This document shows, piece after piece, positions 1 through 64,000 of a stretch of 64,000 nt of DNA. Each line of letters begins with the position of its first letter. Positions within the stretch are counted from its first letter, which is position 1. This stretch comes from an uncultured Spirochaetota bacterium. Its GTDB lineage: Bacteria > Spirochaetota > Brevinematia > Brevinematales > JAOACQ01. The position numbers and the translations under genes were made by a program. Below the pieces are notes generated by a model that was not told where the DNA came from, did no database searches, and was given only the letters and a program-made list of their open reading frames with translations. The stretch covers positions 544,001-608,000 of the forward strand of contig CAVYGN010000002.1 of NCBI GenBank assembly GCA_963768055.1, written 5' to 3'.

Positions 1-1719
1 AATCGAGGCATATTCAGCCGTGGGCGCCTTGATCTCGTCGCAATTGTTATAAAACCATCTTATATAATTTTCCACCATGGAAGATGTGTCGGCGTCCTTT
101 GTCAATCTTTCAGCCTGAAGAGTGAAATCAGTGTGGAAAACGCTTACGGATTTGACGTTAAGCATCTTAGAAATCAACAGCCCGGTAAGACCCATCGCGC
201 CTGGTGTCGAAATGTATATCTCGTCCGGGTCATATTTATAGACCTCTTGTAAAATGCGTAAAAACGAGGGTATCCTTACCAGTAGATTTTCATAATACGG
301 CATTTTAAACGAATAGATCGATTCGAATATCGCCGCATTGGGAGGCAGCTTATCATCCCTTTCATCATCGCACAGGCAGGTCATTAACTTCATGTTCTTC
401 CGGCTTACAATGCTTTGATGGGCAATTTTTTTTAAGACAACCGATACCCCGTTCATATCTATAAGCGTATCGGTGAACCATAGAATTTTTTTATCCGAAC
501 CTATTCCACCTGAGCCTTTCCCAAGAGATTCGGAAAGTTCCCGTGAAAGGTTGCGGTCGTTAAATAAATGCATAAACGCCGTTACAAAGGGTACCGACAG
601 GAAAATCCCCGGAAGTGAAATCGAGAAATCCCTGAACAGAGAGACTATATTACCCTTCAACAGGTCTTTTCTTATAGCTTCGATGCAGTATCTTATAAAA
701 TGGTCTGAAATCATTGCAAGTTTTTCATAAACCAGTGTTAAAGTGTCGTCAATATTGCTGTAATTATTGAATTTTAAATTCTTGATAAGATCGTCTATCA
801 TGTGGTAAGGCAAAATCTGTTTCTTTCTTTTCTTAAGATGCGAGAAGATCAATTTTCCTTTAAGGTCAAGCTCCTTTTTTTCAAAAATAAATTCAGTCAG
901 CTGGCTGAAGAAGTTATTTGCAATCGCCCTGCTTTTTGTTTTCGAAAACTCGAAAGCTATCTTATATATAGCGAAAACAAGCGCATGAAAATTATTATGC
1001 CTGCCGCCGGACAATGTTTTTTTTAATCTCAACTGGTTTAAAAACTCATCCGCTGTTTCGGCCTCGGCACTGGTATAGGTTTTGCCAATGAATAATCCGG
1101 CATGATCGTCGGATCCGCCGGTAAAACCTTTGATCCATGGATCCCGGCTGTATGGTTCGATTTTATGCTTTTCATATATGATATCTATGTCCGCTTTCGT
1201 CAACGATGTTAAAAGTCCCGACCAGTCTAAATTCATGCGTTTATTTCTAGCACCATTCTGGACTTCGAAAACATCGAAAAGGAGGATCAGTTTTTCAAGG
1301 TGTTCCTGCTTAAGTTTCCTGTTTACCGAATAATTCGCATGGGCTACTGAATATGCCAGGTTCTCTTTTTGAATATAATCCCTGAGCCTGTAAATATCCT
1401 GCCTGATGTTATTTATCTCTTCATACTGGGCCTGGTTCATCCCGTAGATCAATATATGAATTTTACATCCGTCTTCGGGAAAATACGTGGTTGCCTCCAT
1501 TCCAATTATTATTTCATTGGGATGCTTCGCTTTTAACTGAAAGGATCCTTCCACCGCATTATGATCCGTAATGGTTATAAAATTCATCCCGTTCTCCTTA
1601 GCCTTCGCGTAAATGGCCGCAGGCTCCGTGTATGATTCCGCAGCCCCTATCCTCTGAAGGAACCATTCGGAAGGATGTTTCGAGAATTTGGAATGAACAT
1701 GTAAATCTGCTTTGGACAT
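1..1719 (-). CDS. PHP-domain / glycosyltransferase family 4 fusion protein (runs off the left edge of the window)
   Basis: Translated by hand from the ATG at 1719: MSKADLHVHSKFSKHPSEWFLQRIG...ITDHN and FTGGSDDHAG (PHP motifs), later ILWFTDTLIDMNGVS (GT4 N-terminus). No stop in the lines read; absent from the ORF track because it is truncated. Confidence 0.8.
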   Translation of the reverse strand, partial: MSKADLHVHSKFSKHPSEWFLQRIGAAESYTEPAAIYAKAKENGMNFITITDHNAVEGSFQLKAKHPNEIIIGMEATTYFPEDGCKIHILIYGMNQAQYEEINNIRQDIYRLRDYIQKENLAYSVAHANYSVNRKLKQEHLEKLILLFDVFEVQNGARNKRMNLDWSGLLTSLTKADIDIIYEKHKIEPYSRDPWIKGFTGGSDDHAGLFIGKTYTSAEAETADEFLNQLRLKKTLSGGRHNNFHALVFAIYKIAFEFSKTKSRAIANNFFSQLTEFIFEKKELDLKGKLIFSHLKKRKKQILPYHMIDDLIKNLKFNNYSNIDDTLTLVYEKLAMISDHFIRYCIEAIRKDLLKGNIVSLFRDFSISLPGIFLSVPFVTAFMHLFNDRNLSRELSESLGKGSGGIGSDKKILWFTDTLIDMNGVSVVLKKIAHQSIVSRKNMKLMTCLCDDERDDKLPPNAAIFESIYSFKMPYYENLLVRIPSFLRILQEVYKYDPDEIYISTPGAMGLTGLLISKMLNVKSVSVFHTDFTLQAERLTKDADTSSMVENYIRWFYNNCDEIKAPTAEYASI

Positions 1720-1811
1720 AGCAACCCCTTCACCTTTTACTGTTTATTTCATTATATATTTTAGATTTGGAATGTTAAGCTACGATGAATTTTGAGATAA
1801 TTTTAGATGAA

Positions 1812-2156
1812 GGGGGCCGATTCGATCAATATGCATATCTGTTATGAAGTAAATTTTTTGCACCTGGATTCGATAGCTTGAGTTGCTAAGACTCAATACG
1901 GCTACAAGCGCTGATGGTATGCTTTTTAATAAAGAATTTTATATTTGTACTATATGAATTGATTAAATACAATGAGAGACGATGTTTAAGCGCTTGCTTT
2001 ACGCCGTTTTTCGTCTTGCAACTCTACGCTATCTTCATAAGGAGTGCAAAAAATTTACTTCAAGCAGCTTAGCTTATTGCTTAAAAATCTTCCATCCTTC
2101 CCACTGATTTCAAAACATTATGCTGTTTTTTGCGGGATGTTGTTTGAACAGGCTCT
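1812..2156. repeat. Rod-like hairpin repeat element, copy A
   Basis: Perfect 19-bp inverted repeat TGAAGTAAATTTTTTGCAC (1845-1863) / GTGCAAAAAATTTACTTCA (2044-2062) with nested inner stems; homologous copies at 34.5 and 57.3 kb. Confidence 0.8.
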
Positions 2157-2191
2157 AAATAGCCTCCTTTTCAGGAAATTTTTTACTTTTA

Positions 2192-2220
2192 TTGACCTAT
2201 TGCATCGTTTTTTATAGAAT
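2192..2220 (+). promoter_or_regulatory. Putative sigma70 promoter of purE
   Basis: TTGACC-N17-TAGAAT. Confidence 0.5.
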
Positions 2221-2295
2221 ATAACTGGTGTTATTCGCTAATTTGATGAACGTCGCAAGAACTGATATTGGAAAAAATAAGGTAAGGAGCAGGTT

Positions 2296-2796
2296 ATGGA
2301 TAAAGCTATGGTAGGCATAATAATGGGCAGCGATTCGGACCTGCCGGTCATGAGGGAAAGCGCAGAAATGCTTGAATATTTCGGCATTCCTTTTGAAATA
2401 ACAGTCATATCGGCGCACAGGACCCCTGAAAGGGCATTTGAATACGCGGGTTCAGCTGAAGCCAGGGGCCTGTCGGTAATAATCGCAGGAGCTGGCGGAT
2501 CGGCCCATCTCCCGGGGATTATTGCGGCTCTTACACCCATACCCGTGATAGGAGTACCCATCATGTCTAAAAGTCTCTCCGGAATGGACTCGCTGTTATC
2601 TATCGTGCAGATGCCCAGGGGAATACCCGTCGCGACAATGGCGGTTAACGGCGCCGCTAACGCTGGAATACTCGCCGTACAAATACTCGGCGTCGGAAAT
2701 GAAATTATTCGCGCCGGAATAAGGGAATACAAGAATAAATTAAAAGAAGAAACGGCCGGAAAGGCAAAAAAGGTCGAGGAAAGCTCCGGGGGTTAA
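2296..2796 (+). CDS. purE: N5-carboxyaminoimidazole ribonucleotide mutase
   Basis: [31 protein letters not shown] and [13 protein letters not shown] motifs. Confidence 0.97.
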
Positions 2797-2800
2797 CTAA

Positions 2801-3997
2801 TTGTTTAAAACCATTATAAATAGATTTACCAGCCTCCCCAGGGATTTTTTATTATTTATCTTCGCCATTTCGGTATTCAGCTTCGCACAGGGCATTGTCG
2901 ATTCAACTCTTAATAATTTTCTATATGAGACATTCAAAATATCATTTTTCCAGAGGGGCATGATCGAACTGCCCAGGGAAACGCCTGGATTTCTCGTCGT
3001 ATTTTTATCCGCCCTCCTGTTTTTTTTATGCAACAGGAGGCTTGCAGCCCTTGCAAACCTGATCGCCGGCCTTGGTATATTGTTAATCGGTTATTTTACC
3101 CGCAGTTTCAACTCCATGCTTGTTTTTTTATTTATCTTCAGTGTGGGACAGCATATTTTCCTTCCCCTTAATTCCGGAATTGGAATGGAACTGGCCCTCG
3201 AGGGAAGAACGGGAAGACGTCTCGGGCAGCTTAACGGCGCGGGAAATCTGTTCGGCATATTCGGAAGTTTCGTTATTTTTATCGGTTTCAAATATTTTCA
3301 TTTCGATTTCAAGGTTTCATTTCTAATCGCATCCATCGGTTTTATATGCGCCGGATCCTTCATCTATTTGATGAAGCGGAATAAACCCCTTCCGGTAAAA
3401 ACAAAATTCAGGCTGAGAAAGGAATATACGCTATTTTACTGGCTTAATATATTATACGGAACCAGAAAACAGATATTCCTTACATTCGCGCCCTGGGTCC
3501 TGGTATCGGTATTTTTCCAGAAAACATACGTCATCGGAATTTTACTTACTATAGGCGGCTTGATCGGCATCCTTTTTAAACCCTTGCTAGGCACCCTGAT
3601 CGACAGGCGCGGAGAAAGGTTCGTGCTTGCTGGAGAGGCGGTGATCCTGATTTTCGTGTGTTTTTTTTACGGGTTTTCAAAAATACTATTCAAACTTGAA
3701 ACCGCGATGTATATCTCTTTCGCCTGCTATGTTATCGACTATTTATTGATGTCCGTCACAATGGCAAGGGCCACATATCTGAAAAAGATAGCATTAAAAG
3801 AAGAAGACGTCTCCCAGACACTCACGATGGGAGTTTCAATTGATCATATGTTCTCGATCATCATAGCCGTATCGGGCGGGATAATCTGGCAATTCCTGGG
3901 CTACCAGTATATATTCCTGATCGGAAGCTGCATTGCGGCGATCAACCTCGTGTCGGTGCAGTTTATTAGGACAAAAGGTTATGAAATAACCGTTTAG
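2801..3997 (+). CDS. MFS transporter
   Basis: About 12 hydrophobic segments in 398 aa; GTLIDRRGER MFS loop motif. Confidence 0.85.
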   Translation: MFKTIINRFTSLPRDFLLFIFAISVFSFAQGIVDSTLNNFLYETFKISFFQRGMIELPRETPGFLVVFLSALLFFLCNRRLAALANLIAGLGILLIGYFTRSFNSMLVFLFIFSVGQHIFLPLNSGIGMELALEGRTGRRLGQLNGAGNLFGIFGSFVIFIGFKYFHFDFKVSFLIASIGFICAGSFIYLMKRNKPLPVKTKFRLRKEYTLFYWLNILYGTRKQIFLTFAPWVLVSVFFQKTYVIGILLTIGGLIGILFKPLLGTLIDRRGERFVLAGEAVILIFVCFFYGFSKILFKLETAMYISFACYVIDYLLMSVTMARATYLKKIALKEEDVSQTLTMGVSIDHMFSIIIAVSGGIIWQFLGYQYIFLIGSCIAAINLVSVQFIRTKGYEITV

Positions 3998-4065
3998 GGA
4001 TCACCACAGAGGCGCAAAGATCGCAAAGAGGAACAGAACGCAAAGTGTGCGGAGGTCGCAAAAAA
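3998..4065 (+). repeat. Left CGCAAAG-type periodic repeat flanking the dGTPase cassette
   Basis: GGATCACCACAGAGGCGCAAAGATCGCAAAG...CGCAAAG...CGCAAA; an inverted counterpart lies at 8797-8861. Confidence 0.75.
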
Positions 4066-4209
4066 TTTCAAGACTTCGAAATAAAATCCTTATCGCTTGA
4101 ATATTTTTTTCATTTTCTTTATTATATTTTAATATTTTGTTAATTTGTTTATACTAAATCACAGTCAACTATAGCAATTAGAATAGAATGAATGTAATAG
4201 GAGAAAACA

Positions 4210-5646
4210 ATGTATGAAAATTTATTTAAAGAAACAAGATTAAGAGAACCAAATAATTTGCGAGATCCAACAACAATTCATGATATATTTTTTGAAGAAA
4301 CCGAAAGTGACCGTGTTAGAATACTCTATTCAAGTCCATTCAGACATTTACAAAATAAAGCTCAGGTTTTTTCGCTTGAAGATAATCCTGACGTTCGTTC
4401 AAGGTTAACACATTCTTTAGAAGTCTAAAACATTGGAAGAAAGATTGCTTTAAAAGTGACTAACAAATTAATGGATAATAAATATTTGATTCCTTTTGTA
4501 AATATAGTAGAAAATTCATGTTTAATACATGATATTGGAAATCCTCCCTTCGGTCACTTTGGTGAAACCGCAATAAAAAAATGGTTTGAAGATAACTGGG
4601 GAAAATATGACATTCCATTGAATTCAGAGGAATTAACTTATTTTAAAAACAAAAATTTCTTAAATGATTTTCTATATTTTGATGGTAATCCTCAAGGAAT
4701 GAGAATAGTAATTCATTTACAAGAAGCATATCCAAATCATGATGATTTAGGATTTAATTTAACTTGCACACAATTATTAGCATCTCTTAAATATTTACGA
4801 TCAACAGATGAAGAATTTGAAGATAAAAAAATTTAAAAAAATATGGTTATTTTATAACCGAAAAAGAAAAAATTGATTTGGCAAGGAAAAAATTGAATTT
4901 CGGATCTGATAGGCGTTTTCCATTATCATATATAATAGAGGCTGCTGATGATATTTCTTACTGCTTGAGTGATATTGAAGATGGTATTGAAAAAGATCTT
5001 GTGAATTTTGAAGCTTTTTATAACCTTTTGTTAAAAACAGAGAATACTGAAATTTTGAAAGAGCTTAATGTTTATGAGAATCTTAATAAAAAAACTTAGT
5101 AATCCTGAGAAATTTTTTAATTTCAAAACATCTTTAGTTAAATCTTTAATAGAAAATTCAGCAAATCTATATTATCATAATCATGAAGAATTTTATAACG
5201 GCAAAAGACCGAATTTTTTTGAAGAAAGTTCTTGTGAATCAAAGATTCTTGATTTATTAAAAAAATTTTCAAGAATTAATTTATTCAGATCACCAGAAGC
5301 GGAAAATAAAGAATTAGCCGGACATAAAATTATTTCCGGAATTCTTGCTGCATATAAACCTTTACTAAGTATGAAATACAATGATTTTAAAATTTTGAAC
5401 GATGCAAAAATAAAATCAGAAGTGATTGGCAAAAAAGGATTGGATTATGAGTGGCGCCTATTTAATAAATTACCCGCAAAATATCTCTCGGCTTATGAGA
5501 AAAATGTTGATCAAAACATTAGTATGGAAGGAAAGCATGCATTAGAATTGTTTTTAAGAGCACATCTTATTGTTGATTATATAGCAGGAATGACTGACAA
5601 TAAAGCCTTAGAAATTTATCATTTACTTCAAGGAGTTGACTTTTAA
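4210..5646 (+). pseudogene. dgt: dGTP triphosphohydrolase (HD-family dGTPase), disrupted
   Basis: Four ORF pieces join into one protein of about 477 aa carrying FRHLQNKAQVF, RSRLTHSLEV, HDIGNPPFGHFGE, FDGNPQG, EAADDISY..DIEDG and DYIAGMTD. There is an in-frame TAA at 4426-4428 and frameshifts in A-tracts near 4825-4841 and 5088-5094. Confidence 0.9.
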
Positions 5647-5888
5647 TGGACTCTTACAATACTCATCCTATCACCTTGCTTATTGAATATATAAAAAACT
5701 TTTCTTTACAGCAAGCAGATTTTGAATTTAGTTGTTATATTGGTGGTGAGAGGAAAACAATAAAAAGAAGAATATTTAATTTAAAAGGTGTCGAGGACCG
5801 GGTAGATTCCCCAGTGGCAGGGCCATGAGATTCCCCACCTTTTCCTGAAAAATACCGTTCTTGATTTTAGAGAGAAATCATAAAACTT

Positions 5889-6635
5889 TCAAATAGTTTT
5901 CCCTTCCTTCCGGAAAGATTTTCCATCTTTGGATTTTACCAGGATTTTAATTGAGCCTGAAACAAGGCGGTCAAGCATAGCCCCTCCAATCACAGGATCA
6001 GGGAAGATTGCCAGCCAGTCCTCCGGAGGCCGGTTGCTTGTCAGAATAATGGACCTGTTTCCAAGCCTTTCATCGACAATCCGGTATAGGTATTCCGTTT
6101 CTTCATTGTCGAGTTTTTTAAATCCGAAATCGTCTATTATCAGGAGGTCTGTTTTAATACACTTTCTGAATAGAGTATTCTTAAACATAAGCTTTTCGCT
6201 TTTCAAGTCTTCAAGAAGAACCGCGGCTTTCTTGAAAAGAACTGTGTTTCCTCTTCTGCAGGCCTCATGGCCGACTGATTTTGCAATGCATGTTTTACCT
6301 ATGCCGGGAGGCCCGGCGATGACAACAAACTGTCTCATATCCATGAAACGGCAGGACGCGATTTCACGAATAAGCCTTGAAGGGATAGCGCTCTCATTGA
6401 AATTAAAATCAAACCCCTCGAAAGTGTTTTCCTGGCCGAACTTCGCTTCTCTCAGCCTCTTTTTGAGCATGTTATTATCCCTCTGGCATAATTCATCCTG
6501 AACTAACAAAGAGAAAAATTCTCCATAGTCCAGGTTTGATTCTTGAGCCTCCCTGATCCGCATAGGAAGGTTGAATAGCATCCCAGGAAGCTTTAACCTC
6601 CTTAAGTTTGCCTCAAGCTGATTCTGATGTTCCAT
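5889..6635 (-). CDS. istB: IS21 helper AAA+ ATPase
   Basis: Walker A GPPGIGKT, Walker B LLIIDDFG, TSNRPPEDW, AMLDRL. Confidence 0.95.
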   Translation of the reverse strand: MEHQNQLEANLRRLKLPGMLFNLPMRIREAQESNLDYGEFFSLLVQDELCQRDNNMLKKRLREAKFGQENTFEGFDFNFNESAIPSRLIREIASCRFMDMRQFVVIAGPPGIGKTCIAKSVGHEACRRGNTVLFKKAAVLLEDLKSEKLMFKNTLFRKCIKTDLLIIDDFGFKKLDNEETEYLYRIVDERLGNRSIILTSNRPPEDWLAIFPDPVIGGAMLDRLVSGSIKILVKSKDGKSFRKEGKTI

Positions 6636-6653
6636 ATTTCCTCCTCATTATCT

Positions 6654-8195
6654 CTATTGAAAGTAATAGCTGCCGTCCCTGGTCATTTCAGACCCTTCTT
6701 CTGAAATTTCAAACAGGGTGTCCTGTTTATCCTTTCCTTCATTTTCCATCCAGCTTTTGAATAGTTTGGGATCGGTTATTTTTGCCGATATTGCTCTTTC
6801 ACAGACTTTATTAAAGTATTCTTCTTTCGAGAATGTTTCCATTACACTTAAGAACCCCAGGGCCCTCCGGCAATTCAGATTAGCATGAACAGCAAGGATT
6901 TGAAAGATCAACTGGTATGCGGCTTCTCCGTATTTCCTCGACTGGTCTAATAAATACTTGGGGTATCCCCCGGATAGCATCTCCCTTGTATTCTCCGGAA
7001 AATCAGTCTTTTCATATGCTGCATGTCCTCTTGGTACGACAAATTCCCGGATAAGTTTGTACTGGAAGAAGATCTTCACTAAATTGCCGGTTCTCCTGAC
7101 AAAGACTTCCTCTCCACGATACCTGGGAGGCAGGGAATACCTCTTTTTCTCGAACTGGACAAATTGGTCCGGGTGTACCTTGGCCTTTTTCCATACGGGA
7201 GTCTTAAACCTTTCTTCAGGAAGCTTCTTAAGCAGGGGCTTCTCTATCGTTTCAAATACCTCTATTGGTTTCAAACCTGTTGTTCCATGGTTCCTCATCC
7301 CGTATTCATACCTGCACCATTCCAGAGCTTTGATGTTTAATTCCTTTAACGAGGCTCCGGGATTAAGGGCTTTAAGTTTTCTGAAAAGCTCTCTGGCAAC
7401 AGGGACCATTCTCTCTATCTTGGCTTTATCCTTTGGTTTCCTTACCCTGCAAGGATCAAGAAAAGTATTGTAATACTCCGCATAATCAGCATATGCCTGA
7501 TTATATTTAGGATCGTAAAGGTCCGGTGATATGATGCCGGTTTTCAGATTGTCCAGGGATATTCTTACAGGCACACCGCCGTAAAACTCCAGCATATCCA
7601 CATTGCTTTCAACGAATGATTCCTGGTTTTGTGAATAGACATATTGAACAAATGGCAGCCTTGAACTCGACATTATTCCGATAAAAGACTGCACGATCTT
7701 GTTGTGCCCCAGGTATTCCATTGTGCCGGCCCTGCCGTAGTCAAGCTGGATCTCCTGACCAGGGTTAGTTTCAATCCGGATGGTTTCCTTTAATTCTTTA
7801 GCTGTAAGGCCGCTCTTTATCGAGAATCTCTTGAAACTTGTATAGCTTATGTCCAGATTATGCCTTATACAGACAACTTCAAAGGCTGTCTTGGGTTTCA
7901 TTCCGTTTTTCGGGTCATTTATGAGCCCGTACAGCTCATCTTTATATCGTTCAAGTATGCTTGCCTTATTTTCATTTTTTGGAGGCCCTACAAAGGGGCG
8001 TTTCAGATGGAATTCTTCCCGGCTTATTGTTTCTCCCGCCTTTTCAAAGCCGTAATCGATAATTTTTTGAATCGCTAGTCGGACTGTTTTCCTATCCCTG
8101 TTTTCCTGTTCGGAAATTTCACTTATGCTTTGATCGGCTTTCCATCGTCTGTAAATGTCATAGTAATCCTGTTCGTTCATAAATCTGTACCCCAT
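6654..8195 (-). CDS. istA: IS21 DDE transposase
   Basis: N-terminal HTH, ETNPGQEIQLDYG, GGVP..ISLDNLKT, PKDKAKIER, YSLP. Confidence 0.95.
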   Translation of the reverse strand: MGYRFMNEQDYYDIYRRWKADQSISEISEQENRDRKTVRLAIQKIIDYGFEKAGETISREEFHLKRPFVGPPKNENKASILERYKDELYGLINDPKNGMKPKTAFEVVCIRHNLDISYTSFKRFSIKSGLTAKELKETIRIETNPGQEIQLDYGRAGTMEYLGHNKIVQSFIGIMSSSRLPFVQYVYSQNQESFVESNVDMLEFYGGVPVRISLDNLKTGIISPDLYDPKYNQAYADYAEYYNTFLDPCRVRKPKDKAKIERMVPVARELFRKLKALNPGASLKELNIKALEWCRYEYGMRNHGTTGLKPIEVFETIEKPLLKKLPEERFKTPVWKKAKVHPDQFVQFEKKRYSLPPRYRGEEVFVRRTGNLVKIFFQYKLIREFVVPRGHAAYEKTDFPENTREMLSGGYPKYLLDQSRKYGEAAYQLIFQILAVHANLNCRRALGFLSVMETFSKEEYFNKVCERAISAKITDPKLFKSWMENEGKDKQDTLFEISEEGSEMTRDGSYYFQ

Positions 8196-8796
8196 CCATT
8201 CCCCTCCGGTTTTTTCCGGAGAGTATGTTTGATTTTTTAGATTCTGAACAGGAAAAGGTGGGTGGGGAATCTCATGGCCCTATTTTGCCTTTTTACTGGG
8301 GAATCTGGGTGGCCCCGGACAAAAAGGAGAACAAATCAATATTCGTTGGCTTAAAACCATATTAAATTCGTTAGAAAAAAATGAGGAATTGGCCTTTCAT
8401 TCCTGTATATTAAAAGATAATGAATATTTATTTTTTCCTCTGATTGATTTTTGGGGGGAAGATTTTTTGAATGCAATAAAAGATCTAAAATTAAATCCGG
8501 AATTATTACATTTATATAAATCAGGTAGGTCTTATCATGGTTATTATTATAAACTTCTCAATAAAAATGATTGGGAAAAATTTTTAGGAAAACTTCTTTT
8601 ATTTAATCCTTTCGACTATAAACTTGAGCCATATGTGGATTTTAGATGGGTTGGGTATTCTTTGGAAAATGGTTATAGCGCTTTAAGGTGGAATAATAAT
8701 TCTTCAAGATATATTTCATATCCATTTTTATTTAATTTTAAAAATTTTTAACATTTTAAACTAAATAGTGAGGACATGTTTTTAAACAAACACACC

Positions 8797-8861
8797 ACTG
8801 CGGTCTTTGCATTCTTTGCGCCTTTATCCACACTGTGCACTTTGCGTCTTTGCGGTGATCC
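8797..8861 (-). repeat. Right (inverted) CGCAAAG-type periodic repeat flanking the dGTPase cassette
   Basis: The reverse complement of 8840-8861, GGATCACCGCAAAGACGCAAAG, matches 3998-4019 at 19/22 positions. Confidence 0.75.
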
Positions 8862-8864
8862 TCG

Positions 8865-9803
8865 TCACCCCTTTTTTATCTCATCCTCAAAATAAGGGAT
8901 CGTGTTTTTCAAACCTTCTAAAAGCCGGATTTTCGGCTCCCAGCCTAGTTTTTCCCTGGCAAGGGTTATATCGGGCTTCCTCTTCATAGGGTCGTCGGAG
9001 AGCGATTTCATCCTCACTATTTTAGAGCGTGAATTGGTAAGTTCAAGGATTATTTTTGCCAGCTCGATAATCCTGAATTCCTCGGGGTTTCCAAGGTTTA
9101 CCGGACCGATGAAACCGTCATTGTTCATCATCTTTAAAAATCCGTCGATCAAATCGTCTACATAGCAGAAACTGCGGGTCTGTTCGCCGTCGCCGTAAAT
9201 AGTAAGGTCCTGATTTGTCAGCGCCCGAATAATAAAATTTGAAACCACCCTTCCGTCGTTCAAAAGCATCCTCGGCCCGTAAGTGTTGAATATCCTGACT
9301 ATCCTTATATCGATCTTATTCTGGCGATGATAATCCATGAAGAGGGACTCTGCAATCCTTTTTCCCTCGTCGTAACAGCTTCTGTAGCCGACTGGATTGA
9401 CATGCCCCCAGTAATTTTCCTTCTGCGGATGCTCAAGCGGATCGCCATAAACCTCGCTGGTCGAGGCCTGAAAAATCCTTGCGCATAGCCTCTTGGCCAG
9501 CCCGAGCATATTGTAAGCCCCCATGAAATTAGTTTTTATCGTTTTTATAGGATTTGCCTGGTAATGTACAGGCGATGCAGGGCAGGCAAGGTTAAAAATC
9601 CAGTCTACTTCCACAAGCAAAGGTTCGACTATATCGTGCCTTATAACCTCAAAATTTTTATTATCCATCAGGTGAACTATATTTCTGTTCCTCCCTGTAA
9701 AGAAGTTATCGGCGCATATAACATTATTGCCGGCCTGAAGCAGCTTTTCACATAGAAAACTGCCGAGAAATCCGGCGCCGCCAGTGACAAGAACATTCTT
9801 CAT
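8865..9803 (-). CDS. uxs: UDP-glucuronate decarboxylase (UDP-xylose synthase)
   Basis: [50 protein letters not shown]. Confidence 0.92.
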
Positions 9804-9816
9804 TTCACTTCCCTGC

Positions 9817-10455
9817 CTAATTTTTTTCAAACTGAAGGCTAACGGCTACGTCATCAGCGGGATGAGTAAAATTGTAGCCGAAAATAGTCGCTTTTGAATT
9901 TTGCCAGTGAAAATCACTATTTTTACCTTCGATCCAGGTATCTGAAAAATACGAATGCACGCTATTGGTTCCGTTTTCAGTACTGAAGTCGAAACTGTTG
10001 AATATTTCTATATTGCCGCTATAATTTATCCCGTTAGTAAAGTCCATGTTCGTATATATCCTGTATAAAACAGGCATAAAGATATAAGTGTTGTCTCCAT
10101 TATCCTGCGCCTGCCAGTGAATTATATCTATTTTCGAGATGTCGTATAGAGTGATCTTTTTACTATCTTTTACTTTAATATTTCCATTTGTCAGGGTCAG
10201 TTTGAGAGTATTTGTCAGGTATAACATTCCGTTCAACCGGGTTCCGTCCCCAAAAGTAATTGCGGCTTTGATCATCAAAAGATAGGGAGGTTTTTCGACC
10301 GGGGTGAGATCGGTAAATGAAAAGTTTGAAAAAACAGGTTCGCTTACAGCAGGTTCTTCGGGCTCCTGAGGGAGGTCTGCGGAATAAGCCGGTATAAAAG
10401 CAGATAAACTCAGACAAATAAAAAATATAGAGAACAATATTATGAAATTTTTCAT
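9817..10455 (-). CDS. Hypothetical exported protein
   Basis: ORF with a signal-peptide-like N-terminus. Confidence 0.6.
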
Positions 10456-10736
10456 CTTTCCCCAGAGTCGATTCATCGCTAAGCCTTAATCTATCAGACG
10501 ATAAAACTGATAAATTATGACGCAAAAAAAAAAATATTGCAAAAATGGGATTTCTGACGAAGTATATCATCAGTAAAAAGTTCATCCAATGGAATATATT
10601 TGCCGGAATGAATTATTTCATTAGTTTTAAAAAAATATTTTAAAAATATCTTGCAATCGTAGTAATTATATAGTATACTTATTGTAATTACATTCTTATG
10701 AAATTTTGTGATATAAAAGAGCAGCGGAGGAAAAAT

Positions 10737-10994
10737 ATGGGCACTTTAAGCAAATTGAAAACAATGACGGATGCTGAAATTCAGAATTGGCTTCGAAAAG
10801 TAGAAAAGACGGGCGTAAAAACACTAGTTTATTCCCTGCTTGGGACAGATGATGAAGCCAGGGATTGCGTGTTCAGGAACATGTCCGGACATGCAGTAAA
10901 ATCATTGAAAGCGGATCTTGAAAAATACAAAAAAATGAACATTACCGAATCAATGATAAATTTGAATGCCGGAAAATTGGAAAAATTAATTTAG
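10737..10994 (+). CDS. Stand-alone FliG C-terminal-like domain protein
   Basis: TDAEIQNWLRKV...LVYSLLG...VFRNMS..AVKSLKADLE resembles the FliG C-terminal repeat; GGAGG RBS; TTGCAA-N17-TATACT at 10651-10679. Confidence 0.65.
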   Translation: MGTLSKLKTMTDAEIQNWLRKVEKTGVKTLVYSLLGTDDEARDCVFRNMSGHAVKSLKADLEKYKKMNITESMINLNAGKLEKLI

Positions 10995-11384
10995 CACATT
11001 GTATATACTATACAGTTACGGTTTTTATGCCCTGGAGTTCAGGGGCTACCTGCGGTCCCTACATCGTATTCGACGGTTAATACGACAAACTCCCAGACAT
11101 TCGATTTCGGCCCCGCCGCAGCCTTTATTAACCTTTATATCGGGTTGGAATTTTAAACTGAAAACTGTCCGTAGATTTTTTTCCCCGAACCCTCCTTCGC
11201 GTGTCTTCGCGGATACCCTTTGTTACCTTGTACCTCACACCTCGGACTTCGCACTTCGTTAAATACTTCCCGGTTTAGTTTAATTTTTTTCTAATCATCC
11301 GATATAAATAAAAGCAGGCCGGAAAATATTTTGGTCCCCGGCGGTTAACAAGGATGTTGAAAATAATAACCAAGGAGGGTTAAT

Positions 11385-11897
11385 ATGGGACCGGCAATGG
11401 ACTATCTCAAATCTTTCAAAGAGCTTCTTAAGCTCGAATCGAACTATTTATCGAATCTGGTATCCCAGGAAGAGGATAAGTATGAGGCTTTAAAACAGGT
11501 CGATGTTGTGAGTCTCATGAGGATCAATAACGAGGAGGAAGAGATTCTTCACAAGCTTGATTCAATTGAAAGGAAAAGAAAGGAATTGATCCAGACCCTT
11601 TCAAAAAACTTCAACTTCGACCAGAATTTATCACTTTCTGAAATGTTTAATTATATTTGCGACAGCAACGACATGGTCATAAAAAAAGAATTGATGGAAT
11701 TAAGGACGTTAATTAAAGAAGAGATTGAAAAACTCCGGGTTTCCCTGCAGGAAAATTCTCATATAATACAGGCCAACCTGGAAATTATCAGCCTCACATT
11801 AAATTTCGCAAACAGAAACGCACAAAAGGAAACCTACGACTACAGGAATAGAAAGGAAAGCAGGGAAAGCATTTATTTGATCAATCAGTTGGCATAG
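11385..11897 (+). CDS. flgN: FlgN-family flagellar export chaperone
   Basis: Helical protein of about 170 aa directly upstream of flgK, with a C-terminal TYD motif. Confidence 0.75.
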   Translation: MGPAMDYLKSFKELLKLESNYLSNLVSQEEDKYEALKQVDVVSLMRINNEEEEILHKLDSIERKRKELIQTLSKNFNFDQNLSLSEMFNYICDSNDMVIKKELMELRTLIKEEIEKLRVSLQENSHIIQANLEIISLTLNFANRNAQKETYDYRNRKESRESIYLINQLA

Positions 11898-11906
11898 GAG
11901 TAAAGT

Positions 11907-13808
11907 ATGCTGGGAACATTTTTCGGTATCGAACTCGGGAAAAAAGGCCTTGAAGCTAATAACACCGGTCTTGAGGTAACAGGTCATAATCTGTCTAATG
12001 TTGAAACCGAAGGGTATTCCCGACAGAAAGTCAATCTGACCACTTTTGTACCGATCTATGAGCCTAGCGCTAACCGCGTTGAAACTCCCGGTCAGTATGG
12101 TACCGGAGTTGTAGTTGAAGATATCCAGCGGGTAAGGGACCAGGCCATCGACGACAGGATCAATTTCGAGAAAGGGGGTTTCGGATTCTGGGAAATGAAG
12201 CAGCAATTCCTCCACCTCATGGAAATGGTTCACAATGAACCCAACAAACCGAATATCCGCACCGTTCTTGACGAATACTGGGAAAGCTGGCAGAAAGTGG
12301 CTTCAGATCCGACGGAAAGAGCTTCAAGAGAAGAATTGGTCCAGAGAAGCAAGGTGCTTGCGGAGACTTTCAAACACACTTACCAATCTCTTTCCGACCT
12401 GAGAAAAAACGCTAACGATCTTATAGATCAGAGAATCAATGAGATCAATCATATGGCCTCGGAAATAGCTTCATTGAACGTTCAGATCGTCAAGTCGGAG
12501 ACAATGGGAGACAAGCCGAACGATCTGTACGATAAAAGAGACCTTTTAATTGAAAAATTAGCCAAATCAGTCGATATCAGGGTCGAGAGAAACAATAAGC
12601 ATGAACTTATCGTTTACATCGGGAGCGAAAACCTTGTTCAGGGAGAACTTGCAAATAAAATCCTCGGCGTAGGCAACCCCAATAACGAAGGATACCTTGA
12701 CGCTGTCTGGGATGATGGTAGAAAGGTTAAGCTCGGAATGGGGGAGCTCGCAGGCCTTTTCTCGGCACGCGACGACGATCTGAAAAGCGCAATTCAAAAC
12801 CTTGACTCTCTCGCAGTAAATCTGACCGATGCAACCAATGAAATTCACAGGGATGGTTTCGGGCTGAATCTTACTACAAACAATAATTTTTTCAAGACCC
12901 TGCCTATCACCCCTTTTGCTAACGGCAACTATGATTTTAATAACACCGGGCAGGTCAATGGAACTGCACTGTTTAAAGTAAGCGGAACGGAAAAAATCGA
13001 TACTGAAGCAGTAATTGGCGGTTCCGGAACTCTCAATTTCGGCCCTTCCGCAGTCAACGGACAGGATATTGTTATCAATTATAACGCAAGCGATAAAATC
13101 AAAGATGTAATGGACCGGATCAACCAATCCGATTCAGGGGTTGTTGCCTATATAAACCACAGGGACGAACTATCTTTTAAGGCTAAATACCCTCTTTCAG
13201 ACAATTACCCCGCTTTCACGATCCGTCATATTGAGGACAGCGGAAATTTTCTCGTGGGTATAACCGGGTTATTAGCGTCTTCAGGCGCTCAGGGTGCCTT
13301 CGATTATCGCACTGTCGGAGATATCGTCAAATTTAATGTCCCGTCATTCAATATATCCTTAACACCTGAAAAGCATCCGTCGGCATGGCTTGATCTTGAC
13401 GATAAAATCATAGCCAACCCTGACAGTATAGCGGCCTCATCAGGATTGGATACAACCGGAAGCGGCAAACCGGATAAGATGAACGGCATCAGCGACAACA
13501 GGACAGCCCTCGCCATTGCAGATCTCAGGCAGAAGCCCCTGATGTTCGAGACGCATTCGACTATGGGCGATTTTATAAAAGGAATGATCGGGGACATAGG
13601 AACCCGTTCCGAATCGGCCAAAATTAATATGGACAAAAACGGCGCCGTTGTGGACAGCCTTGTCAACCTCAGACAGGAAATAAGCGGTGTGAACATTGAC
13701 GAGGAAATGACAAAAATGCTCATGTTCCAGCATGGTTACAACGCTTCGGCAAGATTTGTGAGTACAGTTGACAGGATGATTGATACATTGCTTCATATGG
13801 GAGCTTAA
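11907..13808 (+). CDS. flgK: Flagellar hook-associated protein 1
   Basis: TGHNLSNVETEGYSRQ; NDLYDKRD; ISGVNIDEEM...FQHGYNASAR. Confidence 0.96.
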   Translation: MLGTFFGIELGKKGLEANNTGLEVTGHNLSNVETEGYSRQKVNLTTFVPIYEPSANRVETPGQYGTGVVVEDIQRVRDQAIDDRINFEKGGFGFWEMKQQFLHLMEMVHNEPNKPNIRTVLDEYWESWQKVASDPTERASREELVQRSKVLAETFKHTYQSLSDLRKNANDLIDQRINEINHMASEIASLNVQIVKSETMGDKPNDLYDKRDLLIEKLAKSVDIRVERNNKHELIVYIGSENLVQGELANKILGVGNPNNEGYLDAVWDDGRKVKLGMGELAGLFSARDDDLKSAIQNLDSLAVNLTDATNEIHRDGFGLNLTTNNNFFKTLPITPFANGNYDFNNTGQVNGTALFKVSGTEKIDTEAVIGGSGTLNFGPSAVNGQDIVINYNASDKIKDVMDRINQSDSGVVAYINHRDELSFKAKYPLSDNYPAFTIRHIEDSGNFLVGITGLLASSGAQGAFDYRTVGDIVKFNVPSFNISLTPEKHPSAWLDLDDKIIANPDSIAASSGLDTTGSGKPDKMNGISDNRTALAIADLRQKPLMFETHSTMGDFIKGMIGDIGTRSESAKINMDKNGAVVDSLVNLRQEISGVNIDEEMTKMLMFQHGYNASARFVSTVDRMIDTLLHMGA

Positions 13809-13832
13809 AAAAGGTCTTGGAAGGAGTTAACT

Positions 13833-15083
13833 ATGATCGGAAGAGTTACACAGGGATACATGGTAAGCGATTTCAACGCTAACCTTCATGTGAGGGAGGA
13901 AGAACTTCAGAAATCACAGAACCAGCTGTCAACCGGATACAGGGTAAACCTGCCTGGCGAAGATCCGGTCGCAACTATAAATTATATGGACTTCGACAGC
14001 CGCCTGAAAGAGATAGGAACTTATCAATCGATAATAGGCAGCACCAAGGCCAAGATAAATCTGATCGATTCGTCCCTGGACAGCGTTACCTCGATTATCC
14101 AGAGACTCAGGGAACTTGCCGTTCAGGGCGCTAACGGAATATATACCAAGGAAGAACGTCAGAATATGGCTGTCGAAGTAGATCAGCTCCTCAGGGAAAT
14201 TCTCCAGCAGTCTAATTCAAACTATAAGGACAATGCTCTTTTCGGAGGAACTATGACCGACGAGTCCCCCTTCAAGGCTAAATTCGGGACAGACCCTGAA
14301 ACCGGGGAAGAATTTCTTCAGGAAGTCAGATATATAGGCAACAATCAAACCCAGGAAATTGAAGCGGAAAGGGGGGAAAAGATCGATATCAATCAACCGG
14401 GAAACCAGATATTCTGGTCCGATAATATGCAGATCTATTCAACCGTTTCGGTATCCGGCTATACTGCCGCAAAAGATTCTAAAATATTAATAGACGGAAA
14501 CTCAGTGGAAATTAAAACAGGCGACAATTTGAATATAATAGCCGATAAGATTAACAACTCCGGCTCGGCCGTCAGGGCATCGATCCAGACTAAAGGGGAC
14601 CAGAGTTATTTCGCACTTGAAAGCACATCGCCGCACCAGATTTCTCTTATTGATTCAGACGGAGGAACCGTTCTCCAGGACCTTGGTTTTATCGATCATG
14701 GAATGAATCCACCGAATAATTATTCCCCGGCAGCCAGGGTGTTCACCGGCAGTATTTTCGACGCGATGATCCAGTTCCGAAAATCTCTTCAGGGCGACAA
14801 TATTTTTCAAATAGGCGGTACGGCACTTGGCCAGATAGACAGTTCGCTGGCCAATATACTCAAATTCCGCGCTCATATAGGGGCCGTATCTCAAAGGCTT
14901 GACGCTATCAATGACAGATTCGGAAGCGACGAGGTTTATCTTACAGACGCGAAAGACAAGTCTATCGGGACGGATATTTCCAGCACAATGATGGAAATGA
15001 AAATGCTGGAATTTTCACATGATGTGGCCCTCAACATAGGGGCCAGGATATTACCGCGAACGTTGCTTGACTTTCTGAGGTAG
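13833..15083 (+). CDS. flgL: Flagellar hook-associated protein 3
   Basis: QLSTGYRVNLPGEDP, RLRELAVQGANG, C-terminal TLLDFLR; follows flgK. Confidence 0.95.
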   Translation: MIGRVTQGYMVSDFNANLHVREEELQKSQNQLSTGYRVNLPGEDPVATINYMDFDSRLKEIGTYQSIIGSTKAKINLIDSSLDSVTSIIQRLRELAVQGANGIYTKEERQNMAVEVDQLLREILQQSNSNYKDNALFGGTMTDESPFKAKFGTDPETGEEFLQEVRYIGNNQTQEIEAERGEKIDINQPGNQIFWSDNMQIYSTVSVSGYTAAKDSKILIDGNSVEIKTGDNLNIIADKINNSGSAVRASIQTKGDQSYFALESTSPHQISLIDSDGGTVLQDLGFIDHGMNPPNNYSPAARVFTGSIFDAMIQFRKSLQGDNIFQIGGTALGQIDSSLANILKFRAHIGAVSQRLDAINDRFGSDEVYLTDAKDKSIGTDISSTMMEMKMLEFSHDVALNIGARILPRTLLDFLR

Positions 15084-15187
15084 AAAATTTAAATGATATG
15101 GGTTAATTTACCTGTTTGTTATCTACAAAATATTTGAAAAATATTGTCAACAGTTATACAGTATATTGGTTAAAAACGGAGGGTGCC

Positions 15188-15670
15188 GTGGAAACTATTA
15201 AAACTAAGGCATATGGAGAGATTCAGGTTGCGGAAGATTCCTCGATTCATTTTAAGCGCGAGATCCTTGGTTTTGAAAATTACAGCTTTTATTATCTTAT
15301 AGAAATGGGCGATCTGCCCAATTTTTACTGGCTTCAATCCAAAGAAGAATCCGAACTTGCTTTTATTGTTGTCAATCCCAGGCTATTCAAGCCGGATTAT
15401 AAGCTGGAAATCGACGACATCGATAAAAACCTTCTGGAAATTGACGAAGGGAATGATTTAATCGATTTTGTAATTGTCAACATACCCGAGGATATTAATA
15501 AAATGACTATGAACCTTCTTGGACCTATTGTGATTAATGTAAATAAAAGGATCGCGATTCAAGGTATTTCCCTGAATAACGACTATGGCACCAAAGTCAG
15601 GATTTTTAATTCTGAAGATGAAAATATATCTCAAACAAATGAAGACAGGGTAAAAGCCGAAAATATTTAA
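15188..15670 (+). CDS. fliW: Flagellar assembly factor / CsrA antagonist
   Basis: ILGFE, WLQS..LAFIVVNP..F..DY, MTMNLLGPIVIN; GTG start after GGAGG. Confidence 0.93.
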   Translation: METIKTKAYGEIQVAEDSSIHFKREILGFENYSFYYLIEMGDLPNFYWLQSKEESELAFIVVNPRLFKPDYKLEIDDIDKNLLEIDEGNDLIDFVIVNIPEDINKMTMNLLGPIVINVNKRIAIQGISLNNDYGTKVRIFNSEDENISQTNEDRVKAENI

Positions 15671-15683
15671 AGAGGGGAAAAGA

Positions 15684-15929
15684 GTGCTGGTTTTATCTAG
15701 ACGCGAAGACGAGTCTATAATCATAAATGATGATATTGAAATTAAAGTCATCGGCGTCAAACAGGATCAGGTTAAAATCGGAATCGTAGCCCCTAAAAAT
15801 GTAAAAATATTCAGAAAAGAAATTTATGATGAAATACAGAGCGCTAACATCGCCGCAGCAAATGCTGCCGGAAAGGTCGGCGATTTGAAAGAAGTTCTGT
15901 CTCAAAAAGATAAAAAGGGGGAGGTATGA
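15684..15929 (+). CDS. csrA: Carbon storage regulator
   Basis: MLVLSRREDESIIINDDIEIKV...VKIGIVAPKNVKIFRKEIY. Confidence 0.97.
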   Translation: MLVLSRREDESIIINDDIEIKVIGVKQDQVKIGIVAPKNVKIFRKEIYDEIQSANIAAANAAGKVGDLKEVLSQKDKKGEV

Positions 15930-16147
15930 TCAGCAAGGAAAAGCTGGAAATGCTTCAATTTTATAATAAAGGATTGGAATTATACCGTCAGAGAAAGTTT
16001 GGAGAATCCAGGGAGCTTTTTAAAAAATGCCTGGAAATCCTGCCGGGTGACGGACCGTCGCGGATTTATGTCGAGAGGTGCGATGCTTTTATAAAAACCC
16101 CCCCTCCGCCGGACTGGGACGGCGTGTTCGTTATGACTACAAAATAA
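15926..16147 (+). CDS. Small TPR-like protein
   Basis: GLELYRQRKF..S...F...P.DGPSRIY.ERC...PPPPDWDGVF. Confidence 0.75.
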   Translation: MISKEKLEMLQFYNKGLELYRQRKFGESRELFKKCLEILPGDGPSRIYVERCDAFIKTPPPPDWDGVFVMTTK

Positions 16148-16159
16148 GGAGGAATCGTT

Positions 16160-16510
16160 ATGCCTCAAAGTATAGATCCGTACAGGGACTATCCGACAAC
16201 GACTACCTTAAGCAACACTTCTCTATTTAACGGAGTGATCCATTTTAAAAATTCACTCAGGATTGACGGAGATTATACGGGAAAAGTCGATGCAGAAGGT
16301 CTCCTTGTCCTTGGCCCGCAATCAAAACTGAAAGGGGATGTCGTCTGTGATGAAGTAATTATCGGGGGAGAAGTCAGGGGGAATGTAATTGCTAGAAAAC
16401 GGCTGGAACTCCTGGAATCTGCTAAACTTTACGGCGATATTAAAACGGCTAAATTAAAAATAGCCGACGGAGTTGTTTTTGAAGGTCAGTGTGAAATGAT
16501 CCAAAAATAA
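16160..16510 (+). CDS. Bactofilin (polymer-forming cytoskeletal protein)
   Basis: LRIDG...G.V.GNV.A..RLEL...A...GDI....L.I.DG..FEG beta-helix pattern. Confidence 0.9.
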   Translation: MPQSIDPYRDYPTTTTLSNTSLFNGVIHFKNSLRIDGDYTGKVDAEGLLVLGPQSKLKGDVVCDEVIIGGEVRGNVIARKRLELLESAKLYGDIKTAKLKIADGVVFEGQCEMIQK

Positions 16511-16520
16511 CTCATCAGAT

Positions 16521-16549
16521 TTGACAGAATCAATCTTTAAAAGTACAAT
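16521..16549 (+). promoter_or_regulatory. Putative sigma70 promoter
   Basis: TTGACA-N17-TACAAT. Confidence 0.55.
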
Positions 16550-16602
16550 AAAAACCCTATATAGCTTTTATTAAATTGAGACTTGCCTTATGGAGGTATG
16601 CT

Positions 16603-16938
16603 ATGGTTAATGTTGAAAAAAAGGGCGATGTTGTCGTTTTAAAGGTATCGGGAAGGCTTGAAATAAATCAGGCTCTGGAATTGGAAGAAATTATCAATTC
16701 ACAGATCAATAACGGCAGTATATACTTCGTTTTCGATCTCGGGGATGTTCATTACCTGTCAAGCAGCGGTATCCGGGTTTGCATAGCAACTCTAAGGCAG
16801 CTTAAAGACCTTAAAGGACGGATGATCCTTTCAAATTTAAGCTCTAATGTAATTAAAACCCTTAAAATTGTCGAACTTGACGGTCTCTTCGAAATAATAA
16901 ATTCTGTTGATGAAGCGGTCAATTTAGTAACAAGGTAA
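16603..16938 (+). CDS. STAS-domain anti-sigma factor antagonist
   Basis: SGRL...FDLGDVHYLSSSGIR. Confidence 0.9.
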   Translation: MVNVEKKGDVVVLKVSGRLEINQALELEEIINSQINNGSIYFVFDLGDVHYLSSSGIRVCIATLRQLKDLKGRMILSNLSSNVIKTLKIVELDGLFEIINSVDEAVNLVTR

Positions 16939-17354
16939 TGAATTTCCGGCTGCTTTTAGCCCTCCTCGGTTTCATGATCGTTGTCGGAGGGCCTTCATTA
17001 TGGCTTTATCTGAATATTGTAAAAAAGAAAAGGCTCCTCTACAGCCTTCTTAATCAACCCAAGAAAAAAAGATTTTTCTGGTACAGGCTTCGAACTCAGG
17101 GTTACAATGTCATTTCTCAGAACGAGTTAAAAGAATTAGATTACACCATCAACGGCCAATCGAAGAGCATATCTTTAAAGGCCGATTTTTTAGTGGTGAA
17201 GAAATCAAAAAAATATGTAGGTTTATTCACTCCTGTTTTTGAAGAAAAGGAATACCTGAAGCAGCTTATAGCTTATAGTTTTGTATTCAGGGCAAACGGA
17301 GTAATTTTTTACGACGAAATCGAAAAGAAAATATTGGTGTTGGAATTAAATTAA
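16938..17354 (+). CDS. Hypothetical membrane-anchored protein
   Basis: N-terminal TM helix; start overlaps the STAS stop (TAATG). Confidence 0.7.
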   Translation: MNFRLLLALLGFMIVVGGPSLWLYLNIVKKKRLLYSLLNQPKKKRFFWYRLRTQGYNVISQNELKELDYTINGQSKSISLKADFLVVKKSKKYVGLFTPVFEEKEYLKQLIAYSFVFRANGVIFYDEIEKKILVLELN

Positions 17355-17420
17355 GGGCACTTCTAATAACTGCCCCCCTTACAAGGGCTGTAGCCCTTTG
17401 GGGCAGCAAGGTAGTGCCCC
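17355..17420. terminator. Hairpin between convergent genes
   Basis: GGGCACT...CTGCCCC..AAGGGCT GT AGCCCTT..GGGGCAG...AGTGCCC nested inverted repeats. Confidence 0.5.
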
Positions 17421-17430
17421 TGAACCGCCC

Positions 17431-18660
17431 TTAATGCGCTTCTTCCATGAACAGTCCGAGTTCATAGGGAAAAGGTTCCAGCGCCCTTGGAAGCAGGCCG
17501 TTCACGAAAGCAAGAAATAAGCCGTAATTGACGGCGTAAATACCGTTATTTTTCAAAATATCAAGCTGCAGCATTAAACTGTTTCTTGTGGCCATGCATC
17601 CTCCACAGGCTATTACCAGCGAATATTTTTTTAATACGGCCTCTTCGGGAAATGTATGCACGAATTCAAAATCAACCTTCGATTGAATCATCTGCCGGAA
17701 TAACCGCGGTATTTTCACCGATCCAATATCATCAGCCTGCCTGTGATGAGCGCAGGCTTCAAAAATGAGAATTTTACTATCCGGAGGAAATTCCTTCAGG
17801 GCTGCCAGGCTTTTCACAAAATAAGAAAGGTCCCATTTTTTTCTTGCAAATAAAATGGAAAAAGATGTCATTGGCTGGTCCTGGGGGATATCGGCCGCGA
17901 CTTTATTGAAAACCTGGCTGTCAGTTATCAGGAGCCTGGGTTTTATCGTGAGCGAATCATAAAAATATTTCAGCTCCCTTTCCTTGACAATAAGTGCGGC
18001 TGAGTCCCTGTCAAGAATGTCCCTGATGGTCTCAACCTGCGGAAGGATCAGGCGGCCTTTTGGAGCGGCAAGATCTATCGGGGTAACCAGGATGACAAAT
18101 TCATTTTCAGATACCAATCCCTCGACCGGCGTGATTTCCCTTTCTGACCTTCCTGCCTGCCGGATGATCTTATTCCTTAATTCCGTTATACCGGTTTTAT
18201 TGATATTGTCGATTAATATATAAGGCAGAGCCCTATTTTTAAGCCAATCTTTCTTTTGCACATCCATAGCAATGTCGGAGAAAGTGACAGCTATAACGCA
18301 TTTCTTATTATTAATTTTCAGTTTTTCAATTACATTCTCTTCATATCTGTCGGGGGGACGGTCGCTCCGTGTAATAAGCACCGGAATATCAGCCTCGTTG
18401 AGACTTTCCAGGCTTCTCATGATCCTTAGCTGGCCTAATTCTCCTGTATCGTCAAGGCCTGCAGTATCCGTAACAGCTACCGGGCCCAGCCCGATAAGTT
18501 CCATGCTTTTAGTAACAGGATCTGTTGTAGTTCCGGCAACCTCCGATACTATGGATACAGGCCTTTCGAATATATTATTCATCAGAGAAGATTTTCCGGT
18601 ATTTCTGAGCCCGATAAGCACTATCCTTAACCGTTCAGAAAGCGGGGTCGAGTTTCTCAT
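17431..18660 (-). CDS. hydF: [FeFe]-hydrogenase H-cluster maturation GTPase
   Basis: GLRNTGKSS, AGTTTDPV, DTAGLDD, APKGRLILPQ, TSFSILFAR, EACAHH, CGGCM. Confidence 0.93.
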   Translation of the reverse strand: MRNSTPLSERLRIVLIGLRNTGKSSLMNNIFERPVSIVSEVAGTTTDPVTKSMELIGLGPVAVTDTAGLDDTGELGQLRIMRSLESLNEADIPVLITRSDRPPDRYEENVIEKLKINNKKCVIAVTFSDIAMDVQKKDWLKNRALPYILIDNINKTGITELRNKIIRQAGRSEREITPVEGLVSENEFVILVTPIDLAAPKGRLILPQVETIRDILDRDSAALIVKERELKYFYDSLTIKPRLLITDSQVFNKVAADIPQDQPMTSFSILFARKKWDLSYFVKSLAALKEFPPDSKILIFEACAHHRQADDIGSVKIPRLFRQMIQSKVDFEFVHTFPEEAVLKKYSLVIACGGCMATRNSLMLQLDILKNNGIYAVNYGLFLAFVNGLLPRALEPFPYELGLFMEEAH

Positions 18661-21125
18661 TTATGTGCCCTTCCAGGGACAGTCATACTGTTTATCAGGT
18701 CATTGTAATTGTTGCCTATGAATACAGTTCCCTTGTAGATAGCCACTATTTTAACAAGCTGTGGCATGCTCATTTGTTCCGATTCCAGGAATATCGGTTC
18801 AACATAAAGTATGTCCATTCCTAATGGAATAAATTTAATATTACCCCGGAAAACCTTTGAACCCTTCTGGCTCCAAAGGGTAAAAAAACTGGACATCCTG
18901 TCATCCTGGTTTATTTTTGTCTCGATCTGCATAGGACCGTAAGCTGCAGTGGATTCATCCGGATAATAAAGAGAAACGTTCATTCCCCTGGAATAATATG
19001 ACATCATCCAGCCCGAGATATTTTCCCTGCCCCTCGGTGTAAATGGTTCAATAATTGAAAAATGCATGGTATAATTTGAAGAATTTATATCCTTATCTGT
19101 TTTAAAGTCGCTTAGCATATAATAAGGATCAAAATTAGTGATATGATCGCCGTAAATATGCTTGGGTATTTCCCAGACATTGTCTCCATTATAGAAGCTA
19201 TCCTCGTTATCGGTATGATAACGGCACATTACCCTTGCCTGAAGCTGGAAAAGGGAATGGGGATAGCGGAAATGTGATTCCAGTTCACCGGGTATTTCCG
19301 TCCTGAACAATCCCGGAAATATCGATTTAAAAGATAATGCGATCGGGTCTTTGTCATCGACCAGATAATATGTTATATCGCCGGAATAAGCGTCAACGGT
19401 AACCTTCACAGAATTCCGTATATAGTTGATCTTCCCGTAAGGTGTATCGAATTTTTCAGCCAGAGGGAACCTGTCTGTAACGGTATATGCGTCGATAATC
19501 CAGACAAGCCTTCCGTTTAATATAACCGGATAAGGATCGGTATCGTATTTGAGAAAAGGAAAAGCCGTTTTTAAACGTTCAATGATGTTATTATGGAATA
19601 TGATCCTGGAATCTTTCGTGAGATAACTTGAAAGCAATATATTCTTCTCTTTTAAGGTAATGCTGAAAAGTATTTTTGAAAACAAATCCCCGACCGGCAC
19701 CCCTCGTTCGAGCGAATAACGGTTGGTGATCCTGTTAGTTTCAGTTGTGTATTCGAATTCGTCCGCTTTGGTATTGACTATAATATACTGTGAAGTAAGT
19801 TCGCCGAAATAAATCTGCGGGACATCCAGTTCCAGGTTCGAGTATAAAGCCGGCCTGTCAATACCCCCGACCCAGAAAACAGGGCTTCCGTCGTTGTCGA
19901 CAAGCTGGGATGGAGAAACAACGACGCCATGTCCATGGGTATATCTCAGATGTATGTTATCCCAATTAAGCGCTTCAGAAGGAAGATTTGAAATATTAAG
20001 TTCCCTCACTGCAATAAGGACCTGAACAAGATTTGAACCCGGCGGATGCAACGGTATCGGATAAGCGTCTACATCAACATCCGCAAAATCGAAATAAGTT
20101 TTAAGAGACTGGATCTGGTCGACGACTTTTTTATAGGGGTCGCTGTCCCATATACGGAGCGAATTAACGGCTGTCTCAAGGCCTTTCTCCGTGTTATCCA
20201 AATTCGGGTAATAAACCTTTGTAAAGATCAACCCGAAAGAAGTCCTTGTAGAGTCAATACGGTATTTCACAAAAGACCTTTGCAGCATCAGCTCATTCGG
20301 TTTTACAAAATAATTTTCCATAATAACCGGATAAAGACCTGTCAGGCCGAAATAAAGAATAACAAGAACCGCCGTGCAGGCTAATAGCTCGACCGGACGA
20401 AGGCCCTTAAACGACCTGATGATGATAAATAATACCGTCAGGATGACTATTATCCCCCATATTGCCGATCCCAGGATCAGGGCATAAAATTCTGAATAAC
20501 CGATGCCAAGCTTCAGGTTGGGCTGGCTGATGAGAAATTCCATTGTATTAAGGCTGTAGAGTGAAATCCATAAAATAATGTTTAAAAAAAATAGGCCCGC
20601 CCTAGAAAATTGAAACCTGAAAGAACCCTCCATGAAAAATTCTCTACCGTTTCTATAAAGAATTATATCGAATAATAAAGTGAAGGTAATAATTATATTG
20701 ACTATAAATAAAACAGACCTTAATAAGGGCAGAACCGCTATGTAAAAATAAGCGTCCAGATGGAAAAATGGATCCGTGTAATCGTTCATCTTCAAGAACG
20801 GATCTATCATCAAAAGCTTCCAGTTAATGAGCCCGTAAATACCGCATAATACCGCCAGGGTTATTATAGATATGTTAAGAAGAATATTATTTTTTAAATT
20901 TCTGAAAAAATAAAACCAGAAAAAGCAATAAATAAGCGATAAAATTAACGGGCAAAGCATGGCAACTGTTTTAAGAATAAAGACGCCGGAAAATACTCCG
21001 GCGAAACCGGTATTCTTAAGCCAGAGCCAATTGACCAACCCTTGAAATATAAAAAGCCAGCAGGCAATAAAAATTACAACAAAAATAATTATTATAAGGA
21101 AAAGATAAAATAATAATCTTTTCAT
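18657..21125 (-). CDS. UPF0182 family membrane protein
   Basis: N-terminal TM region; VKPNEL, DVDVDAY, HLRYTHGHG, PQIYFGE, NYIRNSVK, HFRYP. Confidence 0.9.
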   Translation of the reverse strand: MKRLLFYLFLIIIIFVVIFIACWLFIFQGLVNWLWLKNTGFAGVFSGVFILKTVAMLCPLILSLIYCFFWFYFFRNLKNNILLNISIITLAVLCGIYGLINWKLLMIDPFLKMNDYTDPFFHLDAYFYIAVLPLLRSVLFIVNIIITFTLLFDIILYRNGREFFMEGSFRFQFSRAGLFFLNIILWISLYSLNTMEFLISQPNLKLGIGYSEFYALILGSAIWGIIVILTVLFIIIRSFKGLRPVELLACTAVLVILYFGLTGLYPVIMENYFVKPNELMLQRSFVKYRIDSTRTSFGLIFTKVYYPNLDNTEKGLETAVNSLRIWDSDPYKKVVDQIQSLKTYFDFADVDVDAYPIPLHPPGSNLVQVLIAVRELNISNLPSEALNWDNIHLRYTHGHGVVVSPSQLVDNDGSPVFWVGGIDRPALYSNLELDVPQIYFGELTSQYIIVNTKADEFEYTTETNRITNRYSLERGVPVGDLFSKILFSITLKEKNILLSSYLTKDSRIIFHNNIIERLKTAFPFLKYDTDPYPVILNGRLVWIIDAYTVTDRFPLAEKFDTPYGKINYIRNSVKVTVDAYSGDITYYLVDDKDPIALSFKSIFPGLFRTEIPGELESHFRYPHSLFQLQARVMCRYHTDNEDSFYNGDNVWEIPKHIYGDHITNFDPYYMLSDFKTDKDINSSNYTMHFSIIEPFTPRGRENISGWMMSYYSRGMNVSLYYPDESTAAYGPMQIETKINQDDRMSSFFTLWSQKGSKVFRGNIKFIPLGMDILYVEPIFLESEQMSMPQLVKIVAIYKGTVFIGNNYNDLINSMTVPGRAHK

Positions 21126-21727
21126 TACAGGCTCTCATTCAGGCGATCTTTTGAGATCTCTATCAGAATTTTCTCAGATACGACCGCATCCATCGGATAG
21201 TCGCTGGCGGTATGAGGCAGTTCATCCAAGATCTGAAAATCATAACATACCCCGATGGTTTTTTTTATCCTTGCCTCTTTCAGGAACCTGTCAAAATAAC
21301 TTTTACCGTAACCGATCCTGCTGCCGTCTTTTCCGAATGCAATACCGGGAATAAGAGCAAGGTCTATCTCGTCATTGAAAGGTCTTGTATCCGGCTCAGG
21401 GATGTTGTAAGCCCCGGGCCTGAAATCAAAAAAAAGGTCGTCTATTATATAAGGTGTTATTGATTTATAAGCTATTAACTTTGGGAACAGCACCTTTTTT
21501 TTATCCAGATACAAATCCCTGGCCAGGGGGATCAGGTCCACCTCGTTATTAATAGGAACATACAGCAGGACTGAATCAATTTTGTCGCTAATGATCATTT
21601 TAAGCCTATTTATGATCCTTCCCGACATTATTTCCGCCTCCTGTTTTTTCAGCGCTCTTCTCATTTCAAGATATTTTTTCCTGATGTCCTTTTTCTTATC
21701 AAAAATCGCATCTAAAGAAATGCTCAC
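21125..21727 (-). CDS. 5-formyltetrahydrofolate cyclo-ligase
   Basis: NIPEP, LIPGIAF...G.RIGYGKSYFDRFL. Confidence 0.92.
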   Translation of the reverse strand: MSISLDAIFDKKKDIRKKYLEMRRALKKQEAEIMSGRIINRLKMIISDKIDSVLLYVPINNEVDLIPLARDLYLDKKKVLFPKLIAYKSITPYIIDDLFFDFRPGAYNIPEPDTRPFNDEIDLALIPGIAFGKDGSRIGYGKSYFDRFLKEARIKKTIGVCYDFQILDELPHTASDYPMDAVVSEKILIEISKDRLNESL

Positions 21728-22410
21728 TAATTACTCCCTTTATTAGTATCCTTAGTTTCGAGGGGGGTCTTTTCAATCTCCTTTATAGCGTCGTTTATAT
21801 AACCACGCATATTCTGGGGGGCGTTGTTGATCATAGTAAGAAGAATCGAAACGGAAGTTCTCGATTTATGTGCGGCTATTGAATCGACCAGAGCTTTTAC
21901 CACCCTTGCATCGGAATAATTATTCACTACCACGCAAAATTGGTGAAGGTATAGAAGAGCCGTATCGGATGTCGAAATGTCGCCCAGGGCCTGTAAAATG
22001 CATACAAGACTCACATTGTCGGCAGTCTCTTTAAGCAGCTTTGACAGGGTGACCGCGTCGGCATTATCCCCGATCTTTCCAAGTACCAGAACCCCCATAT
22101 CGAACAGATATTTGAAATCCGCCCTCTGTTCTGTCTTGCCCTGGTTAGCGACAGGATCCGATTCGGCAACTATTTCCTCCACCCTCTTCTTGGCTGCCGT
22201 TATTTTAAGCATTCCGATCCTTTTCAAAGCTGAAAACTCTACATCCAGTTCTTTATCATAAAGACTGGAGATAAGCATATTGCCGTCTTTGATTTCCGCG
22301 AAGTCCGCATCGTATTTGCTCTTATAGGGGTATTCAGTAATATCATAAGAATAGCCCTTAATAACAAAAAACAAAAGGATTATAACGACCAGTTTCCACA
22401 TTTTAAACAT
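21727..22410 (-). CDS. Exported HEAT-repeat protein
   Basis: Signal peptide; ALKRIG, VLGKIG, QALGDI repeats. Confidence 0.65.
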   Translation of the reverse strand: MFKMWKLVVIILLFFVIKGYSYDITEYPYKSKYDADFAEIKDGNMLISSLYDKELDVEFSALKRIGMLKITAAKKRVEEIVAESDPVANQGKTEQRADFKYLFDMGVLVLGKIGDNADAVTLSKLLKETADNVSLVCILQALGDISTSDTALLYLHQFCVVVNNYSDARVVKALVDSIAAHKSRTSVSILLTMINNAPQNMRGYINDAIKEIEKTPLETKDTNKGSN

Positions 22411-22458
22411 CAAATTCCTCCCCGAATTAAATATATCTTTTTTATAAAATCATAGTCA

Positions 22459-24201
22459 TTAACCATTAAATTGGTCCAGGTCAAGATGGAGATATAAATT
22501 TTTCTCTAATATCAATCCTAAAGGGCTTAAATCTCCATCTGTAAGGAGAAAATGGGAGGCGCAGGTGAAATAATACGCATCTTCAATTATCTCCAAGGGT
22601 TTTTTCCCGTCAGCGTACCTTGATCCGTCAAGCTTTTTGTCAAATTCCAGCGGTATATCAGGATTAATAATGATCTTCCCTCCGCGCTGATAATCGCATA
22701 TCAGATATAGAAGTTTCTTGGAGAATTCTTCAAAAAATTCCTTCGCTTCTTTACGCATTGATCTTGAAATCTGGCTTCTCTGGAGAGAATATTGGTTTGA
22801 CCGCGAAGTTCTCTCCTGAAAGCTTACAAAGGCATCGCTTTCCATTTTTTTAATTTCCTTAATAATTTTCAGATACTCGTTCACTCTTTCAAGAATATTG
22901 TTGAGTTTATAATAAGAATCCAGGAGATCCCTCTTCATATCGCTTCTCTTTCCATCGACAAAAGTTATATTAAGTCCGATCTTGTTGGAATTGAATAACA
23001 ATGAAAATTCCTTATCAAAAAAATCGATCAGGCAAAGCGTTATAAACACTCTATCCCTAAGCTGGAAAAGTGACCTGATATCATGCTGTTCGCTGAAAGA
23101 ATTTAATATCGTCCTGAGCTTAATATTATTTTCAATTATTTGCAGACCTTTTTTGATAGGGTCGTTTTCTTCCATACTAATTTGTCCGGAACTTATGTCT
23201 GCCGGGCCTTTATCCTCAGTAAATTGATTTTCCTCATTTTCCTTCTTATCTTTTCTGGCGGTTGCCGCAATTTCAGATTTCCATTTATTTGTATAATAAC
23301 CGATAACATCTTCTTCATTAAATTTAAGGTAATCCTTAAAATTTAAAATCGCTTCAATTGAATCTTTCTTATAATACCAGTCAATCAGCATAAATAGTTT
23401 CGGGTATATCTTCAGAAAGATAAAATCCACATTTGAATAAAGTTTTTTTAAATTATCATAGGAAATTGCCGGATCCAGACCGCGGATATTTTTTTCAGCA
23501 ATAAGGGCTTTTTCAATCGCACTCTTTAAATAAGCATGGTAGGGCTGAATAACCAGAATGGATTTAAATATCTGGAGCAGGATACTCTTTATATCCCTGA
23601 CCAGGTGCTGAGAATTTCTTAAAACACCTAACTGGTCGAATAATTCAGGATTGTAGAGATTATCGTAACGGTAGATCAATTCATAATTATAAGGGAAAAC
23701 ACTGTCAAGGAATGATGATTTCTTGATTTCGTTTGCTACTAATTTATCCTGGTAAAGTACGGAAGCCAGGATCATCCTCGAATTCAGAAGTACATTTTGA
23801 AATTGGTAGATGATAAGTTCCCTGAAAGAACTTTTGAAATGCTCACCGTTCAGCGACAGGATCCCGCTTATATAGCACCCAAGTTTCGCTGAAAATCTTT
23901 CGATCCACTTATTAATCGGATTGTCCTGAGGATCTATAGGATTAAATGCGGATTTCTTTAGTTCGCGGGGCTGATATTGCGTCTTTTCCCCGGTACCTGA
24001 TAAATTTAGATCCCTTTCTTTTTTTGCTTTTTCTTTCTTCAATTCTTCTTTTTTTTTCTGGGATTTTTTATCTTTCTTGTTAAAATCGACTACCTGTCCG
24101 CCTGCCTCGACAAATTTATTGAACATATCCTTCTTTATCTTTTCATCAAGAGAATCGAGTTTAAGTTTTTCCCTCATCTCATCGAGCTTATCTTTGCGCA
24201 T
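22459..24201 (-). CDS. Hypothetical helical protein
   Basis: Long ORF of about 580 aa within an operon; no motif recognised. Confidence 0.7.
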   Translation of the reverse strand: MRKDKLDEMREKLKLDSLDEKIKKDMFNKFVEAGGQVVDFNKKDKKSQKKKEELKKEKAKKERDLNLSGTGEKTQYQPRELKKSAFNPIDPQDNPINKWIERFSAKLGCYISGILSLNGEHFKSSFRELIIYQFQNVLLNSRMILASVLYQDKLVANEIKKSSFLDSVFPYNYELIYRYDNLYNPELFDQLGVLRNSQHLVRDIKSILLQIFKSILVIQPYHAYLKSAIEKALIAEKNIRGLDPAISYDNLKKLYSNVDFIFLKIYPKLFMLIDWYYKKDSIEAILNFKDYLKFNEEDVIGYYTNKWKSEIAATARKDKKENEENQFTEDKGPADISSGQISMEENDPIKKGLQIIENNIKLRTILNSFSEQHDIRSLFQLRDRVFITLCLIDFFDKEFSLLFNSNKIGLNITFVDGKRSDMKRDLLDSYYKLNNILERVNEYLKIIKEIKKMESDAFVSFQERTSRSNQYSLQRSQISRSMRKEAKEFFEEFSKKLLYLICDYQRGGKIIINPDIPLEFDKKLDGSRYADGKKPLEIIEDAYYFTCASHFLLTDGDLSPLGLILEKNLYLHLDLDQFNG

Positions 24202-24847
24202 AGAAATCTCCAAACCACTCAAAAAGGGATTTTCCCGAATTATCGTAAATCTCTTTGTAACCGGCAGTATCTATATTAAAATCATAGTTGTCGTATGCAG
24301 TCACATCAAAAATAAGAGTATCTCCATCCATTAGGCATTTGATCCTCTCAGGTTTACCGTCCTCAAATCTTTTCTCTATTTCTATTTTAATGTTTCGATT
24401 GAAATATGTAAATATTATTTGTTTAATATAAGGGCCGTCCATAAGTATTTCCCTGACCCCGGGATCCTTGTTTATATCGTATTTATTCAGGACTATCACG
24501 GTGTAAAGATAATGGGTCATCAGAATTGAAAAAACGTTGTCATTTTTTTCATATACTAACTTTTCATCCGGAACGATCACTGAATTTCTGCCGCTGGAAT
24601 CCGAAAGGAAATCGAATATATGCCTGTTTAAAACATTGTCGAAAATCCTTAATTTAAGTATTCGGTCCCTTTTTAGTACCGCATCTCCGCTCCCGTTCAG
24701 GTCATGGCTCGAATTTTTCAAAAATAAAAAAAAATTAAAATACACAAGATCTGCTGAATTGTTCCTGATAAGGTCACCTCTCGTAGCGCAGGAATTGAAA
24801 TTTGAAAGAAGAACAATCAATAAAATAAATGCCGCAGCTTTTTTCAT
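24188..24847 (-). CDS. Hypothetical lipoprotein
   Basis: MKK, hydrophobic stretch, then FNSC lipobox-like motif. Confidence 0.6.
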   Translation of the reverse strand: MKKAAAFILLIVLLSNFNSCATRGDLIRNNSADLVYFNFFLFLKNSSHDLNGSGDAVLKRDRILKLRIFDNVLNRHIFDFLSDSSGRNSVIVPDEKLVYEKNDNVFSILMTHYLYTVIVLNKYDINKDPGVREILMDGPYIKQIIFTYFNRNIKIEIEKRFEDGKPERIKCLMDGDTLIFDVTAYDNYDFNIDTAGYKEIYDNSGKSLFEWFGDFYAQR

Positions 24848-24850
24848 ATC

Positions 24851-26167
24851 TTATCCGGTTATCGAGGCTTTCCTGAACATGATATGCGGAGCATAAAGAG
24901 AACCTTTTTTATAAGTCCTGGATTCAATAGAATCGATTGATTTCAGAAGATCGTAAACATTGCCCGTCAGCATGGTATCCTTGACCCGTCCCTTTACCCG
25001 GCCGTTCTCTACAAGATAGCCTAATTCTACATTTACTGAAAAATCCCCGGCCAGCATGTTTGACATTCCGCTTCCAAGAAATTCACAGACATAAAGGCCG
25101 TATTTCATCGAACCGATCATCTCGTCAAAACTGGAATCGCCTGTCCCGATAATAAGGTTGGAAAATGAGGGAGAAGGCATTGAAGCGGTGCTTCTCGAGC
25201 CATGTCCTGTGCTTTTGCCGTTCAATCTTTTTGCTGTCGTAAGATCGTAAATAAAATTTTTAAATATACCATCTTCGATTATGGGAAGCTTATCGGGTAT
25301 AACCCCTTCGTCGTCAAAAGGATAGCTCCCCAATCCATTTTCAAGCACCGGGTTATCGATCAGGGTAAATGCAGGGGCCGCTATAGCCTTTCCAAGTTTA
25401 TCAGAAAGAACTGAAATTCCCTTATAAAGGGTCTTGGCATTTGCAGCAATTTCTATGGACTCCAATAACAGACTCAGGGCTTCGGGGCTGAATATAACGG
25501 GAAAATACCCCGTATTCATCGAAACCTTGTTCAAAGCGTTCTTGTAACGCCACTCTATCGTTGAGCAAATATTCTCAATGTTTACATCATCCGAGTATGA
25601 AGCATCTCCATCATCGACTGATAAGAGTCCTCCAGCTTCATCGACAAGAAGCATCCCGGCGGATACGCTAAAATAAGTAACATCGTAGCAACCACAGAAT
25701 CCGTTAGTATTCGAAAGATAATGACGTGAATATGAAGTTGAAACACCGGCGTTAATTTTAGCTTCTTTATCAACGTCTTTAAGCCTTTTTATTATTTCTT
25801 CGCCGATAAATATGGCGTTTTCCTCCCTGTAGTTCTTAACGCCTGGGAAAAACATATGCATCGGAACGTTATCGCCGGCCCCAGGCAGTTCGAAATCTAC
25901 AGCATCGCCAAGGTTTGAACTGTCCATGGCATTTTTTATTAAAATGTCTTTATCTTCGAGGGAGTTTATGTGCGAATTTCCGACCCTCCCGCCTTCGAAT
26001 ACACGGAGTCCGATACTGAATCGGCTTATGTCTTCTATTGATTTTAACTGATCCATTTCAAAGTCTACCGGCCTGGATTCCGAATAGACAGAAATTATAT
26101 CGCCCTTGCGTATTGATGAACATATTTCCTTAATCGTCCTTTCCATATCCGAAAAGACCATTTTCAA
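24851..26167 (-). CDS. TldD/PmbA family protein (PmbA-like)
   Basis: IGLRVF, PFDDEG, STGHG, GDFS...G..VENG. Confidence 0.9.
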   Translation of the reverse strand: MKMVFSDMERTIKEICSSIRKGDIISVYSESRPVDFEMDQLKSIEDISRFSIGLRVFEGGRVGNSHINSLEDKDILIKNAMDSSNLGDAVDFELPGAGDNVPMHMFFPGVKNYREENAIFIGEEIIKRLKDVDKEAKINAGVSTSYSRHYLSNTNGFCGCYDVTYFSVSAGMLLVDEAGGLLSVDDGDASYSDDVNIENICSTIEWRYKNALNKVSMNTGYFPVIFSPEALSLLLESIEIAANAKTLYKGISVLSDKLGKAIAAPAFTLIDNPVLENGLGSYPFDDEGVIPDKLPIIEDGIFKNFIYDLTTAKRLNGKSTGHGSRSTASMPSPSFSNLIIGTGDSSFDEMIGSMKYGLYVCEFLGSGMSNMLAGDFSVNVELGYLVENGRVKGRVKDTMLTGNVYDLLKSIDSIESRTYKKGSLYAPHIMFRKASITG

Positions 26168-26286
26168 TACCTCTTTTCTTCAGGACATGTGCACCGGGGC
26201 TTCCGTTATTAGTGGCGCCATAAGATATTAAAAAACAATCTCACGAATGTCAAGGAATACAGGGAAGAAGGGATTAATCAGAAAAT

Positions 26287-26736
26287 TTACTGCATCCCCA
26301 GTTCTTTCAATTTAGAATTCGCCTCATCCTTGACCGATTGCGGGGAAGTAGGTTCATTAATAACATCCTTGAGTCTCGTCTGGGCCTTATCCCTGGCGTC
26401 GTTGATAAGGAATGTAATATCATCCGTAGTCATGCCGGATTTTACAACCTTGTCCCTGTCGGTCCGGATAAACTTTATCAATAACATGTAAGCTTCGGCG
26501 GTATTCAATTTCGAACTTGAAGTTGAGTTGGCCTTTTCTGCGTCTAAAGCGCTTTTAAGAACTGACATAACATTTTCAAACGAGGTATCTTTCATTTTAT
26601 CCGGATTGGAATTTGTAATGACCTCGGGTTTTACTGCCGGTTTTACTTCCTGTTTTGCAGCAGAGGTCCCTGCACAGGACGCCGTTAAACCGATCGCCGC
26701 ACATGCGGATATAATAAAAATCATAATCCTCTTCAT
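26287..26736 (-). CDS. Hypothetical lipoprotein
   Basis: LTASC lipobox-like motif; GGAGG RBS. Confidence 0.65.
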   Translation of the reverse strand: MKRIMIFIISACAAIGLTASCAGTSAAKQEVKPAVKPEVITNSNPDKMKDTSFENVMSVLKSALDAEKANSTSSSKLNTAEAYMLLIKFIRTDRDKVVKSGMTTDDITFLINDARDKAQTRLKDVINEPTSPQSVKDEANSKLKELGMQ

Positions 26737-26764
26737 AATCTTACCTCCCGGATTTTTTCTTAAA

Positions 26765-27187
26765 TTACCATTTAATTGCCCCGATAGCATGCCAGGCCTC
26801 TTTTACGGTCTGTTCCCTATGCTTTGACGAATTAAGGGCGATTTTCAAAAGGGCGGGAAAGCCCTTTTTGCTGCCGCTTTTTTCCAATAATATTTCCAGA
26901 TTCTCCGCTATTACGTCGTCATAATACATTACCTGGTCGTTTTCTGCAAATTGATCATTATCATAAAAATGATCCAGCAGATCAACCATCATATCGATAA
27001 CCGAATCGTTAGTGTAATTGTCCCTGAAAACTTTCAGCATTTTTTCCTTTTCTTCATAATTGCCTTTTTTCGAAAAGGTAAGGTAAGCCCTTTTATAATT
27101 TTCTTCGGGCGTCGCATTATCAACGGCCTGCTGGGCGAAACATAATGAACAGCTAAAAACCATCGATAATACAAGGATTATTTTCAT
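26765..27187 (-). CDS. Exported helical (HEAT-like) protein
   Basis: Signal peptide; C-terminus paralogous to the neighbouring gene. Confidence 0.65.
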   Translation of the reverse strand: MKIILVLSMVFSCSLCFAQQAVDNATPEENYKRAYLTFSKKGNYEEKEKMLKVFRDNYTNDSVIDMMVDLLDHFYDNDQFAENDQVMYYDDVIAENLEILLEKSGSKKGFPALLKIALNSSKHREQTVKEAWHAIGAIKW

Positions 27188-27194
27188 GACTAAT

Positions 27195-27935
27195 TTACCA
27201 TTTGAGTTTTTTCATCGCTTCCCATGCGGCATTTATAGTCTCGTCCCTATGAGTTTCCGGGCTCATTACAGTCCGCAGAAGGACTGAAAAAGCCCTGGGG
27301 TCCCCAAGGTCTCCCAGGGTCTCTATTATAGCCTGGGCCACCTTGTCGTCTTCAAACCTCTTTTCATCCGCCTCTGTAAATTTACCCCTTGTTACGCCAT
27401 ATTGATTTTTCAGAAGATCAACCAATTTCGGTACAATCATTCCCGAATTGCCCAGCGAAGGAAGGATTTTAGCTGCAGCCACCCTGGTTTTTAAAGAGTT
27501 GTCCCTTTCAACGACATTAAGGAGTACTGGAATAAATAAAGAATTCGAACTTTCCCCTATAGCCTGGATAGCGACGACACGGGCATCCGGAGATACTATC
27601 GTCATTTTACTTGAAGTGTTGCCGCCTTTAATATCCCACTCCACTACGCTCTGAAGGAAACCGTATTTTTCTGACGGGACGTTTGTAATTCTTGCGGCAA
27701 GAAACACTATCTTGAACTGCATGTCAAAGCTTCCCTGTTTCCCGATTGTATCGCTAAATTCAGATTTAAGATACGGTATAACCGCATCAGGCAGTTTTAT
27801 ATCTTTCGGGATTTGATTGATAGGGACGTCCGGACTTAAGAACACTCCCAATTCCTCGGCGGTAGCGCCCATGGCCTGCCGGCTTAATCCAATTATTAAA
27901 AGAAAAGACGAAATCATCAAGATTTTCTTTTTCAT
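27195..27935 (-). CDS. Exported HEAT-repeat protein
   Basis: ARVVAIQAIG, TRVAAAKIL, ETLGDLGDPRA repeats. Confidence 0.75.
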   Translation of the reverse strand: MKKKILMISSFLLIIGLSRQAMGATAEELGVFLSPDVPINQIPKDIKLPDAVIPYLKSEFSDTIGKQGSFDMQFKIVFLAARITNVPSEKYGFLQSVVEWDIKGGNTSSKMTIVSPDARVVAIQAIGESSNSLFIPVLLNVVERDNSLKTRVAAAKILPSLGNSGMIVPKLVDLLKNQYGVTRGKFTEADEKRFEDDKVAQAIIETLGDLGDPRAFSVLLRTVMSPETHRDETINAAWEAMKKLKW

Positions 27936-28068
27936 ATATCACTCTCCTTAAAATACATTTCGATAATAAATGCCAACTGCAACTAAAGCTCATTTTAACT
28001 AAAAATTAATAAAAGTCAATAGATAAGGCAAATTTGAAATTGTTTTTGAATAGCGATTGAATGTGTTA

Positions 28069-28551
28069 TTATTCAACTCCGGCTTTTTTCAATATACCGA
28101 CTATGTCAGTAAACCCTTTTTCATTTGCATAAATTAAAGCCGTTTTTCTTTCCTTATTTTTAAGTTTTAAATCCGCTCCCGAGTAAACCAGGAGTTTTAC
28201 CGCTTCAGTCTGTCCTCTGGAGGCCGCCATCATCAGAGCGGTCTCCCCATAATTATTGTCCTGTGCATTTATATCGGCTTTAGCGCCGATCAGGAGCCTC
28301 ATTGCGTCAATCTGGCCGAAATAAGCCGCCAGCATTAAAGCCGTTACACCGTCCTTATTTTTCAAGTCGACATCGCATCCGGTTTTTATGTAGGAAGCAA
28401 TATAGGTTGTATCTCCGTTCACGGCTGCATCAAATATATTAACGCCGTATTTTTTTGAAGCCTTTGCATCCGGGCTGCAGCAGCTGAATAAGACAATTGA
28501 AATGAAAAATAAAACGATCATTACAACAGACCTTGATAAAGATTTCTTCAT
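28069..28551 (-). CDS. Ankyrin-repeat lipoprotein
   Basis: GVTALMLAA, GETALMMAA, KTALIYA; LFSCC lipobox-like motif. Confidence 0.9.
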   Translation of the reverse strand: MKKSLSRSVVMIVLFFISIVLFSCCSPDAKASKKYGVNIFDAAVNGDTTYIASYIKTGCDVDLKNKDGVTALMLAAYFGQIDAMRLLIGAKADINAQDNNYGETALMMAASRGQTEAVKLLVYSGADLKLKNKERKTALIYANEKGFTDIVGILKKAGVE

Positions 28552-28771
28552 AACCCTGGTCTTAATAAATTATTATAGAACGGTTCTTTTGAAACATTAT
28601 CGGATATTTTATCCGGATTTATAATAAAGGAATAGGTTGTCCATTTTTACAATATGAGAGGATCAGTGCCCGTCCTGCAATGGATTAAGGAGGGTTTATC
28701 CCTGTTAAGGGTAAGAATGCGGTAAAGTGGACACGTTTATAATGCCATGAAAAGAAAACCTGAAATTGCCA

Positions 28772-28800
28772 TTGACATGGTTATTTTGCGATTTTATAAT
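28772..28800 (+). promoter_or_regulatory. Consensus sigma70 promoter
   Basis: TTGACA-N17-TATAAT. Confidence 0.7.
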
Positions 28801-28875
28801 AAGAGAATCTATCAAAATAGAGAATACTGCGAGTCATTTGGGAAATATCGGTTAAATCATTATGGGGGTAATTAA

Positions 28876-29802
28876 ATGAAATTTATTTCTTTAATAGTTT
28901 TCATCGTTGTGCAAATTATTTTTATTCCCCTATTTATTATTGGAGGAATTCTCGCTACCATCAACCAATTGCTTGTAAGTAAAAAGTTAGGTGTTTCAGG
29001 CACAGCTATTTCTGCAATCGCTGCAAGGTGGCTCTTGAATGCATATGGCATTAGAAAAGATCCGGCAGCGGCAAAACTATATCGTTCTCTTCCGAACGGT
29101 TCTGAAATGGGATTGTGGCTGCTTCTTTTCCCCAGCTTTCTCCGTTACAAAATATATCCTGCGCAGGAAGAAGCGGGAAAGGAAAGCATCAGCAATGTTG
29201 CTGTTGCCAGGACGCTTTATTTTGATAAAATTATCGATAAATTAAAGAATAAGGTCGAGCAGTTTATCATCATTGGCGCCGGGTATGATACAAGATGCTA
29301 CGGCGATCTGAAAGATAATAATTTTCGGTTTTTCGAACTTGATCAAGTAAAGACACAGAAACTAAAAATAGAATGCTTAAAAAAGGCTGGCATCGATGCA
29401 TCCCATGTTACTTTTATTGATGTGGATTTTTCTACAGAAAAGTGGTATGAGAAACTTGAAAAAGCAGGTTATGATCCGAGCAAAAAATCTATTTTTTTAT
29501 GGGAGGGTGTAACTATCTATCTGTCTGAAAATAATATTAGAAAGATGATAAAAGAGATACAAGGGCATGCCGCATCAGGCAGTGCACTGCTCGTCGATTT
29601 TTATTCAAAAAGATTGGTCGCATTACAAGGTGTAAAAGCTACCAATGAAAAATTTGGATTTGGTTTAGATTTTTCTGTAAACCATGAAAATGTTCTAAAA
29701 ACATTCTTAGAGAGTGAAAATTTAAATTTGGGTGATTTCTATTTTATTGGGCACAAAACAAAAAAAGGGGCCTATGGGGTAGTAACCGAAATCGTTTTAT
29801 AA
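28876..29802 (+). CDS. SAM-dependent methyltransferase (leucine carboxyl methyltransferase-like)
   Basis: ARTLYFD, QFIIIGAGYDTR, FELD, FLWEGVTIYL. Confidence 0.88.
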   Translation: MKFISLIVFIVVQIIFIPLFIIGGILATINQLLVSKKLGVSGTAISAIAARWLLNAYGIRKDPAAAKLYRSLPNGSEMGLWLLLFPSFLRYKIYPAQEEAGKESISNVAVARTLYFDKIIDKLKNKVEQFIIIGAGYDTRCYGDLKDNNFRFFELDQVKTQKLKIECLKKAGIDASHVTFIDVDFSTEKWYEKLEKAGYDPSKKSIFLWEGVTIYLSENNIRKMIKEIQGHAASGSALLVDFYSKRLVALQGVKATNEKFGFGLDFSVNHENVLKTFLESENLNLGDFYFIGHKTKKGAYGVVTEIVL

Positions 29803-29970
29803 GTTATTCAGTCGATTGGCCGGAACCTTGTAATTCCTGATCAGAACTTTCATAACCAAATTTTAATCTGCGGAAATCCTCGCCATAGGTTCTGTGGATA
29901 ATTTAATTCTGCGCCCCCCATTTCAAATGGTGGATCTGTGAAATCTGTGGTTTAACCTGTAAATCTTAAA

Positions 29971-30954
29971 TTACCAAAGCTGGTGTACTGAAGGTTTTAT
30001 ATACTTTTCATATACTTTCAAGACTTCTTTCATCCGCGAGGGCGGAATGGCTTTCAAATCCGCAGCCCTTATATTCTCAAAAACCTGTTCGGGTTTTGAC
30101 GCCCCGGGTATTACGCAGGAAATTTCTTTAAACATGAGTATCCACCTGATCGCCCAGTTTGAGAGTTTACCTTGATTAAATATTTTTTTCAGTTCTTCGA
30201 CGGCCTGAAGGCCGGTTTCATAATCGACTCCTGAAAAAGTTTCACCCCTGTCAAAAGAAGCCCCTTCCCTGTTAAAATTCCTGTGATCCCCGGAACTGAA
30301 TACCGAATTTTTATTGAATTTCCCCGATAAAAGCCCGCTTGCAAGCGGCACTCTTGCCAGAATTCCTACATTTCTTTTCCCCGCTTCTTTAAAAAACAAT
30401 TCGGAAGGCCTGTGCCTGAACATGTTGAAAATTATCTGGACAGCAGTCACGTTAGGGTATTCTATAGCCTTCAGGGCTTCCTCGACCTTTTCAACGCTTA
30501 CTCCCAGATTTAATATCTTGCCCTGCTGTTTTAATTTATCGAACATTACAAAATATTCGGGACGATAATAAATTTCCGTCGGGGGGCAATGAAGCTGGAT
30601 AAGATCGATTGTATCCAACCCCATATTTTTAAGGCTGTCTTCAAGATGTTTTGTCAGTATTTCAGGACTGAAATTCTGAATGACATGGGGTGATATCCTT
30701 CTTCCGCATTTGGTTGCTATATATATCCTTTCCGTTCTTTTTTTTACAATCTTTGCCGCCGCAGCCTCGCTCTGCCCGTCGCTGTAAACATCCGCAGTAT
30801 CAATAAAATTGATCCCGCTATCGATAGCGGCATTGACTGTTTTTTCTGCGAGTTCGAAATTAAACCGTTCTCCCCACCTGCCGCCCAATTGCCATGTCCC
30901 TAGGGATATTTCAGAAACCCTGAACCCGGTCTTACCCAGCATACGAAATTTCAT
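29971..30954 (-). CDS. Aldo/keto reductase
   Basis: LGKTGFRVSEISLGTW, FIDTADVYSDG, IDLIQLH, PLASGLL. Confidence 0.95.
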   Translation of the reverse strand: MKFRMLGKTGFRVSEISLGTWQLGGRWGERFNFELAEKTVNAAIDSGINFIDTADVYSDGQSEAAAAKIVKKRTERIYIATKCGRRISPHVIQNFSPEILTKHLEDSLKNMGLDTIDLIQLHCPPTEIYYRPEYFVMFDKLKQQGKILNLGVSVEKVEEALKAIEYPNVTAVQIIFNMFRHRPSELFFKEAGKRNVGILARVPLASGLLSGKFNKNSVFSSGDHRNFNREGASFDRGETFSGVDYETGLQAVEELKKIFNQGKLSNWAIRWILMFKEISCVIPGASKPEQVFENIRAADLKAIPPSRMKEVLKVYEKYIKPSVHQLW

Positions 30955-30971
30955 AAGAAATACCTCCGGTT

Positions 30972-33323
30972 TTATTCCCTCAACTCTGCGCCGTACTTTT
31001 CTTTAAGCATAATAATAAGTTTTGCCATTATTCCGTTCACTTCCTCATCATTAAGAGTCCCCTCAGAACTCTGGAAAATTATAGAAAATGTAACGCTTTT
31101 TTTATTCTCCCCTATCTGAGGCCCTTTGAAAAGGTCGACAAATTTCACATTTCTTATCAATTCATTGAAGTTCTCTATTTCCAGCATCAGACCCCGCGAA
31201 AGTATTTCATCCTTTACAACAAGGGAAATATCACGGCCGTTTGGAGGAAATTTGCTTATTTCCTTTAAAGTAATTTCCCTGTTCAAAAATTCTTTTAATA
31301 TTGAAGTATCTATTTCGCATATAAAGGCTGGAAACCTCAATCCCAATTTATTGATGATATCCGGATGGACTTCCCCCGCAAATCCTATCGCTTTTCCATC
31401 GGCTAAGGCTTCAGACGAGTTTACAGGGTGGAGAAAAGGCAGTTTTACCTGCTTAAAATCAATCCTGTCTGCACCTGCTTTCAGCATTATATATTCCAAT
31501 ATGCCGGATGCTTTATAATAATCATAATTTTCGCCGAAAAGAACAAATCCCGCTTTTTTTGTTTCCGTATAATTATTTTTTTTCCTATGAAAAGTCCTTC
31601 CTATCTCATAAAAGCGGGCTTCCTCGACATAAGCACTTTTCGCATTATACTCCACGGTTTTAAGAAGCCCGGGGAAGATATAATTTCTCATTAAAGTCGC
31701 ATCGCCGGAGAGAGGGTTCTGCAGTTTCAGAAGATTGTCCTCTGTGCCCATAAATGAAGAAATTTCATTTTCATTTGTAAAACTGAAATTATACGCTTCG
31801 GTAAAACCCTGGCCCCGTAATATCTCCCTTAAAAAATTCTCTTCGTCCTTCCGGTTTATAAGCCCTTCTATATCGATCGGGGGCCTGAACATATTCTGCG
31901 GAATATTATTATATCCATGGATCCTTGCCGCTTCCTCCACGATATCGATAACCCTTGAGATATCAGAACGGTATGTAGGGACCTTTACTTCGAGAGCGTC
32001 TTCCCTCTTTGCCAGTATGGTAAACCTCAATCTTTTCAATATTGATTCAATAGTCCGCAGCGCCATCTTTATTCCAAGTTTTGATGAAACATAATCAGCC
32101 CTTACATTAATAATTTTGTCCTTAAAGATATTGACATATTCATCCCTGACAGGCGATATCTCCGGGGCGCAGGTCATCATGATTATTTCCGTCGCTCTTT
32201 CGATGGCACCGACTGTAATTCCCCAATCTGCGGTTCTTTCAAAACGATAGGAAGCCTCTGTCCGCAGGCCCAATTTTTTCGCAGTCTTACGGATCGAAAC
32301 AGGGTCAAAATATGCGCTTTCAAGAAGAATATCAACGCTTTCAGGAAGTACATGGCTGTTCTCGCCGCCCATAATCCCTGCAATCGCGACAGGCTTTCTC
32401 CCATCGGCTATGATTAGCATGGAATCGTCAATTTCACGCGGTATTCCATCAAGTGTTTTAATCTTTTCGTCCTTTTCAGCCCTCCTTACGATGATTCGAT
32501 GCTCTTCAAGCCTTTCGATATCAAAGGCATGCATCGGATGGCCGATTTCAAGGAGTACGTAATTGGTGGCATCTACAATATTGTTTATAGCCCTGATGCC
32601 GCAGAGTTCAAGCTTTCTTTTCAACCAATCCGGAGATTCTTTGACCTTGATCCCCTTAAGAATCCTGGCGGAATATCTTGGGCAGAGGTTCTTCTCTTCT
32701 ATAGTAATATCAGGAATTTCTTTAATATTTTCGGGTATGGCCTTACTTGGAATTCGCAGATCCTTATCAAGCATCGCCGCGACCTCCCTCGCTATGCCAA
32801 TGACTGAAAGACAATCCGAACGGTTAGATGTAAGTTCAATTTCAAAAAGATAATCTTCCTCGGAATAAATTTCAAAGAGTGTTCTGGCCTTTTTTTCATC
32901 CTTTCCTAAAATCCATATATCCTGGCTTTTTTCTTCCAGGGCCAGGTGTTCCCTTGCAATGATCATTCCTTCCGATTTTTCACCCTTTATCAGGGCGTCT
33001 TTGATAACAAGGCCGTTAGGCAGCGTTGTACCGGGGAGTGAGATCACTATATAATGCCCCTTTTCAAGGACTTTGCTGTTTGTAATAATGTCATATGTAT
33101 TCCTGGCGGCGCTTACCGTCGCTATAACCAGGTTTTCCGCCTGGGGATGGGCCTTCAAATCCATGACACGCGCCAGGAGAATATTATTTATATTATCAGG
33201 ACTTATTCCGACCCTTTTAATTCCTGTGACCTCAGGACCGACCGCTGTCAATTTCTGGGCTAATTCCTCGGCTGGAATATCTATTGTCACAAATTCTTTC
33301 AGCCAGTTATATGTAACTCTCAT
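30972..33323 (-). CDS. pheT: Phenylalanine-tRNA ligase beta subunit
   Basis: NRSDCLSVIGIARE, INNIVDATNYV, EASYRFERT, C-terminal anticodon-binding domain. Confidence 0.97.
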   Translation of the reverse strand: MRVTYNWLKEFVTIDIPAEELAQKLTAVGPEVTGIKRVGISPDNINNILLARVMDLKAHPQAENLVIATVSAARNTYDIITNSKVLEKGHYIVISLPGTTLPNGLVIKDALIKGEKSEGMIIAREHLALEEKSQDIWILGKDEKKARTLFEIYSEEDYLFEIELTSNRSDCLSVIGIAREVAAMLDKDLRIPSKAIPENIKEIPDITIEEKNLCPRYSARILKGIKVKESPDWLKRKLELCGIRAINNIVDATNYVLLEIGHPMHAFDIERLEEHRIIVRRAEKDEKIKTLDGIPREIDDSMLIIADGRKPVAIAGIMGGENSHVLPESVDILLESAYFDPVSIRKTAKKLGLRTEASYRFERTADWGITVGAIERATEIIMMTCAPEISPVRDEYVNIFKDKIINVRADYVSSKLGIKMALRTIESILKRLRFTILAKREDALEVKVPTYRSDISRVIDIVEEAARIHGYNNIPQNMFRPPIDIEGLINRKDEENFLREILRGQGFTEAYNFSFTNENEISSFMGTEDNLLKLQNPLSGDATLMRNYIFPGLLKTVEYNAKSAYVEEARFYEIGRTFHRKKNNYTETKKAGFVLFGENYDYYKASGILEYIMLKAGADRIDFKQVKLPFLHPVNSSEALADGKAIGFAGEVHPDIINKLGLRFPAFICEIDTSILKEFLNREITLKEISKFPPNGRDISLVVKDEILSRGLMLEIENFNELIRNVKFVDLFKGPQIGENKKSVTFSIIFQSSEGTLNDEEVNGIMAKLIIMLKEKYGAELRE

Positions 33324-33331
33324 ATTTCCCC

Positions 33332-34372
33332 CTATTTAACAAACTGAGATAAAAGCCGCATATCGTTTTCATAAAACTGGCGGATGTCCTTAATACCATA
33401 AACAGTCATTGCAACCCTTTCGATTCCAAGCCCGAACGCAAATCCGGAATAAATATCCGGGTTAATACCGCAGTTTTCGAGGACTATGGGGTCTACCAGC
33501 CCGCATCCCATCAATTCAACCCAACCTGTTTGTTTGCAGACGCCGCATTTTTTCCCATGACAGACAGGGCAGGTGACCGCAAGTTCGGCTGAAGGTTCGG
33601 TAAATGGAAAATAATCGGGTCTTAAGCGGATATTTGTCGTTTCTCCAAACATGAGCTTCGCCCAGAGAAGCAGCGTCCCCTTGAGATCGGCAAAAGTTAT
33701 CCCTTTATCTACAACAAGCCCCTCCATCTGGTAAAAATTCGGGGAATGGGTAGCGTCGACCGAATCTCTCCTGTAGCACCTCCCGGGAACTACTATGGCG
33801 ATCGGGGGCTTTTTGGATTTCATTGTCCTTATCTGTACAGGGGACGTATGGGTCCTTAAAAGCTTAGACGTGCTGAAATAGAAAGAATCATGACTGTCCC
33901 TCGCCGGATGATGGGCCGGCATGTTCAACGCATCAAAATTATAATACTCTTCTTCCATCTCGGGGCCGTCTGCCACGCTATATCCCATACTTTTAAAAAT
34001 ATTGACCATCCTGTCAAGGACAATTGTAAGCGGATGATAGTATCCCTGGGCCGGCACGCTTTTAGGCAAAGAGACATCCAGGACTCCGGTCTTGAGCCTT
34101 TCTTCCCTGTCTTTCTTTTCTATCAATGCTTGTGAAATATCCAGCAGCCGGCCTATCTCGTCCTTTACCTCATTAGCGATTTTACCGAATTCCTTCCTTT
34201 CTTCACCGCTTAAATCTCCCAGTCTGGAAAGGATATCTTTCAGAATACCCTTTTTTCCGAGATATTTTATTCTGAGTTCATCAATTGTCTTAGGATCGGT
34301 CACTCCCGTCAATTCCCGGTTCGCCTCATCCCTGATCCTGAGTAATTCGTCCTTCATATCCAATATCTCCAT
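33332..34372 (-). CDS. pheS: Phenylalanine-tRNA ligase alpha subunit
   Basis: HPARD, LLRTHTSPVQ, YFPFTEPS, GFAFGLGIER. Confidence 0.98.
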   Translation of the reverse strand: MEILDMKDELLRIRDEANRELTGVTDPKTIDELRIKYLGKKGILKDILSRLGDLSGEERKEFGKIANEVKDEIGRLLDISQALIEKKDREERLKTGVLDVSLPKSVPAQGYYHPLTIVLDRMVNIFKSMGYSVADGPEMEEEYYNFDALNMPAHHPARDSHDSFYFSTSKLLRTHTSPVQIRTMKSKKPPIAIVVPGRCYRRDSVDATHSPNFYQMEGLVVDKGITFADLKGTLLLWAKLMFGETTNIRLRPDYFPFTEPSAELAVTCPVCHGKKCGVCKQTGWVELMGCGLVDPIVLENCGINPDIYSGFAFGLGIERVAMTVYGIKDIRQFYENDMRLLSQFVK

Positions 34373-34449
34373 AAAAAAACATGAATCATTTTAAGTTAAA
34401 AAAGGAATTATTACAATAAGGAACGATCGTCAGAAAAGGAGGCCATTTT

Positions 34450-34713
34450 GGGTCTGTTCAAACAACATTCTTCTGGATGAAGTCAATTTTTATCGAGCAG
34501 GACTCAAGAGTTCAAGCCCCCACAGATGACAAACTGATGGGGAGTTCAAAACAGCTACAAGTGCTGATTGAATACTTTTTTATAATGAAAATCTATTATT
34601 ATCTATATGAATCAACTAGAAAAAGAGAGGCCTGGTAAAGCACTTGCTAACGCTGTTTTTCACAGACGGTTTTACACTCTCTTCGTAAGACTCGATAAAA
34701 ATTGCTTCATCCA
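34450..34713 (+). repeat. Rod-like hairpin repeat element, copy B
   Basis: TGGATGAAGTCAATTTTTATCGAG (34474-34497) / CTCGATAAAAATTGCTTCATCCA (34691-34713); inner stems homologous to copy A. Confidence 0.8.
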
Positions 34714-34782
34714 TTAAGTATTTTGTTTTGAATCAGTAGAAAAGGACGGGGATTTTCTTACCAACATTTTTTAGCGCCATAT

Positions 34783-34907
34783 TTCTTTATCAAAAAAGCA
34801 TTCAATCAAACGCTTGCAGCCGTTTTGAGATGATGCAGTTCAAGTTTTCTGAATCAGGCGAGCTAAAAATTGACTCCATGCAATATGAATATTGCTTGAA
34901 CGGCCCC
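34783..34907 (-). repeat. Rod-like hairpin repeat element, half copy C (5' arm, inverted)
   Basis: The reverse complement shares GAAAACTTGAACTGCATCATCTCAAAACGGC with 57210-57240; it begins at the leuD stop codon. Confidence 0.8.
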
Positions 34908-35431
34908 TAATACTTCTTATCGGCATACTCCAGCCAGCCGCCTGCTTTGACAAGTTCGGCATCGAAAGGGTCAAGCTCGAATTGTATGGTATCTGAAGAC
35001 CCGCCGCTCTCAACCGTTAAAACGTGTTTATCGATATCTATCTTTACCGAAGCTTCTTTCGAATAGTATCTATCGAAAATCTTATCTATGGCCGATCCGG
35101 GAAGTTCGATCGCCAGCATTCCGCAGTTAAACATATTCTGCCTGAATATGCGGGCGAAGCTTTCAGCAATCACTGCGGTTATGCCGTTGACTTCAAGGGC
35201 CCATGGAGCATGTTCCCTGGATGAACCGCAGCCGAAGTCGGACCTGGCAATGATAACCCCTTTCCCCGGCAGATCTTTTTTCTGATCAAAGCCCTCAAGT
35301 TTTAAGTCTTCAAGACAGAAAGGTTTTAAAGCTTCCTTTGTAATCTCAGAAAGATATTTCGCAGGGATAATCTCGTCTGTATTAATGTCATTTTTATTTA
35401 AAAAGAGGATTTTTCCGCCGAATGTTTTCAT
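34907..35431 (-). CDS. leuD: Isopropylmalate dehydratase / aconitase-family small subunit
   Basis: DINTDEIIPAKYL, FGCGSSREHAPWAL, ESFARIF. Confidence 0.88.
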   Translation of the reverse strand: MKTFGGKILFLNKNDINTDEIIPAKYLSEITKEALKPFCLEDLKLEGFDQKKDLPGKGVIIARSDFGCGSSREHAPWALEVNGITAVIAESFARIFRQNMFNCGMLAIELPGSAIDKIFDRYYSKEASVKIDIDKHVLTVESGGSSDTIQFELDPFDAELVKAGGWLEYADKKY

Positions 35432-35449
35432 ATTTACTCCTAAAATTTT

Positions 35450-36736
35450 TTATCCCTTATACAGGGGAGAATTCGTAATACTGCCGCTCAACGCCGTTGC
35501 GGCTGCCGTTGCCGGGCTCATTAAATGCACCATTCCCCCCTTTCCCATCCGCCCATAGAAATTACGGTTAGTTGTCGATGCACAGACTTCCCCGCTTGCG
35601 AGTACGCCATTGGACATGCCCAGACATGCTCCGCAGGTCGGATTCGTTATACAGAAACCCGCTTCGGCAAAGATTTCAATAATACCATGTTTTAAAGCTT
35701 CCGTATATACCCGCGGCGTCGCAGGAGAGAGGATTCCCCTCAATCCCTTTGCGATCTTATTGCCCTTAAGGATTTTCGCAGCTTCGATTAAATCTTCGAG
35801 CCTGCCGTTTGTACAACTGCCGATATAGACCTGGTCAACCGGGGTCCCTTCCATTTCCCCGACCGTTTTGACCTGATCGGGCTTATAACCGTAAGTCACC
35901 ATCGGCTCGAGCTTTCCAAGATCAAACTCGATCGATTTTTCATATTCCGCATCTTTGTCGGAAATCCATCCCGAATATTCCTTCAGGGCTTTTTCCTTTG
36001 TCGGATAAGAATCCTTTATAAACTCCCATAAATATTCAACAGTGGTCATATCAGGATTACATATCCCGCTTGTACCCCCCGCTTCGACAGCCATATTGCA
36101 GAGAGTCATTCTCGATTCCATTGACATTCTATCCACTATAGGACCGGTGAATTCCATAACCATATCCGTAGCTCCGCTGACCCCTATCTGTGAAATAATA
36201 TAAAGAATAACATCTTTCGCAAACACTCCTTCCCGGAGATTTCCATTCAACGAAAACCGTATAGTTTTGGGATATTTAAACGCGCTAATCCCCTTCAGAA
36301 TACCCACTTCGAGATCCGTTGTGCCGACCCCGGCGGCAAAAGCCCCGAATGCGCCATGAGTACAGGTATGAGAATCCCCCATTATAACGGTATAACCCGG
36401 TCTTACAAAACCTTTCTCGGGAAACAGGGCATGGCAGACTCCATTGGAGCCTATGTCGAAGAAATCCTTTATGCCGTTTCTTCTCGCCCAGTCTCGTAAA
36501 ATTTTCCCCTGTTCGGCTGTTTTAGAGTCCTTAGCCGGAGTGACATGATCGATCACAGCCTTAATCCTGTCCGGATCGAATACCCTGTCTTTACCCCTGG
36601 CCATCAAGTCCGTTATAGCTATCGGCGTTGTTATTTCATGGCAGAAGACAACGTCAAGTTTAAGAATAAAGATTTCTTCAAACGGCTTGTCGAGAAGATG
36701 CGCATCAAAAATCTTTTCGGCAATTGTTCTTCCCAT
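35450..36736 (-). CDS. leuC: Isopropylmalate dehydratase / aconitase-family large subunit
   Basis: GDSHTCTHGAFG, IGSCTNGR, CGACLG, STTNRNF. Confidence 0.88.
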   Translation of the reverse strand: MGRTIAEKIFDAHLLDKPFEEIFILKLDVVFCHEITTPIAITDLMARGKDRVFDPDRIKAVIDHVTPAKDSKTAEQGKILRDWARRNGIKDFFDIGSNGVCHALFPEKGFVRPGYTVIMGDSHTCTHGAFGAFAAGVGTTDLEVGILKGISAFKYPKTIRFSLNGNLREGVFAKDVILYIISQIGVSGATDMVMEFTGPIVDRMSMESRMTLCNMAVEAGGTSGICNPDMTTVEYLWEFIKDSYPTKEKALKEYSGWISDKDAEYEKSIEFDLGKLEPMVTYGYKPDQVKTVGEMEGTPVDQVYIGSCTNGRLEDLIEAAKILKGNKIAKGLRGILSPATPRVYTEALKHGIIEIFAEAGFCITNPTCGACLGMSNGVLASGEVCASTTNRNFYGRMGKGGMVHLMSPATAAATALSGSITNSPLYKG

Positions 36737-36747
36737 ATCAATCCTCC

Positions 36748-37317
36748 TTATTTTCCAAATATCATTTTAGGCGGAGTTGCCACCCAGAAAGCCTTCAGGG
36801 TTCCATTTCCCGAATTTTTTAATACATGAGGCGAATCGGATGAAAAAGATATGCTGTCACCCTCGTTAAGCGGGAAAGATTTTTTCCCGATTTCAAACTC
36901 CCCTTTCCCCTCGATTATTACCCCAAGTTCATGGCCTATGTGGCCATATTCCGGACTGCCCTTTTCACCGCCGGGTTCAATTTCAAGATAATACGCCTCA
37001 ATAGCATGTTCCTCGCCTATGCCTGCGGTATGTGATAATTGCTCGTATTTTGTGCCCTCAATTATTGTCATTCTGCGTTCCTGTTTTCTTACAATATTAA
37101 CGTTCCTTTCTTTTTTATAATCGATGAACAGATATTCCAGGTCGATATTTAATATATCAACTATTGAGAGCAGGGTGTCCAGAGCCGGGGATATCCTGTT
37201 CCGCTCGATCTGGGAGATCAGGCTTTCGCTTAAACCGGCGCGATGCGCTACCTCTTTCATTGTAATGCCCTTTCTTTCCCTTACTTCTCTGATTTTATCA
37301 CCGAACGGATATTTCAT
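36748..37317 (-). CDS. XRE-family HTH / cupin transcriptional regulator
   Basis: GLSESLISQIERN HTH followed by a cupin (GHIGHE, GDSISF...PH). Confidence 0.92.
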   Translation of the reverse strand: MKYPFGDKIREVRERKGITMKEVAHRAGLSESLISQIERNRISPALDTLLSIVDILNIDLEYLFIDYKKERNVNIVRKQERRMTIIEGTKYEQLSHTAGIGEEHAIEAYYLEIEPGGEKGSPEYGHIGHELGVIIEGKGEFEIGKKSFPLNEGDSISFSSDSPHVLKNSGNGTLKAFWVATPPKMIFGK

Positions 37318-37348
37318 ATCGATACCCCTGAAAAATAATTAATCCTCA

Positions 37349-37390
37349 ATTAAGTATATTAAGTATATATTAAGTTTCGGCTCATGTCAA
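37349..37390 (-). promoter_or_regulatory. sigma70 promoter of the XRE-leuCD operon overlapped by TTAAGT(AT) direct repeats (possible operator)
   Basis: Minus-strand TTGACA (37390-37385)-N17-TATACT (37367-37362); TTAAGT at 37350, 37359 and 37370. Confidence 0.6.
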
Positions 37391-37482
37391 TATACTATTT
37401 AATTTATTTCTTTTTTTCACCTTGTCAATTAATAAAATTTTGATTAGGTTGAATTATGAATAGCAGACATGAGGAGAAAAAT

Positions 37483-38190
37483 ATGAAGATTCCATTAATG
37501 GAAGCAGGATTTATCCTGGGGTTATTATCGGTTATCCTGGTTCTTGTCTCAGGACCCGGAACAAGGATAGGATTATATCCTTTTACGGCCGGGCTTCTTA
37601 TCATCTTCATCGGGTCTTTGACCGGGCTGGCGGCTATAATCGCCTCAATTATAAGAATATTTTCAGGCCCCAAAGATCCAGTCGTAACAGTAGCCGGGCT
37701 TATATTCGGAGTAATATCATTCGGAATAATCGCTATAAGTTTATGGAATGCCAGAAACGCTCCCGCTATCCATGACATTTCCACAGATACAATAAATCCA
37801 CCCAAGTTTTTTAAAGTCCTGCCGCTGAGAAAAAACGCCCTTAATCCCGTCGAATACGGCGGTCCTGACGTGGCGAAGAAACAGATCTCGGCTTTTCCTG
37901 ACATAAAATCAATCCACCTTGAACTTTCCCCGGATGAAGCGTTTAATAAAGCTTTAAGCGCCGCTCTCAAATTGAAATGGAAAATAGTCGATCAAAATAA
38001 GGATGAGGGCAGGATTGAAGCCTTTGACACAACCCTCTGGTTCGGCTTCAAGGATGATATAGTAATAAGGATAGCGCATGAAAATAAAGGAGCAATTGTA
38101 GATATCCGGTCCCTTTCCAGGGTAGGGTTAGGCGACATGGGCACCAACGCACGCCGGGTGAGGATGTTCATCAAGCTGATGAATTCCTGA
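37483..38190 (+). CDS. DUF1499 family protein
   Basis: Three TM helices, then PAIHDISTD..NPP, IEAFDTTLWFGFKDDIVIRI, DIRSLSRVG.GDMG.NARR. Confidence 0.85.
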   Translation: MKIPLMEAGFILGLLSVILVLVSGPGTRIGLYPFTAGLLIIFIGSLTGLAAIIASIIRIFSGPKDPVVTVAGLIFGVISFGIIAISLWNARNAPAIHDISTDTINPPKFFKVLPLRKNALNPVEYGGPDVAKKQISAFPDIKSIHLELSPDEAFNKALSAALKLKWKIVDQNKDEGRIEAFDTTLWFGFKDDIVIRIAHENKGAIVDIRSLSRVGLGDMGTNARRVRMFIKLMNS

Positions 38191-38346
38191 TGGGGCCTCT
38201 ATTCACTGTCATTTTTCCTTTAAAAACCCATTAATCATTAACATGCGCTGAAAAAATATTTATTATATTTTACTTGCCTATAAAGAAGGGTTTAAATATA
38301 TTTAATAATGCGTTTTTTACATAATAAGAAATAAAAGGAGGTAAAC

Positions 38347-38763
38347 ATGCCTATAATTATGCATCTTAATTATTTAGCGGTAATTGTCGCGGCAATAGTC
38401 TATTTTATTATTGGATTTTTCTGGTATAGCCCGATGCTTCTAGGCAATATCTGGGCAAAAGAAGTTGACATCAAAAGAAGCGGTTCGGCAATGCCCGTCA
38501 TGCCAATGATCGGCCAGTTCATAGCCGCGGTAATATACGCTGCGGGGGTTGCGATTATAGTATCGCTTCTAGGAAGCGTCGGATCAAAAATGGGATTCAT
38601 GACCGGCATCAAGGCAGCTCTGATAACTATTGTATTTTTTATTCTCCCTGCGAATTCGAGCACATGGTTTTTTAAGGGCAAACCGGTATTGTTCTTTATT
38701 GAATGGGGATATCAATCCATTGGGGCTCTTGTCATAGGTATAATCATGAGTATCTGGAGATAG
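38347..38763 (+). CDS. DUF1761 family membrane protein
   Basis: NYLAVIVAAI..F.IG..WYSP.L.G..W. Confidence 0.8.
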   Translation: MPIIMHLNYLAVIVAAIVYFIIGFFWYSPMLLGNIWAKEVDIKRSGSAMPVMPMIGQFIAAVIYAAGVAIIVSLLGSVGSKMGFMTGIKAALITIVFFILPANSSTWFFKGKPVLFFIEWGYQSIGALVIGIIMSIWR

Positions 38764-38772
38764 GAGGATACA

Positions 38773-39243
38773 ATGAAGGGGAACAAAGACCTTATAGCTA
38801 CGCTGAATTCGCTACTGGCCGATGAACTTACGGCCGTAAATCAGTATATGGTCCATGCAGAAATCTCCGAAAATTGGGGCTATGAAAAACTCGGGAATCA
38901 TTTTCAAATGCGCGCAATCGATGAAATGAAACATGCCGAAAAACTGATCGGCAGGATAATATTTCTTGAAGGCATGCCTGTTGTATCAAACTACAGGGAG
39001 ATCAGGATCGGTGCCGAAATACCCAAACAGCTTGAAAACGATCATTCCCTTGAAGATGGTGCCGTCAAGGCTTATAATATTGCAATAAAGCAGGCGGGCG
39101 ATGTTGCCGATTACGCGACCAGGGAAATTCTTGAAAAGATCCTGAATGACGAGGACAGGCATATAGACGAAATAGAAAATCTGCAGGACCAGATCGAACA
39201 TATGGGGCTCCCTGTTTTCCTGACCACACAGGTTAAGGCATAG
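38773..39243 (+). CDS. bfr: Bacterioferritin
   Basis: ELTAVNQY..H, IDEMKHAEKLI.RI.FLEG.P, DEDRH. Confidence 0.95.
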   Translation: MKGNKDLIATLNSLLADELTAVNQYMVHAEISENWGYEKLGNHFQMRAIDEMKHAEKLIGRIIFLEGMPVVSNYREIRIGAEIPKQLENDHSLEDGAVKAYNIAIKQAGDVADYATREILEKILNDEDRHIDEIENLQDQIEHMGLPVFLTTQVKA

Positions 39244-39247
39244 CAGT

Positions 39248-39925
39248 TTATATCAATAGGCTTATTATATCATCTATATCTTTGAAGTTGTTAAAAAGAA
39301 AGTTGGGTCTGAACATGGCAAGTTGATCGCAATTCATCCTTCCTGTCGCTACGGCCAGTGAGATTGCCCCGTTTTTTAAAGCGCATTCAATGTCCCTGGG
39401 TGAATCGCCTATTATTATTACCTTATCGAAAGTGTACAATCCGTAATGTTTTTTCATCCTATCAAGGGCGGGGTTAAAAAGCGCACACCTGTTCCTCGCA
39501 TCGTTGCCGAAACCTCCCACTCCGTAAGGAAAAAATCTTTCAAACCCTGCGATCTTCAACTTTATAAAAGCCGTCTCCTTAACATTGCCGGTAAGAAGAC
39601 CCAAACAACATCCGTGAAGGGCCTCCAGAAGACGGTCCGCGTATCTTATAGGTTCGATCATTTCTTTGTGAGACCAGGCATATTCTTTAAAATAGGAGGT
39701 AAATAACTGAAATATGAGGGGCATGATTTTTATTATATCACCGGTGTAACCGGCCGCTTCAAGGGCGGAAGCGCAGATATCGTAATCCGTCCGCCCGAAC
39801 CAGTCGATAAGGCTGAGATCTATCCCAAGGCCGGAGGCCTCCCTGACAGCTTTTTCAAAGGCAGGACGGCCTACCCCATGCGAATTCAGCAGTGTTCCAT
39901 CGATATCGAAAAGAATGGCGTTCAT
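39248..39925 (-). CDS. HAD-family hydrolase
   Basis: LFDIDGTL, LLTGN, IIGDSPRD. Confidence 0.9.
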   Translation of the reverse strand: MNAILFDIDGTLLNSHGVGRPAFEKAVREASGLGIDLSLIDWFGRTDYDICASALEAAGYTGDIIKIMPLIFQLFTSYFKEYAWSHKEMIEPIRYADRLLEALHGCCLGLLTGNVKETAFIKLKIAGFERFFPYGVGGFGNDARNRCALFNPALDRMKKHYGLYTFDKVIIIGDSPRDIECALKNGAISLAVATGRMNCDQLAMFRPNFLFNNFKDIDDIISLLI

Positions 39926-40143
39926 CGTTTTACCTTAATTAATTTAGCGAAAATTAGCGTTGCTTCGAGGAAGATTTTTTGAACTGTTAAGGTTATCCGC
40001 TAAGGCACGCTAATAAAAACAAAATTAAGTCTTATAAGTATTATATATAATTATATAACAATTACCCCCATTCTTCCAGAATTGAAAACAATTCCAAAAA
40101 GTGATATACTATCATTCTTTGCACTTCGAAAGAGGAGGCTATT

Positions 40144-41571
40144 ATGGAACTTGGTCTTGAAAAACCTCTTTATAGATCGGCGACAGGAAGGCTGCGCTCT
40201 GTACCGGATGTTTATAAACTCTCGGATGTGGCAGAAGGGCAGTATTATCGCAATATCTTTCCATACTATGAAATACCCAAGATCCCGTTTAACGAAAGAT
40301 TTGTACCTATGCAGACACCAAAGGATGTATGGATCACGGACACATCTTTCAGGGACGGCCAGCAGGCCCGCCCCCCATACGAGGTTGGCCATATTGTCCA
40401 GATTTTCAAATATCTAAGTGAACTCGGCGGAGAGAACGGAATGATCCGCCAGACGGAATTTTTTATATACAGCAAGAGGGACAGGGATGCTTTAGAAAAA
40501 TGCATGGCGCTCGATTATAAATATCCGGAGGTAACTACCTGGGTCAGGGCGAGCAAATCCGACTGGGAGCTTGTAAAAAAAATCGGTGTAAAGGAAACCG
40601 GAATTTTGACCTCCGTATCCGATTATCATATCTTTAAAAAAATGAAGCTTACACGCAGGCAGGTCCTGGATCAATACCTCGGCATTGTAAAGGATGCCCT
40701 GAACGCGGGCATACTCCCGCGCTGTCATTTTGAGGATATTACAAGGGCCGATTTTTATGGCTTTGTGGTACCTTTCGCCGCCGAACTTATGAAGCTTTCC
40801 CAGGACTCGAAAATGCCGATTAAAATTCGCGCCTGCGATACTCTGGGGCTTGGTGTGAACTATCCCGGTACGGCTCTTCCCCGGACCGTTCAGGGAATAA
40901 TTTATGCTCTTAAAGAATACGCAGGCGTTCCTTCGGAACAGCTTGAATGGCATGGGCATAACGACTTTTACAAGGCGACTGTAAACGCGGCTACTGCCTG
41001 GCTTTACGGTTGCTGTGCCGTCAACACTACTGTTCTCGGTTTCGGAGAGAGGACCGGTAATACTCCCCTGGAAGCTATGGCCATCGAATACGCCCAGCTT
41101 TTCGGCAGTACTAACGGGATGGACCTTTCAGTTATTACAAAAATACGGAATTTTCTGGAAGCGCATACCAACACAATAATACCCGCTAATATGCCCTTTG
41201 TCGGAAAAGATTTCAATACGACTAAAGCCGGCATTCATGCAGATGGTTTATTGAAAGACGAAGAAATATATAATATATTCGATACAAAAAAAATCCTCGG
41301 CAGGCCCCCAGAGGTCACAATTACCGATAAAACAGGGACGGCGGGCATTTGTAAATGGATCAATATTTATTTCAACCTCGGAAAGCCCGAAGAGATCCAG
41401 AAAGACAATCCGGCTGTAAAAGACATATACTCCTGGGTGCAAAAAGAATATGAAGATGGAAGAATAACCCCGATTTCAGATGAAGAACTTATAGAAAAGG
41501 TTAAAATGCATTTTCCGGAAATTTATAAAGAGAAGGTTGTAAGAAACAGCATAGTCACGATCAAGACATAA
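40144..41571 (+). CDS. Re-citrate synthase (DRE-TIM metallolyase family)
   Basis: IFPYYEIPKI, WITDTSFRDGQQAR, RQTEFF, KETGIL.S.SDYHIF, PRCHFEDITRAD, EWHGHNDF; matches the clostridial Re-citrate synthase pattern; no LeuA regulatory domain. Confidence 0.8.
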   Translation: MELGLEKPLYRSATGRLRSVPDVYKLSDVAEGQYYRNIFPYYEIPKIPFNERFVPMQTPKDVWITDTSFRDGQQARPPYEVGHIVQIFKYLSELGGENGMIRQTEFFIYSKRDRDALEKCMALDYKYPEVTTWVRASKSDWELVKKIGVKETGILTSVSDYHIFKKMKLTRRQVLDQYLGIVKDALNAGILPRCHFEDITRADFYGFVVPFAAELMKLSQDSKMPIKIRACDTLGLGVNYPGTALPRTVQGIIYALKEYAGVPSEQLEWHGHNDFYKATVNAATAWLYGCCAVNTTVLGFGERTGNTPLEAMAIEYAQLFGSTNGMDLSVITKIRNFLEAHTNTIIPANMPFVGKDFNTTKAGIHADGLLKDEEIYNIFDTKKILGRPPEVTITDKTGTAGICKWINIYFNLGKPEEIQKDNPAVKDIYSWVQKEYEDGRITPISDEELIEKVKMHFPEIYKEKVVRNSIVTIKT

Positions 41572-41576
41572 AGAAC

Positions 41577-42302
41577 CTATTTAGCTCCGGCTTCTTTCAA
41601 GGCTTTAACCGCTTCATCCCTTCCGTAGTTAGTCGCCAGTATTAAAGCTGTTTTTCCGTTATTATCGGTTTTATTGATATCAGCCTTCGCTTCGATCAAT
41701 GCTTTAACTGTGTCGGCGTGCCCCCATTGGGCCGCAAACATTAAGGCCGTTGAACCCGTATCATTCACGGTATTGACGCTTGCCTTAGATTTGATCAATA
41801 ATTTAACGGCGTCAGTCCGCCCCAACCTTGCCGCATTCATCATAACCGTCGTACCGCCTTCATCCCTGCCGTTGACATCGCCCTTTGATTCAATCAATAA
41901 TTCGAGCGTGTCCAGGTTTCCACTTATGACCGCCCACATCAAAACCGTATTGCTATCTTTATCTACCGCGTTAACGAACGCTTTTGCATCAATCAAAGCC
42001 TTCACGGTTTCAGTGTGGCCTAATTCTGCCGCCCACATCAAAGCTGTCTTGCCATCCAAATCCCTGGCTTCGACATCAGCTCCATCCTGTATCAAAGCTT
42101 TTACAAAATCCGTTTGACCATTTTCAGCCGCGACAATTAAAGCGGTCTTTCCGTTTTTGACCCTGGCGTTGATATCGCCTTTAAAAGTCTTAATTGATGC
42201 GACATCCCCTTTAACGGCAGCATCGGCTATATGGCTTTCGCATGAATTAATCAGGGCATATGCGGGCATTGAGATCAAAATAAAAATCAAAAACTTTTTC
42301 AT
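41577..42302 (-). CDS. Exported ankyrin-repeat protein
   Basis: Six to seven 33-aa G.TAL..AA repeats. Confidence 0.93.
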   Translation of the reverse strand: MKKFLIFILISMPAYALINSCESHIADAAVKGDVASIKTFKGDINARVKNGKTALIVAAENGQTDFVKALIQDGADVEARDLDGKTALMWAAELGHTETVKALIDAKAFVNAVDKDSNTVLMWAVISGNLDTLELLIESKGDVNGRDEGGTTVMMNAARLGRTDAVKLLIKSKASVNTVNDTGSTALMFAAQWGHADTVKALIEAKADINKTDNNGKTALILATNYGRDEAVKALKEAGAK

Positions 42303-42328
42303 CAGGTATAAACCTCCATTTTAAAGAA

Positions 42329-43030
42329 CTATTCTAAGGGAAACTTAGGCAGGTACGAATAGGGGTAAACCGGATTATGGATAGGATAACCATCCCCGCC
42401 AAGATAATCTGCAAGTTTGCCGTTTATATAGAAAGCCACTGCCTTTACTTTACTAAATTGGGTCGCGGTATAAACTATCTGGTAAACCTGGAGCTTATAC
42501 CCGATAACTCCGCTTGAATTGTATGAAAAGTCATCGCTAAGGTCTATTAATGCAATCCCATCCCTGATCGTAACTTTCCTTATTCTTGTTTTCAGCGGTA
42601 CAAGATTGATCAAGTTATCATCGTTATAGCCGACAAGCAATTGCAAAGTATCTTTCAACATGGATTGGGTCCTCGGCATCAGAACTGTCTTTTCAACAAG
42701 ACTTAATTCTTTATCGCCGCGTTTAGCGAGATAGATTTTAACCTTTATATACTGTTCGTTTGTGTTCATCTGGCTGGAAGAGGACCCGGCTTCATTTGAA
42801 ACCGAAGACAAAGACATCGAAGCGCTTCCCTGCGATCGGGGCTGAACGGGAAATAAATTTGTCAAATTAAACGAATTATTCTGGGTATTAGTTTGAGGAT
42901 TTTTTTGCGAAAAGGGCAGGTTTTTAAAAGTATTGGAATAACCGATAAAAAAAGCTATAACCGCCGCGGTAATTATCCATACAAGCGGGGCATATTTACC
43001 GCTCTTTCTTCTTCTTTTATTTTGAGGCAT
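42329..43030 (-). CDS. GerMN-domain protein
   Basis: TM anchor; IDLSDDF...QIVYTATQFSKVKAV.F.ING. Confidence 0.85.
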   Translation of the reverse strand: MPQNKRRRKSGKYAPLVWIITAAVIAFFIGYSNTFKNLPFSQKNPQTNTQNNSFNLTNLFPVQPRSQGSASMSLSSVSNEAGSSSSQMNTNEQYIKVKIYLAKRGDKELSLVEKTVLMPRTQSMLKDTLQLLVGYNDDNLINLVPLKTRIRKVTIRDGIALIDLSDDFSYNSSGVIGYKLQVYQIVYTATQFSKVKAVAFYINGKLADYLGGDGYPIHNPVYPYSYLPKFPLE

Positions 43031-43042
43031 TAAATAGACTCT

Positions 43043-43510
43043 TTATGATATTTCTTCTTCCTTCTTCATAAGAAGATTATAAACATCCATGGAATTCTTA
43101 ACACCTGAAATCGACATGCCTATATCTGTTTTTTCATATATTTCCGCTATTATTCTGAGGACTTCAAGCTGTTCATGCGGACTGTAATCTTCTGAGGTCA
43201 CAGCGGCAAAAAAAAGATGGGATAATTTTTTATCGTATGCTTCAAAATCCTTCCCTTTTTCATCATATATTACGACAAGATGCATTCCATTTACTCTTGC
43301 GCTCCTGCCATGCGGAATAGCCAGCCCGTTCCCCAGGCCTGTCGAACCCTTCTTCTCCCTCTCTGAAATAGCTTTATATGCGTCCTTTTTATCGATCGAT
43401 GTATGGGCTGCCGAAATAAAATCCGCTATTTCCTGAAGGAGCTCATCCTTTGTTTTTCCATTCAAGTTTAATTTAACAAATTCAGGTTTTAATAACTCTG
43501 ACAATCTCAT
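43043..43510 (-). CDS. PTS IIA (fructose/nitrogen-type) domain protein
   Basis: ERE..GSTGLGNGLAIPHGR. Confidence 0.9.
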   Translation of the reverse strand: MRLSELLKPEFVKLNLNGKTKDELLQEIADFISAAHTSIDKKDAYKAISEREKKGSTGLGNGLAIPHGRSARVNGMHLVVIYDEKGKDFEAYDKKLSHLFFAAVTSEDYSPHEQLEVLRIIAEIYEKTDIGMSISGVKNSMDVYNLLMKKEEEIS

Positions 43511-43604
43511 AATCAACCCTCCTTTACAGGGGAAAAGGTTTTATTTCGAAAATAATCCTTATTATAAAGAAATAAAACTCAAATAACAAATTTTTTGCCT
43601 ACAT

Positions 43605-43700
43605 TACTTCAGTCGGCAGTCAAAAGTCCATACTCATTATATCATTCATTGAGTTTTGATTATACTATTGACATTCGACTTTCAACTGTTGACTAAAGTA
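43605..43700. repeat. Inverted array of heptamer repeats
   Basis: AGTCGGC AGTCAAA AGTCCAT ... TATTGAC ATTCGAC TTTCAAC TGTTGAC. Confidence 0.6.
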
Positions 43701-45434
43701 TTATATCCCATTATCAATTTTTAAATTAACCCCAATAGGCTCATTTCCATAATAATCAAAAAAGTCTTTCATGGTGTGAAGATGCTTAATATTATGAGAT
43801 AACATCCTCTGGATAAGCGATGAATTATATTTTTCATTTAAAAAATCATTTATATATCGGATTGGAATACGCTCCTTCTTGCAGAAATCCTCAATCTTTT
43901 TCCTCAGTTCGCTTTCAAATACCAGAAATGTATGGGGTTCCACCTCGATCACCTCATTCATGAAGTGGTCCTTTATCTTCGAAGAAAAATGAGCGCTGAC
44001 CTGAATGATCTTATAATTATTCATGTTTTCAAGAGAAAGGCTGTTAATAAAACTTTTTATACCTTCACTTACTATGTCGGGCACAGGATGCCGGGAATAG
44101 GAATTTAAAAATTCAAGGATTTCATCTTTTTTTATACCGTAAGCAAAGGACCTGTATATGGACTCCTTGGTTATTCGAAATATGGATATTGTCTGGATTG
44201 TAAGAGGCTCTGCGATCAGCGCAAGGCGGAATATGATATCCGGACGGACATAAGGCTCAACAATTATTTCGAAATTGGTCTCCACTACAAATTTATCATC
44301 CATAAATTGGTCGGTGAAATCCTTATTATTAAGAAGAGAGGCCTGAGGTTCGTTCATTATAATATAATCCGTCGCTATTGATATCACATCGGGATATTGC
44401 CGGTGTAATACTACAATATTTTCAGATTCCAGGTTTTTAACAAAAAACATGAATTTAAGTTCTTCCTGTTTAAGCATAAACCTGAGATTTTTAGGTTCAT
44501 TCTTTAAGGAGATATAAATCTCATTATTTAAATAATGGAAGAAGAGTTCGCGCAGCGGCATTCCGGTTTTCTGATGAAAAGTTTGAACAGCCAGTATTTT
44601 CAATGTCATAAATGCGCTTTTTCTGAAATCGAATTTATTCATGAATTCGTAAAGGAAAATAATAAAAAGCTGTTCATTAATGGAAAGGCTTATTATAGCG
44701 TCAAACAGCGATTTGTTTATAATAATCCTGTTGTTGAATTTTTGAAAAAAGCCGAAACGCGTAAGCTTTTTAATTACATGTTCCAGGTATTCTCTTTCAG
44801 CAAAATCAGAAAAAAATTCAAGCATTTTTGAGAGATCTATTTTATGGATCTCATTATTTTCAGAACTTCTGGGTGAAAAAGTAACAACATATGAAATCAA
44901 ACCGGCTATCAAGGGAATATACTGGCGGCTTAAAAGGTCCCTTGAAATAATAGGGCAGTCTTCCTCTCCGAAAATCTCGTCTTTTTTCACTGCGTTGGTA
45001 ATGTTTCTTAAAAATACCGGCGGAGAGAAAAAAAAGTTGTAATTTTTCAATCTTTCAAACTTGAAGAGGAGATATTTTTTAAATAGAGATTCAACTGCTT
45101 TTCCCAGTTCTTCGTAATCGTAATGAAAAATTTTGGAGATTATTTTAAGGTTAGATTCGATATTTTCATATACGATCCATCCGAAGCCGCTTTTCATTAT
45201 ATAAAGAAGTAGCTTCTCATATTTATTGAGCCCCGAATATATTTTCGGAGCGTTCTTCGAAAGAAATACGGAGACCTCTGCAAGCCTTCTTGTGTTTTCC
45301 ACACTATCGAAAGATAATTCGCTATCCGTGTTAAAAAAGTAATCGTATATTTTTTTGACAAGCATCGGCTCTTCTTTGATAAGCCAGTCCGATACCGACT
45401 TGCTCGACAATACACTGGATTGCCCCTGGAACAT
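43701..45434 (-). CDS. XPB-associated protein with helicase-associated domain
   Basis: VVETNFEIIV...FRITKESIYRS...I..FL..YSRHPVP; adjacent to XPB. Confidence 0.75.
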   Translation of the reverse strand: MFQGQSSVLSSKSVSDWLIKEEPMLVKKIYDYFFNTDSELSFDSVENTRRLAEVSVFLSKNAPKIYSGLNKYEKLLLYIMKSGFGWIVYENIESNLKIISKIFHYDYEELGKAVESLFKKYLLFKFERLKNYNFFFSPPVFLRNITNAVKKDEIFGEEDCPIISRDLLSRQYIPLIAGLISYVVTFSPRSSENNEIHKIDLSKMLEFFSDFAEREYLEHVIKKLTRFGFFQKFNNRIIINKSLFDAIISLSINEQLFIIFLYEFMNKFDFRKSAFMTLKILAVQTFHQKTGMPLRELFFHYLNNEIYISLKNEPKNLRFMLKQEELKFMFFVKNLESENIVVLHRQYPDVISIATDYIIMNEPQASLLNNKDFTDQFMDDKFVVETNFEIIVEPYVRPDIIFRLALIAEPLTIQTISIFRITKESIYRSFAYGIKKDEILEFLNSYSRHPVPDIVSEGIKSFINSLSLENMNNYKIIQVSAHFSSKIKDHFMNEVIEVEPHTFLVFESELRKKIEDFCKKERIPIRYINDFLNEKYNSSLIQRMLSHNIKHLHTMKDFFDYYGNEPIGVNLKIDNGI

Positions 45435-45445
45435 TTACTCCCCCT

Positions 45446-47134
45446 TTAATGTGCAGCCATTGCTTTGAAATTGGCAATATAATCTTTTTCGTTTGGATAT
45501 ATGATATTGTACTGGTATCCTTGCTCAAGCAGAAATAACTGCCTTTTTTTTGCAAATTCTTCTTCAATCGTATCTTTTGATACGAGCGTATAGAAATAAG
45601 ATTTGCCGGATTGCGGCCTCAGTATCCTACCCAATCTTTGAGCTTCTTCCTGCCTGGACCCGAATATTCCTGATACCTGAATGGCCACATCTGCTACAGG
45701 AAGATCTATTGAAAAATTACCAACCCTGGAAATAGCCAGGGCCGTGATATTTCCTTTTCTGAATTCCCTGTACATTATTTCCCTTTCCTGATTGGAGGTT
45801 TCACCCGTAATCAAAGGGATATTAAGCATATGTGAAATTTCTTCAAGCTGGGTAATATAATGGCCTATTATCAAGACATGATTATATTTGAATTTATCCA
45901 CCAGTTTTTTAACAATGCCATATTTATGAGTATTTTCCGATGCAATACGAAATTTATATCTCTGGTTAGAATTAAGGTATTCATTGTATTCTTTTTCACC
46001 TAAAGGAACCTTGATCTCGAAACAAATGGCCTGAGCTATCCAGCCCTCTTTTTCAAGAGCTTTCCATGGATACTCATATATTTTAGGACCTATAAGAGTG
46101 AATACTTCGCTCTCAAGGTTGTCCTCGCGGACAAGAGTGGCTGTTAATCCCAGCCTTCTTTTGGATTGAATGACTGTAGTCATCCGGAAAATAGGGGCCG
46201 GAAGAATATGGACCTCATCATAAATAATAAGGCCCCAGTTTTTATCGGTAAATATGTTTATATTTCGCATCTCTTCGCTTTTATTGTTTTTATGTATTAA
46301 CATATTATATGTCGTAATCGTTATAGGTTTGATATCTTTTACCTGGGCTGTGAATTCTCCAACCTCATCTCCCGTCAGGTTCGTTTTATCCAGGATTTCT
46401 CTTTTCCATTGTCTGATAGCTTCCACGCTTGTTGTAATAATGAGGGTATATTCGCCGATATCTCTCATGATACCGATTCCTACAATTGTTTTCCCGGCCC
46501 CGCAGGGGAGCACAATAATGCCGCTCCCTTCCCGCCATTTGGAAAAACTATATACGGCTTCAGACTGATAATATCTTAATGCAAAATCTTTTTCCTCAAG
46601 GCTGATTTTCCTGAAATCCATGTCTATTTTATTCCCGCTTTCAAATCCCGCAATATCCTTAACAGGGATCAAATGCTTTATCAATTCAGTTTTAATAGTT
46701 CCGCGCCATCTTTTTTCGACAATAAACTCGGAACTATTCTTTTCTTCAACAATGTACTTTTCAATCAGAGATTTTACTTTATCGGTCAACTTCTGGTCTT
46801 CGACACGGATTGCCATCATCGGATCTTCGGCTCTTCCAAAAATCACCTTTCCATAAATGGAAAAATGTTTCTTTATATACTCTACGACATTCTTCGGGAT
46901 ATCATATTTCTTATATATTTCAAGAGTTTCCATGATTTCTTCAAGAGATACTCCGTTAGCCGCAGAATTCCAGAGAGAAATAGGCGTTATCCTGTAAAAA
47001 TGAATGTGTTCGGGAGTTTTGATCAATTCGGAGAAATTAACAAGCCTCTTCCTGACCTCTTCGAACCTGGGATGATGGGCATCGAGCAATATAGATTTAT
47101 CTGATTGTATAGTTATTACCTTGTTATCTTCCAT
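45446..47134 (-). CDS. XPB/Ssl2/Rad25-like DNA helicase
   Basis: KTPEHIHFYRITPISLWN, LPCGAGKT, DEVH, GLTATLVRED, QEEAQRLGRILR. Confidence 0.93.
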   Translation of the reverse strand: MEDNKVITIQSDKSILLDAHHPRFEEVRKRLVNFSELIKTPEHIHFYRITPISLWNSAANGVSLEEIMETLEIYKKYDIPKNVVEYIKKHFSIYGKVIFGRAEDPMMAIRVEDQKLTDKVKSLIEKYIVEEKNSSEFIVEKRWRGTIKTELIKHLIPVKDIAGFESGNKIDMDFRKISLEEKDFALRYYQSEAVYSFSKWREGSGIIVLPCGAGKTIVGIGIMRDIGEYTLIITTSVEAIRQWKREILDKTNLTGDEVGEFTAQVKDIKPITITTYNMLIHKNNKSEEMRNINIFTDKNWGLIIYDEVHILPAPIFRMTTVIQSKRRLGLTATLVREDNLESEVFTLIGPKIYEYPWKALEKEGWIAQAICFEIKVPLGEKEYNEYLNSNQRYKFRIASENTHKYGIVKKLVDKFKYNHVLIIGHYITQLEEISHMLNIPLITGETSNQEREIMYREFRKGNITALAISRVGNFSIDLPVADVAIQVSGIFGSRQEEAQRLGRILRPQSGKSYFYTLVSKDTIEEEFAKKRQLFLLEQGYQYNIIYPNEKDYIANFKAMAAH

Positions 47135-47276
47135 AACCCCTCTCATGGACCACTGGAAAAAGATATTTATTTTAAAAGGAAGACAACTATTCGTCAAATG
47201 AAAATCATGTCTTTGTTTTTCCCTCTATGTTTACAACTCTCCATTTATCCTTTATAATGAAATAAGGAGGAAATTA

Positions 47277-48260
47277 ATGAAAATAATAATGCCGATTGCC
47301 GGTATTGGTACAAGGCTTCGACCCCAAACTCATATGATCCCGAAATCATTGATTCGCGTAGCCGGCAAACCGATTATTGGATACATAATGGAACAAATTC
47401 AGAATATAAATTTTTCAGAGATAATTTTTATAATCGGCCATCTAGGGGACCAGATTAAAACTTACCTTCGAACAACGTATCACTTTCAGATGAAATTCAT
47501 CAGACAAACGGATTATATAGGACTTGGCCATGCCATCGACCAGGCTAAAAATGAATTTTCCCAGGATGAATCCGTATTGATAGTATTGGGCGATATCATA
47601 TTTACGTCCGACATAGCAGAAATTGTAGGCTCTACTCATAACATGATAGGTATTATGAAACCGGAAGATCCGAAGAAATACGGCATAGTAACGGTTAATG
47701 AAGAGGGCTATGTGACAAGCATGATCGAAAAACCTGAAAATCCTCCATGCGACCTGGCGATCGGCGGAATATATTATTTTACAAGCGCTTTCAATCTCTT
47801 CAAATCTATAAAATTCCTTATCGATGAAAAAATTAAGACCAGGGATGAGTATCAGCTTACCGACGCAATGAGAATCATGCTTGATAAGGGTGAGAAATTT
47901 AAAACATTTAATATGTCCGAATGGTATGATTGCGGTGAAAAAGAGTCTCTCCTCCAGACAAATAAGGTAATGCTGGAAAGGCATGCAACAAATGATAAAA
48001 TCCCCGGCTGTATTATCAATCCCCCGGTTTTTATCGGCCATGATTCTAAGATTGAAAATTCTATTATAGGCCCATATGTATCCATATCGGAGAATTCCTG
48101 CGTAAAAAACGCTCTGATAACAAATTCCATTTTGGGTATTGAGACGGTTGTTGAAAATACAATACTTGACAGTTCCCTTATCGGCGATAATTCATTTTTA
48201 TCTGAAGCCCCCAAGGAGTTTAATGTCGGTCCTGATTCGGAGATTATATTCACAAAATAG
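47277..48260 (+). CDS. Sugar-phosphate nucleotidyltransferase (glucose-1-phosphate thymidylyltransferase-like)
   Basis: AGIGTRLRP.T...PK, GLGHA, EKP, C-terminal hexapeptide repeats. Confidence 0.9.
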   Translation: MKIIMPIAGIGTRLRPQTHMIPKSLIRVAGKPIIGYIMEQIQNINFSEIIFIIGHLGDQIKTYLRTTYHFQMKFIRQTDYIGLGHAIDQAKNEFSQDESVLIVLGDIIFTSDIAEIVGSTHNMIGIMKPEDPKKYGIVTVNEEGYVTSMIEKPENPPCDLAIGGIYYFTSAFNLFKSIKFLIDEKIKTRDEYQLTDAMRIMLDKGEKFKTFNMSEWYDCGEKESLLQTNKVMLERHATNDKIPGCIINPPVFIGHDSKIENSIIGPYVSISENSCVKNALITNSILGIETVVENTILDSSLIGDNSFLSEAPKEFNVGPDSEIIFTK

Positions 48261-48269
48261 GTCTTTTGA

Positions 48270-49085
48270 ATGATAAATAAAAAAGTCCTGTCCATAGCCG
48301 GTTCCGATCCCTCCGGTGGAGCCGGTATCCAGGCGGATTTAAAGACATTCACATCCCTGGGTGTTTATGGAGGCGCTGTAATAACAAGCCTGACTGTCCA
48401 GAACTCGACAGGGGTAAAGAAAATCGTCTGTCTGGATCCCGATTTTGTAAAGGCGCAACTTATTGCGGTGTTTGAAGATATCGATATATCCTTTATAAAG
48501 ATCGGTATGCTCGGAAATTCATCTATCGCTAAGGCGGTCGGCGAATCTGTCAAAAACAGGTTTTTGATCTGTGATCCTGTATTTTTTTCAAAAGCCGGGA
48601 TGAGCCTTCTTGAAAATGATTCCCTGGAAATTTTTGAGAATTACATTGCTTCAGAAAGTACTGTTTTAACTCCCAATTACAATGAACTCATGATTTTATC
48701 CGGTTCCGGAGAAGATGACCCTGTAAAAGCGGGTGAAGCTGTTCTCAATAAGTTTGGTAAACTTAAAGCCCTGGTACTAAAAGGGGGGCATATAAACATA
48801 AACTCTTCCTCCTCTGTCGATATTCTCCTGTTAAAAGACGGGCTGTCTGTATCCAGGCACGATTTCTCCCATCCCCGTATCAAAACAGACAATACTCATG
48901 GAACGGGCTGCACTTTTTCTTCCGCTCTTACAGCATATCTCGCAATGGGGAAGAGTATAACACAATCTGTTCAATTGGCATCCAATTACGTTCATAAATT
49001 GATAAAACTTGCTTCCGGAATCAAGTTAGGCAAAGGAAACGGGCCGCTCCCTCATTTCATGCTGAATAAAGGCTGCGGCAATTAA
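48270..49085 (+). CDS. thiD: Hydroxymethylpyrimidine/phosphomethylpyrimidine kinase
   Basis: IAGSDPSGGAGIQADLKTF, KIGML, THGTGCTFS. Confidence 0.96.
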   Translation: MINKKVLSIAGSDPSGGAGIQADLKTFTSLGVYGGAVITSLTVQNSTGVKKIVCLDPDFVKAQLIAVFEDIDISFIKIGMLGNSSIAKAVGESVKNRFLICDPVFFSKAGMSLLENDSLEIFENYIASESTVLTPNYNELMILSGSGEDDPVKAGEAVLNKFGKLKALVLKGGHININSSSSVDILLLKDGLSVSRHDFSHPRIKTDNTHGTGCTFSSALTAYLAMGKSITQSVQLASNYVHKLIKLASGIKLGKGNGPLPHFMLNKGCGN

Positions 49086-49096
49086 GGGGGGATAAT

Positions 49097-50380
49097 ATGA
49101 CTCAAATAGAATCTGCAAAAAAAGGAATTTTTACGCCTGAAATGAAAGTCATATCCGAGGAAGAAAATTTTAACCGCGATCTGCTTATTGAAAAAATTGC
49201 GGCCGGTCAGATAGTAATACTAAAGAATTCAATCCATGATATCAAACCGGTCGGCGTCGGCTCCGGCTTAAGAACCAAGGTCAATGCCAATATTGGCAGT
49301 TCGCCTGAAAAGATGGAACTGGATTTTGAATTGGCTAAACTGGCCGTATCGGAGAAGTACGGCGCCGATACTGTAATGGATTTAAGCCTCGGGGTTATAA
49401 TTAACGAAGTCAGGAAGAAGGTGATTGAAAAATCTTCCATCCCGGTAGGAACTGTGCCGATTTACCAGGCCGGCTTCGAAATTTCAATGAAAAAAAAGAA
49501 GATCCAGGAATTGACAATTGATGACTTTTGTGCAGTTTTAGAATCCCAGGGTGAGGAAGGTGTTGATTTCGTTACAATACATTCAGGGGTGACATTAAAA
49601 TCCTGGGATTATATAAAGCAGAAAAGCCGCCTGCTCGATGTCGTGAGCAGGGGAGGATCAATGCTCTGTGTATGGATGGAACATAATGGCAAAGAAAATC
49701 CATTATATACTCATTTCGATAAAATCCTCGAAATAGCGTATAGGTACGATATGACAATAAGCCTTGGGGATGGAATGAGGCCCGGCGCGACATCGGACGC
49801 GTCGGACAGCGCTCAGATGGAAGAATTAATAACACTTGGAAACCTTGCCCGCAGGGCGCACGAAGCCAATGTACAGGTTATAATAGAAGGTCCCGGTCAT
49901 GTAGCTCTGGATCAGGTTGTCTCGAATATTTTGCTCCAAAAATCCCTGTGCAGCGGTGCGCCATTCTATATTCTTGGCCCCCTGGTCACCGATATCGCAT
50001 CCGGTTACGATCACATTTCAGGGGCCATAGGCGGAGCCCTGGCCGCTTCAGCAGGCGCCGATTTTCTCTGCTATGTTACCCCGGCTGAACACCTCTCGCT
50101 ACCCGATCTTGATGATGTGAAGCAGGGGGTTATAGCAAGCCGCATAGCCGCCCATGCCGCGGATATGGTTAAATACGGAAATAAATTTAAAAAAATAGAC
50201 AATGAAATGTCGCTTGCAAGGAAAAAGCTTGATTGGGAAACAATGTACCGCCTGTCAATAGATCCTGAAAATGCCCGTAAAAGAAGGGAAATGAGCGGTG
50301 CAGTTTCCAAGGATTACTGTACTATGTGCGGGGAATTCTGCAGCGTGCGTGCACTCAACCGGATTGAAAATTTATTCTAA
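49097..50380 (+). CDS. thiC: Phosphomethylpyrimidine synthase
   Basis: TKVNANIG, VSRGGS, EGPGH, GYDHI, CTMCG..C. Confidence 0.95.
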   Translation: MTQIESAKKGIFTPEMKVISEEENFNRDLLIEKIAAGQIVILKNSIHDIKPVGVGSGLRTKVNANIGSSPEKMELDFELAKLAVSEKYGADTVMDLSLGVIINEVRKKVIEKSSIPVGTVPIYQAGFEISMKKKKIQELTIDDFCAVLESQGEEGVDFVTIHSGVTLKSWDYIKQKSRLLDVVSRGGSMLCVWMEHNGKENPLYTHFDKILEIAYRYDMTISLGDGMRPGATSDASDSAQMEELITLGNLARRAHEANVQVIIEGPGHVALDQVVSNILLQKSLCSGAPFYILGPLVTDIASGYDHISGAIGGALAASAGADFLCYVTPAEHLSLPDLDDVKQGVIASRIAAHAADMVKYGNKFKKIDNEMSLARKKLDWETMYRLSIDPENARKRREMSGAVSKDYCTMCGEFCSVRALNRIENLF

Positions 50381-50484
50381 TGGCGAAGCGCCCAAATATC
50401 TTATTCTTCCGCTTTTTGACATTTTTTCTAAATATATTATACTCTAAACAACTTTAAATAAAAACATACCCTCATTAAGGATAA

Positions 50485-51531
50485 ATGAAAATGGATAACA
50501 AGATACTCCAAAAAAGCAACCTGGATAATTTCATAACAGCTCTGAATGTTAAAATGAAGGTGGTTGCCCCGGTAAAAAGAGGATTCAACAATTACAGTTT
50601 TGAAGAGGTTAAAAATTCAAGCGAGATTTCTCTTAAATATATTCCGACAGTGCTTCCTCCGAAAAAATATTTTATGCCGCAGCACGAAACCCTTATAGAA
50701 TATGACACGAAAGCAGGCCAGAAAATGCAGGCGGTCGTGGAATTCGATAAAATGGCCCTTTTCGGGGTCCATACATGCGATTTAGCAGGCATTCAATGCC
50801 TTGACATAGTCTTCTCGGACAGGCCACGCGACCTCAATTATCAAACGCATCGTAAAGAAATTTTCATTATCGGGATAGAATGCAATGAATACTGCGATTC
50901 TTTCGCGAACTGCGCCATGATGGATACGCACATGCCGAGCGGCGGATATGACCTTTTCTTTACCGACCTGGGGAATTATTTTATGGTAAACATACACACA
51001 CAGGCCGGGGAGGACCTGATCAACGAGACAAGCCTTTTCGATGAAACTGGTCCGCCGCATATTAAAGATCTTGAAGCGATGAGATCAAAAAAAAGAGAGA
51101 TATTCAGAAATGAGGTTGACATAAACAGGAACGAGTTGCCGGATCTTTTTGTCAAGGGATTCGAATCCCATGTCTGGAATGATATCGGTAATCGCTGCCT
51201 GGCCTGCGGAAACTGCACGAATGTCTGCCCGACCTGTTACTGCTTCGACGTCGACGATATACCTAACCTTGATTTGAAAACCGGAAAGCGGGTCCGGGTA
51301 TGGGATTCCTGCCAGAGCGAACCTTTCGCGAAAGTTGCGGGCGGTGAAAGTTTCAGAAAAGAAAGAAGCGATAGGAAACGGCACAGATTCAACCGTAAAT
51401 TTAAATATCCGGTCGACCGTTATAATCATTTCTTCTGTACGGGCTGTGGCAGATGCAGCAGGACATGCATGGCCAAGATCAATTTAAAAGAAACAATCCG
51501 CCAGTTATATCAGGAGTGCCGGAATATATGA
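50485..51531 (+). CDS. Group 3b NiFe (sulf)hydrogenase beta subunit (4Fe-4S)
   Basis: CLACGNCTNVCPTCYCF, RVWDSC, CTGCGRCSRTC. Confidence 0.9.
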   Translation: MKMDNKILQKSNLDNFITALNVKMKVVAPVKRGFNNYSFEEVKNSSEISLKYIPTVLPPKKYFMPQHETLIEYDTKAGQKMQAVVEFDKMALFGVHTCDLAGIQCLDIVFSDRPRDLNYQTHRKEIFIIGIECNEYCDSFANCAMMDTHMPSGGYDLFFTDLGNYFMVNIHTQAGEDLINETSLFDETGPPHIKDLEAMRSKKREIFRNEVDINRNELPDLFVKGFESHVWNDIGNRCLACGNCTNVCPTCYCFDVDDIPNLDLKTGKRVRVWDSCQSEPFAKVAGGESFRKERSDRKRHRFNRKFKYPVDRYNHFFCTGCGRCSRTCMAKINLKETIRQLYQECRNI

Positions 51532-52364
51532 ATAAAATAACGATTAATAATTCAAGCTATGAGATTAAACGTGCAAAAATCATAAAATCAAAGAATATGA
51601 CAGATACAGAAAAGCTTTTTGAAGTAAGCCTGTTTAACGGCGAAAGCCTCGATCATGAGCCAGGACAGTTTATCGAAGCGTCCCTTTTCGGGGCAGGAGA
51701 AGCTCCAATATCGATCGCTTCCTCGCCGACAAAGAGAGATTCTTTTGAACTTTGTGTAAGGGCCATAGGGAAATTCACTACAGCAATGCACCGTCTTGAC
51801 GCCGGGGATGAAATAGGAATCAGAGGGCCTTTCGGAAAGGGGTTCCCTATCCGTCTTCTTTTCGGTAAAGATTTAGTTCTTATAGCCGGGGGGCTGGGAA
51901 TAGCCCCTCTCAGATCTTTGATAAATTTTGTAATGGATAACCGCCGTGATTTCGGAAAAGTCGATATGCTTCTTGGCTGCAAAACTCCCCAGAATATGCT
52001 GTTCGGAGACGAAGTTGAAAAATGGTCCCAAAGGATGGACGTGAACTTCAACTGCTCTGTCGACCAGGCATCCCCCGAATGGGCCGGTAATGTCGGTCTT
52101 ATCACTTCATTGATCCCGGGCGTAACTATCGTGCCGGACAGGACCTTCGCGGTAGTAGTCGGCCCACCTGTCATGTATAAATTCGTTATTAAAGAATTGA
52201 TAGCAAAAAATATTCCTGAAAATCAGATACTCATTTCCCTTGAAAGACATATGAAATGCGGTCTGGGTAAATGCGGCCACTGCCAGATCCACAGCATATA
52301 CTGTTGTCAGGACGGGCCTGTTTTCCCCTATGACATGATCAAGAATTTAAAAGGGGCGATTTAA
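51528..52364 (+). CDS. Group 3b NiFe hydrogenase gamma subunit (FAD/NAD(P)-binding)
   Basis: GEAPISIAS, RGPFGKGF, AGGLGIAP, ERHMKCGLGKCGHC. Confidence 0.9.
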   Translation: MNKITINNSSYEIKRAKIIKSKNMTDTEKLFEVSLFNGESLDHEPGQFIEASLFGAGEAPISIASSPTKRDSFELCVRAIGKFTTAMHRLDAGDEIGIRGPFGKGFPIRLLFGKDLVLIAGGLGIAPLRSLINFVMDNRRDFGKVDMLLGCKTPQNMLFGDEVEKWSQRMDVNFNCSVDQASPEWAGNVGLITSLIPGVTIVPDRTFAVVVGPPVMYKFVIKELIAKNIPENQILISLERHMKCGLGKCGHCQIHSIYCCQDGPVFPYDMIKNLKGAI

Positions 52365-52365
52365 T

Positions 52366-53112
52366 ATGAAAAAACCAAAGGTGGCTTTCTTCGACTTCGC
52401 CTGCTGCGAGGGATGCCAGCTTCAAATAGCCAACATGGGTGAGAAATTGCTGGACTTACTCGATTCCGTCGAGGTAGTTGAATTCAGGGAAGTCATGTCG
52501 GAAAAATGGGACCAGAGTTACGACATCGCCATAATCGAGGGCAGCATAACAACCCCTCATGCAGTTGAATTGATAAAAGAAATCCGCCGCCGTTCAAAGA
52601 TAATAATAGCCTACGGCTCTTGCGCCACAATCGCCGGCGTAAACGGTATGAAAAACAACTATAAACTCGAGGAAATACGTAAATACGTATACGGCGACGA
52701 TTACAAATATATTGATACAATCCCCACTAAGCCCGTCCACCAGGTTATCCAGGTTGATTACTTCGTCCATAACTGTCCTATTTATCCCCCGGAATTCCTG
52801 GAAGTTTTAAAAGCCGCTCTGGCCGGCCTGCCTTATCATGTTCCGGATAAAGCGGTCTGCGTTGAATGTAAATTGAACGAAAACGTTTGCATGTACGACA
52901 AGGGAGTCACCTGCCTGGGCCCCATAACACGTGCAGGCTGCAATTCATGGTGCATTAACAACGGAAACATATGCTACGGATGCAGGGGAATGGTTTCCAA
53001 TCCCAACAAGAACGGATTCCAGGAAGTGCTTGATAGTTATAACATTTCCCTTGACTTTATCATGAAAAAAATGGATATGTACAATAAATGCAGGGAGAAT
53101 GACAAGAAATGA
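52366..53112 (+). CDS. Group 3b NiFe hydrogenase small (delta) subunit
   Basis: CCEGC, GSCA, CP, CVEC, CLGP.TRAGC, CYGCRG. Confidence 0.92.
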   Translation: MKKPKVAFFDFACCEGCQLQIANMGEKLLDLLDSVEVVEFREVMSEKWDQSYDIAIIEGSITTPHAVELIKEIRRRSKIIIAYGSCATIAGVNGMKNNYKLEEIRKYVYGDDYKYIDTIPTKPVHQVIQVDYFVHNCPIYPPEFLEVLKAALAGLPYHVPDKAVCVECKLNENVCMYDKGVTCLGPITRAGCNSWCINNGNICYGCRGMVSNPNKNGFQEVLDSYNISLDFIMKKMDMYNKCRENDKK

Positions 53113-54437
53113 GTGAAAAAAACATTAAAATAAAAGTCGAATACCTGACGCGTGTTGAAGGCCATGGAAACATTGTGGTTGATGTGAAGGATGGAAGGCT
53201 GGAAAAGTGCGAACTCAATATTGTCGAAGCGCCCCGTTTTTTCGAGGGGATGCTTCTGGGCCGGTCAATTTTTGAAGCCCAGCATATTACCTCCCGCATC
53301 TGCGGGATTTGCGCCTGCGGGCATACCCTGGCCTCGATCCAGGCGGCGGAAGACGCCATAGGATTCACCCCTTCGGACCAGACAAAAATACTAAGGCGCC
53401 TGCTCCTGAACATGGAAATTCTGGACAGCCATATTCTTCATATATATCTTCTTGTAGCCCCTGATCTTCTTGGCGTTAAAAGTTTCATCCCGCTTATTGA
53501 TTTGCATAATTCAGTAGTCCGCCGGGCCCTGCGTATGAAAAAAACCTGCAACGATATCTGTGAAATTCTTGTCGGCCGGCATGTCCACCCTATTTCCTGT
53601 ATTGTAGGCGGTTTTACTAAAATTCCCGGAGAAAGAGAACTCGATCTTATTCATTCACTCTTGAACGGAATGCGGCCTGATATAGATGCGACTGTGGAAC
53701 TATGTTCAACCCTTTCCTTCCCTTCCTTTGAAAGGGAAACAGAATATGTCGCTCTCGTTAGCGACGGCCCGGGTTACCCTCTTCTTGAAGGCGATATCGG
53801 ATCTACAGACGGTATAAGAATGGATAAAAATGATTATAAAAAGGTCACCAATGAATATATGGTCCATCATTCCAGCGCCAAGCGGGCCAGGCTCTCCCGG
53901 GAATCCTATCTCGTAGGTGCGCTTGCCCGTTTTAACCTAAACGGCGATAAATTATCCGGTAAAGCCCTTGATACGGCAAAAAAACTTGGACTAAAGAAAA
54001 AGGTGATTAATCCTTTCCTGAATACTGTAGCCCAGCTTGTGGAATGCGTAGAATGTCTTGAAGATTCCATAAAAATTATTGAAGACCTGAAAAAAACCGG
54101 GACAAATCGGGATGAGGAAATAGTGGTCGGAATCAACGAACAGCGCAGAATACCGGTCAGGGCAGGAAAAGGAGTCGGGGCAGTTGAAGTCCCCCGCGGC
54201 ACCCTGTATCATTATTACGAAGTTGATGAAAACGGAACGATAATAAATGCCGATTGCGTTATCCCTACGTCTCAGAACACCGGCAATATCGAGAGCGACA
54301 TGCGCAAATTCGTCCCTGAAATTCTTGATAAAAGCGAAGAAGAGATAACTCTTGCACTGGAAATGTTAGTCCGGGCCTATGACCCATGCGTTTCATGTTC
54401 GGCTCACTTTCTAGAGGTGAGTTTTGTCAATAGATAA
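53109..54437 (+). CDS. Group 3b NiFe hydrogenase large (alpha) subunit
   Basis: TRVEGHG, RICGIC (L1), EVPRGTL.H, RAYDPCVSCSAH (L2) plus a short C-terminal extension. Confidence 0.95.
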   Translation: MSEKNIKIKVEYLTRVEGHGNIVVDVKDGRLEKCELNIVEAPRFFEGMLLGRSIFEAQHITSRICGICACGHTLASIQAAEDAIGFTPSDQTKILRRLLLNMEILDSHILHIYLLVAPDLLGVKSFIPLIDLHNSVVRRALRMKKTCNDICEILVGRHVHPISCIVGGFTKIPGERELDLIHSLLNGMRPDIDATVELCSTLSFPSFERETEYVALVSDGPGYPLLEGDIGSTDGIRMDKNDYKKVTNEYMVHHSSAKRARLSRESYLVGALARFNLNGDKLSGKALDTAKKLGLKKKVINPFLNTVAQLVECVECLEDSIKIIEDLKKTGTNRDEEIVVGINEQRRIPVRAGKGVGAVEVPRGTLYHYYEVDENGTIINADCVIPTSQNTGNIESDMRKFVPEILDKSEEEITLALEMLVRAYDPCVSCSAHFLEVSFVNR

Positions 54438-56901
54438 AAGGCGGACGATCTGTCTTTTGATTGACTGGCTCAATACTGCCTACCATAACGAAATTCTATC
54501 AGGTATATCCGATTTCACTGAAAAAAACGGTTTGAATTTGATCTGCATAGCAACCGGAAGGCTTGACGCTCCATATGAATGGGAAAAGAACAGGAATATT
54601 TTATTCGGTATTATAAGCCGCCGCAGGATGGACGGACTGATCGTGGTGGCGCCGCCGCTGGCTAATTTCTCGGGGCGCGACCGCCTGGAAACTTTTCTTG
54701 AACGTTACAGGAACTACCCCATGGTCTGCATTGGTGAAAAAATATTAGGTAAACCCTCTGTCCTGACTGATAATACAAAGGGTATGAGGGATTTAATGAA
54801 ACACCTTATCGAACATCATGGCTATAAAAAAATAGCCTATGTATCCGGCCCTCCCGGAAGCACTGACTCTGAAAAACGGTTTAAAGCTTATCGCGATATG
54901 CTGAATGAACATGGGCTGACTTTTGAAGAAAAACTGATTGTGAGCGGTAATTTCGCGTTCAGCTCCGGTAAAGAAGCTGTTAGAATTTTGATGGATGAAA
55001 GGAAAGTTCCGTTTGACGCTATTGTTTCGGCAAACGATTACATGGCCCTTGGGATGATAGATGAAATGCAGTTCCGGGGCCGCTTTGCAGCTGACGTGAT
55101 ACCCGTCACCGGATTTGATGATATAATGGAAAGCCGCAAGACAAAGCTCACAACAGTCAGGCAGCCGATTTACGATCTTGGCCTTTTTGCCGCAGGCCTA
55201 ATCACAAGATGTATGAACGGTGAAAAAGTCCCCGAGGACACTCTCTTTCCCACAGAACTCGTATTAAGGGAGTCATGCGGCTGTTTCTCCGAAAGCTTAA
55301 CCGAACCAAATACCGGAAGTACCAATGTACTCGGCGATATATTTTCCCAGAGTTCATCCGAAATAAGGGAAGACCTGATATCAAGAATAACCGGCCGCGA
55401 TCTGGGCATCGGCAATCTTAATGAAGACTGGGTTTCAGATTCCCTCGGACTATTGTTCGACAGCCTTGTAAGGGTCATCAAAGGTGAAAAATCTGCTGAC
55501 TTCTTTTTGACCTGGAACAGGATCATCAGGGAGACATCCTCGAAAGATATAGGTTTTCCCTTTCTTCATATCTTATTGTCTTTATTCAGAAATTATATTA
55601 TTTCATATATGCCTGACAGGAGGATTCTGATAGAGGCGGAAGATCTCTTTCAGGAAGCCAGGATCATGATAGGAGACATAATCCAGAGGGGCGAATTGAT
55701 CGAAAAGATTATGGACGATTCGAAAATGGAAGATATCAGCGATTTCGCTGCAAGGCTTTCAAATACGTATACTCTTGAAGACCAGTTCTGCGTGCTTTTT
55801 TCAAACCTTCCAACCCTTGGAATCAAAAGCTGCTATATTTCACTTTATGAAAACCCTGAAGACCCGATCCTAACTTCAAAACTGATGTTCGCCTTTAACA
55901 ACGGGGGACGGATAAAACTGCCTGAAGAAGGGAAATCATATCCTACAAACGATATCATTCCCGATGATATTTTTCCTTATGAAAAACCCTTCACACTTAT
56001 TACCGAAAATCTTTTCCAGGGAAAGTCCCAGCTTGGATTTGTTATATTCGAATACGGCCCTAAGAACGCCCAGATATATGAAATATTGAGGGCAAAAATC
56101 AACGACGGCCTGATCGGGACTCTTATGTTCCAGAAAATCCAGAACCAGGCAAAGGACCTTGAAAAGCAGGTTATTGAAAGGACATCTGAACTTTACAGGG
56201 CAAACGCCCAACTCCATCTCGAAATGCAAGAAAAGCAGAAGGCTGAAGAAAAGCTGAAGAAAAGCGAGGAGCGTTTCCGTGAAATGGCTCTTCTTCTGCC
56301 TACGGTGATAGTAGAAACGGATATGAACCTTAATATTATATTTCTAAACAGGGCGGGGATGGAAATCCTGGAAATGAACGAGGAATCCTTGAAAAGCAGG
56401 CGGTCTTTCCTGGAATTTATTATGGGAGAGGACAGGCCGAAAATCGAGGAATACGCCTCTCAGGTAATAACAGGACAGATTATGAATTTTATTGCCTTCA
56501 GGCTTATAAAGAAAGATATGTCGAAAATTACTTTCCTCTCAAAGGCCGACCCTGTATATATCAATAATGTAATAGAGGGAATTCGCTGGAATGCCATTGA
56601 TATTAAGCCTATGATATCATCGGCATTCAAACCCGAAGAATCTTTCTACCGCGATTTCCACTTCACACAGAGGGAAAAAGAAGTCCTTGACTTTGTAATG
56701 CAGGGTTATAAAAACAGGGAGATTGCAGGAAAGCTTTTTATCCAGACCGGATCGGTTAAGGACCATATCACAAGTATTTTTTCAAAAATTGGCGTAAGCA
56801 GCAGGGAAGAATTTTTTGAAAAGATGAAAGATTACCAGTTAAACCGATTCGGATATCAGTCCTTCGTATTCACTCTTCTTAGTAAAATGATGAAAGAATG
56901 A
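54424..56901 (+). CDS. Regulator with LacI-type sugar-binding domain, PAS domain and C-terminal LuxR HTH
   Basis: HHGYKKIAYVSGP, ANDYMALG, GFDD, LTTVRQP; EERFREMA PAS linker; FTQREKEVL..GYKNREIA..L....VKDH...IFSK. Confidence 0.85.
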   Translation: MSIDKRRTICLLIDWLNTAYHNEILSGISDFTEKNGLNLICIATGRLDAPYEWEKNRNILFGIISRRRMDGLIVVAPPLANFSGRDRLETFLERYRNYPMVCIGEKILGKPSVLTDNTKGMRDLMKHLIEHHGYKKIAYVSGPPGSTDSEKRFKAYRDMLNEHGLTFEEKLIVSGNFAFSSGKEAVRILMDERKVPFDAIVSANDYMALGMIDEMQFRGRFAADVIPVTGFDDIMESRKTKLTTVRQPIYDLGLFAAGLITRCMNGEKVPEDTLFPTELVLRESCGCFSESLTEPNTGSTNVLGDIFSQSSSEIREDLISRITGRDLGIGNLNEDWVSDSLGLLFDSLVRVIKGEKSADFFLTWNRIIRETSSKDIGFPFLHILLSLFRNYIISYMPDRRILIEAEDLFQEARIMIGDIIQRGELIEKIMDDSKMEDISDFAARLSNTYTLEDQFCVLFSNLPTLGIKSCYISLYENPEDPILTSKLMFAFNNGGRIKLPEEGKSYPTNDIIPDDIFPYEKPFTLITENLFQGKSQLGFVIFEYGPKNAQIYEILRAKINDGLIGTLMFQKIQNQAKDLEKQVIERTSELYRANAQLHLEMQEKQKAEEKLKKSEERFREMALLLPTVIVETDMNLNIIFLNRAGMEILEMNEESLKSRRSFLEFIMGEDRPKIEEYASQVITGQIMNFIAFRLIKKDMSKITFLSKADPVYINNVIEGIRWNAIDIKPMISSAFKPEESFYRDFHFTQREKEVLDFVMQGYKNREIAGKLFIQTGSVKDHITSIFSKIGVSSREEFFEKMKDYQLNRFGYQSFVFTLLSKMMKE

Positions 56902-56927
56902 TCATTTCACATTAATTTTCTTTAGTC

Positions 56928-56988
56928 CCTACCTATAGTCGGCTATAATCCCCCCCTATGGTCTGGTAATAATCCGACCTTCGGGATA
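56928..56988. promoter_or_regulatory. Three degenerate palindromic boxes at a 23-bp period (putative operators)
   Basis: CCTACCTATAGTCGG (56928), CCCCCCTATGGTCTG (56951), CCGACCTTCGGGATA (56974). Confidence 0.5.
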
Positions 56989-57091
56989 TTTTATTTTTCG
57001 CAGGATAAATTAAAATATCACTGCGAAAAAAGTTAACTTGCGCAAAAGAAAATCCTCAAATGAATTATTACAAAAAGACCCCCTAGACACA

Positions 57092-57147
57092 CCCCCATGA
57101 AAGGGAAGCGGAGACAAGACCGCTGCCCGCTTTGTGGGGGATTTTTT
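57092..57147 (+). terminator. GC-rich imperfect hairpin followed by a T-run
   Basis: CCCCCA..AAAG..AGCGG/CCGCT..CTTT..TGGGGG then ATTTTTT. Confidence 0.5.
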
Positions 57148-57148
57148 A

Positions 57149-57250
57149 TGGTCGAATCGATTAATATGCAAATCTCTTTTATGGAGTCAATTTTTATCCC
57201 GCTGGATTCGAAAACTTGAACTGCATCATCTCAAAACGGCGGCAAGCGCT
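57149..57250 (+). repeat. Rod-like hairpin repeat element, half copy D (5' arm)
   Basis: ATGGAGTCAATTTTTA...CTTGAACTGC...AAAACGGC..CAAGCGCT, immediately followed by copy E. Confidence 0.75.
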
Positions 57251-57515
57251 GGGGGCCGAACTGATCAATATGCAGATTACTTTATGAAGTAAATTTTTTT
57301 ACCGCGCTGAGTTCACAAGCTTGAACTGCAATGCTTTAAAACTGTCGCAAGCGCTGATGGAATTCTTTTTTAATAAAAAATTATTTTATCAATATGAGAT
57401 TATTAAAATATAACGTGCGGCCTCAGTTAAGCGCTTGCTCCAGTTTTTCAGCGGCAGTTCTTACGCTTGCTCATAACGCGCGTAAAAAATTTAACTTCAA
57501 ATAACCTTCATATTG
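57251..57515 (+). repeat. Rod-like hairpin repeat element, copy E
   Basis: Starts GGGGGCCGAACTGATCAATATGCA like copy A; TGAAGTAAATTTTTTTACCGCGC / GCGCGTAAAAAATTTAACTTCA. Confidence 0.8.
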
Positions 57516-57574
57516 TCATTAATTCGGAGGAATAGGACCGAGAATTTGATTGTCGTTTTTTAATGGCCTGAAGC

Positions 57575-57674
57575 GTCATTTCGAGCGAAGCGTTTATCCT
57601 GTAAGGGAGAAATCTCTCCAAGGGAAGATTTCTCGTCCCCCTACGGGGTTAAACGCTATGCTCCTCGAAATGAC
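57575..57674. repeat. REP-like nested palindrome (GTCATTTCGAG...GAGAAATCT type)
   Basis: GTCATTTCGAG/CTCGAAATGAC, AGCGTTTA/TAAACGCT and GAGAAATCT/AGATTTCTC nested stems. Confidence 0.7.
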
Positions 57675-57786
57675 ATAGCGGGTAAAAACAGACAATATTA
57701 AACAACTGATTTTAAAATCCAGGAAATTATTTGTTTTTTTAAAAGCCTGGCAATATAATTACTATTCTATATTTATCTGTTTTTAC

Positions 57787-57859
57787 GGGGATGTAGCTCA
57801 GTTGGGAGAGCACTACAATGGCATTGTAGGGGCCGTGGGTTCAATTCCCATCATCTCCA
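57787..57859 (+). tRNA. tRNA-Ala(GGC)
   Basis: Acceptor stem GGGGATG/CATCTCC with G3:U70; anticodon arm CTACA-ATGGCAT-TGTAG; GGTTCAATT T-loop; CCA not encoded. Confidence 0.96.
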
Positions 57860-57861
57860 AT

Positions 57862-57893
57862 AGCCGGCTGTAATTTTGCAGCCGGCTTTTTTT
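57862..57893 (+). terminator. Rho-independent terminator
   Basis: AGCCGGCTG / CAGCCGGCT followed by a T-run. Confidence 0.85.
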
Positions 57894-57958
57894 ATGATGC
57901 CTCAAAAACTTTATTTTAAAAATAAATTGGGCTATAATAGAAAATATTGGAATATAAT

Positions 57959-58801
57959 ATGTTTAAGATAAAGGAAATATACAGTCTGGCGCCGGGGACC
58001 CTTCACGCTCTTATAGACGCCCCTTTTATAGCGAAAAAGGCTCAAGCGGGACAATTTGTAATAATCAGAGGTTCCGAGAAAGGCGAAAGGATACCATTAA
58101 CCATCGCGGATTATGACAGGGCTAATGGAACCATATCTATCGTTTTCCAGGTATTGGGAAAATCTACAACACAACTTGCAAATCTTAAGAAAAACGATAC
58201 GCTTCCCGATCTCTTAGGCCCTCAGGGTAATCCATCCGAGATAAGTAATTTCGGCCGGGTTGCCGTAATTGGAGGAGGGGTTGGCGTGGCCGCAGCTTAT
58301 CCTGTAGCTAAAAGCTTAAAAAAATCTCTTAACAATGTCATAACGGTAGCAGGTTTCCGCTCCAAGGATAACTTATTCTGGATTGAAAAGATGGAAAAGG
58401 TTTCAGACAGGCTTCTAATATCGACAAATGACGGTTCTCATGGAAAAAAAGGTTTTGTAACGGATATTTTAAAAGAAATCCTGGACAGCGGCGATAAAAT
58501 CGACAGGGTTATAGCTATAGGACCGGCGATAATGATGAAATCAGTAGCAGATTTAACGAGAAATTATAATATTAAAACTATCGTAAGCCTTAATTCACTT
58601 ATGGTCTGCGGTATGGGTATGTGCGGCGCTTGCCGGGTTACAATCGGGGGGAAAACTAATTTCACCTGCATGGACGGCCCTGATTTCGACGGACATCTTG
58701 TCGATTTTAAAGAGTTAATGATGAGATTGGATTCTTATAGACATGAGGAGAAAACCTGCCTTGAGAGATGGAATAGAGAGTGCATTAATGTCCCCGGCTA
58801 A
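57959..58801 (+). CDS. nfnA: Electron-bifurcating transhydrogenase small subunit (NfnA/SudB)
   Basis: GQFVIIR...GERIPLTIAD, GGGVG, MVCGMGMCGACRV, CMDGPDFDGH. Confidence 0.9.
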   Translation: MFKIKEIYSLAPGTLHALIDAPFIAKKAQAGQFVIIRGSEKGERIPLTIADYDRANGTISIVFQVLGKSTTQLANLKKNDTLPDLLGPQGNPSEISNFGRVAVIGGGVGVAAAYPVAKSLKKSLNNVITVAGFRSKDNLFWIEKMEKVSDRLLISTNDGSHGKKGFVTDILKEILDSGDKIDRVIAIGPAIMMKSVADLTRNYNIKTIVSLNSLMVCGMGMCGACRVTIGGKTNFTCMDGPDFDGHLVDFKELMMRLDSYRHEEKTCLERWNRECINVPG

Positions 58802-60200
58802 AAAACAGGTTAAAATGAGGGAGCAGAGCCCTCTTGAAAGGATAAACAATTGGAACGAAGTTCCTTTAGGCTATTCCGCCGATGAGGCCATTTTAGAAAG
58901 CCAAAGGTGTCTTCAATGCCGAAATAAGCCATGTATAAAGGGTTGCCCGGTTTTAATAGAAATACCGGAATTTATTAAAGCTATCGTGGAAAACAATTTC
59001 CAGGAAGCGATCGATATAATACACAAAAGCGATGCGCTACCTGCGGTAACAGGAAGAGTTTGCCCTCAGGAAGATCAATGCCAGCTTTTATGCATAGCAG
59101 GCAAAACCGGCGATCCCATTTCCATCGGACGTCTTGAACGATTCTCGGCAGATTGGGATTTAAATAACAGAATCTTTTTAACTAACGGAATCGACGGCAT
59201 CGGTGTTTCTCCTGGGGAAAAGCGAGTAGCGGTCGTAGGCTCCGGGCCGGCAGGTTTAAGCTGCGCAGCAGATCTTGCAAGAAACGGTTATCAGGTAACT
59301 GTTTTCGAAGGTTATCATAAACCGGGAGGTGTTCTTGTTTATGGAATTCCAGAATTCAGGCTTCCCAAGTTAATTGTCAAAAGCGAAATCGATTTTCTGA
59401 TAAACCTTGGCGTCACTTTTATGACTAACATTCTGATTGGAAGGGCGCTCACTATAGAGGATTTATTCAACGAAGGGTATGAGGCAATATTCATAGGGAC
59501 CGGCGCTGGGCTTCCCAAATTTATGAATATTCCCGGGGAGAATCTTAACGCCATATATTCGGCAAATGAGTTCCTTACCCGGGTTAATCTTATGAAGGCA
59601 TATCTTGCCGAAGAATATGACACACCCGTGAGGCATGGGAAAAATGTGGCTGTAATCGGCGGGGGAAATGTGGCAATGGACGCTGCAAGAACAGCTATAA
59701 GGCTCGGGGCCGAGCATGTTTATATAGTATACCGTAGAACGGAAAACGAAATGCCTGCAAGAATTGAGGAAATGCATCATGCCCTCGAAGAGGGCATTGA
59801 ATTTTTAACTTTGACTGCTCCGGTCCTTTATAAGGGTGATGAAAACGGTTTCGTTAAAAACATGGTCTGCCAAAAAATGGAACTGGGAGAACCCGATGCA
59901 TCCGGCCGAAGAAGCCCTAAACCTTTAAAAGGTTCTGAGTTTTCAATGGCAGTCGATGAAGTGATAGTGGCAATCGGTTCAACGCCGAATCCGATAATTG
60001 CCCGGACAACTCATAGCCTGAACTTAAAAAAGAACGGCGAAATAATTATCGATGACAAATGCAGAACATCTGTTAAAGGCGTTTTTGCCGGAGGGGACAT
60101 AGTCACGGGATCGGCTACAGTTGTAACCGCTATGGGAACAGGCAGACTCGCAGCAAAATCCATCCATGAATATTTCCAAAAAGGGAATTGGGATTCATAA
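58788..60200 (+). CDS. nfnB: Electron-bifurcating transhydrogenase large subunit (NfnB/SudA)
   Basis: RCLQC..PC..GCP, GRVCPQE.QC, GSGPAGL, YGIPEFRLP, GGGNVAMD, YRR; downstream of nfnA. Confidence 0.9.
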   Translation: MSPAKKQVKMREQSPLERINNWNEVPLGYSADEAILESQRCLQCRNKPCIKGCPVLIEIPEFIKAIVENNFQEAIDIIHKSDALPAVTGRVCPQEDQCQLLCIAGKTGDPISIGRLERFSADWDLNNRIFLTNGIDGIGVSPGEKRVAVVGSGPAGLSCAADLARNGYQVTVFEGYHKPGGVLVYGIPEFRLPKLIVKSEIDFLINLGVTFMTNILIGRALTIEDLFNEGYEAIFIGTGAGLPKFMNIPGENLNAIYSANEFLTRVNLMKAYLAEEYDTPVRHGKNVAVIGGGNVAMDAARTAIRLGAEHVYIVYRRTENEMPARIEEMHHALEEGIEFLTLTAPVLYKGDENGFVKNMVCQKMELGEPDASGRRSPKPLKGSEFSMAVDEVIVAIGSTPNPIIARTTHSLNLKKNGEIIIDDKCRTSVKGVFAGGDIVTGSATVVTAMGTGRLAAKSIHEYFQKGNWDS

Positions 60201-60229
60201 TTACATAATCAGAAAAGACGGGGGTGATC

Positions 60230-60730
60230 ATGAAAGAAAATAATCAGTCCTGTGACTGTTTAAAAGAAACTGAAAAAGAAAAATACGAAAGAATCGCAGA
60301 AGTGATCAAGCTGTATAAGAACAGAGATGGAAGCCTCATACAGATCCTTCATCTGGCGCAGGGAATATTCGGCTATCTGCCCCTGGAACTCCAGCAATTT
60401 ATAGCCGAACACCTCAACATGCCCCTCTCCGAAGTTTACGGAGTAGCAACATTCTATTCATTTTTTTCAACAAAAAAAAGAGGCAAATACATTATCCGCG
60501 TCTGCATGGGAACTGCCTGCTATGTCCGCGGAGGTAAAAAGATTATTGAAAAACTTAAAGAAATTCTTGAAATTGAACCCGGCGACACCACTGCTGATGG
60601 GAAATTCTCTTTTGAAGTCATGAGATGCATTGGCGCCTGCGGGCTGGCCCCGGCCATCACTATTAACGATAAGGTCTATAAGCAGGTCAATCCGGATAAA
60701 TTGAAAGCTCTGCTTGTCAATTTTCTATAA
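60230..60730 (+). CDS. NuoE/HydC-like 2Fe-2S subunit
   Basis: VATFYSFF, VCMGTACYVRG, CIGACGLAP. Confidence 0.92.
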   Translation: MKENNQSCDCLKETEKEKYERIAEVIKLYKNRDGSLIQILHLAQGIFGYLPLELQQFIAEHLNMPLSEVYGVATFYSFFSTKKRGKYIIRVCMGTACYVRGGKKIIEKLKEILEIEPGDTTADGKFSFEVMRCIGACGLAPAITINDKVYKQVNPDKLKALLVNFL

Positions 60731-60743
60731 AGGGAGTAACTTA

Positions 60744-63700
60744 ATGAATAAAAAGATCGAAACTGGAAATGACCTCATTAAAATAAAAAATGATACTGTC
60801 AATGAAATAAAAAAGTATAAATATACGATACTTCTTTGCGGAGGAGCAGGATGTGTTTCTTCCGACTGTCTTGCCGTCAAGGAAGCGCTGGAAAAATCCC
60901 TCAAGGAAAAAAAACTCCAGGACAGCATCCTGATAAAGCTTACAGGCTGCATAGGAACTTGCGCAATAGGGCCTGTAATGATAGTGGAGCCCGACAGCGT
61001 TTTCTATACCAAACTTAAGCCGGCCGTAATTCCTAAAATTGTTGCGAGTCATTTCTTATCAAATACTGTGATCCGTGAAAAAACATATTTCGACAAAAAA
61101 ACTAATAAATATATCCCTTACATCGAGGATATAGATTTTTTTAAGAAACAGATCAAAATTGTTCTAAGGAATTGCGGTAAGATAGATTTTTCATCACTCC
61201 CGCAATATATAGCAAGCGACGGTTATTTCTCCGCAGAAAAGGCTTTGAACCACATGACGCCTGAAGAAGTAATAGAGACAGTTAAAGATTCAGGACTTCG
61301 AGGAAGGGGAGGGGGAGGGTTTTCTACAGGCCTTAAATGGGAAGCGGGAAGAAAGGCGCCCAAAGGGCAAAAATATATAGTTTGCAATGCTGATGAAGGC
61401 GACCCCGGAGCCTTTATGGACAGGAGCGTAATAGAAGGAGACCCGCATTCCGTCATAGAGGGAATGATCATCGGGGGTTACGCAATTGGAGCATCAAAGG
61501 GTTTTATCTATGTACGCGCAGAATATCCGCTTGCTGTCGAAAGACTTGAAAAAGCGATTGAGCAGGCCCGTAAGCATGGACTCTTAGGCAGAAAAATTCT
61601 CGGGAGTGGTTTTAATTTCGACCTGGAGATCAGGATCGGTGCAGGCTCTTTTGTTTGCGGAGAAGAAACCGCTCTAATGGCCTCTATCGAAGGCAAACGC
61701 GGGGAACCTCATCAAAAACCGCCCTTTCCGTTTGAAATAGGCCTTTTTTCAAAGCCGACTATTATTAATAATGTTGAAACATTCGCTAATATACCGCCGA
61801 TTTTGTTAAAGGGAAGCACCTGGTATTCTACTTTCGGCAAAGGAAACAGCAGGGGCACAAAGGTATATGCCCTTGCAGGCAATATCCAGAATACCGGGCT
61901 GGTCGAAGTCCCGATCGGCTTATCATTAGGGGAAATAGTTTTTGATATAGGCGGAGGCATACCTAAAAACAAGAAATTCAAGGCAGCCCAAACGGGAGGC
62001 CCTTCGGGGGGCTGTATAACATCGGAAAATCTTAATATTCCCCTTGATTATGATAACTTATCAAAGCTCGGAACAATAATGGGTTCAGGCGGTTTGATAA
62101 TAATGGATGAAGACACGTGCATGGTAGATATGGCAAGATTCTTTATGGATTTCGTCCAGGATGAATCCTGCAGTAAATGTACCCCTTGCAGAATTGGAAC
62201 AAAAAGAATGCTGGAAATACTCGAAAGGATCACAAAGGGCCAGGGAAAAGAGGGAGATATTGAATTGCTGAAAGAACTCGGAAGAATGATCCAGATCACC
62301 TCCGTTTGCGGCCTCGGCCAATCGGGACCTAACCCGGTTCTAAGCACTATAAATAATTTCAGGGAAGAATATGAAGAACATATTAAAAATAAATACTGCC
62401 GCGCCGGCGTATGCAGTGATCTTTTTCTATCGCCCTGCCAGAACGCATGCCCCGCTGAAGTAAATATACCCGGTTATATAGCCCTTCTGTCGGCCGGAAG
62501 GATCCGGGACGCATATAATCTTATCAGAAAAGATAATCCCTTCCCTGCGGTCTGCGGAAGGGTCTGTACTCACCCATGTGAAAGCAGGTGCAGGAGGGCC
62601 CAGCTGGATGAACCGATCGCGATCATGGACCTTAAAAGATATATAGCCGACATGGTCCTTTCTGTAGATGAACCGTATTTTGATATTGTCTTTCCTAAAA
62701 AAAACAAAAAAGTGGGTATTATAGGCGCAGGGCCTGCTGGTTTGACCTGCGGATATTATCTTGCCAGGCTTGGATACGATGTTGATATATATGAAAGCTC
62801 ATCGGAAGCGGGCGGAGTTCTGGCTTTCGGAATACCGGAATACAGGCTGCCCAAGAAAATACTGGAAAAGGAGATCGCAGCGATCGAACATGTAGGTGTT
62901 AAAATACACCTTAATATCCATATAAGCTCCGACAAAGAATTCGAAAATCTCCGTAAAAATCATGAAGCCGTATTCATAGCCACAGGGACACAATTCTCAA
63001 AAAAGATCGGAGTACAGGGCGAGGATATGGCCGGTGTATTTCATGGACTGGATTTTTTGAAGGATGTAAACCTTAAAGGATTCGATATCATTGGCGAAAA
63101 AGTAGTTGTCGTCGGGGGCGGAAATACTGCAATAGATGCGGCCAGGGTAGCTCTCCGCATCGGTGCAAAGGAAGTTACCGTTATTTACAGGCGTGAAATT
63201 GAATCGATGCCTGCAGACAGACGGGAGGTTAAAGAGACCCTCGAGGAAGGAATAAAGGTCTTATCCAATGCAACTCCGGTAAGATTTATAGGAAACTCCA
63301 AGCTGGAAAAAGTCGAATGTATAAAAATGGAATTAAAGGATTTTGATAAAAGCGGAAGAAGGAAGCCATCACCGATGGAAGGTTCGGAATTCTTTATCGA
63401 CTGTAATTCGGCCATACTTGCAGTCAGCCAGTCTTCGGACCTCCCCTTCATTAATAAGGATGAAGTGGAAATCACCGAATGGGGAACCTTTGTTACAGAT
63501 AAAAATACCCATATGACCAGTATGCAGGGAGTCTTTGCCGGAGGCGACGTCGTAAGAGGCTCGGACATTGTCATTACGGCAATTGCAGACGGTAAAAACA
63601 CAGCCAAAGCCATCGATAGATTTTTAGGCGGAAAGGGTATTCTAAATACAGGAGGGCCGATCGATATTCCCAAGGCCCAGGAAGAGAAAGCAATTATCGA

Positions 63701-63836
63701 ACATGAAAGATTTGACATGAAGTATTTAGATCCTGAAAACCGTAAAAACAATTTCAATGAAGTAGCGCTGGGTTTTCATAAATTGAATGCAATAGCAGAA
63801 TCCATGCGCTGCCTGCGCTGCGACAGGAGGGCTTGA
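60744..63836 (+). CDS. NuoF/HydB-like flavoprotein fused to a GltD-like FAD/NADPH domain
   Basis: GLRGRGGGGF, NADEGDPGAFMDR, GEETAL, CSKCTPCR; then PCQNACP, CGRVCTHPCE, GAGPAGL, GGGNTAID, YRR. Confidence 0.9.
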   Translation: MNKKIETGNDLIKIKNDTVNEIKKYKYTILLCGGAGCVSSDCLAVKEALEKSLKEKKLQDSILIKLTGCIGTCAIGPVMIVEPDSVFYTKLKPAVIPKIVASHFLSNTVIREKTYFDKKTNKYIPYIEDIDFFKKQIKIVLRNCGKIDFSSLPQYIASDGYFSAEKALNHMTPEEVIETVKDSGLRGRGGGGFSTGLKWEAGRKAPKGQKYIVCNADEGDPGAFMDRSVIEGDPHSVIEGMIIGGYAIGASKGFIYVRAEYPLAVERLEKAIEQARKHGLLGRKILGSGFNFDLEIRIGAGSFVCGEETALMASIEGKRGEPHQKPPFPFEIGLFSKPTIINNVETFANIPPILLKGSTWYSTFGKGNSRGTKVYALAGNIQNTGLVEVPIGLSLGEIVFDIGGGIPKNKKFKAAQTGGPSGGCITSENLNIPLDYDNLSKLGTIMGSGGLIIMDEDTCMVDMARFFMDFVQDESCSKCTPCRIGTKRMLEILERITKGQGKEGDIELLKELGRMIQITSVCGLGQSGPNPVLSTINNFREEYEEHIKNKYCRAGVCSDLFLSPCQNACPAEVNIPGYIALLSAGRIRDAYNLIRKDNPFPAVCGRVCTHPCESRCRRAQLDEPIAIMDLKRYIADMVLSVDEPYFDIVFPKKNKKVGIIGAGPAGLTCGYYLARLGYDVDIYESSSEAGGVLAFGIPEYRLPKKILEKEIAAIEHVGVKIHLNIHISSDKEFENLRKNHEAVFIATGTQFSKKIGVQGEDMAGVFHGLDFLKDVNLKGFDIIGEKVVVVGGGNTAIDAARVALRIGAKEVTVIYRREIESMPADRREVKETLEEGIKVLSNATPVRFIGNSKLEKVECIKMELKDFDKSGRRKPSPMEGSEFFIDCNSAILAVSQSSDLPFINKDEVEITEWGTFVTDKNTHMTSMQGVFAGGDVVRGSDIVITAIADGKNTAKAIDRFLGGKGILNTGGPIDIPKAQEEKAIIEHERFDMKYLDPENRKNNFNEVALGFHKLNAIAESMRCLRCDRRA

Positions 63837-63837
63837 C

Positions 63838-64000
63838 ATGACCAGTCTGACTATAAATAGAAAAAAAATTAATGTGAGCGACGGAATAACGATCCTTGAG
63901 GCTGCGAGGCTTAATAATATTCTGATACCGACTTTGTGTCATACAGGGATTGAGCACAGTCCCGGAGCATGCCGTATCTGTGTTGTGGAAGTTGAGGGGG
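63838..64000 (+). CDS. N-terminal 2Fe-2S domain of a HydA/NuoG/FdhA-type subunit (partial)
   Basis: MTSLTINRKKINVSDGITILEAAR...IPTLCH......GACRICVVEVEG, running off the right edge. Confidence 0.8.
   Translation, partial: MTSLTINRKKINVSDGITILEAARLNNILIPTLCHTGIEHSPGACRICVVEVEG

What the first reader, a model, noticed from the sequence alone, without database searches (positions are those of the whole stretch)
1812..57515. Dispersed 220-250 nt rod-shaped hairpin family with compensatory mutations (5 copies in 64 kb)
Seen: full copies at about 1812-2080 (A), 34450-34713 (B) and 57251-57515 (E), and 5'-arm-only copies at 34907-34783 (C, minus strand) and 57149-57250 (D). The sequences have diverged but pairing is kept. 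Outer stem: TTTTTTGCAC/GTGCAAAAAA (A), TTTTTATCGAG/CTCGATAAAAA (B). Inner stems: CAAGCGCT/AGCGCTTG (A, E) versus CAAGTGCT/AGCACTTG (B); GAGTTGC/GCAACTC (A) versus GAACTGC/GCAGTTC (E); ACGGC/GCCGT (A) versus ACAGC/GCTGT (B). The AT-rich central loop is also similar in length and motifs (CTGAT.G.AT.CTTTTT...TATGA). No ORF explains it. Inference: selection acts on a folded RNA or ssDNA structure, pointing to an unannotated multicopy ncRNA or a non-autonomous mobile element.
Basis: partly seen in the sequence, partly recalled or inferred. Interest (0 to 1): 0.75.

Follow-up and report, generated by a model that had tools for sequence, protein, structure and literature searches.

The report
Dispersed hairpin repeat family in spirochete
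Three non-coding 290-360 base foldback repeats and two half copies sit between housekeeping genes of an uncultured spirochete; their two arms change together so pairing is kept, which fits the known class of small selfish hairpin repeats better than a new kind of RNA gene.

Summary
The window holds exactly eight homologous arms: three full hairpin elements (A 1809-2172, B 34433-34762, E 57251-57540) and two solo 5' arms (C 34921-34775 minus, D 57128-57250), and nothing else. Each full copy folds into a rod (z -4.5 to -6.0). Each 5' arm matches its own 3' arm far better than another copy's (81/59/81 against 22-39). 15 of 56 consensus pairs show changes on both sides, against 6.9 +/- 1.9 in shuffles.

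The arms co-evolve, but nothing points specifically to an RNA. Both strands fold equally well and wobble pairs are rare on either. No Rfam family matches. No ORF is conserved. The copies lie between predicted terminators and promoters.

No target-site duplication, partner transposase or outside copy was found. My one genome-collection scan returned only chance hits, so copy number, mobility and distribution in relatives remain unchecked.

Best reading: a lineage-specific MITE/REPIN-like foldback repeat in a Brevinematia-like genome. It is a new member of a known kind and of modest interest.

The parts
1809..2172 (+). Full element A. 5' arm 1812-1913, AT-rich centre 1914-1987, 3' arm 1988-2080, private insertion 2081-2136, terminal segment 2137-2172.
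   Evidence: The terminal segment is 89% complementary to B's leader (I2).
34433..34762 (+). Full element B. 5' arm 34433-34566 with a private insertion of about 19-26 nt near 34517-34541, centre 34567-34635, 3' arm 34636-34762.
34775..34921 (-). Solo 5' arm C with about 30 nt of centre. Its outer GGGG end overlaps the leuD stop codon (34907-34909). It lies about 19 nt from the end of B.
   Evidence: 97% complementary to D over 39 nt (I1). The best-scoring pair of different arms is C with D, at 88% identity and score 117.
57128..57250 (+). Solo 5' arm D. It stops at CAAGCGCTG, exactly where the centre should begin, and abuts the start of E. Its start overlaps a terminator-like site at 57126-57138.
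57251..57540 (+). Full element E. 5' arm 57251-57357, centre 57358-57428, 3' arm 57429 to about 57540.

Best explanation
This is a lineage-specific family of non-coding foldback repeats, that is, small selfish hairpin DNA of the MITE/REPIN type, in the chromosome of a Brevinematia-like spirochete.

Anatomy: a unit has two arms of about 115 nt in inverted orientation around a conserved, asymmetric centre of about 75 nt and 22-25% GC.

Inferred mechanism:
- The unit is copied, or was copied in the past, by a trans-acting enzyme encoded outside this window.
- That enzyme needs the element folded as a single strand. A 75-nt centre makes cruciform extrusion from duplex DNA unlikely, so the fold forms in single-stranded DNA or in RNA.
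- Only lineages that keep both arms complementary go on being copied, which yields compensated differences between copies.
- Templated correction between the arms may contribute as well.
- Solo arms are dead remnants, possibly created when a new copy lands in or beside an old one.

Shown: the family, its hairpin, the co-evolution of arms, the absence of coding and its intergenic placement.

Inferred: mobility, the single-stranded intermediate and the origin of the solo arms.
For: - Family: 8 arms, no other hits.
- Fold: rod-like, both as RNA and as DNA.
- Arm co-evolution: own arms score 81/59/81 against 22-39 for cross-copy pairs. 15 of 56 pairs are compensated, against 6.9 +/- 1.9 in shuffles.
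- No strand preference: both strands fold equally well and pairing is almost purely Watson-Crick (211 WC, 4 + 2 wobble-type, 34 transversion mismatches). This fits a DNA-level or strand-neutral constraint.
- Common ancestry: mismatches and bulges are shared by all three copies, for example 5' T(C/T)AAAAC opposite 3' GTTTTTC (visible in the alignments). The copies therefore descend from an ancestor that already had two arms, not from independent inverted duplications.
- Even divergence: 5' arm, centre and 3' arm have diverged equally (62-68% identity), as expected for a diversified repeat family.
- Non-coding.
- Placement: all three sites are intergenic and lie between predicted terminators and promoters of housekeeping genes.
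- Solo arms: both (2 of 2) lie next to a full copy.
- Precedent in print: REPINs are inverted doublets that form hairpins in ssDNA or mRNA, with common compensatory changes and singlets read as remnants (PMC3116915, passages read). bcr1 shows compensatory changes, and Chunjie MITEs of 178-235 bp reach about -98 to -130 kcal/mol (PMC3184786, passages read). MITEs are abundant in Spirochaetes genomes (PMC11602168, passages read).
Against: - No consistent target-site duplication at any boundary choice. The best candidates are AT-rich 6-7-mers at non-homologous positions.
- The outermost ends are the least conserved part and come in at least three forms, unlike classical transposase-bound terminal repeats.
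- Among 62 of the 64 ORFs selected, plus the open-ended ORF 1-1719, the only transposition genes are IS21 istA/istB. That element's ends are unrelated to the family's ends.
- No copy was found outside the window. All 13 loci from the genome-collection scan are chance matches (nhmmer E >= 0.02). There was no plasmid hit and only three 36-nt chance hits in phages.
- Copies are about 35% diverged, so there is no sign of recent movement.
- Nesting of E inside the D element is only suggestive (39 of 500 shuffles score as well).
Confidence: 0.55

Rival explanations
1. A multicopy structured non-coding RNA gene. Each full copy would be transcribed as a rod-like RNA of about 250-300 nt, whose helices are kept by selection and whose AT-rich apical region or double-stranded stem is the functional part, for example an RNase III substrate or a small-RNA precursor.
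For: Significant folds. Compensated pairs. Internal loops conserved across copies. The centre is as conserved as the arms. Transitions make up 60 of 116 differences in paired columns against 23 of 77 in the centre, the direction expected if changes pass through wobble intermediates.
Against: No strand asymmetry in folding energy or in G.U against A.C. Standing wobble pairs are rare. No conserved promoter or terminator belongs to the unit. No Rfam match even at E <= 5. The per-column transition test is not significant (p = 0.11). Copies 35% diverged within one genome, together with truncated half copies, are unusual for RNA genes.
Confidence: 0.15
2. There is no selection on the fold. The arms stay alike through a mutational process, namely template switching within quasipalindromes or gene conversion between the arms of one copy, acting on otherwise neutral inverted repeats.
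For: Pairing is almost purely Watson-Crick and equal on both strands. All parts diverge at the same rate, with no slowing in the stems. The transition enrichment among compensated pairs is not significant. That quasipalindrome correction produces such two-sided changes is recalled knowledge and was not checked in a paper here.
Against: Mismatches and asymmetric bulges shared by all three copies have not been erased (alignments). This process does not explain why the family is dispersed or why its asymmetric centre is conserved, so it can only be part of the story.
Confidence: 0.15
3. A host cis-acting intergenic module. It would act as a bidirectional transcription stop or insulator, a 3'-end stabiliser of messenger RNA, or a protein-binding DNA site, recruited between transcription units.
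For: All three sites separate transcription units. A lies between divergent promoter-like sites at 1778-1751 (minus strand) and 2192-2220 (plus strand). B and C lie between the leuD stop and the pheS promoter-like site at 34416-34388. D and E lie between a terminator-like site at 57126-57138 and tRNA-Ala.
Against: The scans found no terminator-like site inside any copy. Only three sites occur in 64 kb among dozens of intergenic regions. The half copies and private insertions look like decay, not like a maintained module. The promoter and terminator calls are consensus matches only.
Confidence: 0.1

Closest known systems
REPINs (REP doublets forming hairpins) mobilised by RAYT transposases
   Same: Two homologous units in inverted orientation around a spacer form a long hairpin in ssDNA or mRNA. 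Compensatory changes across the hairpin are common. Singlets exist and are read as remnants. The elements are extragenic and have no ORF (PMC3116915, abstract and passages read).
   Different: REPINs are about 71-110 bp and built from short conserved REP sequences (invariant 16-mers in that paper). Here the arms are about 115 nt, the unit is 290-360 nt, and it is AT-rich with a 75-nt conserved centre. No RAYT or Y1-transposase gene lies in the window.
Bacterial MITEs with whole-length hairpin potential (Chunjie, Nezha, Correia/nemis)
   Same: Size of 130-290 bp, AT-rich, intergenic, non-coding, and with very stable predicted folds (Chunjie about -98 to -130 kcal/mol) (PMC3184786, passages read). 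MITEs are numerous in Spirochaetes genomes (PMC11602168, passages read).
   Different: Those families have defined terminal inverted repeats shared with an insertion sequence, and flanking direct repeats. Here the ends are the most variable part, no direct repeats were found, and the only insertion sequence in the window has unrelated ends.
bcr1 repeats of the Bacillus cereus group
   Same: A dispersed repeat of about 155 bp in which compensatory base changes maintain a folded structure (PMC3184786, passage read).
   Different: bcr1 is described as a cruciform-like fold with two stem-loops, is flanked by 5-bp direct repeats and is shown to be transcribed. Here the fold is a single rod, no direct repeats were found and there are no expression data. 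Sequence similarity was not tested because no bcr1 sequence was available.
Integron attC sites
   Same: Imperfect palindromes that act as folded single strands, with structure rather than sequence conserved and with conserved unpaired bases (recalled, not checked in a paper here).
   Different: attC sites are recalled as about 57-141 bp, arranged in cassette arrays next to an integrase. Here the units are 290-360 nt, lie 22-32 kb apart among housekeeping genes, and no integrase is present.

Membership tests
Classical MITE | Small size, no ORF, long inverted arms | tested here: met
   Units of 290-360 nt with arms complementary over about 85-115 nt. No conserved ORF.
Classical MITE | Flanking target-site duplication | tested here: not met
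   A brute-force scan of all boundaries within about 30 nt of the homology ends of A, B, E, D+E and B+C found only AT-rich 4-7-mers at non-homologous positions. With three old copies and fuzzy ends this is weak negative evidence.
Classical MITE | Terminal repeats shared with an autonomous insertion sequence | tested here: not met
   The only insertion sequence in the window is IS21 at 5789-8321. Its TGTC...GACA ends are unrelated to the family's ends. The rest of the genome could not be searched.
Classical MITE | Filled and empty sites in related genomes | not testable with these tools
REPIN/RAYT system | Doublet of short conserved REP sequences in inverted orientation | tested here: not met
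   The inverted-doublet architecture is present, but the arms are about 115 nt at 39-45% GC and the unit is three to four times longer than the 71-110 bp REPINs in PMC3116915.
REPIN/RAYT system | Associated RAYT (IS200-like tyrosine transposase) gene | tested here: inconclusive
   None was found among 62 of the 64 selected ORFs plus ORF 1-1719 in this 64 kb. RAYTs are typically single-copy per genome (abstract listed), so absence from one window says little.
Any Rfam RNA family | Covariance-model match | tested here: not met
   No hit in any copy at the gathering threshold or at E <= 5. 4227 families were searched.
Integron attC | Position at cassette ends in an array with an integrase | tested here: not met
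   The copies are 22-32 kb apart between purE, pheS/leuD and tRNA-Ala, with no integrase.

The most novel reading that the evidence does not exclude
The family is a previously undescribed class of long (about 300 nt) hairpin replicator. It would move through a folded single-stranded intermediate without target duplication and would preferentially land in or next to the apex of resident copies, leaving the solo 5' arms seen beside B and E. It would be driven by an unidentified enzyme in an almost unstudied spirochete class. Alternatively, the same rods are transcribed and act as a new family of double-stranded regulatory RNAs.
Probability: 0.12. Interest if true: 0.65.

Novelty: new member of a known kind. 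Interest (0 to 1): 0.3.

Why it matters
If it is a MITE/REPIN-like repeat, this is one more lineage-specific family. Its use is practical: it marks intergenic repeats that can confuse assembly, gene calling and searches for small RNAs in Brevinematia genomes, and it gives a handle on the within-genome dynamics of selfish DNA in a poorly known spirochete class.

It would matter more if a full-genome census showed one of three things: many copies with strand-biased wobble pairs (a new RNA), self-targeted nested insertion, or a new enzyme family that recognises 100-bp bulged hairpins.

Tried and rejected
- Rfam: searched at the gathering threshold and at E <= 5. No match in any copy.
- Genome-collection scan: I used a motif matching 4 of the 8 arms (AATATKCA, gap of 4-12, ATGRAGTMAATTTTT). 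It returned 13 loci in unrelated taxa, none with a real family match (best nhmmer E 0.023). The three weak hits in L005 turned out to be other repeats.
- Plasmid and phage collections: no plasmid hit and three 36-nt chance hits in Staphylococcus phages.
- Coding hypothesis: rejected. The parallel small ORFs in the 3' arms read the conserved motif in three different frames. The 5'-arm ORF M(E/K)SIF... is open in B, C and D but stops after two codons in A and E. 0 of 10 ORFs are in the protein collection, so I ran no further search on them.
- T-box or leader of pheS: rejected. There is no Rfam hit, and A and E are not next to aminoacyl-tRNA synthetase genes.
- Three-arm attenuator idea (a solo arm competing for the neighbour's 3' arm): rejected. 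D with E's 3' arm scores 44 against 81 for E's own arm. C with B's 3' arm scores 36 against 59.
- Large inversion or composite transposon bounded by C and D: considered, because these are the most similar arms and are inverted 22 kb apart (I1). Only the arms are shared, and the genes between them are housekeeping (leuCD, hydrogenase, thiamine genes). I did not pursue it further.
- E nested inside the D element: the sequence after E resembles the start of a centre, but not significantly.
- IS21 as partner: its ends are unrelated.
- Resemblance of the GGGG... ends to Tn3-family terminal repeats: this is a recollection only, untested, and not relied on.
- Covariance model: not built. With three sequences and no further DNA to search it would only have found its own inputs again; nhmmer --max was used instead.
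- Literature: searches for Brevinema/Brevinematales/Brevinematia (249 papers, 15 listed by title and abstract start) and for spirochete MITE and stem-loop terms turned up no description of this element. Only listings were seen for those papers.
Full report
**What is there**

Reading the three regions and scanning the whole window for repeats confirm a dispersed family. An alignment of the five copies has 44 invariant columns in the shared 5' part.

I built a profile from the five 5' arms and the reverse complements of the three 3' arms and searched the window with all filters off. It finds exactly those eight arms (E from 3e-29 to 1.6e-19). The next hit has E = 2.6. So the window holds three full elements and two solo 5' arms, and no further copy.

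- A runs from about 1809 to 2172. Its 3' arm carries a private 57-nt insertion (2081-2136). Its last 36 nt are 89% complementary to the first 36 nt of B (I2).
- B spans 34433-34762.
- E spans 57251 to about 57540.
- C (34921-34775, minus strand) keeps about 30 nt of the centre.
- D (57128-57250) stops exactly at the stem/centre boundary and abuts the first base of E.

**Fold and covariation**

Each full copy folds into one long rod. The RNA minimum free energy is -85, -74 and -79.6 kcal/mol (z -5.6, -4.5, -6.0), and 0 of 200 shuffles fold as well. With DNA parameters A gives -46.3 kcal/mol, z -6.1.

RNAalifold on A, B and E predicts 56 consensus pairs, 15 of them with a change on both sides. 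On that structure 87.3% of cells pair. Shuffles give 6.9 +/- 1.9 two-sided pairs, and 0 of 500 reach 15. Sliding the 3' partner by 1-3 columns gives 1-6.

Pairwise arm comparisons are independent of any fold prediction. They show that each 5' arm matches the reverse complement of its own 3' arm (scores 81, 59, 81) far better than that of another copy (22-39). Equivalent arms of different copies score 40-74 on the 5' side and 51-67 on the 3' side.

Under a model of one near-perfect master copy followed by neutral decay, cross-copy arm complementarity should be about as high as same-arm similarity. It is not, so the arms of each copy have changed together.

Some non-paired features are shared by all three copies. 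Examples are the 5' T(C/T)AAAAC opposite 3' GTTTTTC, and extra bases on the 3' side next to the CAAGCGCT/AGCGCTTG helix (alignments). The copies therefore descend from an ancestor that already had two arms.

**RNA, DNA or neither**

Nothing singles out an RNA:
- The two strands fold equally well (A -110.6/-109.3, B -90.0/-91.6, E -87.0/-97.4 kcal/mol).
- In direct arm-to-arm alignments there are 211 Watson-Crick positions, 4 G.U-type and 2 A.C-type cells, and 34 transversion mismatches. Wobble pairs are rare and not biased to one strand.
- The 5' arm, centre and 3' arm have diverged equally (62-68% identity in every pairwise comparison). The centre is 22-25% GC against 39-45% in the arms.
- Between copies, transitions make up 60 of 116 differences in paired columns but 23 of 77 in the centre. 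This is the direction expected if compensation passes through wobble intermediates. Counted per column it is 8 transition-only pairs of 15 against 10 of 38 centre columns, p = 0.11, which is a trend only.

I therefore cannot separate selection on a fold from templated correction between the arms.

A centre of about 75 nt makes cruciform extrusion from duplex DNA unlikely (established knowledge of cruciforms, recalled). Any fold would therefore form in single-stranded DNA or in RNA.

**Coding and known families**

No ORF is conserved. ORFs of 36-41 codons in the 3' arms of A, B and E read the conserved AAGCGCTTGCT motif in three different frames. The M(E/K)SIF... frame in the 5' arm is open in B, C and D but is ATG-AAG-TAA in A and E. 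None of the 10 candidate ORFs is in the 15-billion-protein collection.

Rfam gives no hit in any copy at the gathering threshold or at E <= 5.

**Context**

The best named PheS relatives are from Brevinematia and other Spirochaetota metagenome-assembled genomes. The window's own protein sits on a 1.89-Mb contig.

The window is ordinary chromosome. It carries purE, pheST, leuCD, flagellar genes with fliW-csrA, hydrogenase and thiamine genes.

The three sites are placed as follows:
- A lies between divergent promoter-like sites (1778-1751 minus strand, 2192-2220 plus strand).
- B and C lie between the leuD stop codon, which overlaps C's GGGG end, and a pheS promoter-like site.
- D and E lie between a terminator-like site (57126-57138) and tRNA-Ala.

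These are consensus matches only. Taken at face value, they place the copies outside the neighbouring transcription units.

**Evidence on mobility**

No consistent target-site duplication was found at any plausible boundary. The outermost ends are the least conserved part and occur in at least three forms.

The only transposition genes are those of an IS21 element (5789-8321). They were found among 62 of the 64 selected ORFs plus the open-ended ORF 1-1719. That element's ends are unrelated to the family.

Both solo arms lie beside a full copy. The 20 nt after E resemble the start of a centre, which would make E a nested insertion into the D element. That similarity is not significant (39 of 500 shuffles).

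**Outside the window**

It returned 13 loci in unrelated taxa, and none holds a family member. There was no plasmid hit and only chance 36-nt phage hits.

Copy number in the source genome, presence in relatives, and filled or empty sites all remain unchecked. This is the main weakness of the verdict.

**Comparison with what is known**

The architecture works like a REPIN. Two homologous units in inverted orientation around a spacer form a hairpin 'in ssDNA or mRNA', compensatory changes are common, and singlets are interpreted as defunct remnants (PMC3116915, abstract and passages). It also resembles hairpin-forming MITEs such as Chunjie and the bcr1 repeat with its compensatory changes (PMC3184786, passages). 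MITEs are reported as abundant in Spirochaetes genomes (PMC11602168, passages).

It is not shown to be a member of any of these. It has no short REP core, no RAYT in the window, no target duplication and no cognate insertion sequence. At 290-360 nt with a conserved asymmetric centre it is unusually long.

Two literature searches found no description of such an element in Brevinematia or other spirochetes (listings only).

**Verdict**

The kind of object, a dispersed non-coding hairpin repeat with compensated arms, is already known. I rate it a new member of a known kind with interest 0.3.

There is a 0.12 chance that a full-genome census would reveal something more unusual: a self-targeting single-strand hairpin replicator with a new enzyme, or a true double-stranded RNA family.

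Noticed in passing
window 5789-8321: An IS21-family element on the minus strand: istA 6654-8195 and istB 5889-6635, with imperfect terminal inverted repeats and an inner perfect 21-nt inverted repeat at 5819-5839 / 8261-8281.
   Followed up: partly
window 4210-5646: A dGTP triphosphohydrolase-like gene is split into several short ORFs. The pieces match profile positions 100-215 and 324-499 of 500, so it is probably a pseudogene.
   Followed up: no
window 8389-8751: An archaeo-eukaryotic-primase-like ORF starts at profile position 23 of 133, immediately beside the IS21 end. It may have been truncated by the insertion.
   Followed up: no
window 47200-50380: The thiD and thiC genes have no TPP riboswitch match in Rfam, even at E <= 5.
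   Followed up: no
window 34517-34541 and 2081-2136: Private insertions sit inside the arms. B's 5' arm has an insertion of about 19-26 nt that is itself a small hairpin. A's 3' arm has a 57-nt insertion.
   Followed up: partly
window 57545-57565: The sequence just after E resembles the start of a family centre, as in C. This suggests that E is nested in the D element, but the similarity is not significant (39 of 500 shuffles).
   Followed up: yes
window 57787-57887: tRNA-Ala (anticodon GGC) is followed by a strong terminator-like hairpin of 11 pairs at 57862-57887.
   Followed up: no
window 43701-47197 and 28069-28551, 41577-42302: A pair of XPB/Rad25-like helicase genes and two ankyrin-repeat proteins, which are uncommon in bacteria.
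   Followed up: no

Follow-up and report, generated by a model that had tools for sequence, protein, structure and literature searches.

Within the window, i.e., the whole 64,000-nucleotide stretch of DNA that was analysed, positions 4210-8751 read at the ORF level as two broken genes, a dGTPase gene and a small gene whose product resembles archaeo-eukaryotic primases (AEP). In other genomes the pair forms a widespread operon of patchy occurrence that is apparently undescribed. The copy in the window is non-functional, and the best explanation as a whole, to which we give a little more than even credence, is that it represents a horizontally acquired two-gene operon, now inactivated. As for the intact pair elsewhere, we infer with modest confidence that its most likely role is that of an accessory anti-phage module starving phage replication of dGTP.

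Layout and decay of the cassette

The cassette and its surroundings comprise the following features:

2801-3997, + strand: MFS transporter, left flanking gene
3999-4065, + strand: left GCAAAG-rich repeat, beginning directly past the MFS stop codon
4097-4125, + strand: weak promoter-like site TTGAAT-17-TATTAT (9/12 matches) upstream of the dGTPase
4199-4203, + strand: ribosome-binding site AGGAG upstream of the dGTPase
4210-4425, + strand: dGTPase piece 1, 72 codons (NF003429 positions 18-73, E 2.6e-19)
4429-4833, + strand: dGTPase piece 2, with the HD motif LIHDIGNPPFGH (NF003429 76-215, E 2.1e-30)
4827-5096, + strand, frame +2: dGTPase piece 3, with EAADDISY (NF003429 243-296, E 8.9e-19)
5098-5646, + strand: dGTPase piece 4, HD-associated C-terminal domain (NF003429 324-499, E 2.7e-36)
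5646-5788, + strand: AEP-like gene, N-terminal part, 47 codons and 2 bases, aligning with the N-termini of full-length homologues
5789-8321, - strand: IS21-family element, 2,533 bp, splitting the AEP-like gene after codon 47
6635-5889, - strand: IstB (IstB_IS21, E 5.9e-57)
8195-6654, - strand: IstA, 513 aa (Mu-transposase C-terminal domain, E 2e-12)
8328-8751, + strand: AEP-like gene, C-terminal 140 codons with all conserved motifs (Pfam PF24387; stop codon 8749-8751)
8790-8860, - strand: right GCAAAG-rich repeat, beginning directly past the epimerase stop codon
8865-9830, - strand: NAD-dependent epimerase/dehydratase, right flanking gene

The sequence-only reading had reassembled the ORF fragments of this region into two genes, and every feature that it named was found where it had been placed. 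The dGTPase gene, for which about 477 aa had been announced, has ~478 codons, and its reading frame is not intact: it is broken by an in-frame TAA (4426-4428), which closes piece 1, and by two frameshifts within A7 runs, which terminate piece 2 (run 4825-4831) and piece 3 (run 5088-5094). The four pieces fall on consecutive parts of the dGTPase model NF003429 (500 positions) and cover its positions 18-499 in order. Taken singly they score below the cut-off of this model (405 bits), the four scores summing to ~369; in the genome search, neighbouring pieces reached 235.8 bits with TIGR01353, the cut-off of which is 152.35. All four pieces are matched by the PADLOC dGTPase model PDLC02374, with an E-value of 8.2e-15 for piece 1, and Pfam recognized HD in piece 2 (E 0.0013) and HD_assoc in piece 4 (E 4.1e-9), which ends with a TAA stop codon at 5644-5646.

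The ATG of the AEP-like gene overlaps this stop codon in the sequence TAATG (5644-5648), the overlap already described by the earlier reading. As that reading had also claimed, a protein of about 188 aa emerges once the IS21-family element is removed: the frame resumes past the element, and the gene counts 188 codons, with 47 ahead of the insertion, a Gly codon split by it and 140 past it. The N-terminal part keeps the HP, FS.Y and R conserved in homologues. The inserted element displays the IstA, IstB, terminal inverted repeats and short target duplication of the IS21 family, the last being illustrated by the 6-bp AAAAGG found at 5783-5788 and 8322-8327. Its ends, TGTCGAGG...CCCGGACA, were verified on 10 genome copies, with duplications of 4-7 bp. 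The genome contains 10 full or near-full copies with an identity of about 100%, and the element found in the partner gene is actively spreading. Sequence differences between these copies lie outside homopolymers and are common to several of them, which makes an assembly with errors throughout less likely.

Both genes appear, as judged from their sequence, to have been knocked out recently, since the window still keeps 78 of the 80 columns conserved in the dGTPase and, of the 30 AEP columns conserved at 90% or more, 28. In the dGTPase, an Arg that is invariant in 59/59 homologues is replaced by His. Besides the cassette copy, the genome encodes two further dGTPases. Without the IS, the G+C content of the cassette is 26.5%, versus 41.5% for the genome, in agreement with the AT-richness noted previously, and its neighbours are convergent, as had been proposed. 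The two GCAAAG-rich repeats are inverted partners, as seen from the alignment of both flanks; their 21-nt core is found at two sites in the window and in none of 100 shuffles, and is present at 5 places genome-wide. Promoter-like sites are not more numerous in the region than in shuffles.

The primase-fold partner

The C-terminal part of the small protein matched PF24387 (AEP-like, 'Archaeo-eukaryotic primase 1D-like') with an E-value of 2.5e-27 and 95.7 bits (cut-off 27), over positions 5-132 of the 133 of the profile, and the same match was obtained in the genome search. The structure was modelled with AF2 on a full-length homologue, P0001 (190 residues), yielding a pLDDT of 90.4 and a pTM of 0.86. 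When compared with 48,161 chains, the model retrieved AEP-superfamily proteins throughout ranks 1-19. The top match was RepB' (3h25_A; Z 10.4, rmsd 3.1, 155 of 190 aa aligned), and further fold matches included the PrimPol of cyanophage S-2L (6zp9, third-best; Z 9.0), PriS (Z 8.7) and HP0184 (Z 8.5). Foldseek against the PDB returned PriS (E 6e-4) and RepB' (E 2e-3), and its search against viral models agrees with an AEP fold. Together with the PF24387 match, the homologue model supports the assignment of the 188-aa protein to a family with the AEP fold, in line with what the sequence-only reading had expected.

That reading had also likened three stretches of the protein to the catalytic motifs of AEPs. 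All of them, PLIDF, SGRSYHGY and VDFRW...SALRW, are present; the likeness holds for the His of motif II and the Asp of motif III, but motif I has one acidic residue. In AEPs, motif I consists of two acidic residues (DxD or DxE; DD in RepB'). Among 234 family members, D88, D157 and R173 are each found in 234/234 sequences and H123 in 233/234, so near-invariant a set having the look of an active-site-like constellation; the motif II residues S118, G119 and S121 are kept in 215, 233 and 232 of the 234, respectively. In the same 234 sequences, neither of the two positions following D88 is ever acidic, the first being occupied by F (185), L (25), M (16) or C (4) and the second by S, A, G or V. The hhalign alignment sets 'IPMIDF' against the 'LTVIDVD' of three Prim-Pol proteins, weakly (E 0.063). 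With one acidic residue in motif I, neither polymerase activity nor the two-metal chemistry of classical primases can be taken for granted.

Occurrence of the pair and its possible function

A same-strand dGTPase gene lies directly upstream of the AEP-like gene in 75 of 80 loci, or 75 of the 77 informative ones, three of the five misses being contig ends; the linkage that the earlier reading had anticipated is thus borne out. The stop-to-start distance ranges from -17 to +10 nt in 67/75 loci, the two codons overlapping in most cases and the overlap measuring 4 nt in 35/75, and the AEP-like gene is predicted to be translationally coupled to the dGTPase. A fused dGTPase-AEP protein was searched for and none was found, which counts weakly against the best explanation given above. 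In the tree, the 59 rows of cassette dGTPases group together as a single clade (SH-aLRT 96), whose sister group consists of second dGTPase copies from three Enterobacterales, and another, better-scoring dGTPase is present in 5/5 cassette genomes tested. The pair was detected in 1/401 genomes of the phylum sample of the window, in 0/4 genomes of the same genus, in 2/301 genomes of the enterobacterial order sample (the order of an Edwardsiella genome), on 1/72,556 plasmid records and on 0/50,697 phage records. The sequence-only reading knew of no characterised system of this kind, and literature searches indeed returned no paper describing the dGTPase/AEP-like pairing. The partner is not represented by any model in PADLOC v2.0.0 (2023 library), which is neutral evidence.

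In the favoured anti-phage explanation, the dGTPase would act as the effector and the primase-fold protein as a sensor or regulator. Upon infection, the AEP-like protein would engage single-stranded phage DNA and/or make a short oligonucleotide, and the resulting nucleic acid would fill the effector site that E. coli Dgt is known to have for ssDNA, the occupancy of which would switch on dGTP hydrolysis. A more specific version, for which our expectation is low, has the AEP-fold protein as a minimal primase, which upon contact with phage DNA would synthesize a short oligonucleotide serving solely to load the allosteric ssDNA site of the partner dGTPase and trigger depletion; such an AEP-fold protein might, in addition, protect the dGTPase against phage inhibitors of the Gp1.2 kind. 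If true, the AEP-fold protein would generate immune signals in a way not seen before, and the ssDNA site of E. coli Dgt, long a puzzle, would represent the relic of a partnership whose primase-fold subunit was lost in that lineage.

The neighbourhood was assessed within two ORFs of 35 loci chosen out of 80, the resulting counts being raw, with no background rate. Defence-type genes occur in 11/35 loci (restriction-modification in 8, plus Mokosh MkoC, IetA-like, RhuM/PDC-S05 and a PD-T4-6-like kinase), integrases or transposases in 12/35, and either kind in 20/35; cassettes lie inside or beside restriction-modification operons at L031, L056, L029 and L014, those of L031 and L056 being within type I operons. 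The 15 remaining loci have neither defence nor mobility genes, and display ordinary neighbours such as AlaRS, GlnRS, PolA and NrdB. A defence-type setting, for which the sequence-only reading had suggested a search, is therefore seen at part of the chosen loci and missing at others. Such ordinary surroundings, as well as the mobility genes, would suit a function outside defence, either a module for nucleotide pools or DNA repair, combining PrimPol-like repriming or gap filling with a dGTPase that tunes local dGTP, or an accessory that serves mobile elements in their maintenance or replication, the primase then being RepB'-like. The plasmid primase RepB' is the best structural match, and the discussion of 10.1101/2021.04.26.441389 ties E. 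coli dgt to genome integrity. However, the conserved unit consists of the two genes only, with no replication gene (helicase, origin-binding or other) travelling alongside; the pair is rare, patchy and additional to another dGTPase in all five genomes tested, it is nearly absent from the plasmid records and absent from the phage records searched, and it is found in the restriction-modification settings mentioned above. We regard these non-defence functions as quite improbable.

The AEP-like gene is sometimes found alone, which speaks against its being an obligate activator of a cognate dGTPase. This is the case at L005 and L033, and on 4/4 IMG/VR viral contigs holding the family, none of which has a dGTPase; one of these viral-contig copies is located two ORFs from a Lar restriction-alleviation gene. 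Besides, the dGTPase is broken in 6/6 broken cassettes (L004, L010, L029, L032, L034 and L069) and in the window, whereas the AEP-like gene alone is broken in 0 of 75 loci. Several of the broken cassettes come from MAGs or old drafts, in which frameshifts may be errors. Solitary copies on viral contigs and one-sided lesions would both fit a toxin-antitoxin-like arrangement, in which a growth-arresting dGTPase effector is restrained by an AEP-fold inhibitor or antitoxin-like regulator acting as a brake until infection, and in which the phage-borne solitary copies are Gp1.2-like anti-defence inhibitors of host dGTPases; the translational coupling of a small second gene to the effector points the same way. 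However, the dGTPase gene is ~2.5 times longer, so that most lesions are expected there by chance, and the MAG or draft origin of several broken cases lessens their weight. Moreover, the invariant Asp/His/Arg set is enzyme-like and would be needless for a pure binding inhibitor, and the IMG/VR contigs may include host DNA. Such an arrangement seems rather unlikely to us.

Cyanophage S-2L provides a precedent for the pairing of a PrimPol with an HD dNTPase (PMC8065100 and 10.1101/2021.04.30.442174). In this phage, the HD dATPase DatZ removes dATP, so that PrimPol builds 2-aminoadenine DNA. By analogy, the cassette dGTPase would remove dGTP and the AEP enzyme incorporate a guanine analogue, a base exclusion for which the third-best structural match, the AEP domain of the S-2L PrimPol, could also be invoked. 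The cassette is nevertheless bacterial and chromosomal, with none of the 50,697 phage records giving a hit and the four viral-contig copies being devoid of a dGTPase; no gene for the synthesis of a modified guanine nucleotide is conserved alongside at the 35 loci, and a protein of 190 aa would operate with no processivity or helicase partner. We consider this highly improbable, and dGTP depletion as an accessory anti-phage defence remains our preferred explanation.

Comparison with known systems

According to 10.1101/2021.04.26.441389, dGTPases protect against phages by dGTP depletion; the anti-phage dGTPases described there are single genes, Sp-dGTPase is 24% identical to E. coli Dgt, and close homologues of E. 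coli dgt show no preference for defence islands, the last point weighing against a defence role of the cassette. The Sp-dGTPase type (NF041026; cut-off 400 bits) was tried on the four cassette pieces and rejected, as they scored 46.5, 59.9, 25.9 and 21.9 bits; Dgt-type models gave 69.4, 106, 67.7 and 125.5 bits on the same pieces. The earlier reading had brought in the stand-alone dGTPases that defend against phage; the cassette enzyme is of their superfamily and matches the PADLOC model, but it is not of the Sp-dGTPase type and belongs to a separate clade by the E. coli-type Dgt. With the Sp-dGTPase type as published, the cassette shares the superfamily, the expected logic of dGTP depletion and, in some cases (e.g., L031 and L056), a location in type I restriction-modification operons; it differs in the second conserved gene attached to what is otherwise a single gene.

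The cassette enzyme resembles E. coli Dgt in having HD and HD-associated domains, and NF003429 is the best curated model for all four pieces. PMC9478638 reports that tight binding of ssDNA to E. coli Dgt stimulates hydrolysis, that nucleic-acid-bound Dgt is poorly inhibited by T7 Gp1.2, and that over-expressed Dgt restricts T7 lacking Gp1.2. Unlike E. coli Dgt, the cassette enzymes form a clade of their own, are accessory and patchy, and have an AEP-fold partner absent from E. coli. Indeed, a search of 5,426 E. coli genomes gave a match in 5,050 of them, and none of the matches covered at least 80% of the cassette, the best 15 listed being ~80-bp matches to dgt.

On the side of the partner, CAPP (CRISPR-associated PrimPol; 7nqd, Z 6.3), DRT7 and the PPRT reverse transcriptase-primase fusions likewise place a primase fold in an immune context. 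In the published accounts drawn on here, however, these proteins make DNA as a step of their mechanism, either in fusion or in cooperation with Cas1/Cas2 or reverse transcriptases, and none is paired with a dNTPase. RepB' (plasmid RSF1010), PrimPol domains and HP0184 share with the cassette protein the fold, the SGRSxH motif II and the invariant Asp of motif III. The sequence identity to the cassette family is, in contrast, 6-15%, and the cassette protein has one Asp in place of two acidic residues in motif I and lacks helicase, zinc-finger and PriCT domains; it is a stand-alone, single-domain protein of ~190 aa that is tied to a dGTPase.

Anatomy and decay of the cassette

The sequence-only reading had assembled six fragments into two genes, a dGTPase gene and a small partner gene, and this anatomy was borne out by the ORF listing and by direct reading. 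The dGTPase gene starts at 4210 on the + strand, is preceded by an AGGAG site and carries three lesions before its stop.

Lesions and stop of the dGTPase gene in the window
4426-4428, + strand: lesion 1, in-frame TAA (sequence)
4825-4831, + strand: lesion 2, frameshift in an A7 run (sequence as assembled)
5088-5094, + strand: lesion 3, frameshift in an A7 run (sequence as assembled)
5644-5646, + strand: stop TAA (sequence)

The four resulting pieces cover the consecutive positions 18-73, 76-215, 243-296 and 324-499 of the 500-position NCBIfam model NF003429, all of them match the PADLOC dGTPase model, and Pfam detects HD and HD_assoc domains in them. The ATG of the second gene, encoding the archaeo-eukaryotic primase (AEP)-like protein, overlaps the dGTPase stop by 1 nt (TAATG, 5644-5648). 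This gene runs for 47 codons up to the 2,533-bp element that breaks it at 5789, continues in the same frame from 8328 and ends with a stop at 8749-8751. With the element and one AAAAGG of the 6-bp duplication taken out, it has 188 codons. Without the insertion sequence, the G+C content of the cassette is 26.5%, versus 41.5% for the genome.

The cassette is flanked by convergent MFS transporter and epimerase/dehydratase genes (Pfam). Two inverted GCAAAG-rich repeats bracket it (3999-4065, + strand; 8790-8860, - strand), each beginning immediately after the stop codon of one of these flanking genes. Their 21-nt core occurs twice in the window, never in 100 shuffles and at five places in the genome, and the pair could derive from an intergenic palindrome, one repeat per arm, that received the cassette. 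An empty site was not demonstrable in a same-genus genome, whose MFS gene shares 76% identity but has another gene next to it downstream.

Pfam identifies IstB (E 5.9e-57) and a 513-aa IstA-like transposase in the inserted element, the ends of which read TGTCGAGG...CCCGGACA. The genome contains 10 full or near-full copies, about 100% identical and flanked by 4-7 bp target duplications; therefore, the element at 5789-8321 belongs to the IS21 family and is actively expanding. Three copies on contig C1 are longer by about 40 nt near the right end. The copies differ by substitutions and by indels outside homopolymers, common to several of them, and hence the assembly shows no sign of being error-prone. 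The nonsense codon and the insertion are, by their kind, not assembler artefacts. Inactivation of the cassette is recent, because most family residues are still in place: among columns with at least 90% conservation, 78 of the 80 that a dGTPase piece covers keep the residue, as do 28 of 30 in the partner. One dGTPase departure is a His in place of an Arg invariant in 59/59 homologues. The window's copy is a dead relic, and illustrates how an accessory module can be erased by an expanding IS21 element together with homopolymer slippage.

Family and predicted fold of the partner protein

The C-terminal 140 residues of the AEP-like protein match Pfam PF24387 ('AEP-like, Archaeo-eukaryotic primase 1D-like') with an E-value of 2.5e-27, while none of the PADLOC or NCBIfam models matches it. 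A profile search of 1.84 billion cluster representatives returned 1,582 clusters at E <= 0.001, of which 982 reach E <= 1e-10 and 277 reach E <= 1e-30. The homologues stand alone and measure roughly 150-350 aa, most of them about 190-220. Searching the PDB by sequence with the family profile yielded a chance match alone (E 0.55). In the main text of open-access papers and bioRxiv preprints, 'PF24387' is never named; nor did a source for the '1D' of the Pfam name turn up there, since 'primase 1D' is used in docking studies only.

The closest full-length homologue (P0001, 190 aa) was modeled with AlphaFold2 from a 29-row alignment (pLDDT 90.4, pTM 0.86) and compared with 48,161 PDB representatives by a structural search other than Foldseek. 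Ranks 1-19 were all occupied by members of the AEP superfamily.

Structural matches of the P0001 model
RepB' primase: Z 10.4, rmsd 3.1, 155 residues aligned
S-2L PrimPol: Z 9.0
Archaeal PriS: Z 8.7
HP0184: Z 8.5
Human PrimPol: Z 7.8

LigD polymerase domains, poxvirus D5/E5, CAPP and others ranked lower, and Foldseek searches of the PDB and of viral models concur with an AEP fold. The AEP palm expected for the 188-aa protein is therefore confirmed at the level of a predicted homologue structure, in agreement with the PF24387 match.

The three AEP-like catalytic motifs proposed from the sequence fared unevenly across 234 family members. The motif II candidate (S118-G-R-S-x-H123-x-Y125) is kept in 215-234 of them, and the motif III candidate is likewise near-invariant (D157-x-R-W in 232-234), as are H163 (230) and R173 (all 234). 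Classical AEPs carry two acidic residues in motif I; the candidate D88 (PxID) is present in 234/234, but the positions after it are never acidic, so that motif I stands without its second acidic residue. In a profile comparison with three Prim-Pol (PF09250) proteins, which was not significant (E 0.063), IPMIDF fell on LTVIDVD and SGRSfHgY on SRGYHfY; these motif I and II registers are plausible. The family looks enzyme-like, conventional two-metal primase chemistry not being guaranteed.

Linkage to a clade of accessory dGTPases

One genome per species was scanned (185,579 species), yielding 111 confirmed relatives, and the best 80 of the 111 loci (numbered with the prefix L) were kept. A dGTPase was found by tblastn, with the window's own dGTPase pieces as query, directly upstream on the same strand in 75 of these 80. 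Three of the five misses (L026, L037 and L078) end within 360 nt upstream, leaving 77 informative loci, and the expected adjacency of homologues to a dGTPase thus holds in 75/77; L039 and L040 gave identical numbers and may be one sequence. The genuine exceptions are L005, where the gene follows an S8 protease/RCC1 protein, and L033, where it follows gcvP. With the AEP gene taken to begin at its first in-frame start codon, it starts -17 to +10 nt from the dGTPase stop in 67 of the 75 loci (a 4-nt overlap in 35), a pattern into which the window's 1-nt overlap fits. Carriers belong to Gamma- and Betaproteobacteria, Acidobacteriota, Bacteroidota, Myxococcota, Gemmatimonadota and others.

A quick maximum-likelihood tree (LG+G4, SH-aLRT only) was built from 59 of the 75 cassette dGTPases, the second copies of five cassette genomes and the two other dGTPase-family genes of the window's genome; 16 cassette sequences were omitted because of breaks, truncation, duplication or an uncertain start. 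The cassette dGTPases group in a single clade with a support of 96. Its sister group consists of the second copies of three Enterobacterales, presumably the E. coli-type dgt of these genomes, and the four outgroup rows sit on long branches. A Mantel test of co-divergence between the two genes gave r 0.62, a value that none of 2,000 permutations reached, but only r 0.04 in pairs below 50% identity, and this result shows co-inheritance among close relatives only. A weak search of longer proteins with alignment A1 revealed no dGTPase-AEP fusion among 7,998 scored candidates. Complex prediction for the L007 dGTPase (479 aa) and its partner (207 aa), from custom alignments, gave a score of 0.00 and a mark of 0.32, speaking neither for nor against. 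Taken together, the survey reveals a fixed operon in which an entire clade of Dgt-like dGTPases is accompanied by a primase-fold protein. This pairing is the principal finding.

The cassette enzyme is a special, accessory dGTPase, and the distribution of the partner family is patchy. An additional, better-scoring dGTPase was present elsewhere in 5/5 cassette genomes tested. Two further dGTPase-family genes, both intact, are present in the window's genome (C2:715430-716338 and C2:274369-275490); their products (348 and about 409-422 aa) differ strongly from the cassette enzyme and form long branches. PF24387 occurs once in that genome, in 0/4 other genomes of its genus, in 0/400 other genomes of a phylum sample and in 2/301 in the order of an Edwardsiella genome, that genome counted. 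The AEP-like gene was found on one of 72,556 plasmids, a Pantoea megaplasmid, and in 0/50,697 phage records. Across E. coli complete genomes (5,050 of 5,426 gave a match), no place covers at least 80% of the cassette, and the 15 best rows are matches of about 80 bp to dgt.

Genomic setting and possible control of the dGTPase

Thirty-five of the 80 loci were chosen for full flanks and taxonomic spread, and two ORFs on each side were compared with Pfam and PADLOC. Restriction-modification genes occurred in eight (L022, L029, L031, L014, L052, L076, L056 and L044), the cassette lying downstream of type I genes on the same strand in L031 and L056. Other defence-type matches were a full-length Mokosh MkoC (L029), an IetA-like protein (L046), RhuM/PDC-S05 (L061) and a PD-T4-6-like kinase (L007). 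Left out of the defence count are matches judged to be housekeeping (RecD, PolA, DbpA, ABC-F) and the C-protein-like HTH genes that precede the cassette in two Vibrio species. Twelve loci had integrases or transposases, and 20 had either these or defence-type genes. A defence-type setting is borne out in part, with defence-type neighbours in 11/35 loci and ordinary neighbours only in 15/35; as raw counts from chosen loci, these figures are suggestive.

The HTH genes of the two Vibrio species (L006:3884-4249 and L008:3970-4290) lie directly upstream of the dGTPase on the same strand and match PADLOC 'Control_protein' (E 1e-26 to 1e-28), which suggests a transcriptional control resembling that of restriction-modification systems. 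In two Acinetobacter loci (L023 and L036, 6578-8167), an integrase and the cassette are followed by a 108-aa ORF and a 401-aa PfkB kinase-nucleoside 2-deoxyribosyltransferase fusion, which may be another nucleotide-targeting module in the same island.

The cassette combines a dGTPase, a tightly coupled partner with a nucleic-acid-enzyme fold, and an accessory and mobile distribution. The dGTPase belongs to an effector class that defends by dGTP depletion (10.1101/2021.04.26.441389). According to PMC9478638, E. coli Dgt binds ssDNA tightly, which stimulates hydrolysis, and nucleic-acid-bound Dgt is incompletely inhibited by T7 Gp1.2. In the favoured reading, the AEP-fold protein would sense phage ssDNA and/or make a short oligonucleotide; this nucleic acid would load the effector site known from E. 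coli Dgt, and the loaded site would switch the dGTPase on. The main rival reverses the sign of regulation, the AEP-fold protein acting as an antitoxin-like brake on the dGTPase. Such a brake gains some support from the solitary PF24387 genes carried by 4/4 IMG/VR viral contigs with the family (L098-L101), none with a dGTPase and one (L099) with the gene two ORFs from a Lar restriction-alleviation gene. These copies, like L005 and L033, are possibly phage counter-defence. The brake also gains some support from the decayed cassettes found elsewhere (L004, L010, L029, L032, L034 and L069), some of whose states may be assembly errors: the dGTPase is damaged in every broken cassette and the partner alone never, a bias that could however follow from gene length alone. 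In L098, the solitary gene lies within an array of seven DUF285-type ORFs. The decayed L029 cassette (Phytobacter massiliensis) has the MkoC gene on one side and a type I restriction-modification system on the other; its dGTPase contains stops and is split in two, and its AEP ORF has shrunk to 147 aa.

The AEP-fold protein is a concrete, testable candidate regulator or sensor of a dNTPase, the off/on control of dGTPases being poorly understood, and the pairing could explain the ssDNA effector site of E. coli Dgt. No description of a dGTPase-AEP pair was found in the main text of open-access papers and bioRxiv preprints; PMC11724360 was rejected as a dgt paper, its text matching 'dgt' only via 'dGTP'. 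Nucleotide depletion by dGTPases is an accepted anti-phage strategy, to which the conserved primase-fold partner, from an otherwise unstudied family, would be a new addition. In the published accounts, defensive dGTPases are single genes of another clade, whereas the cassette dGTPase comes with a conserved partner.
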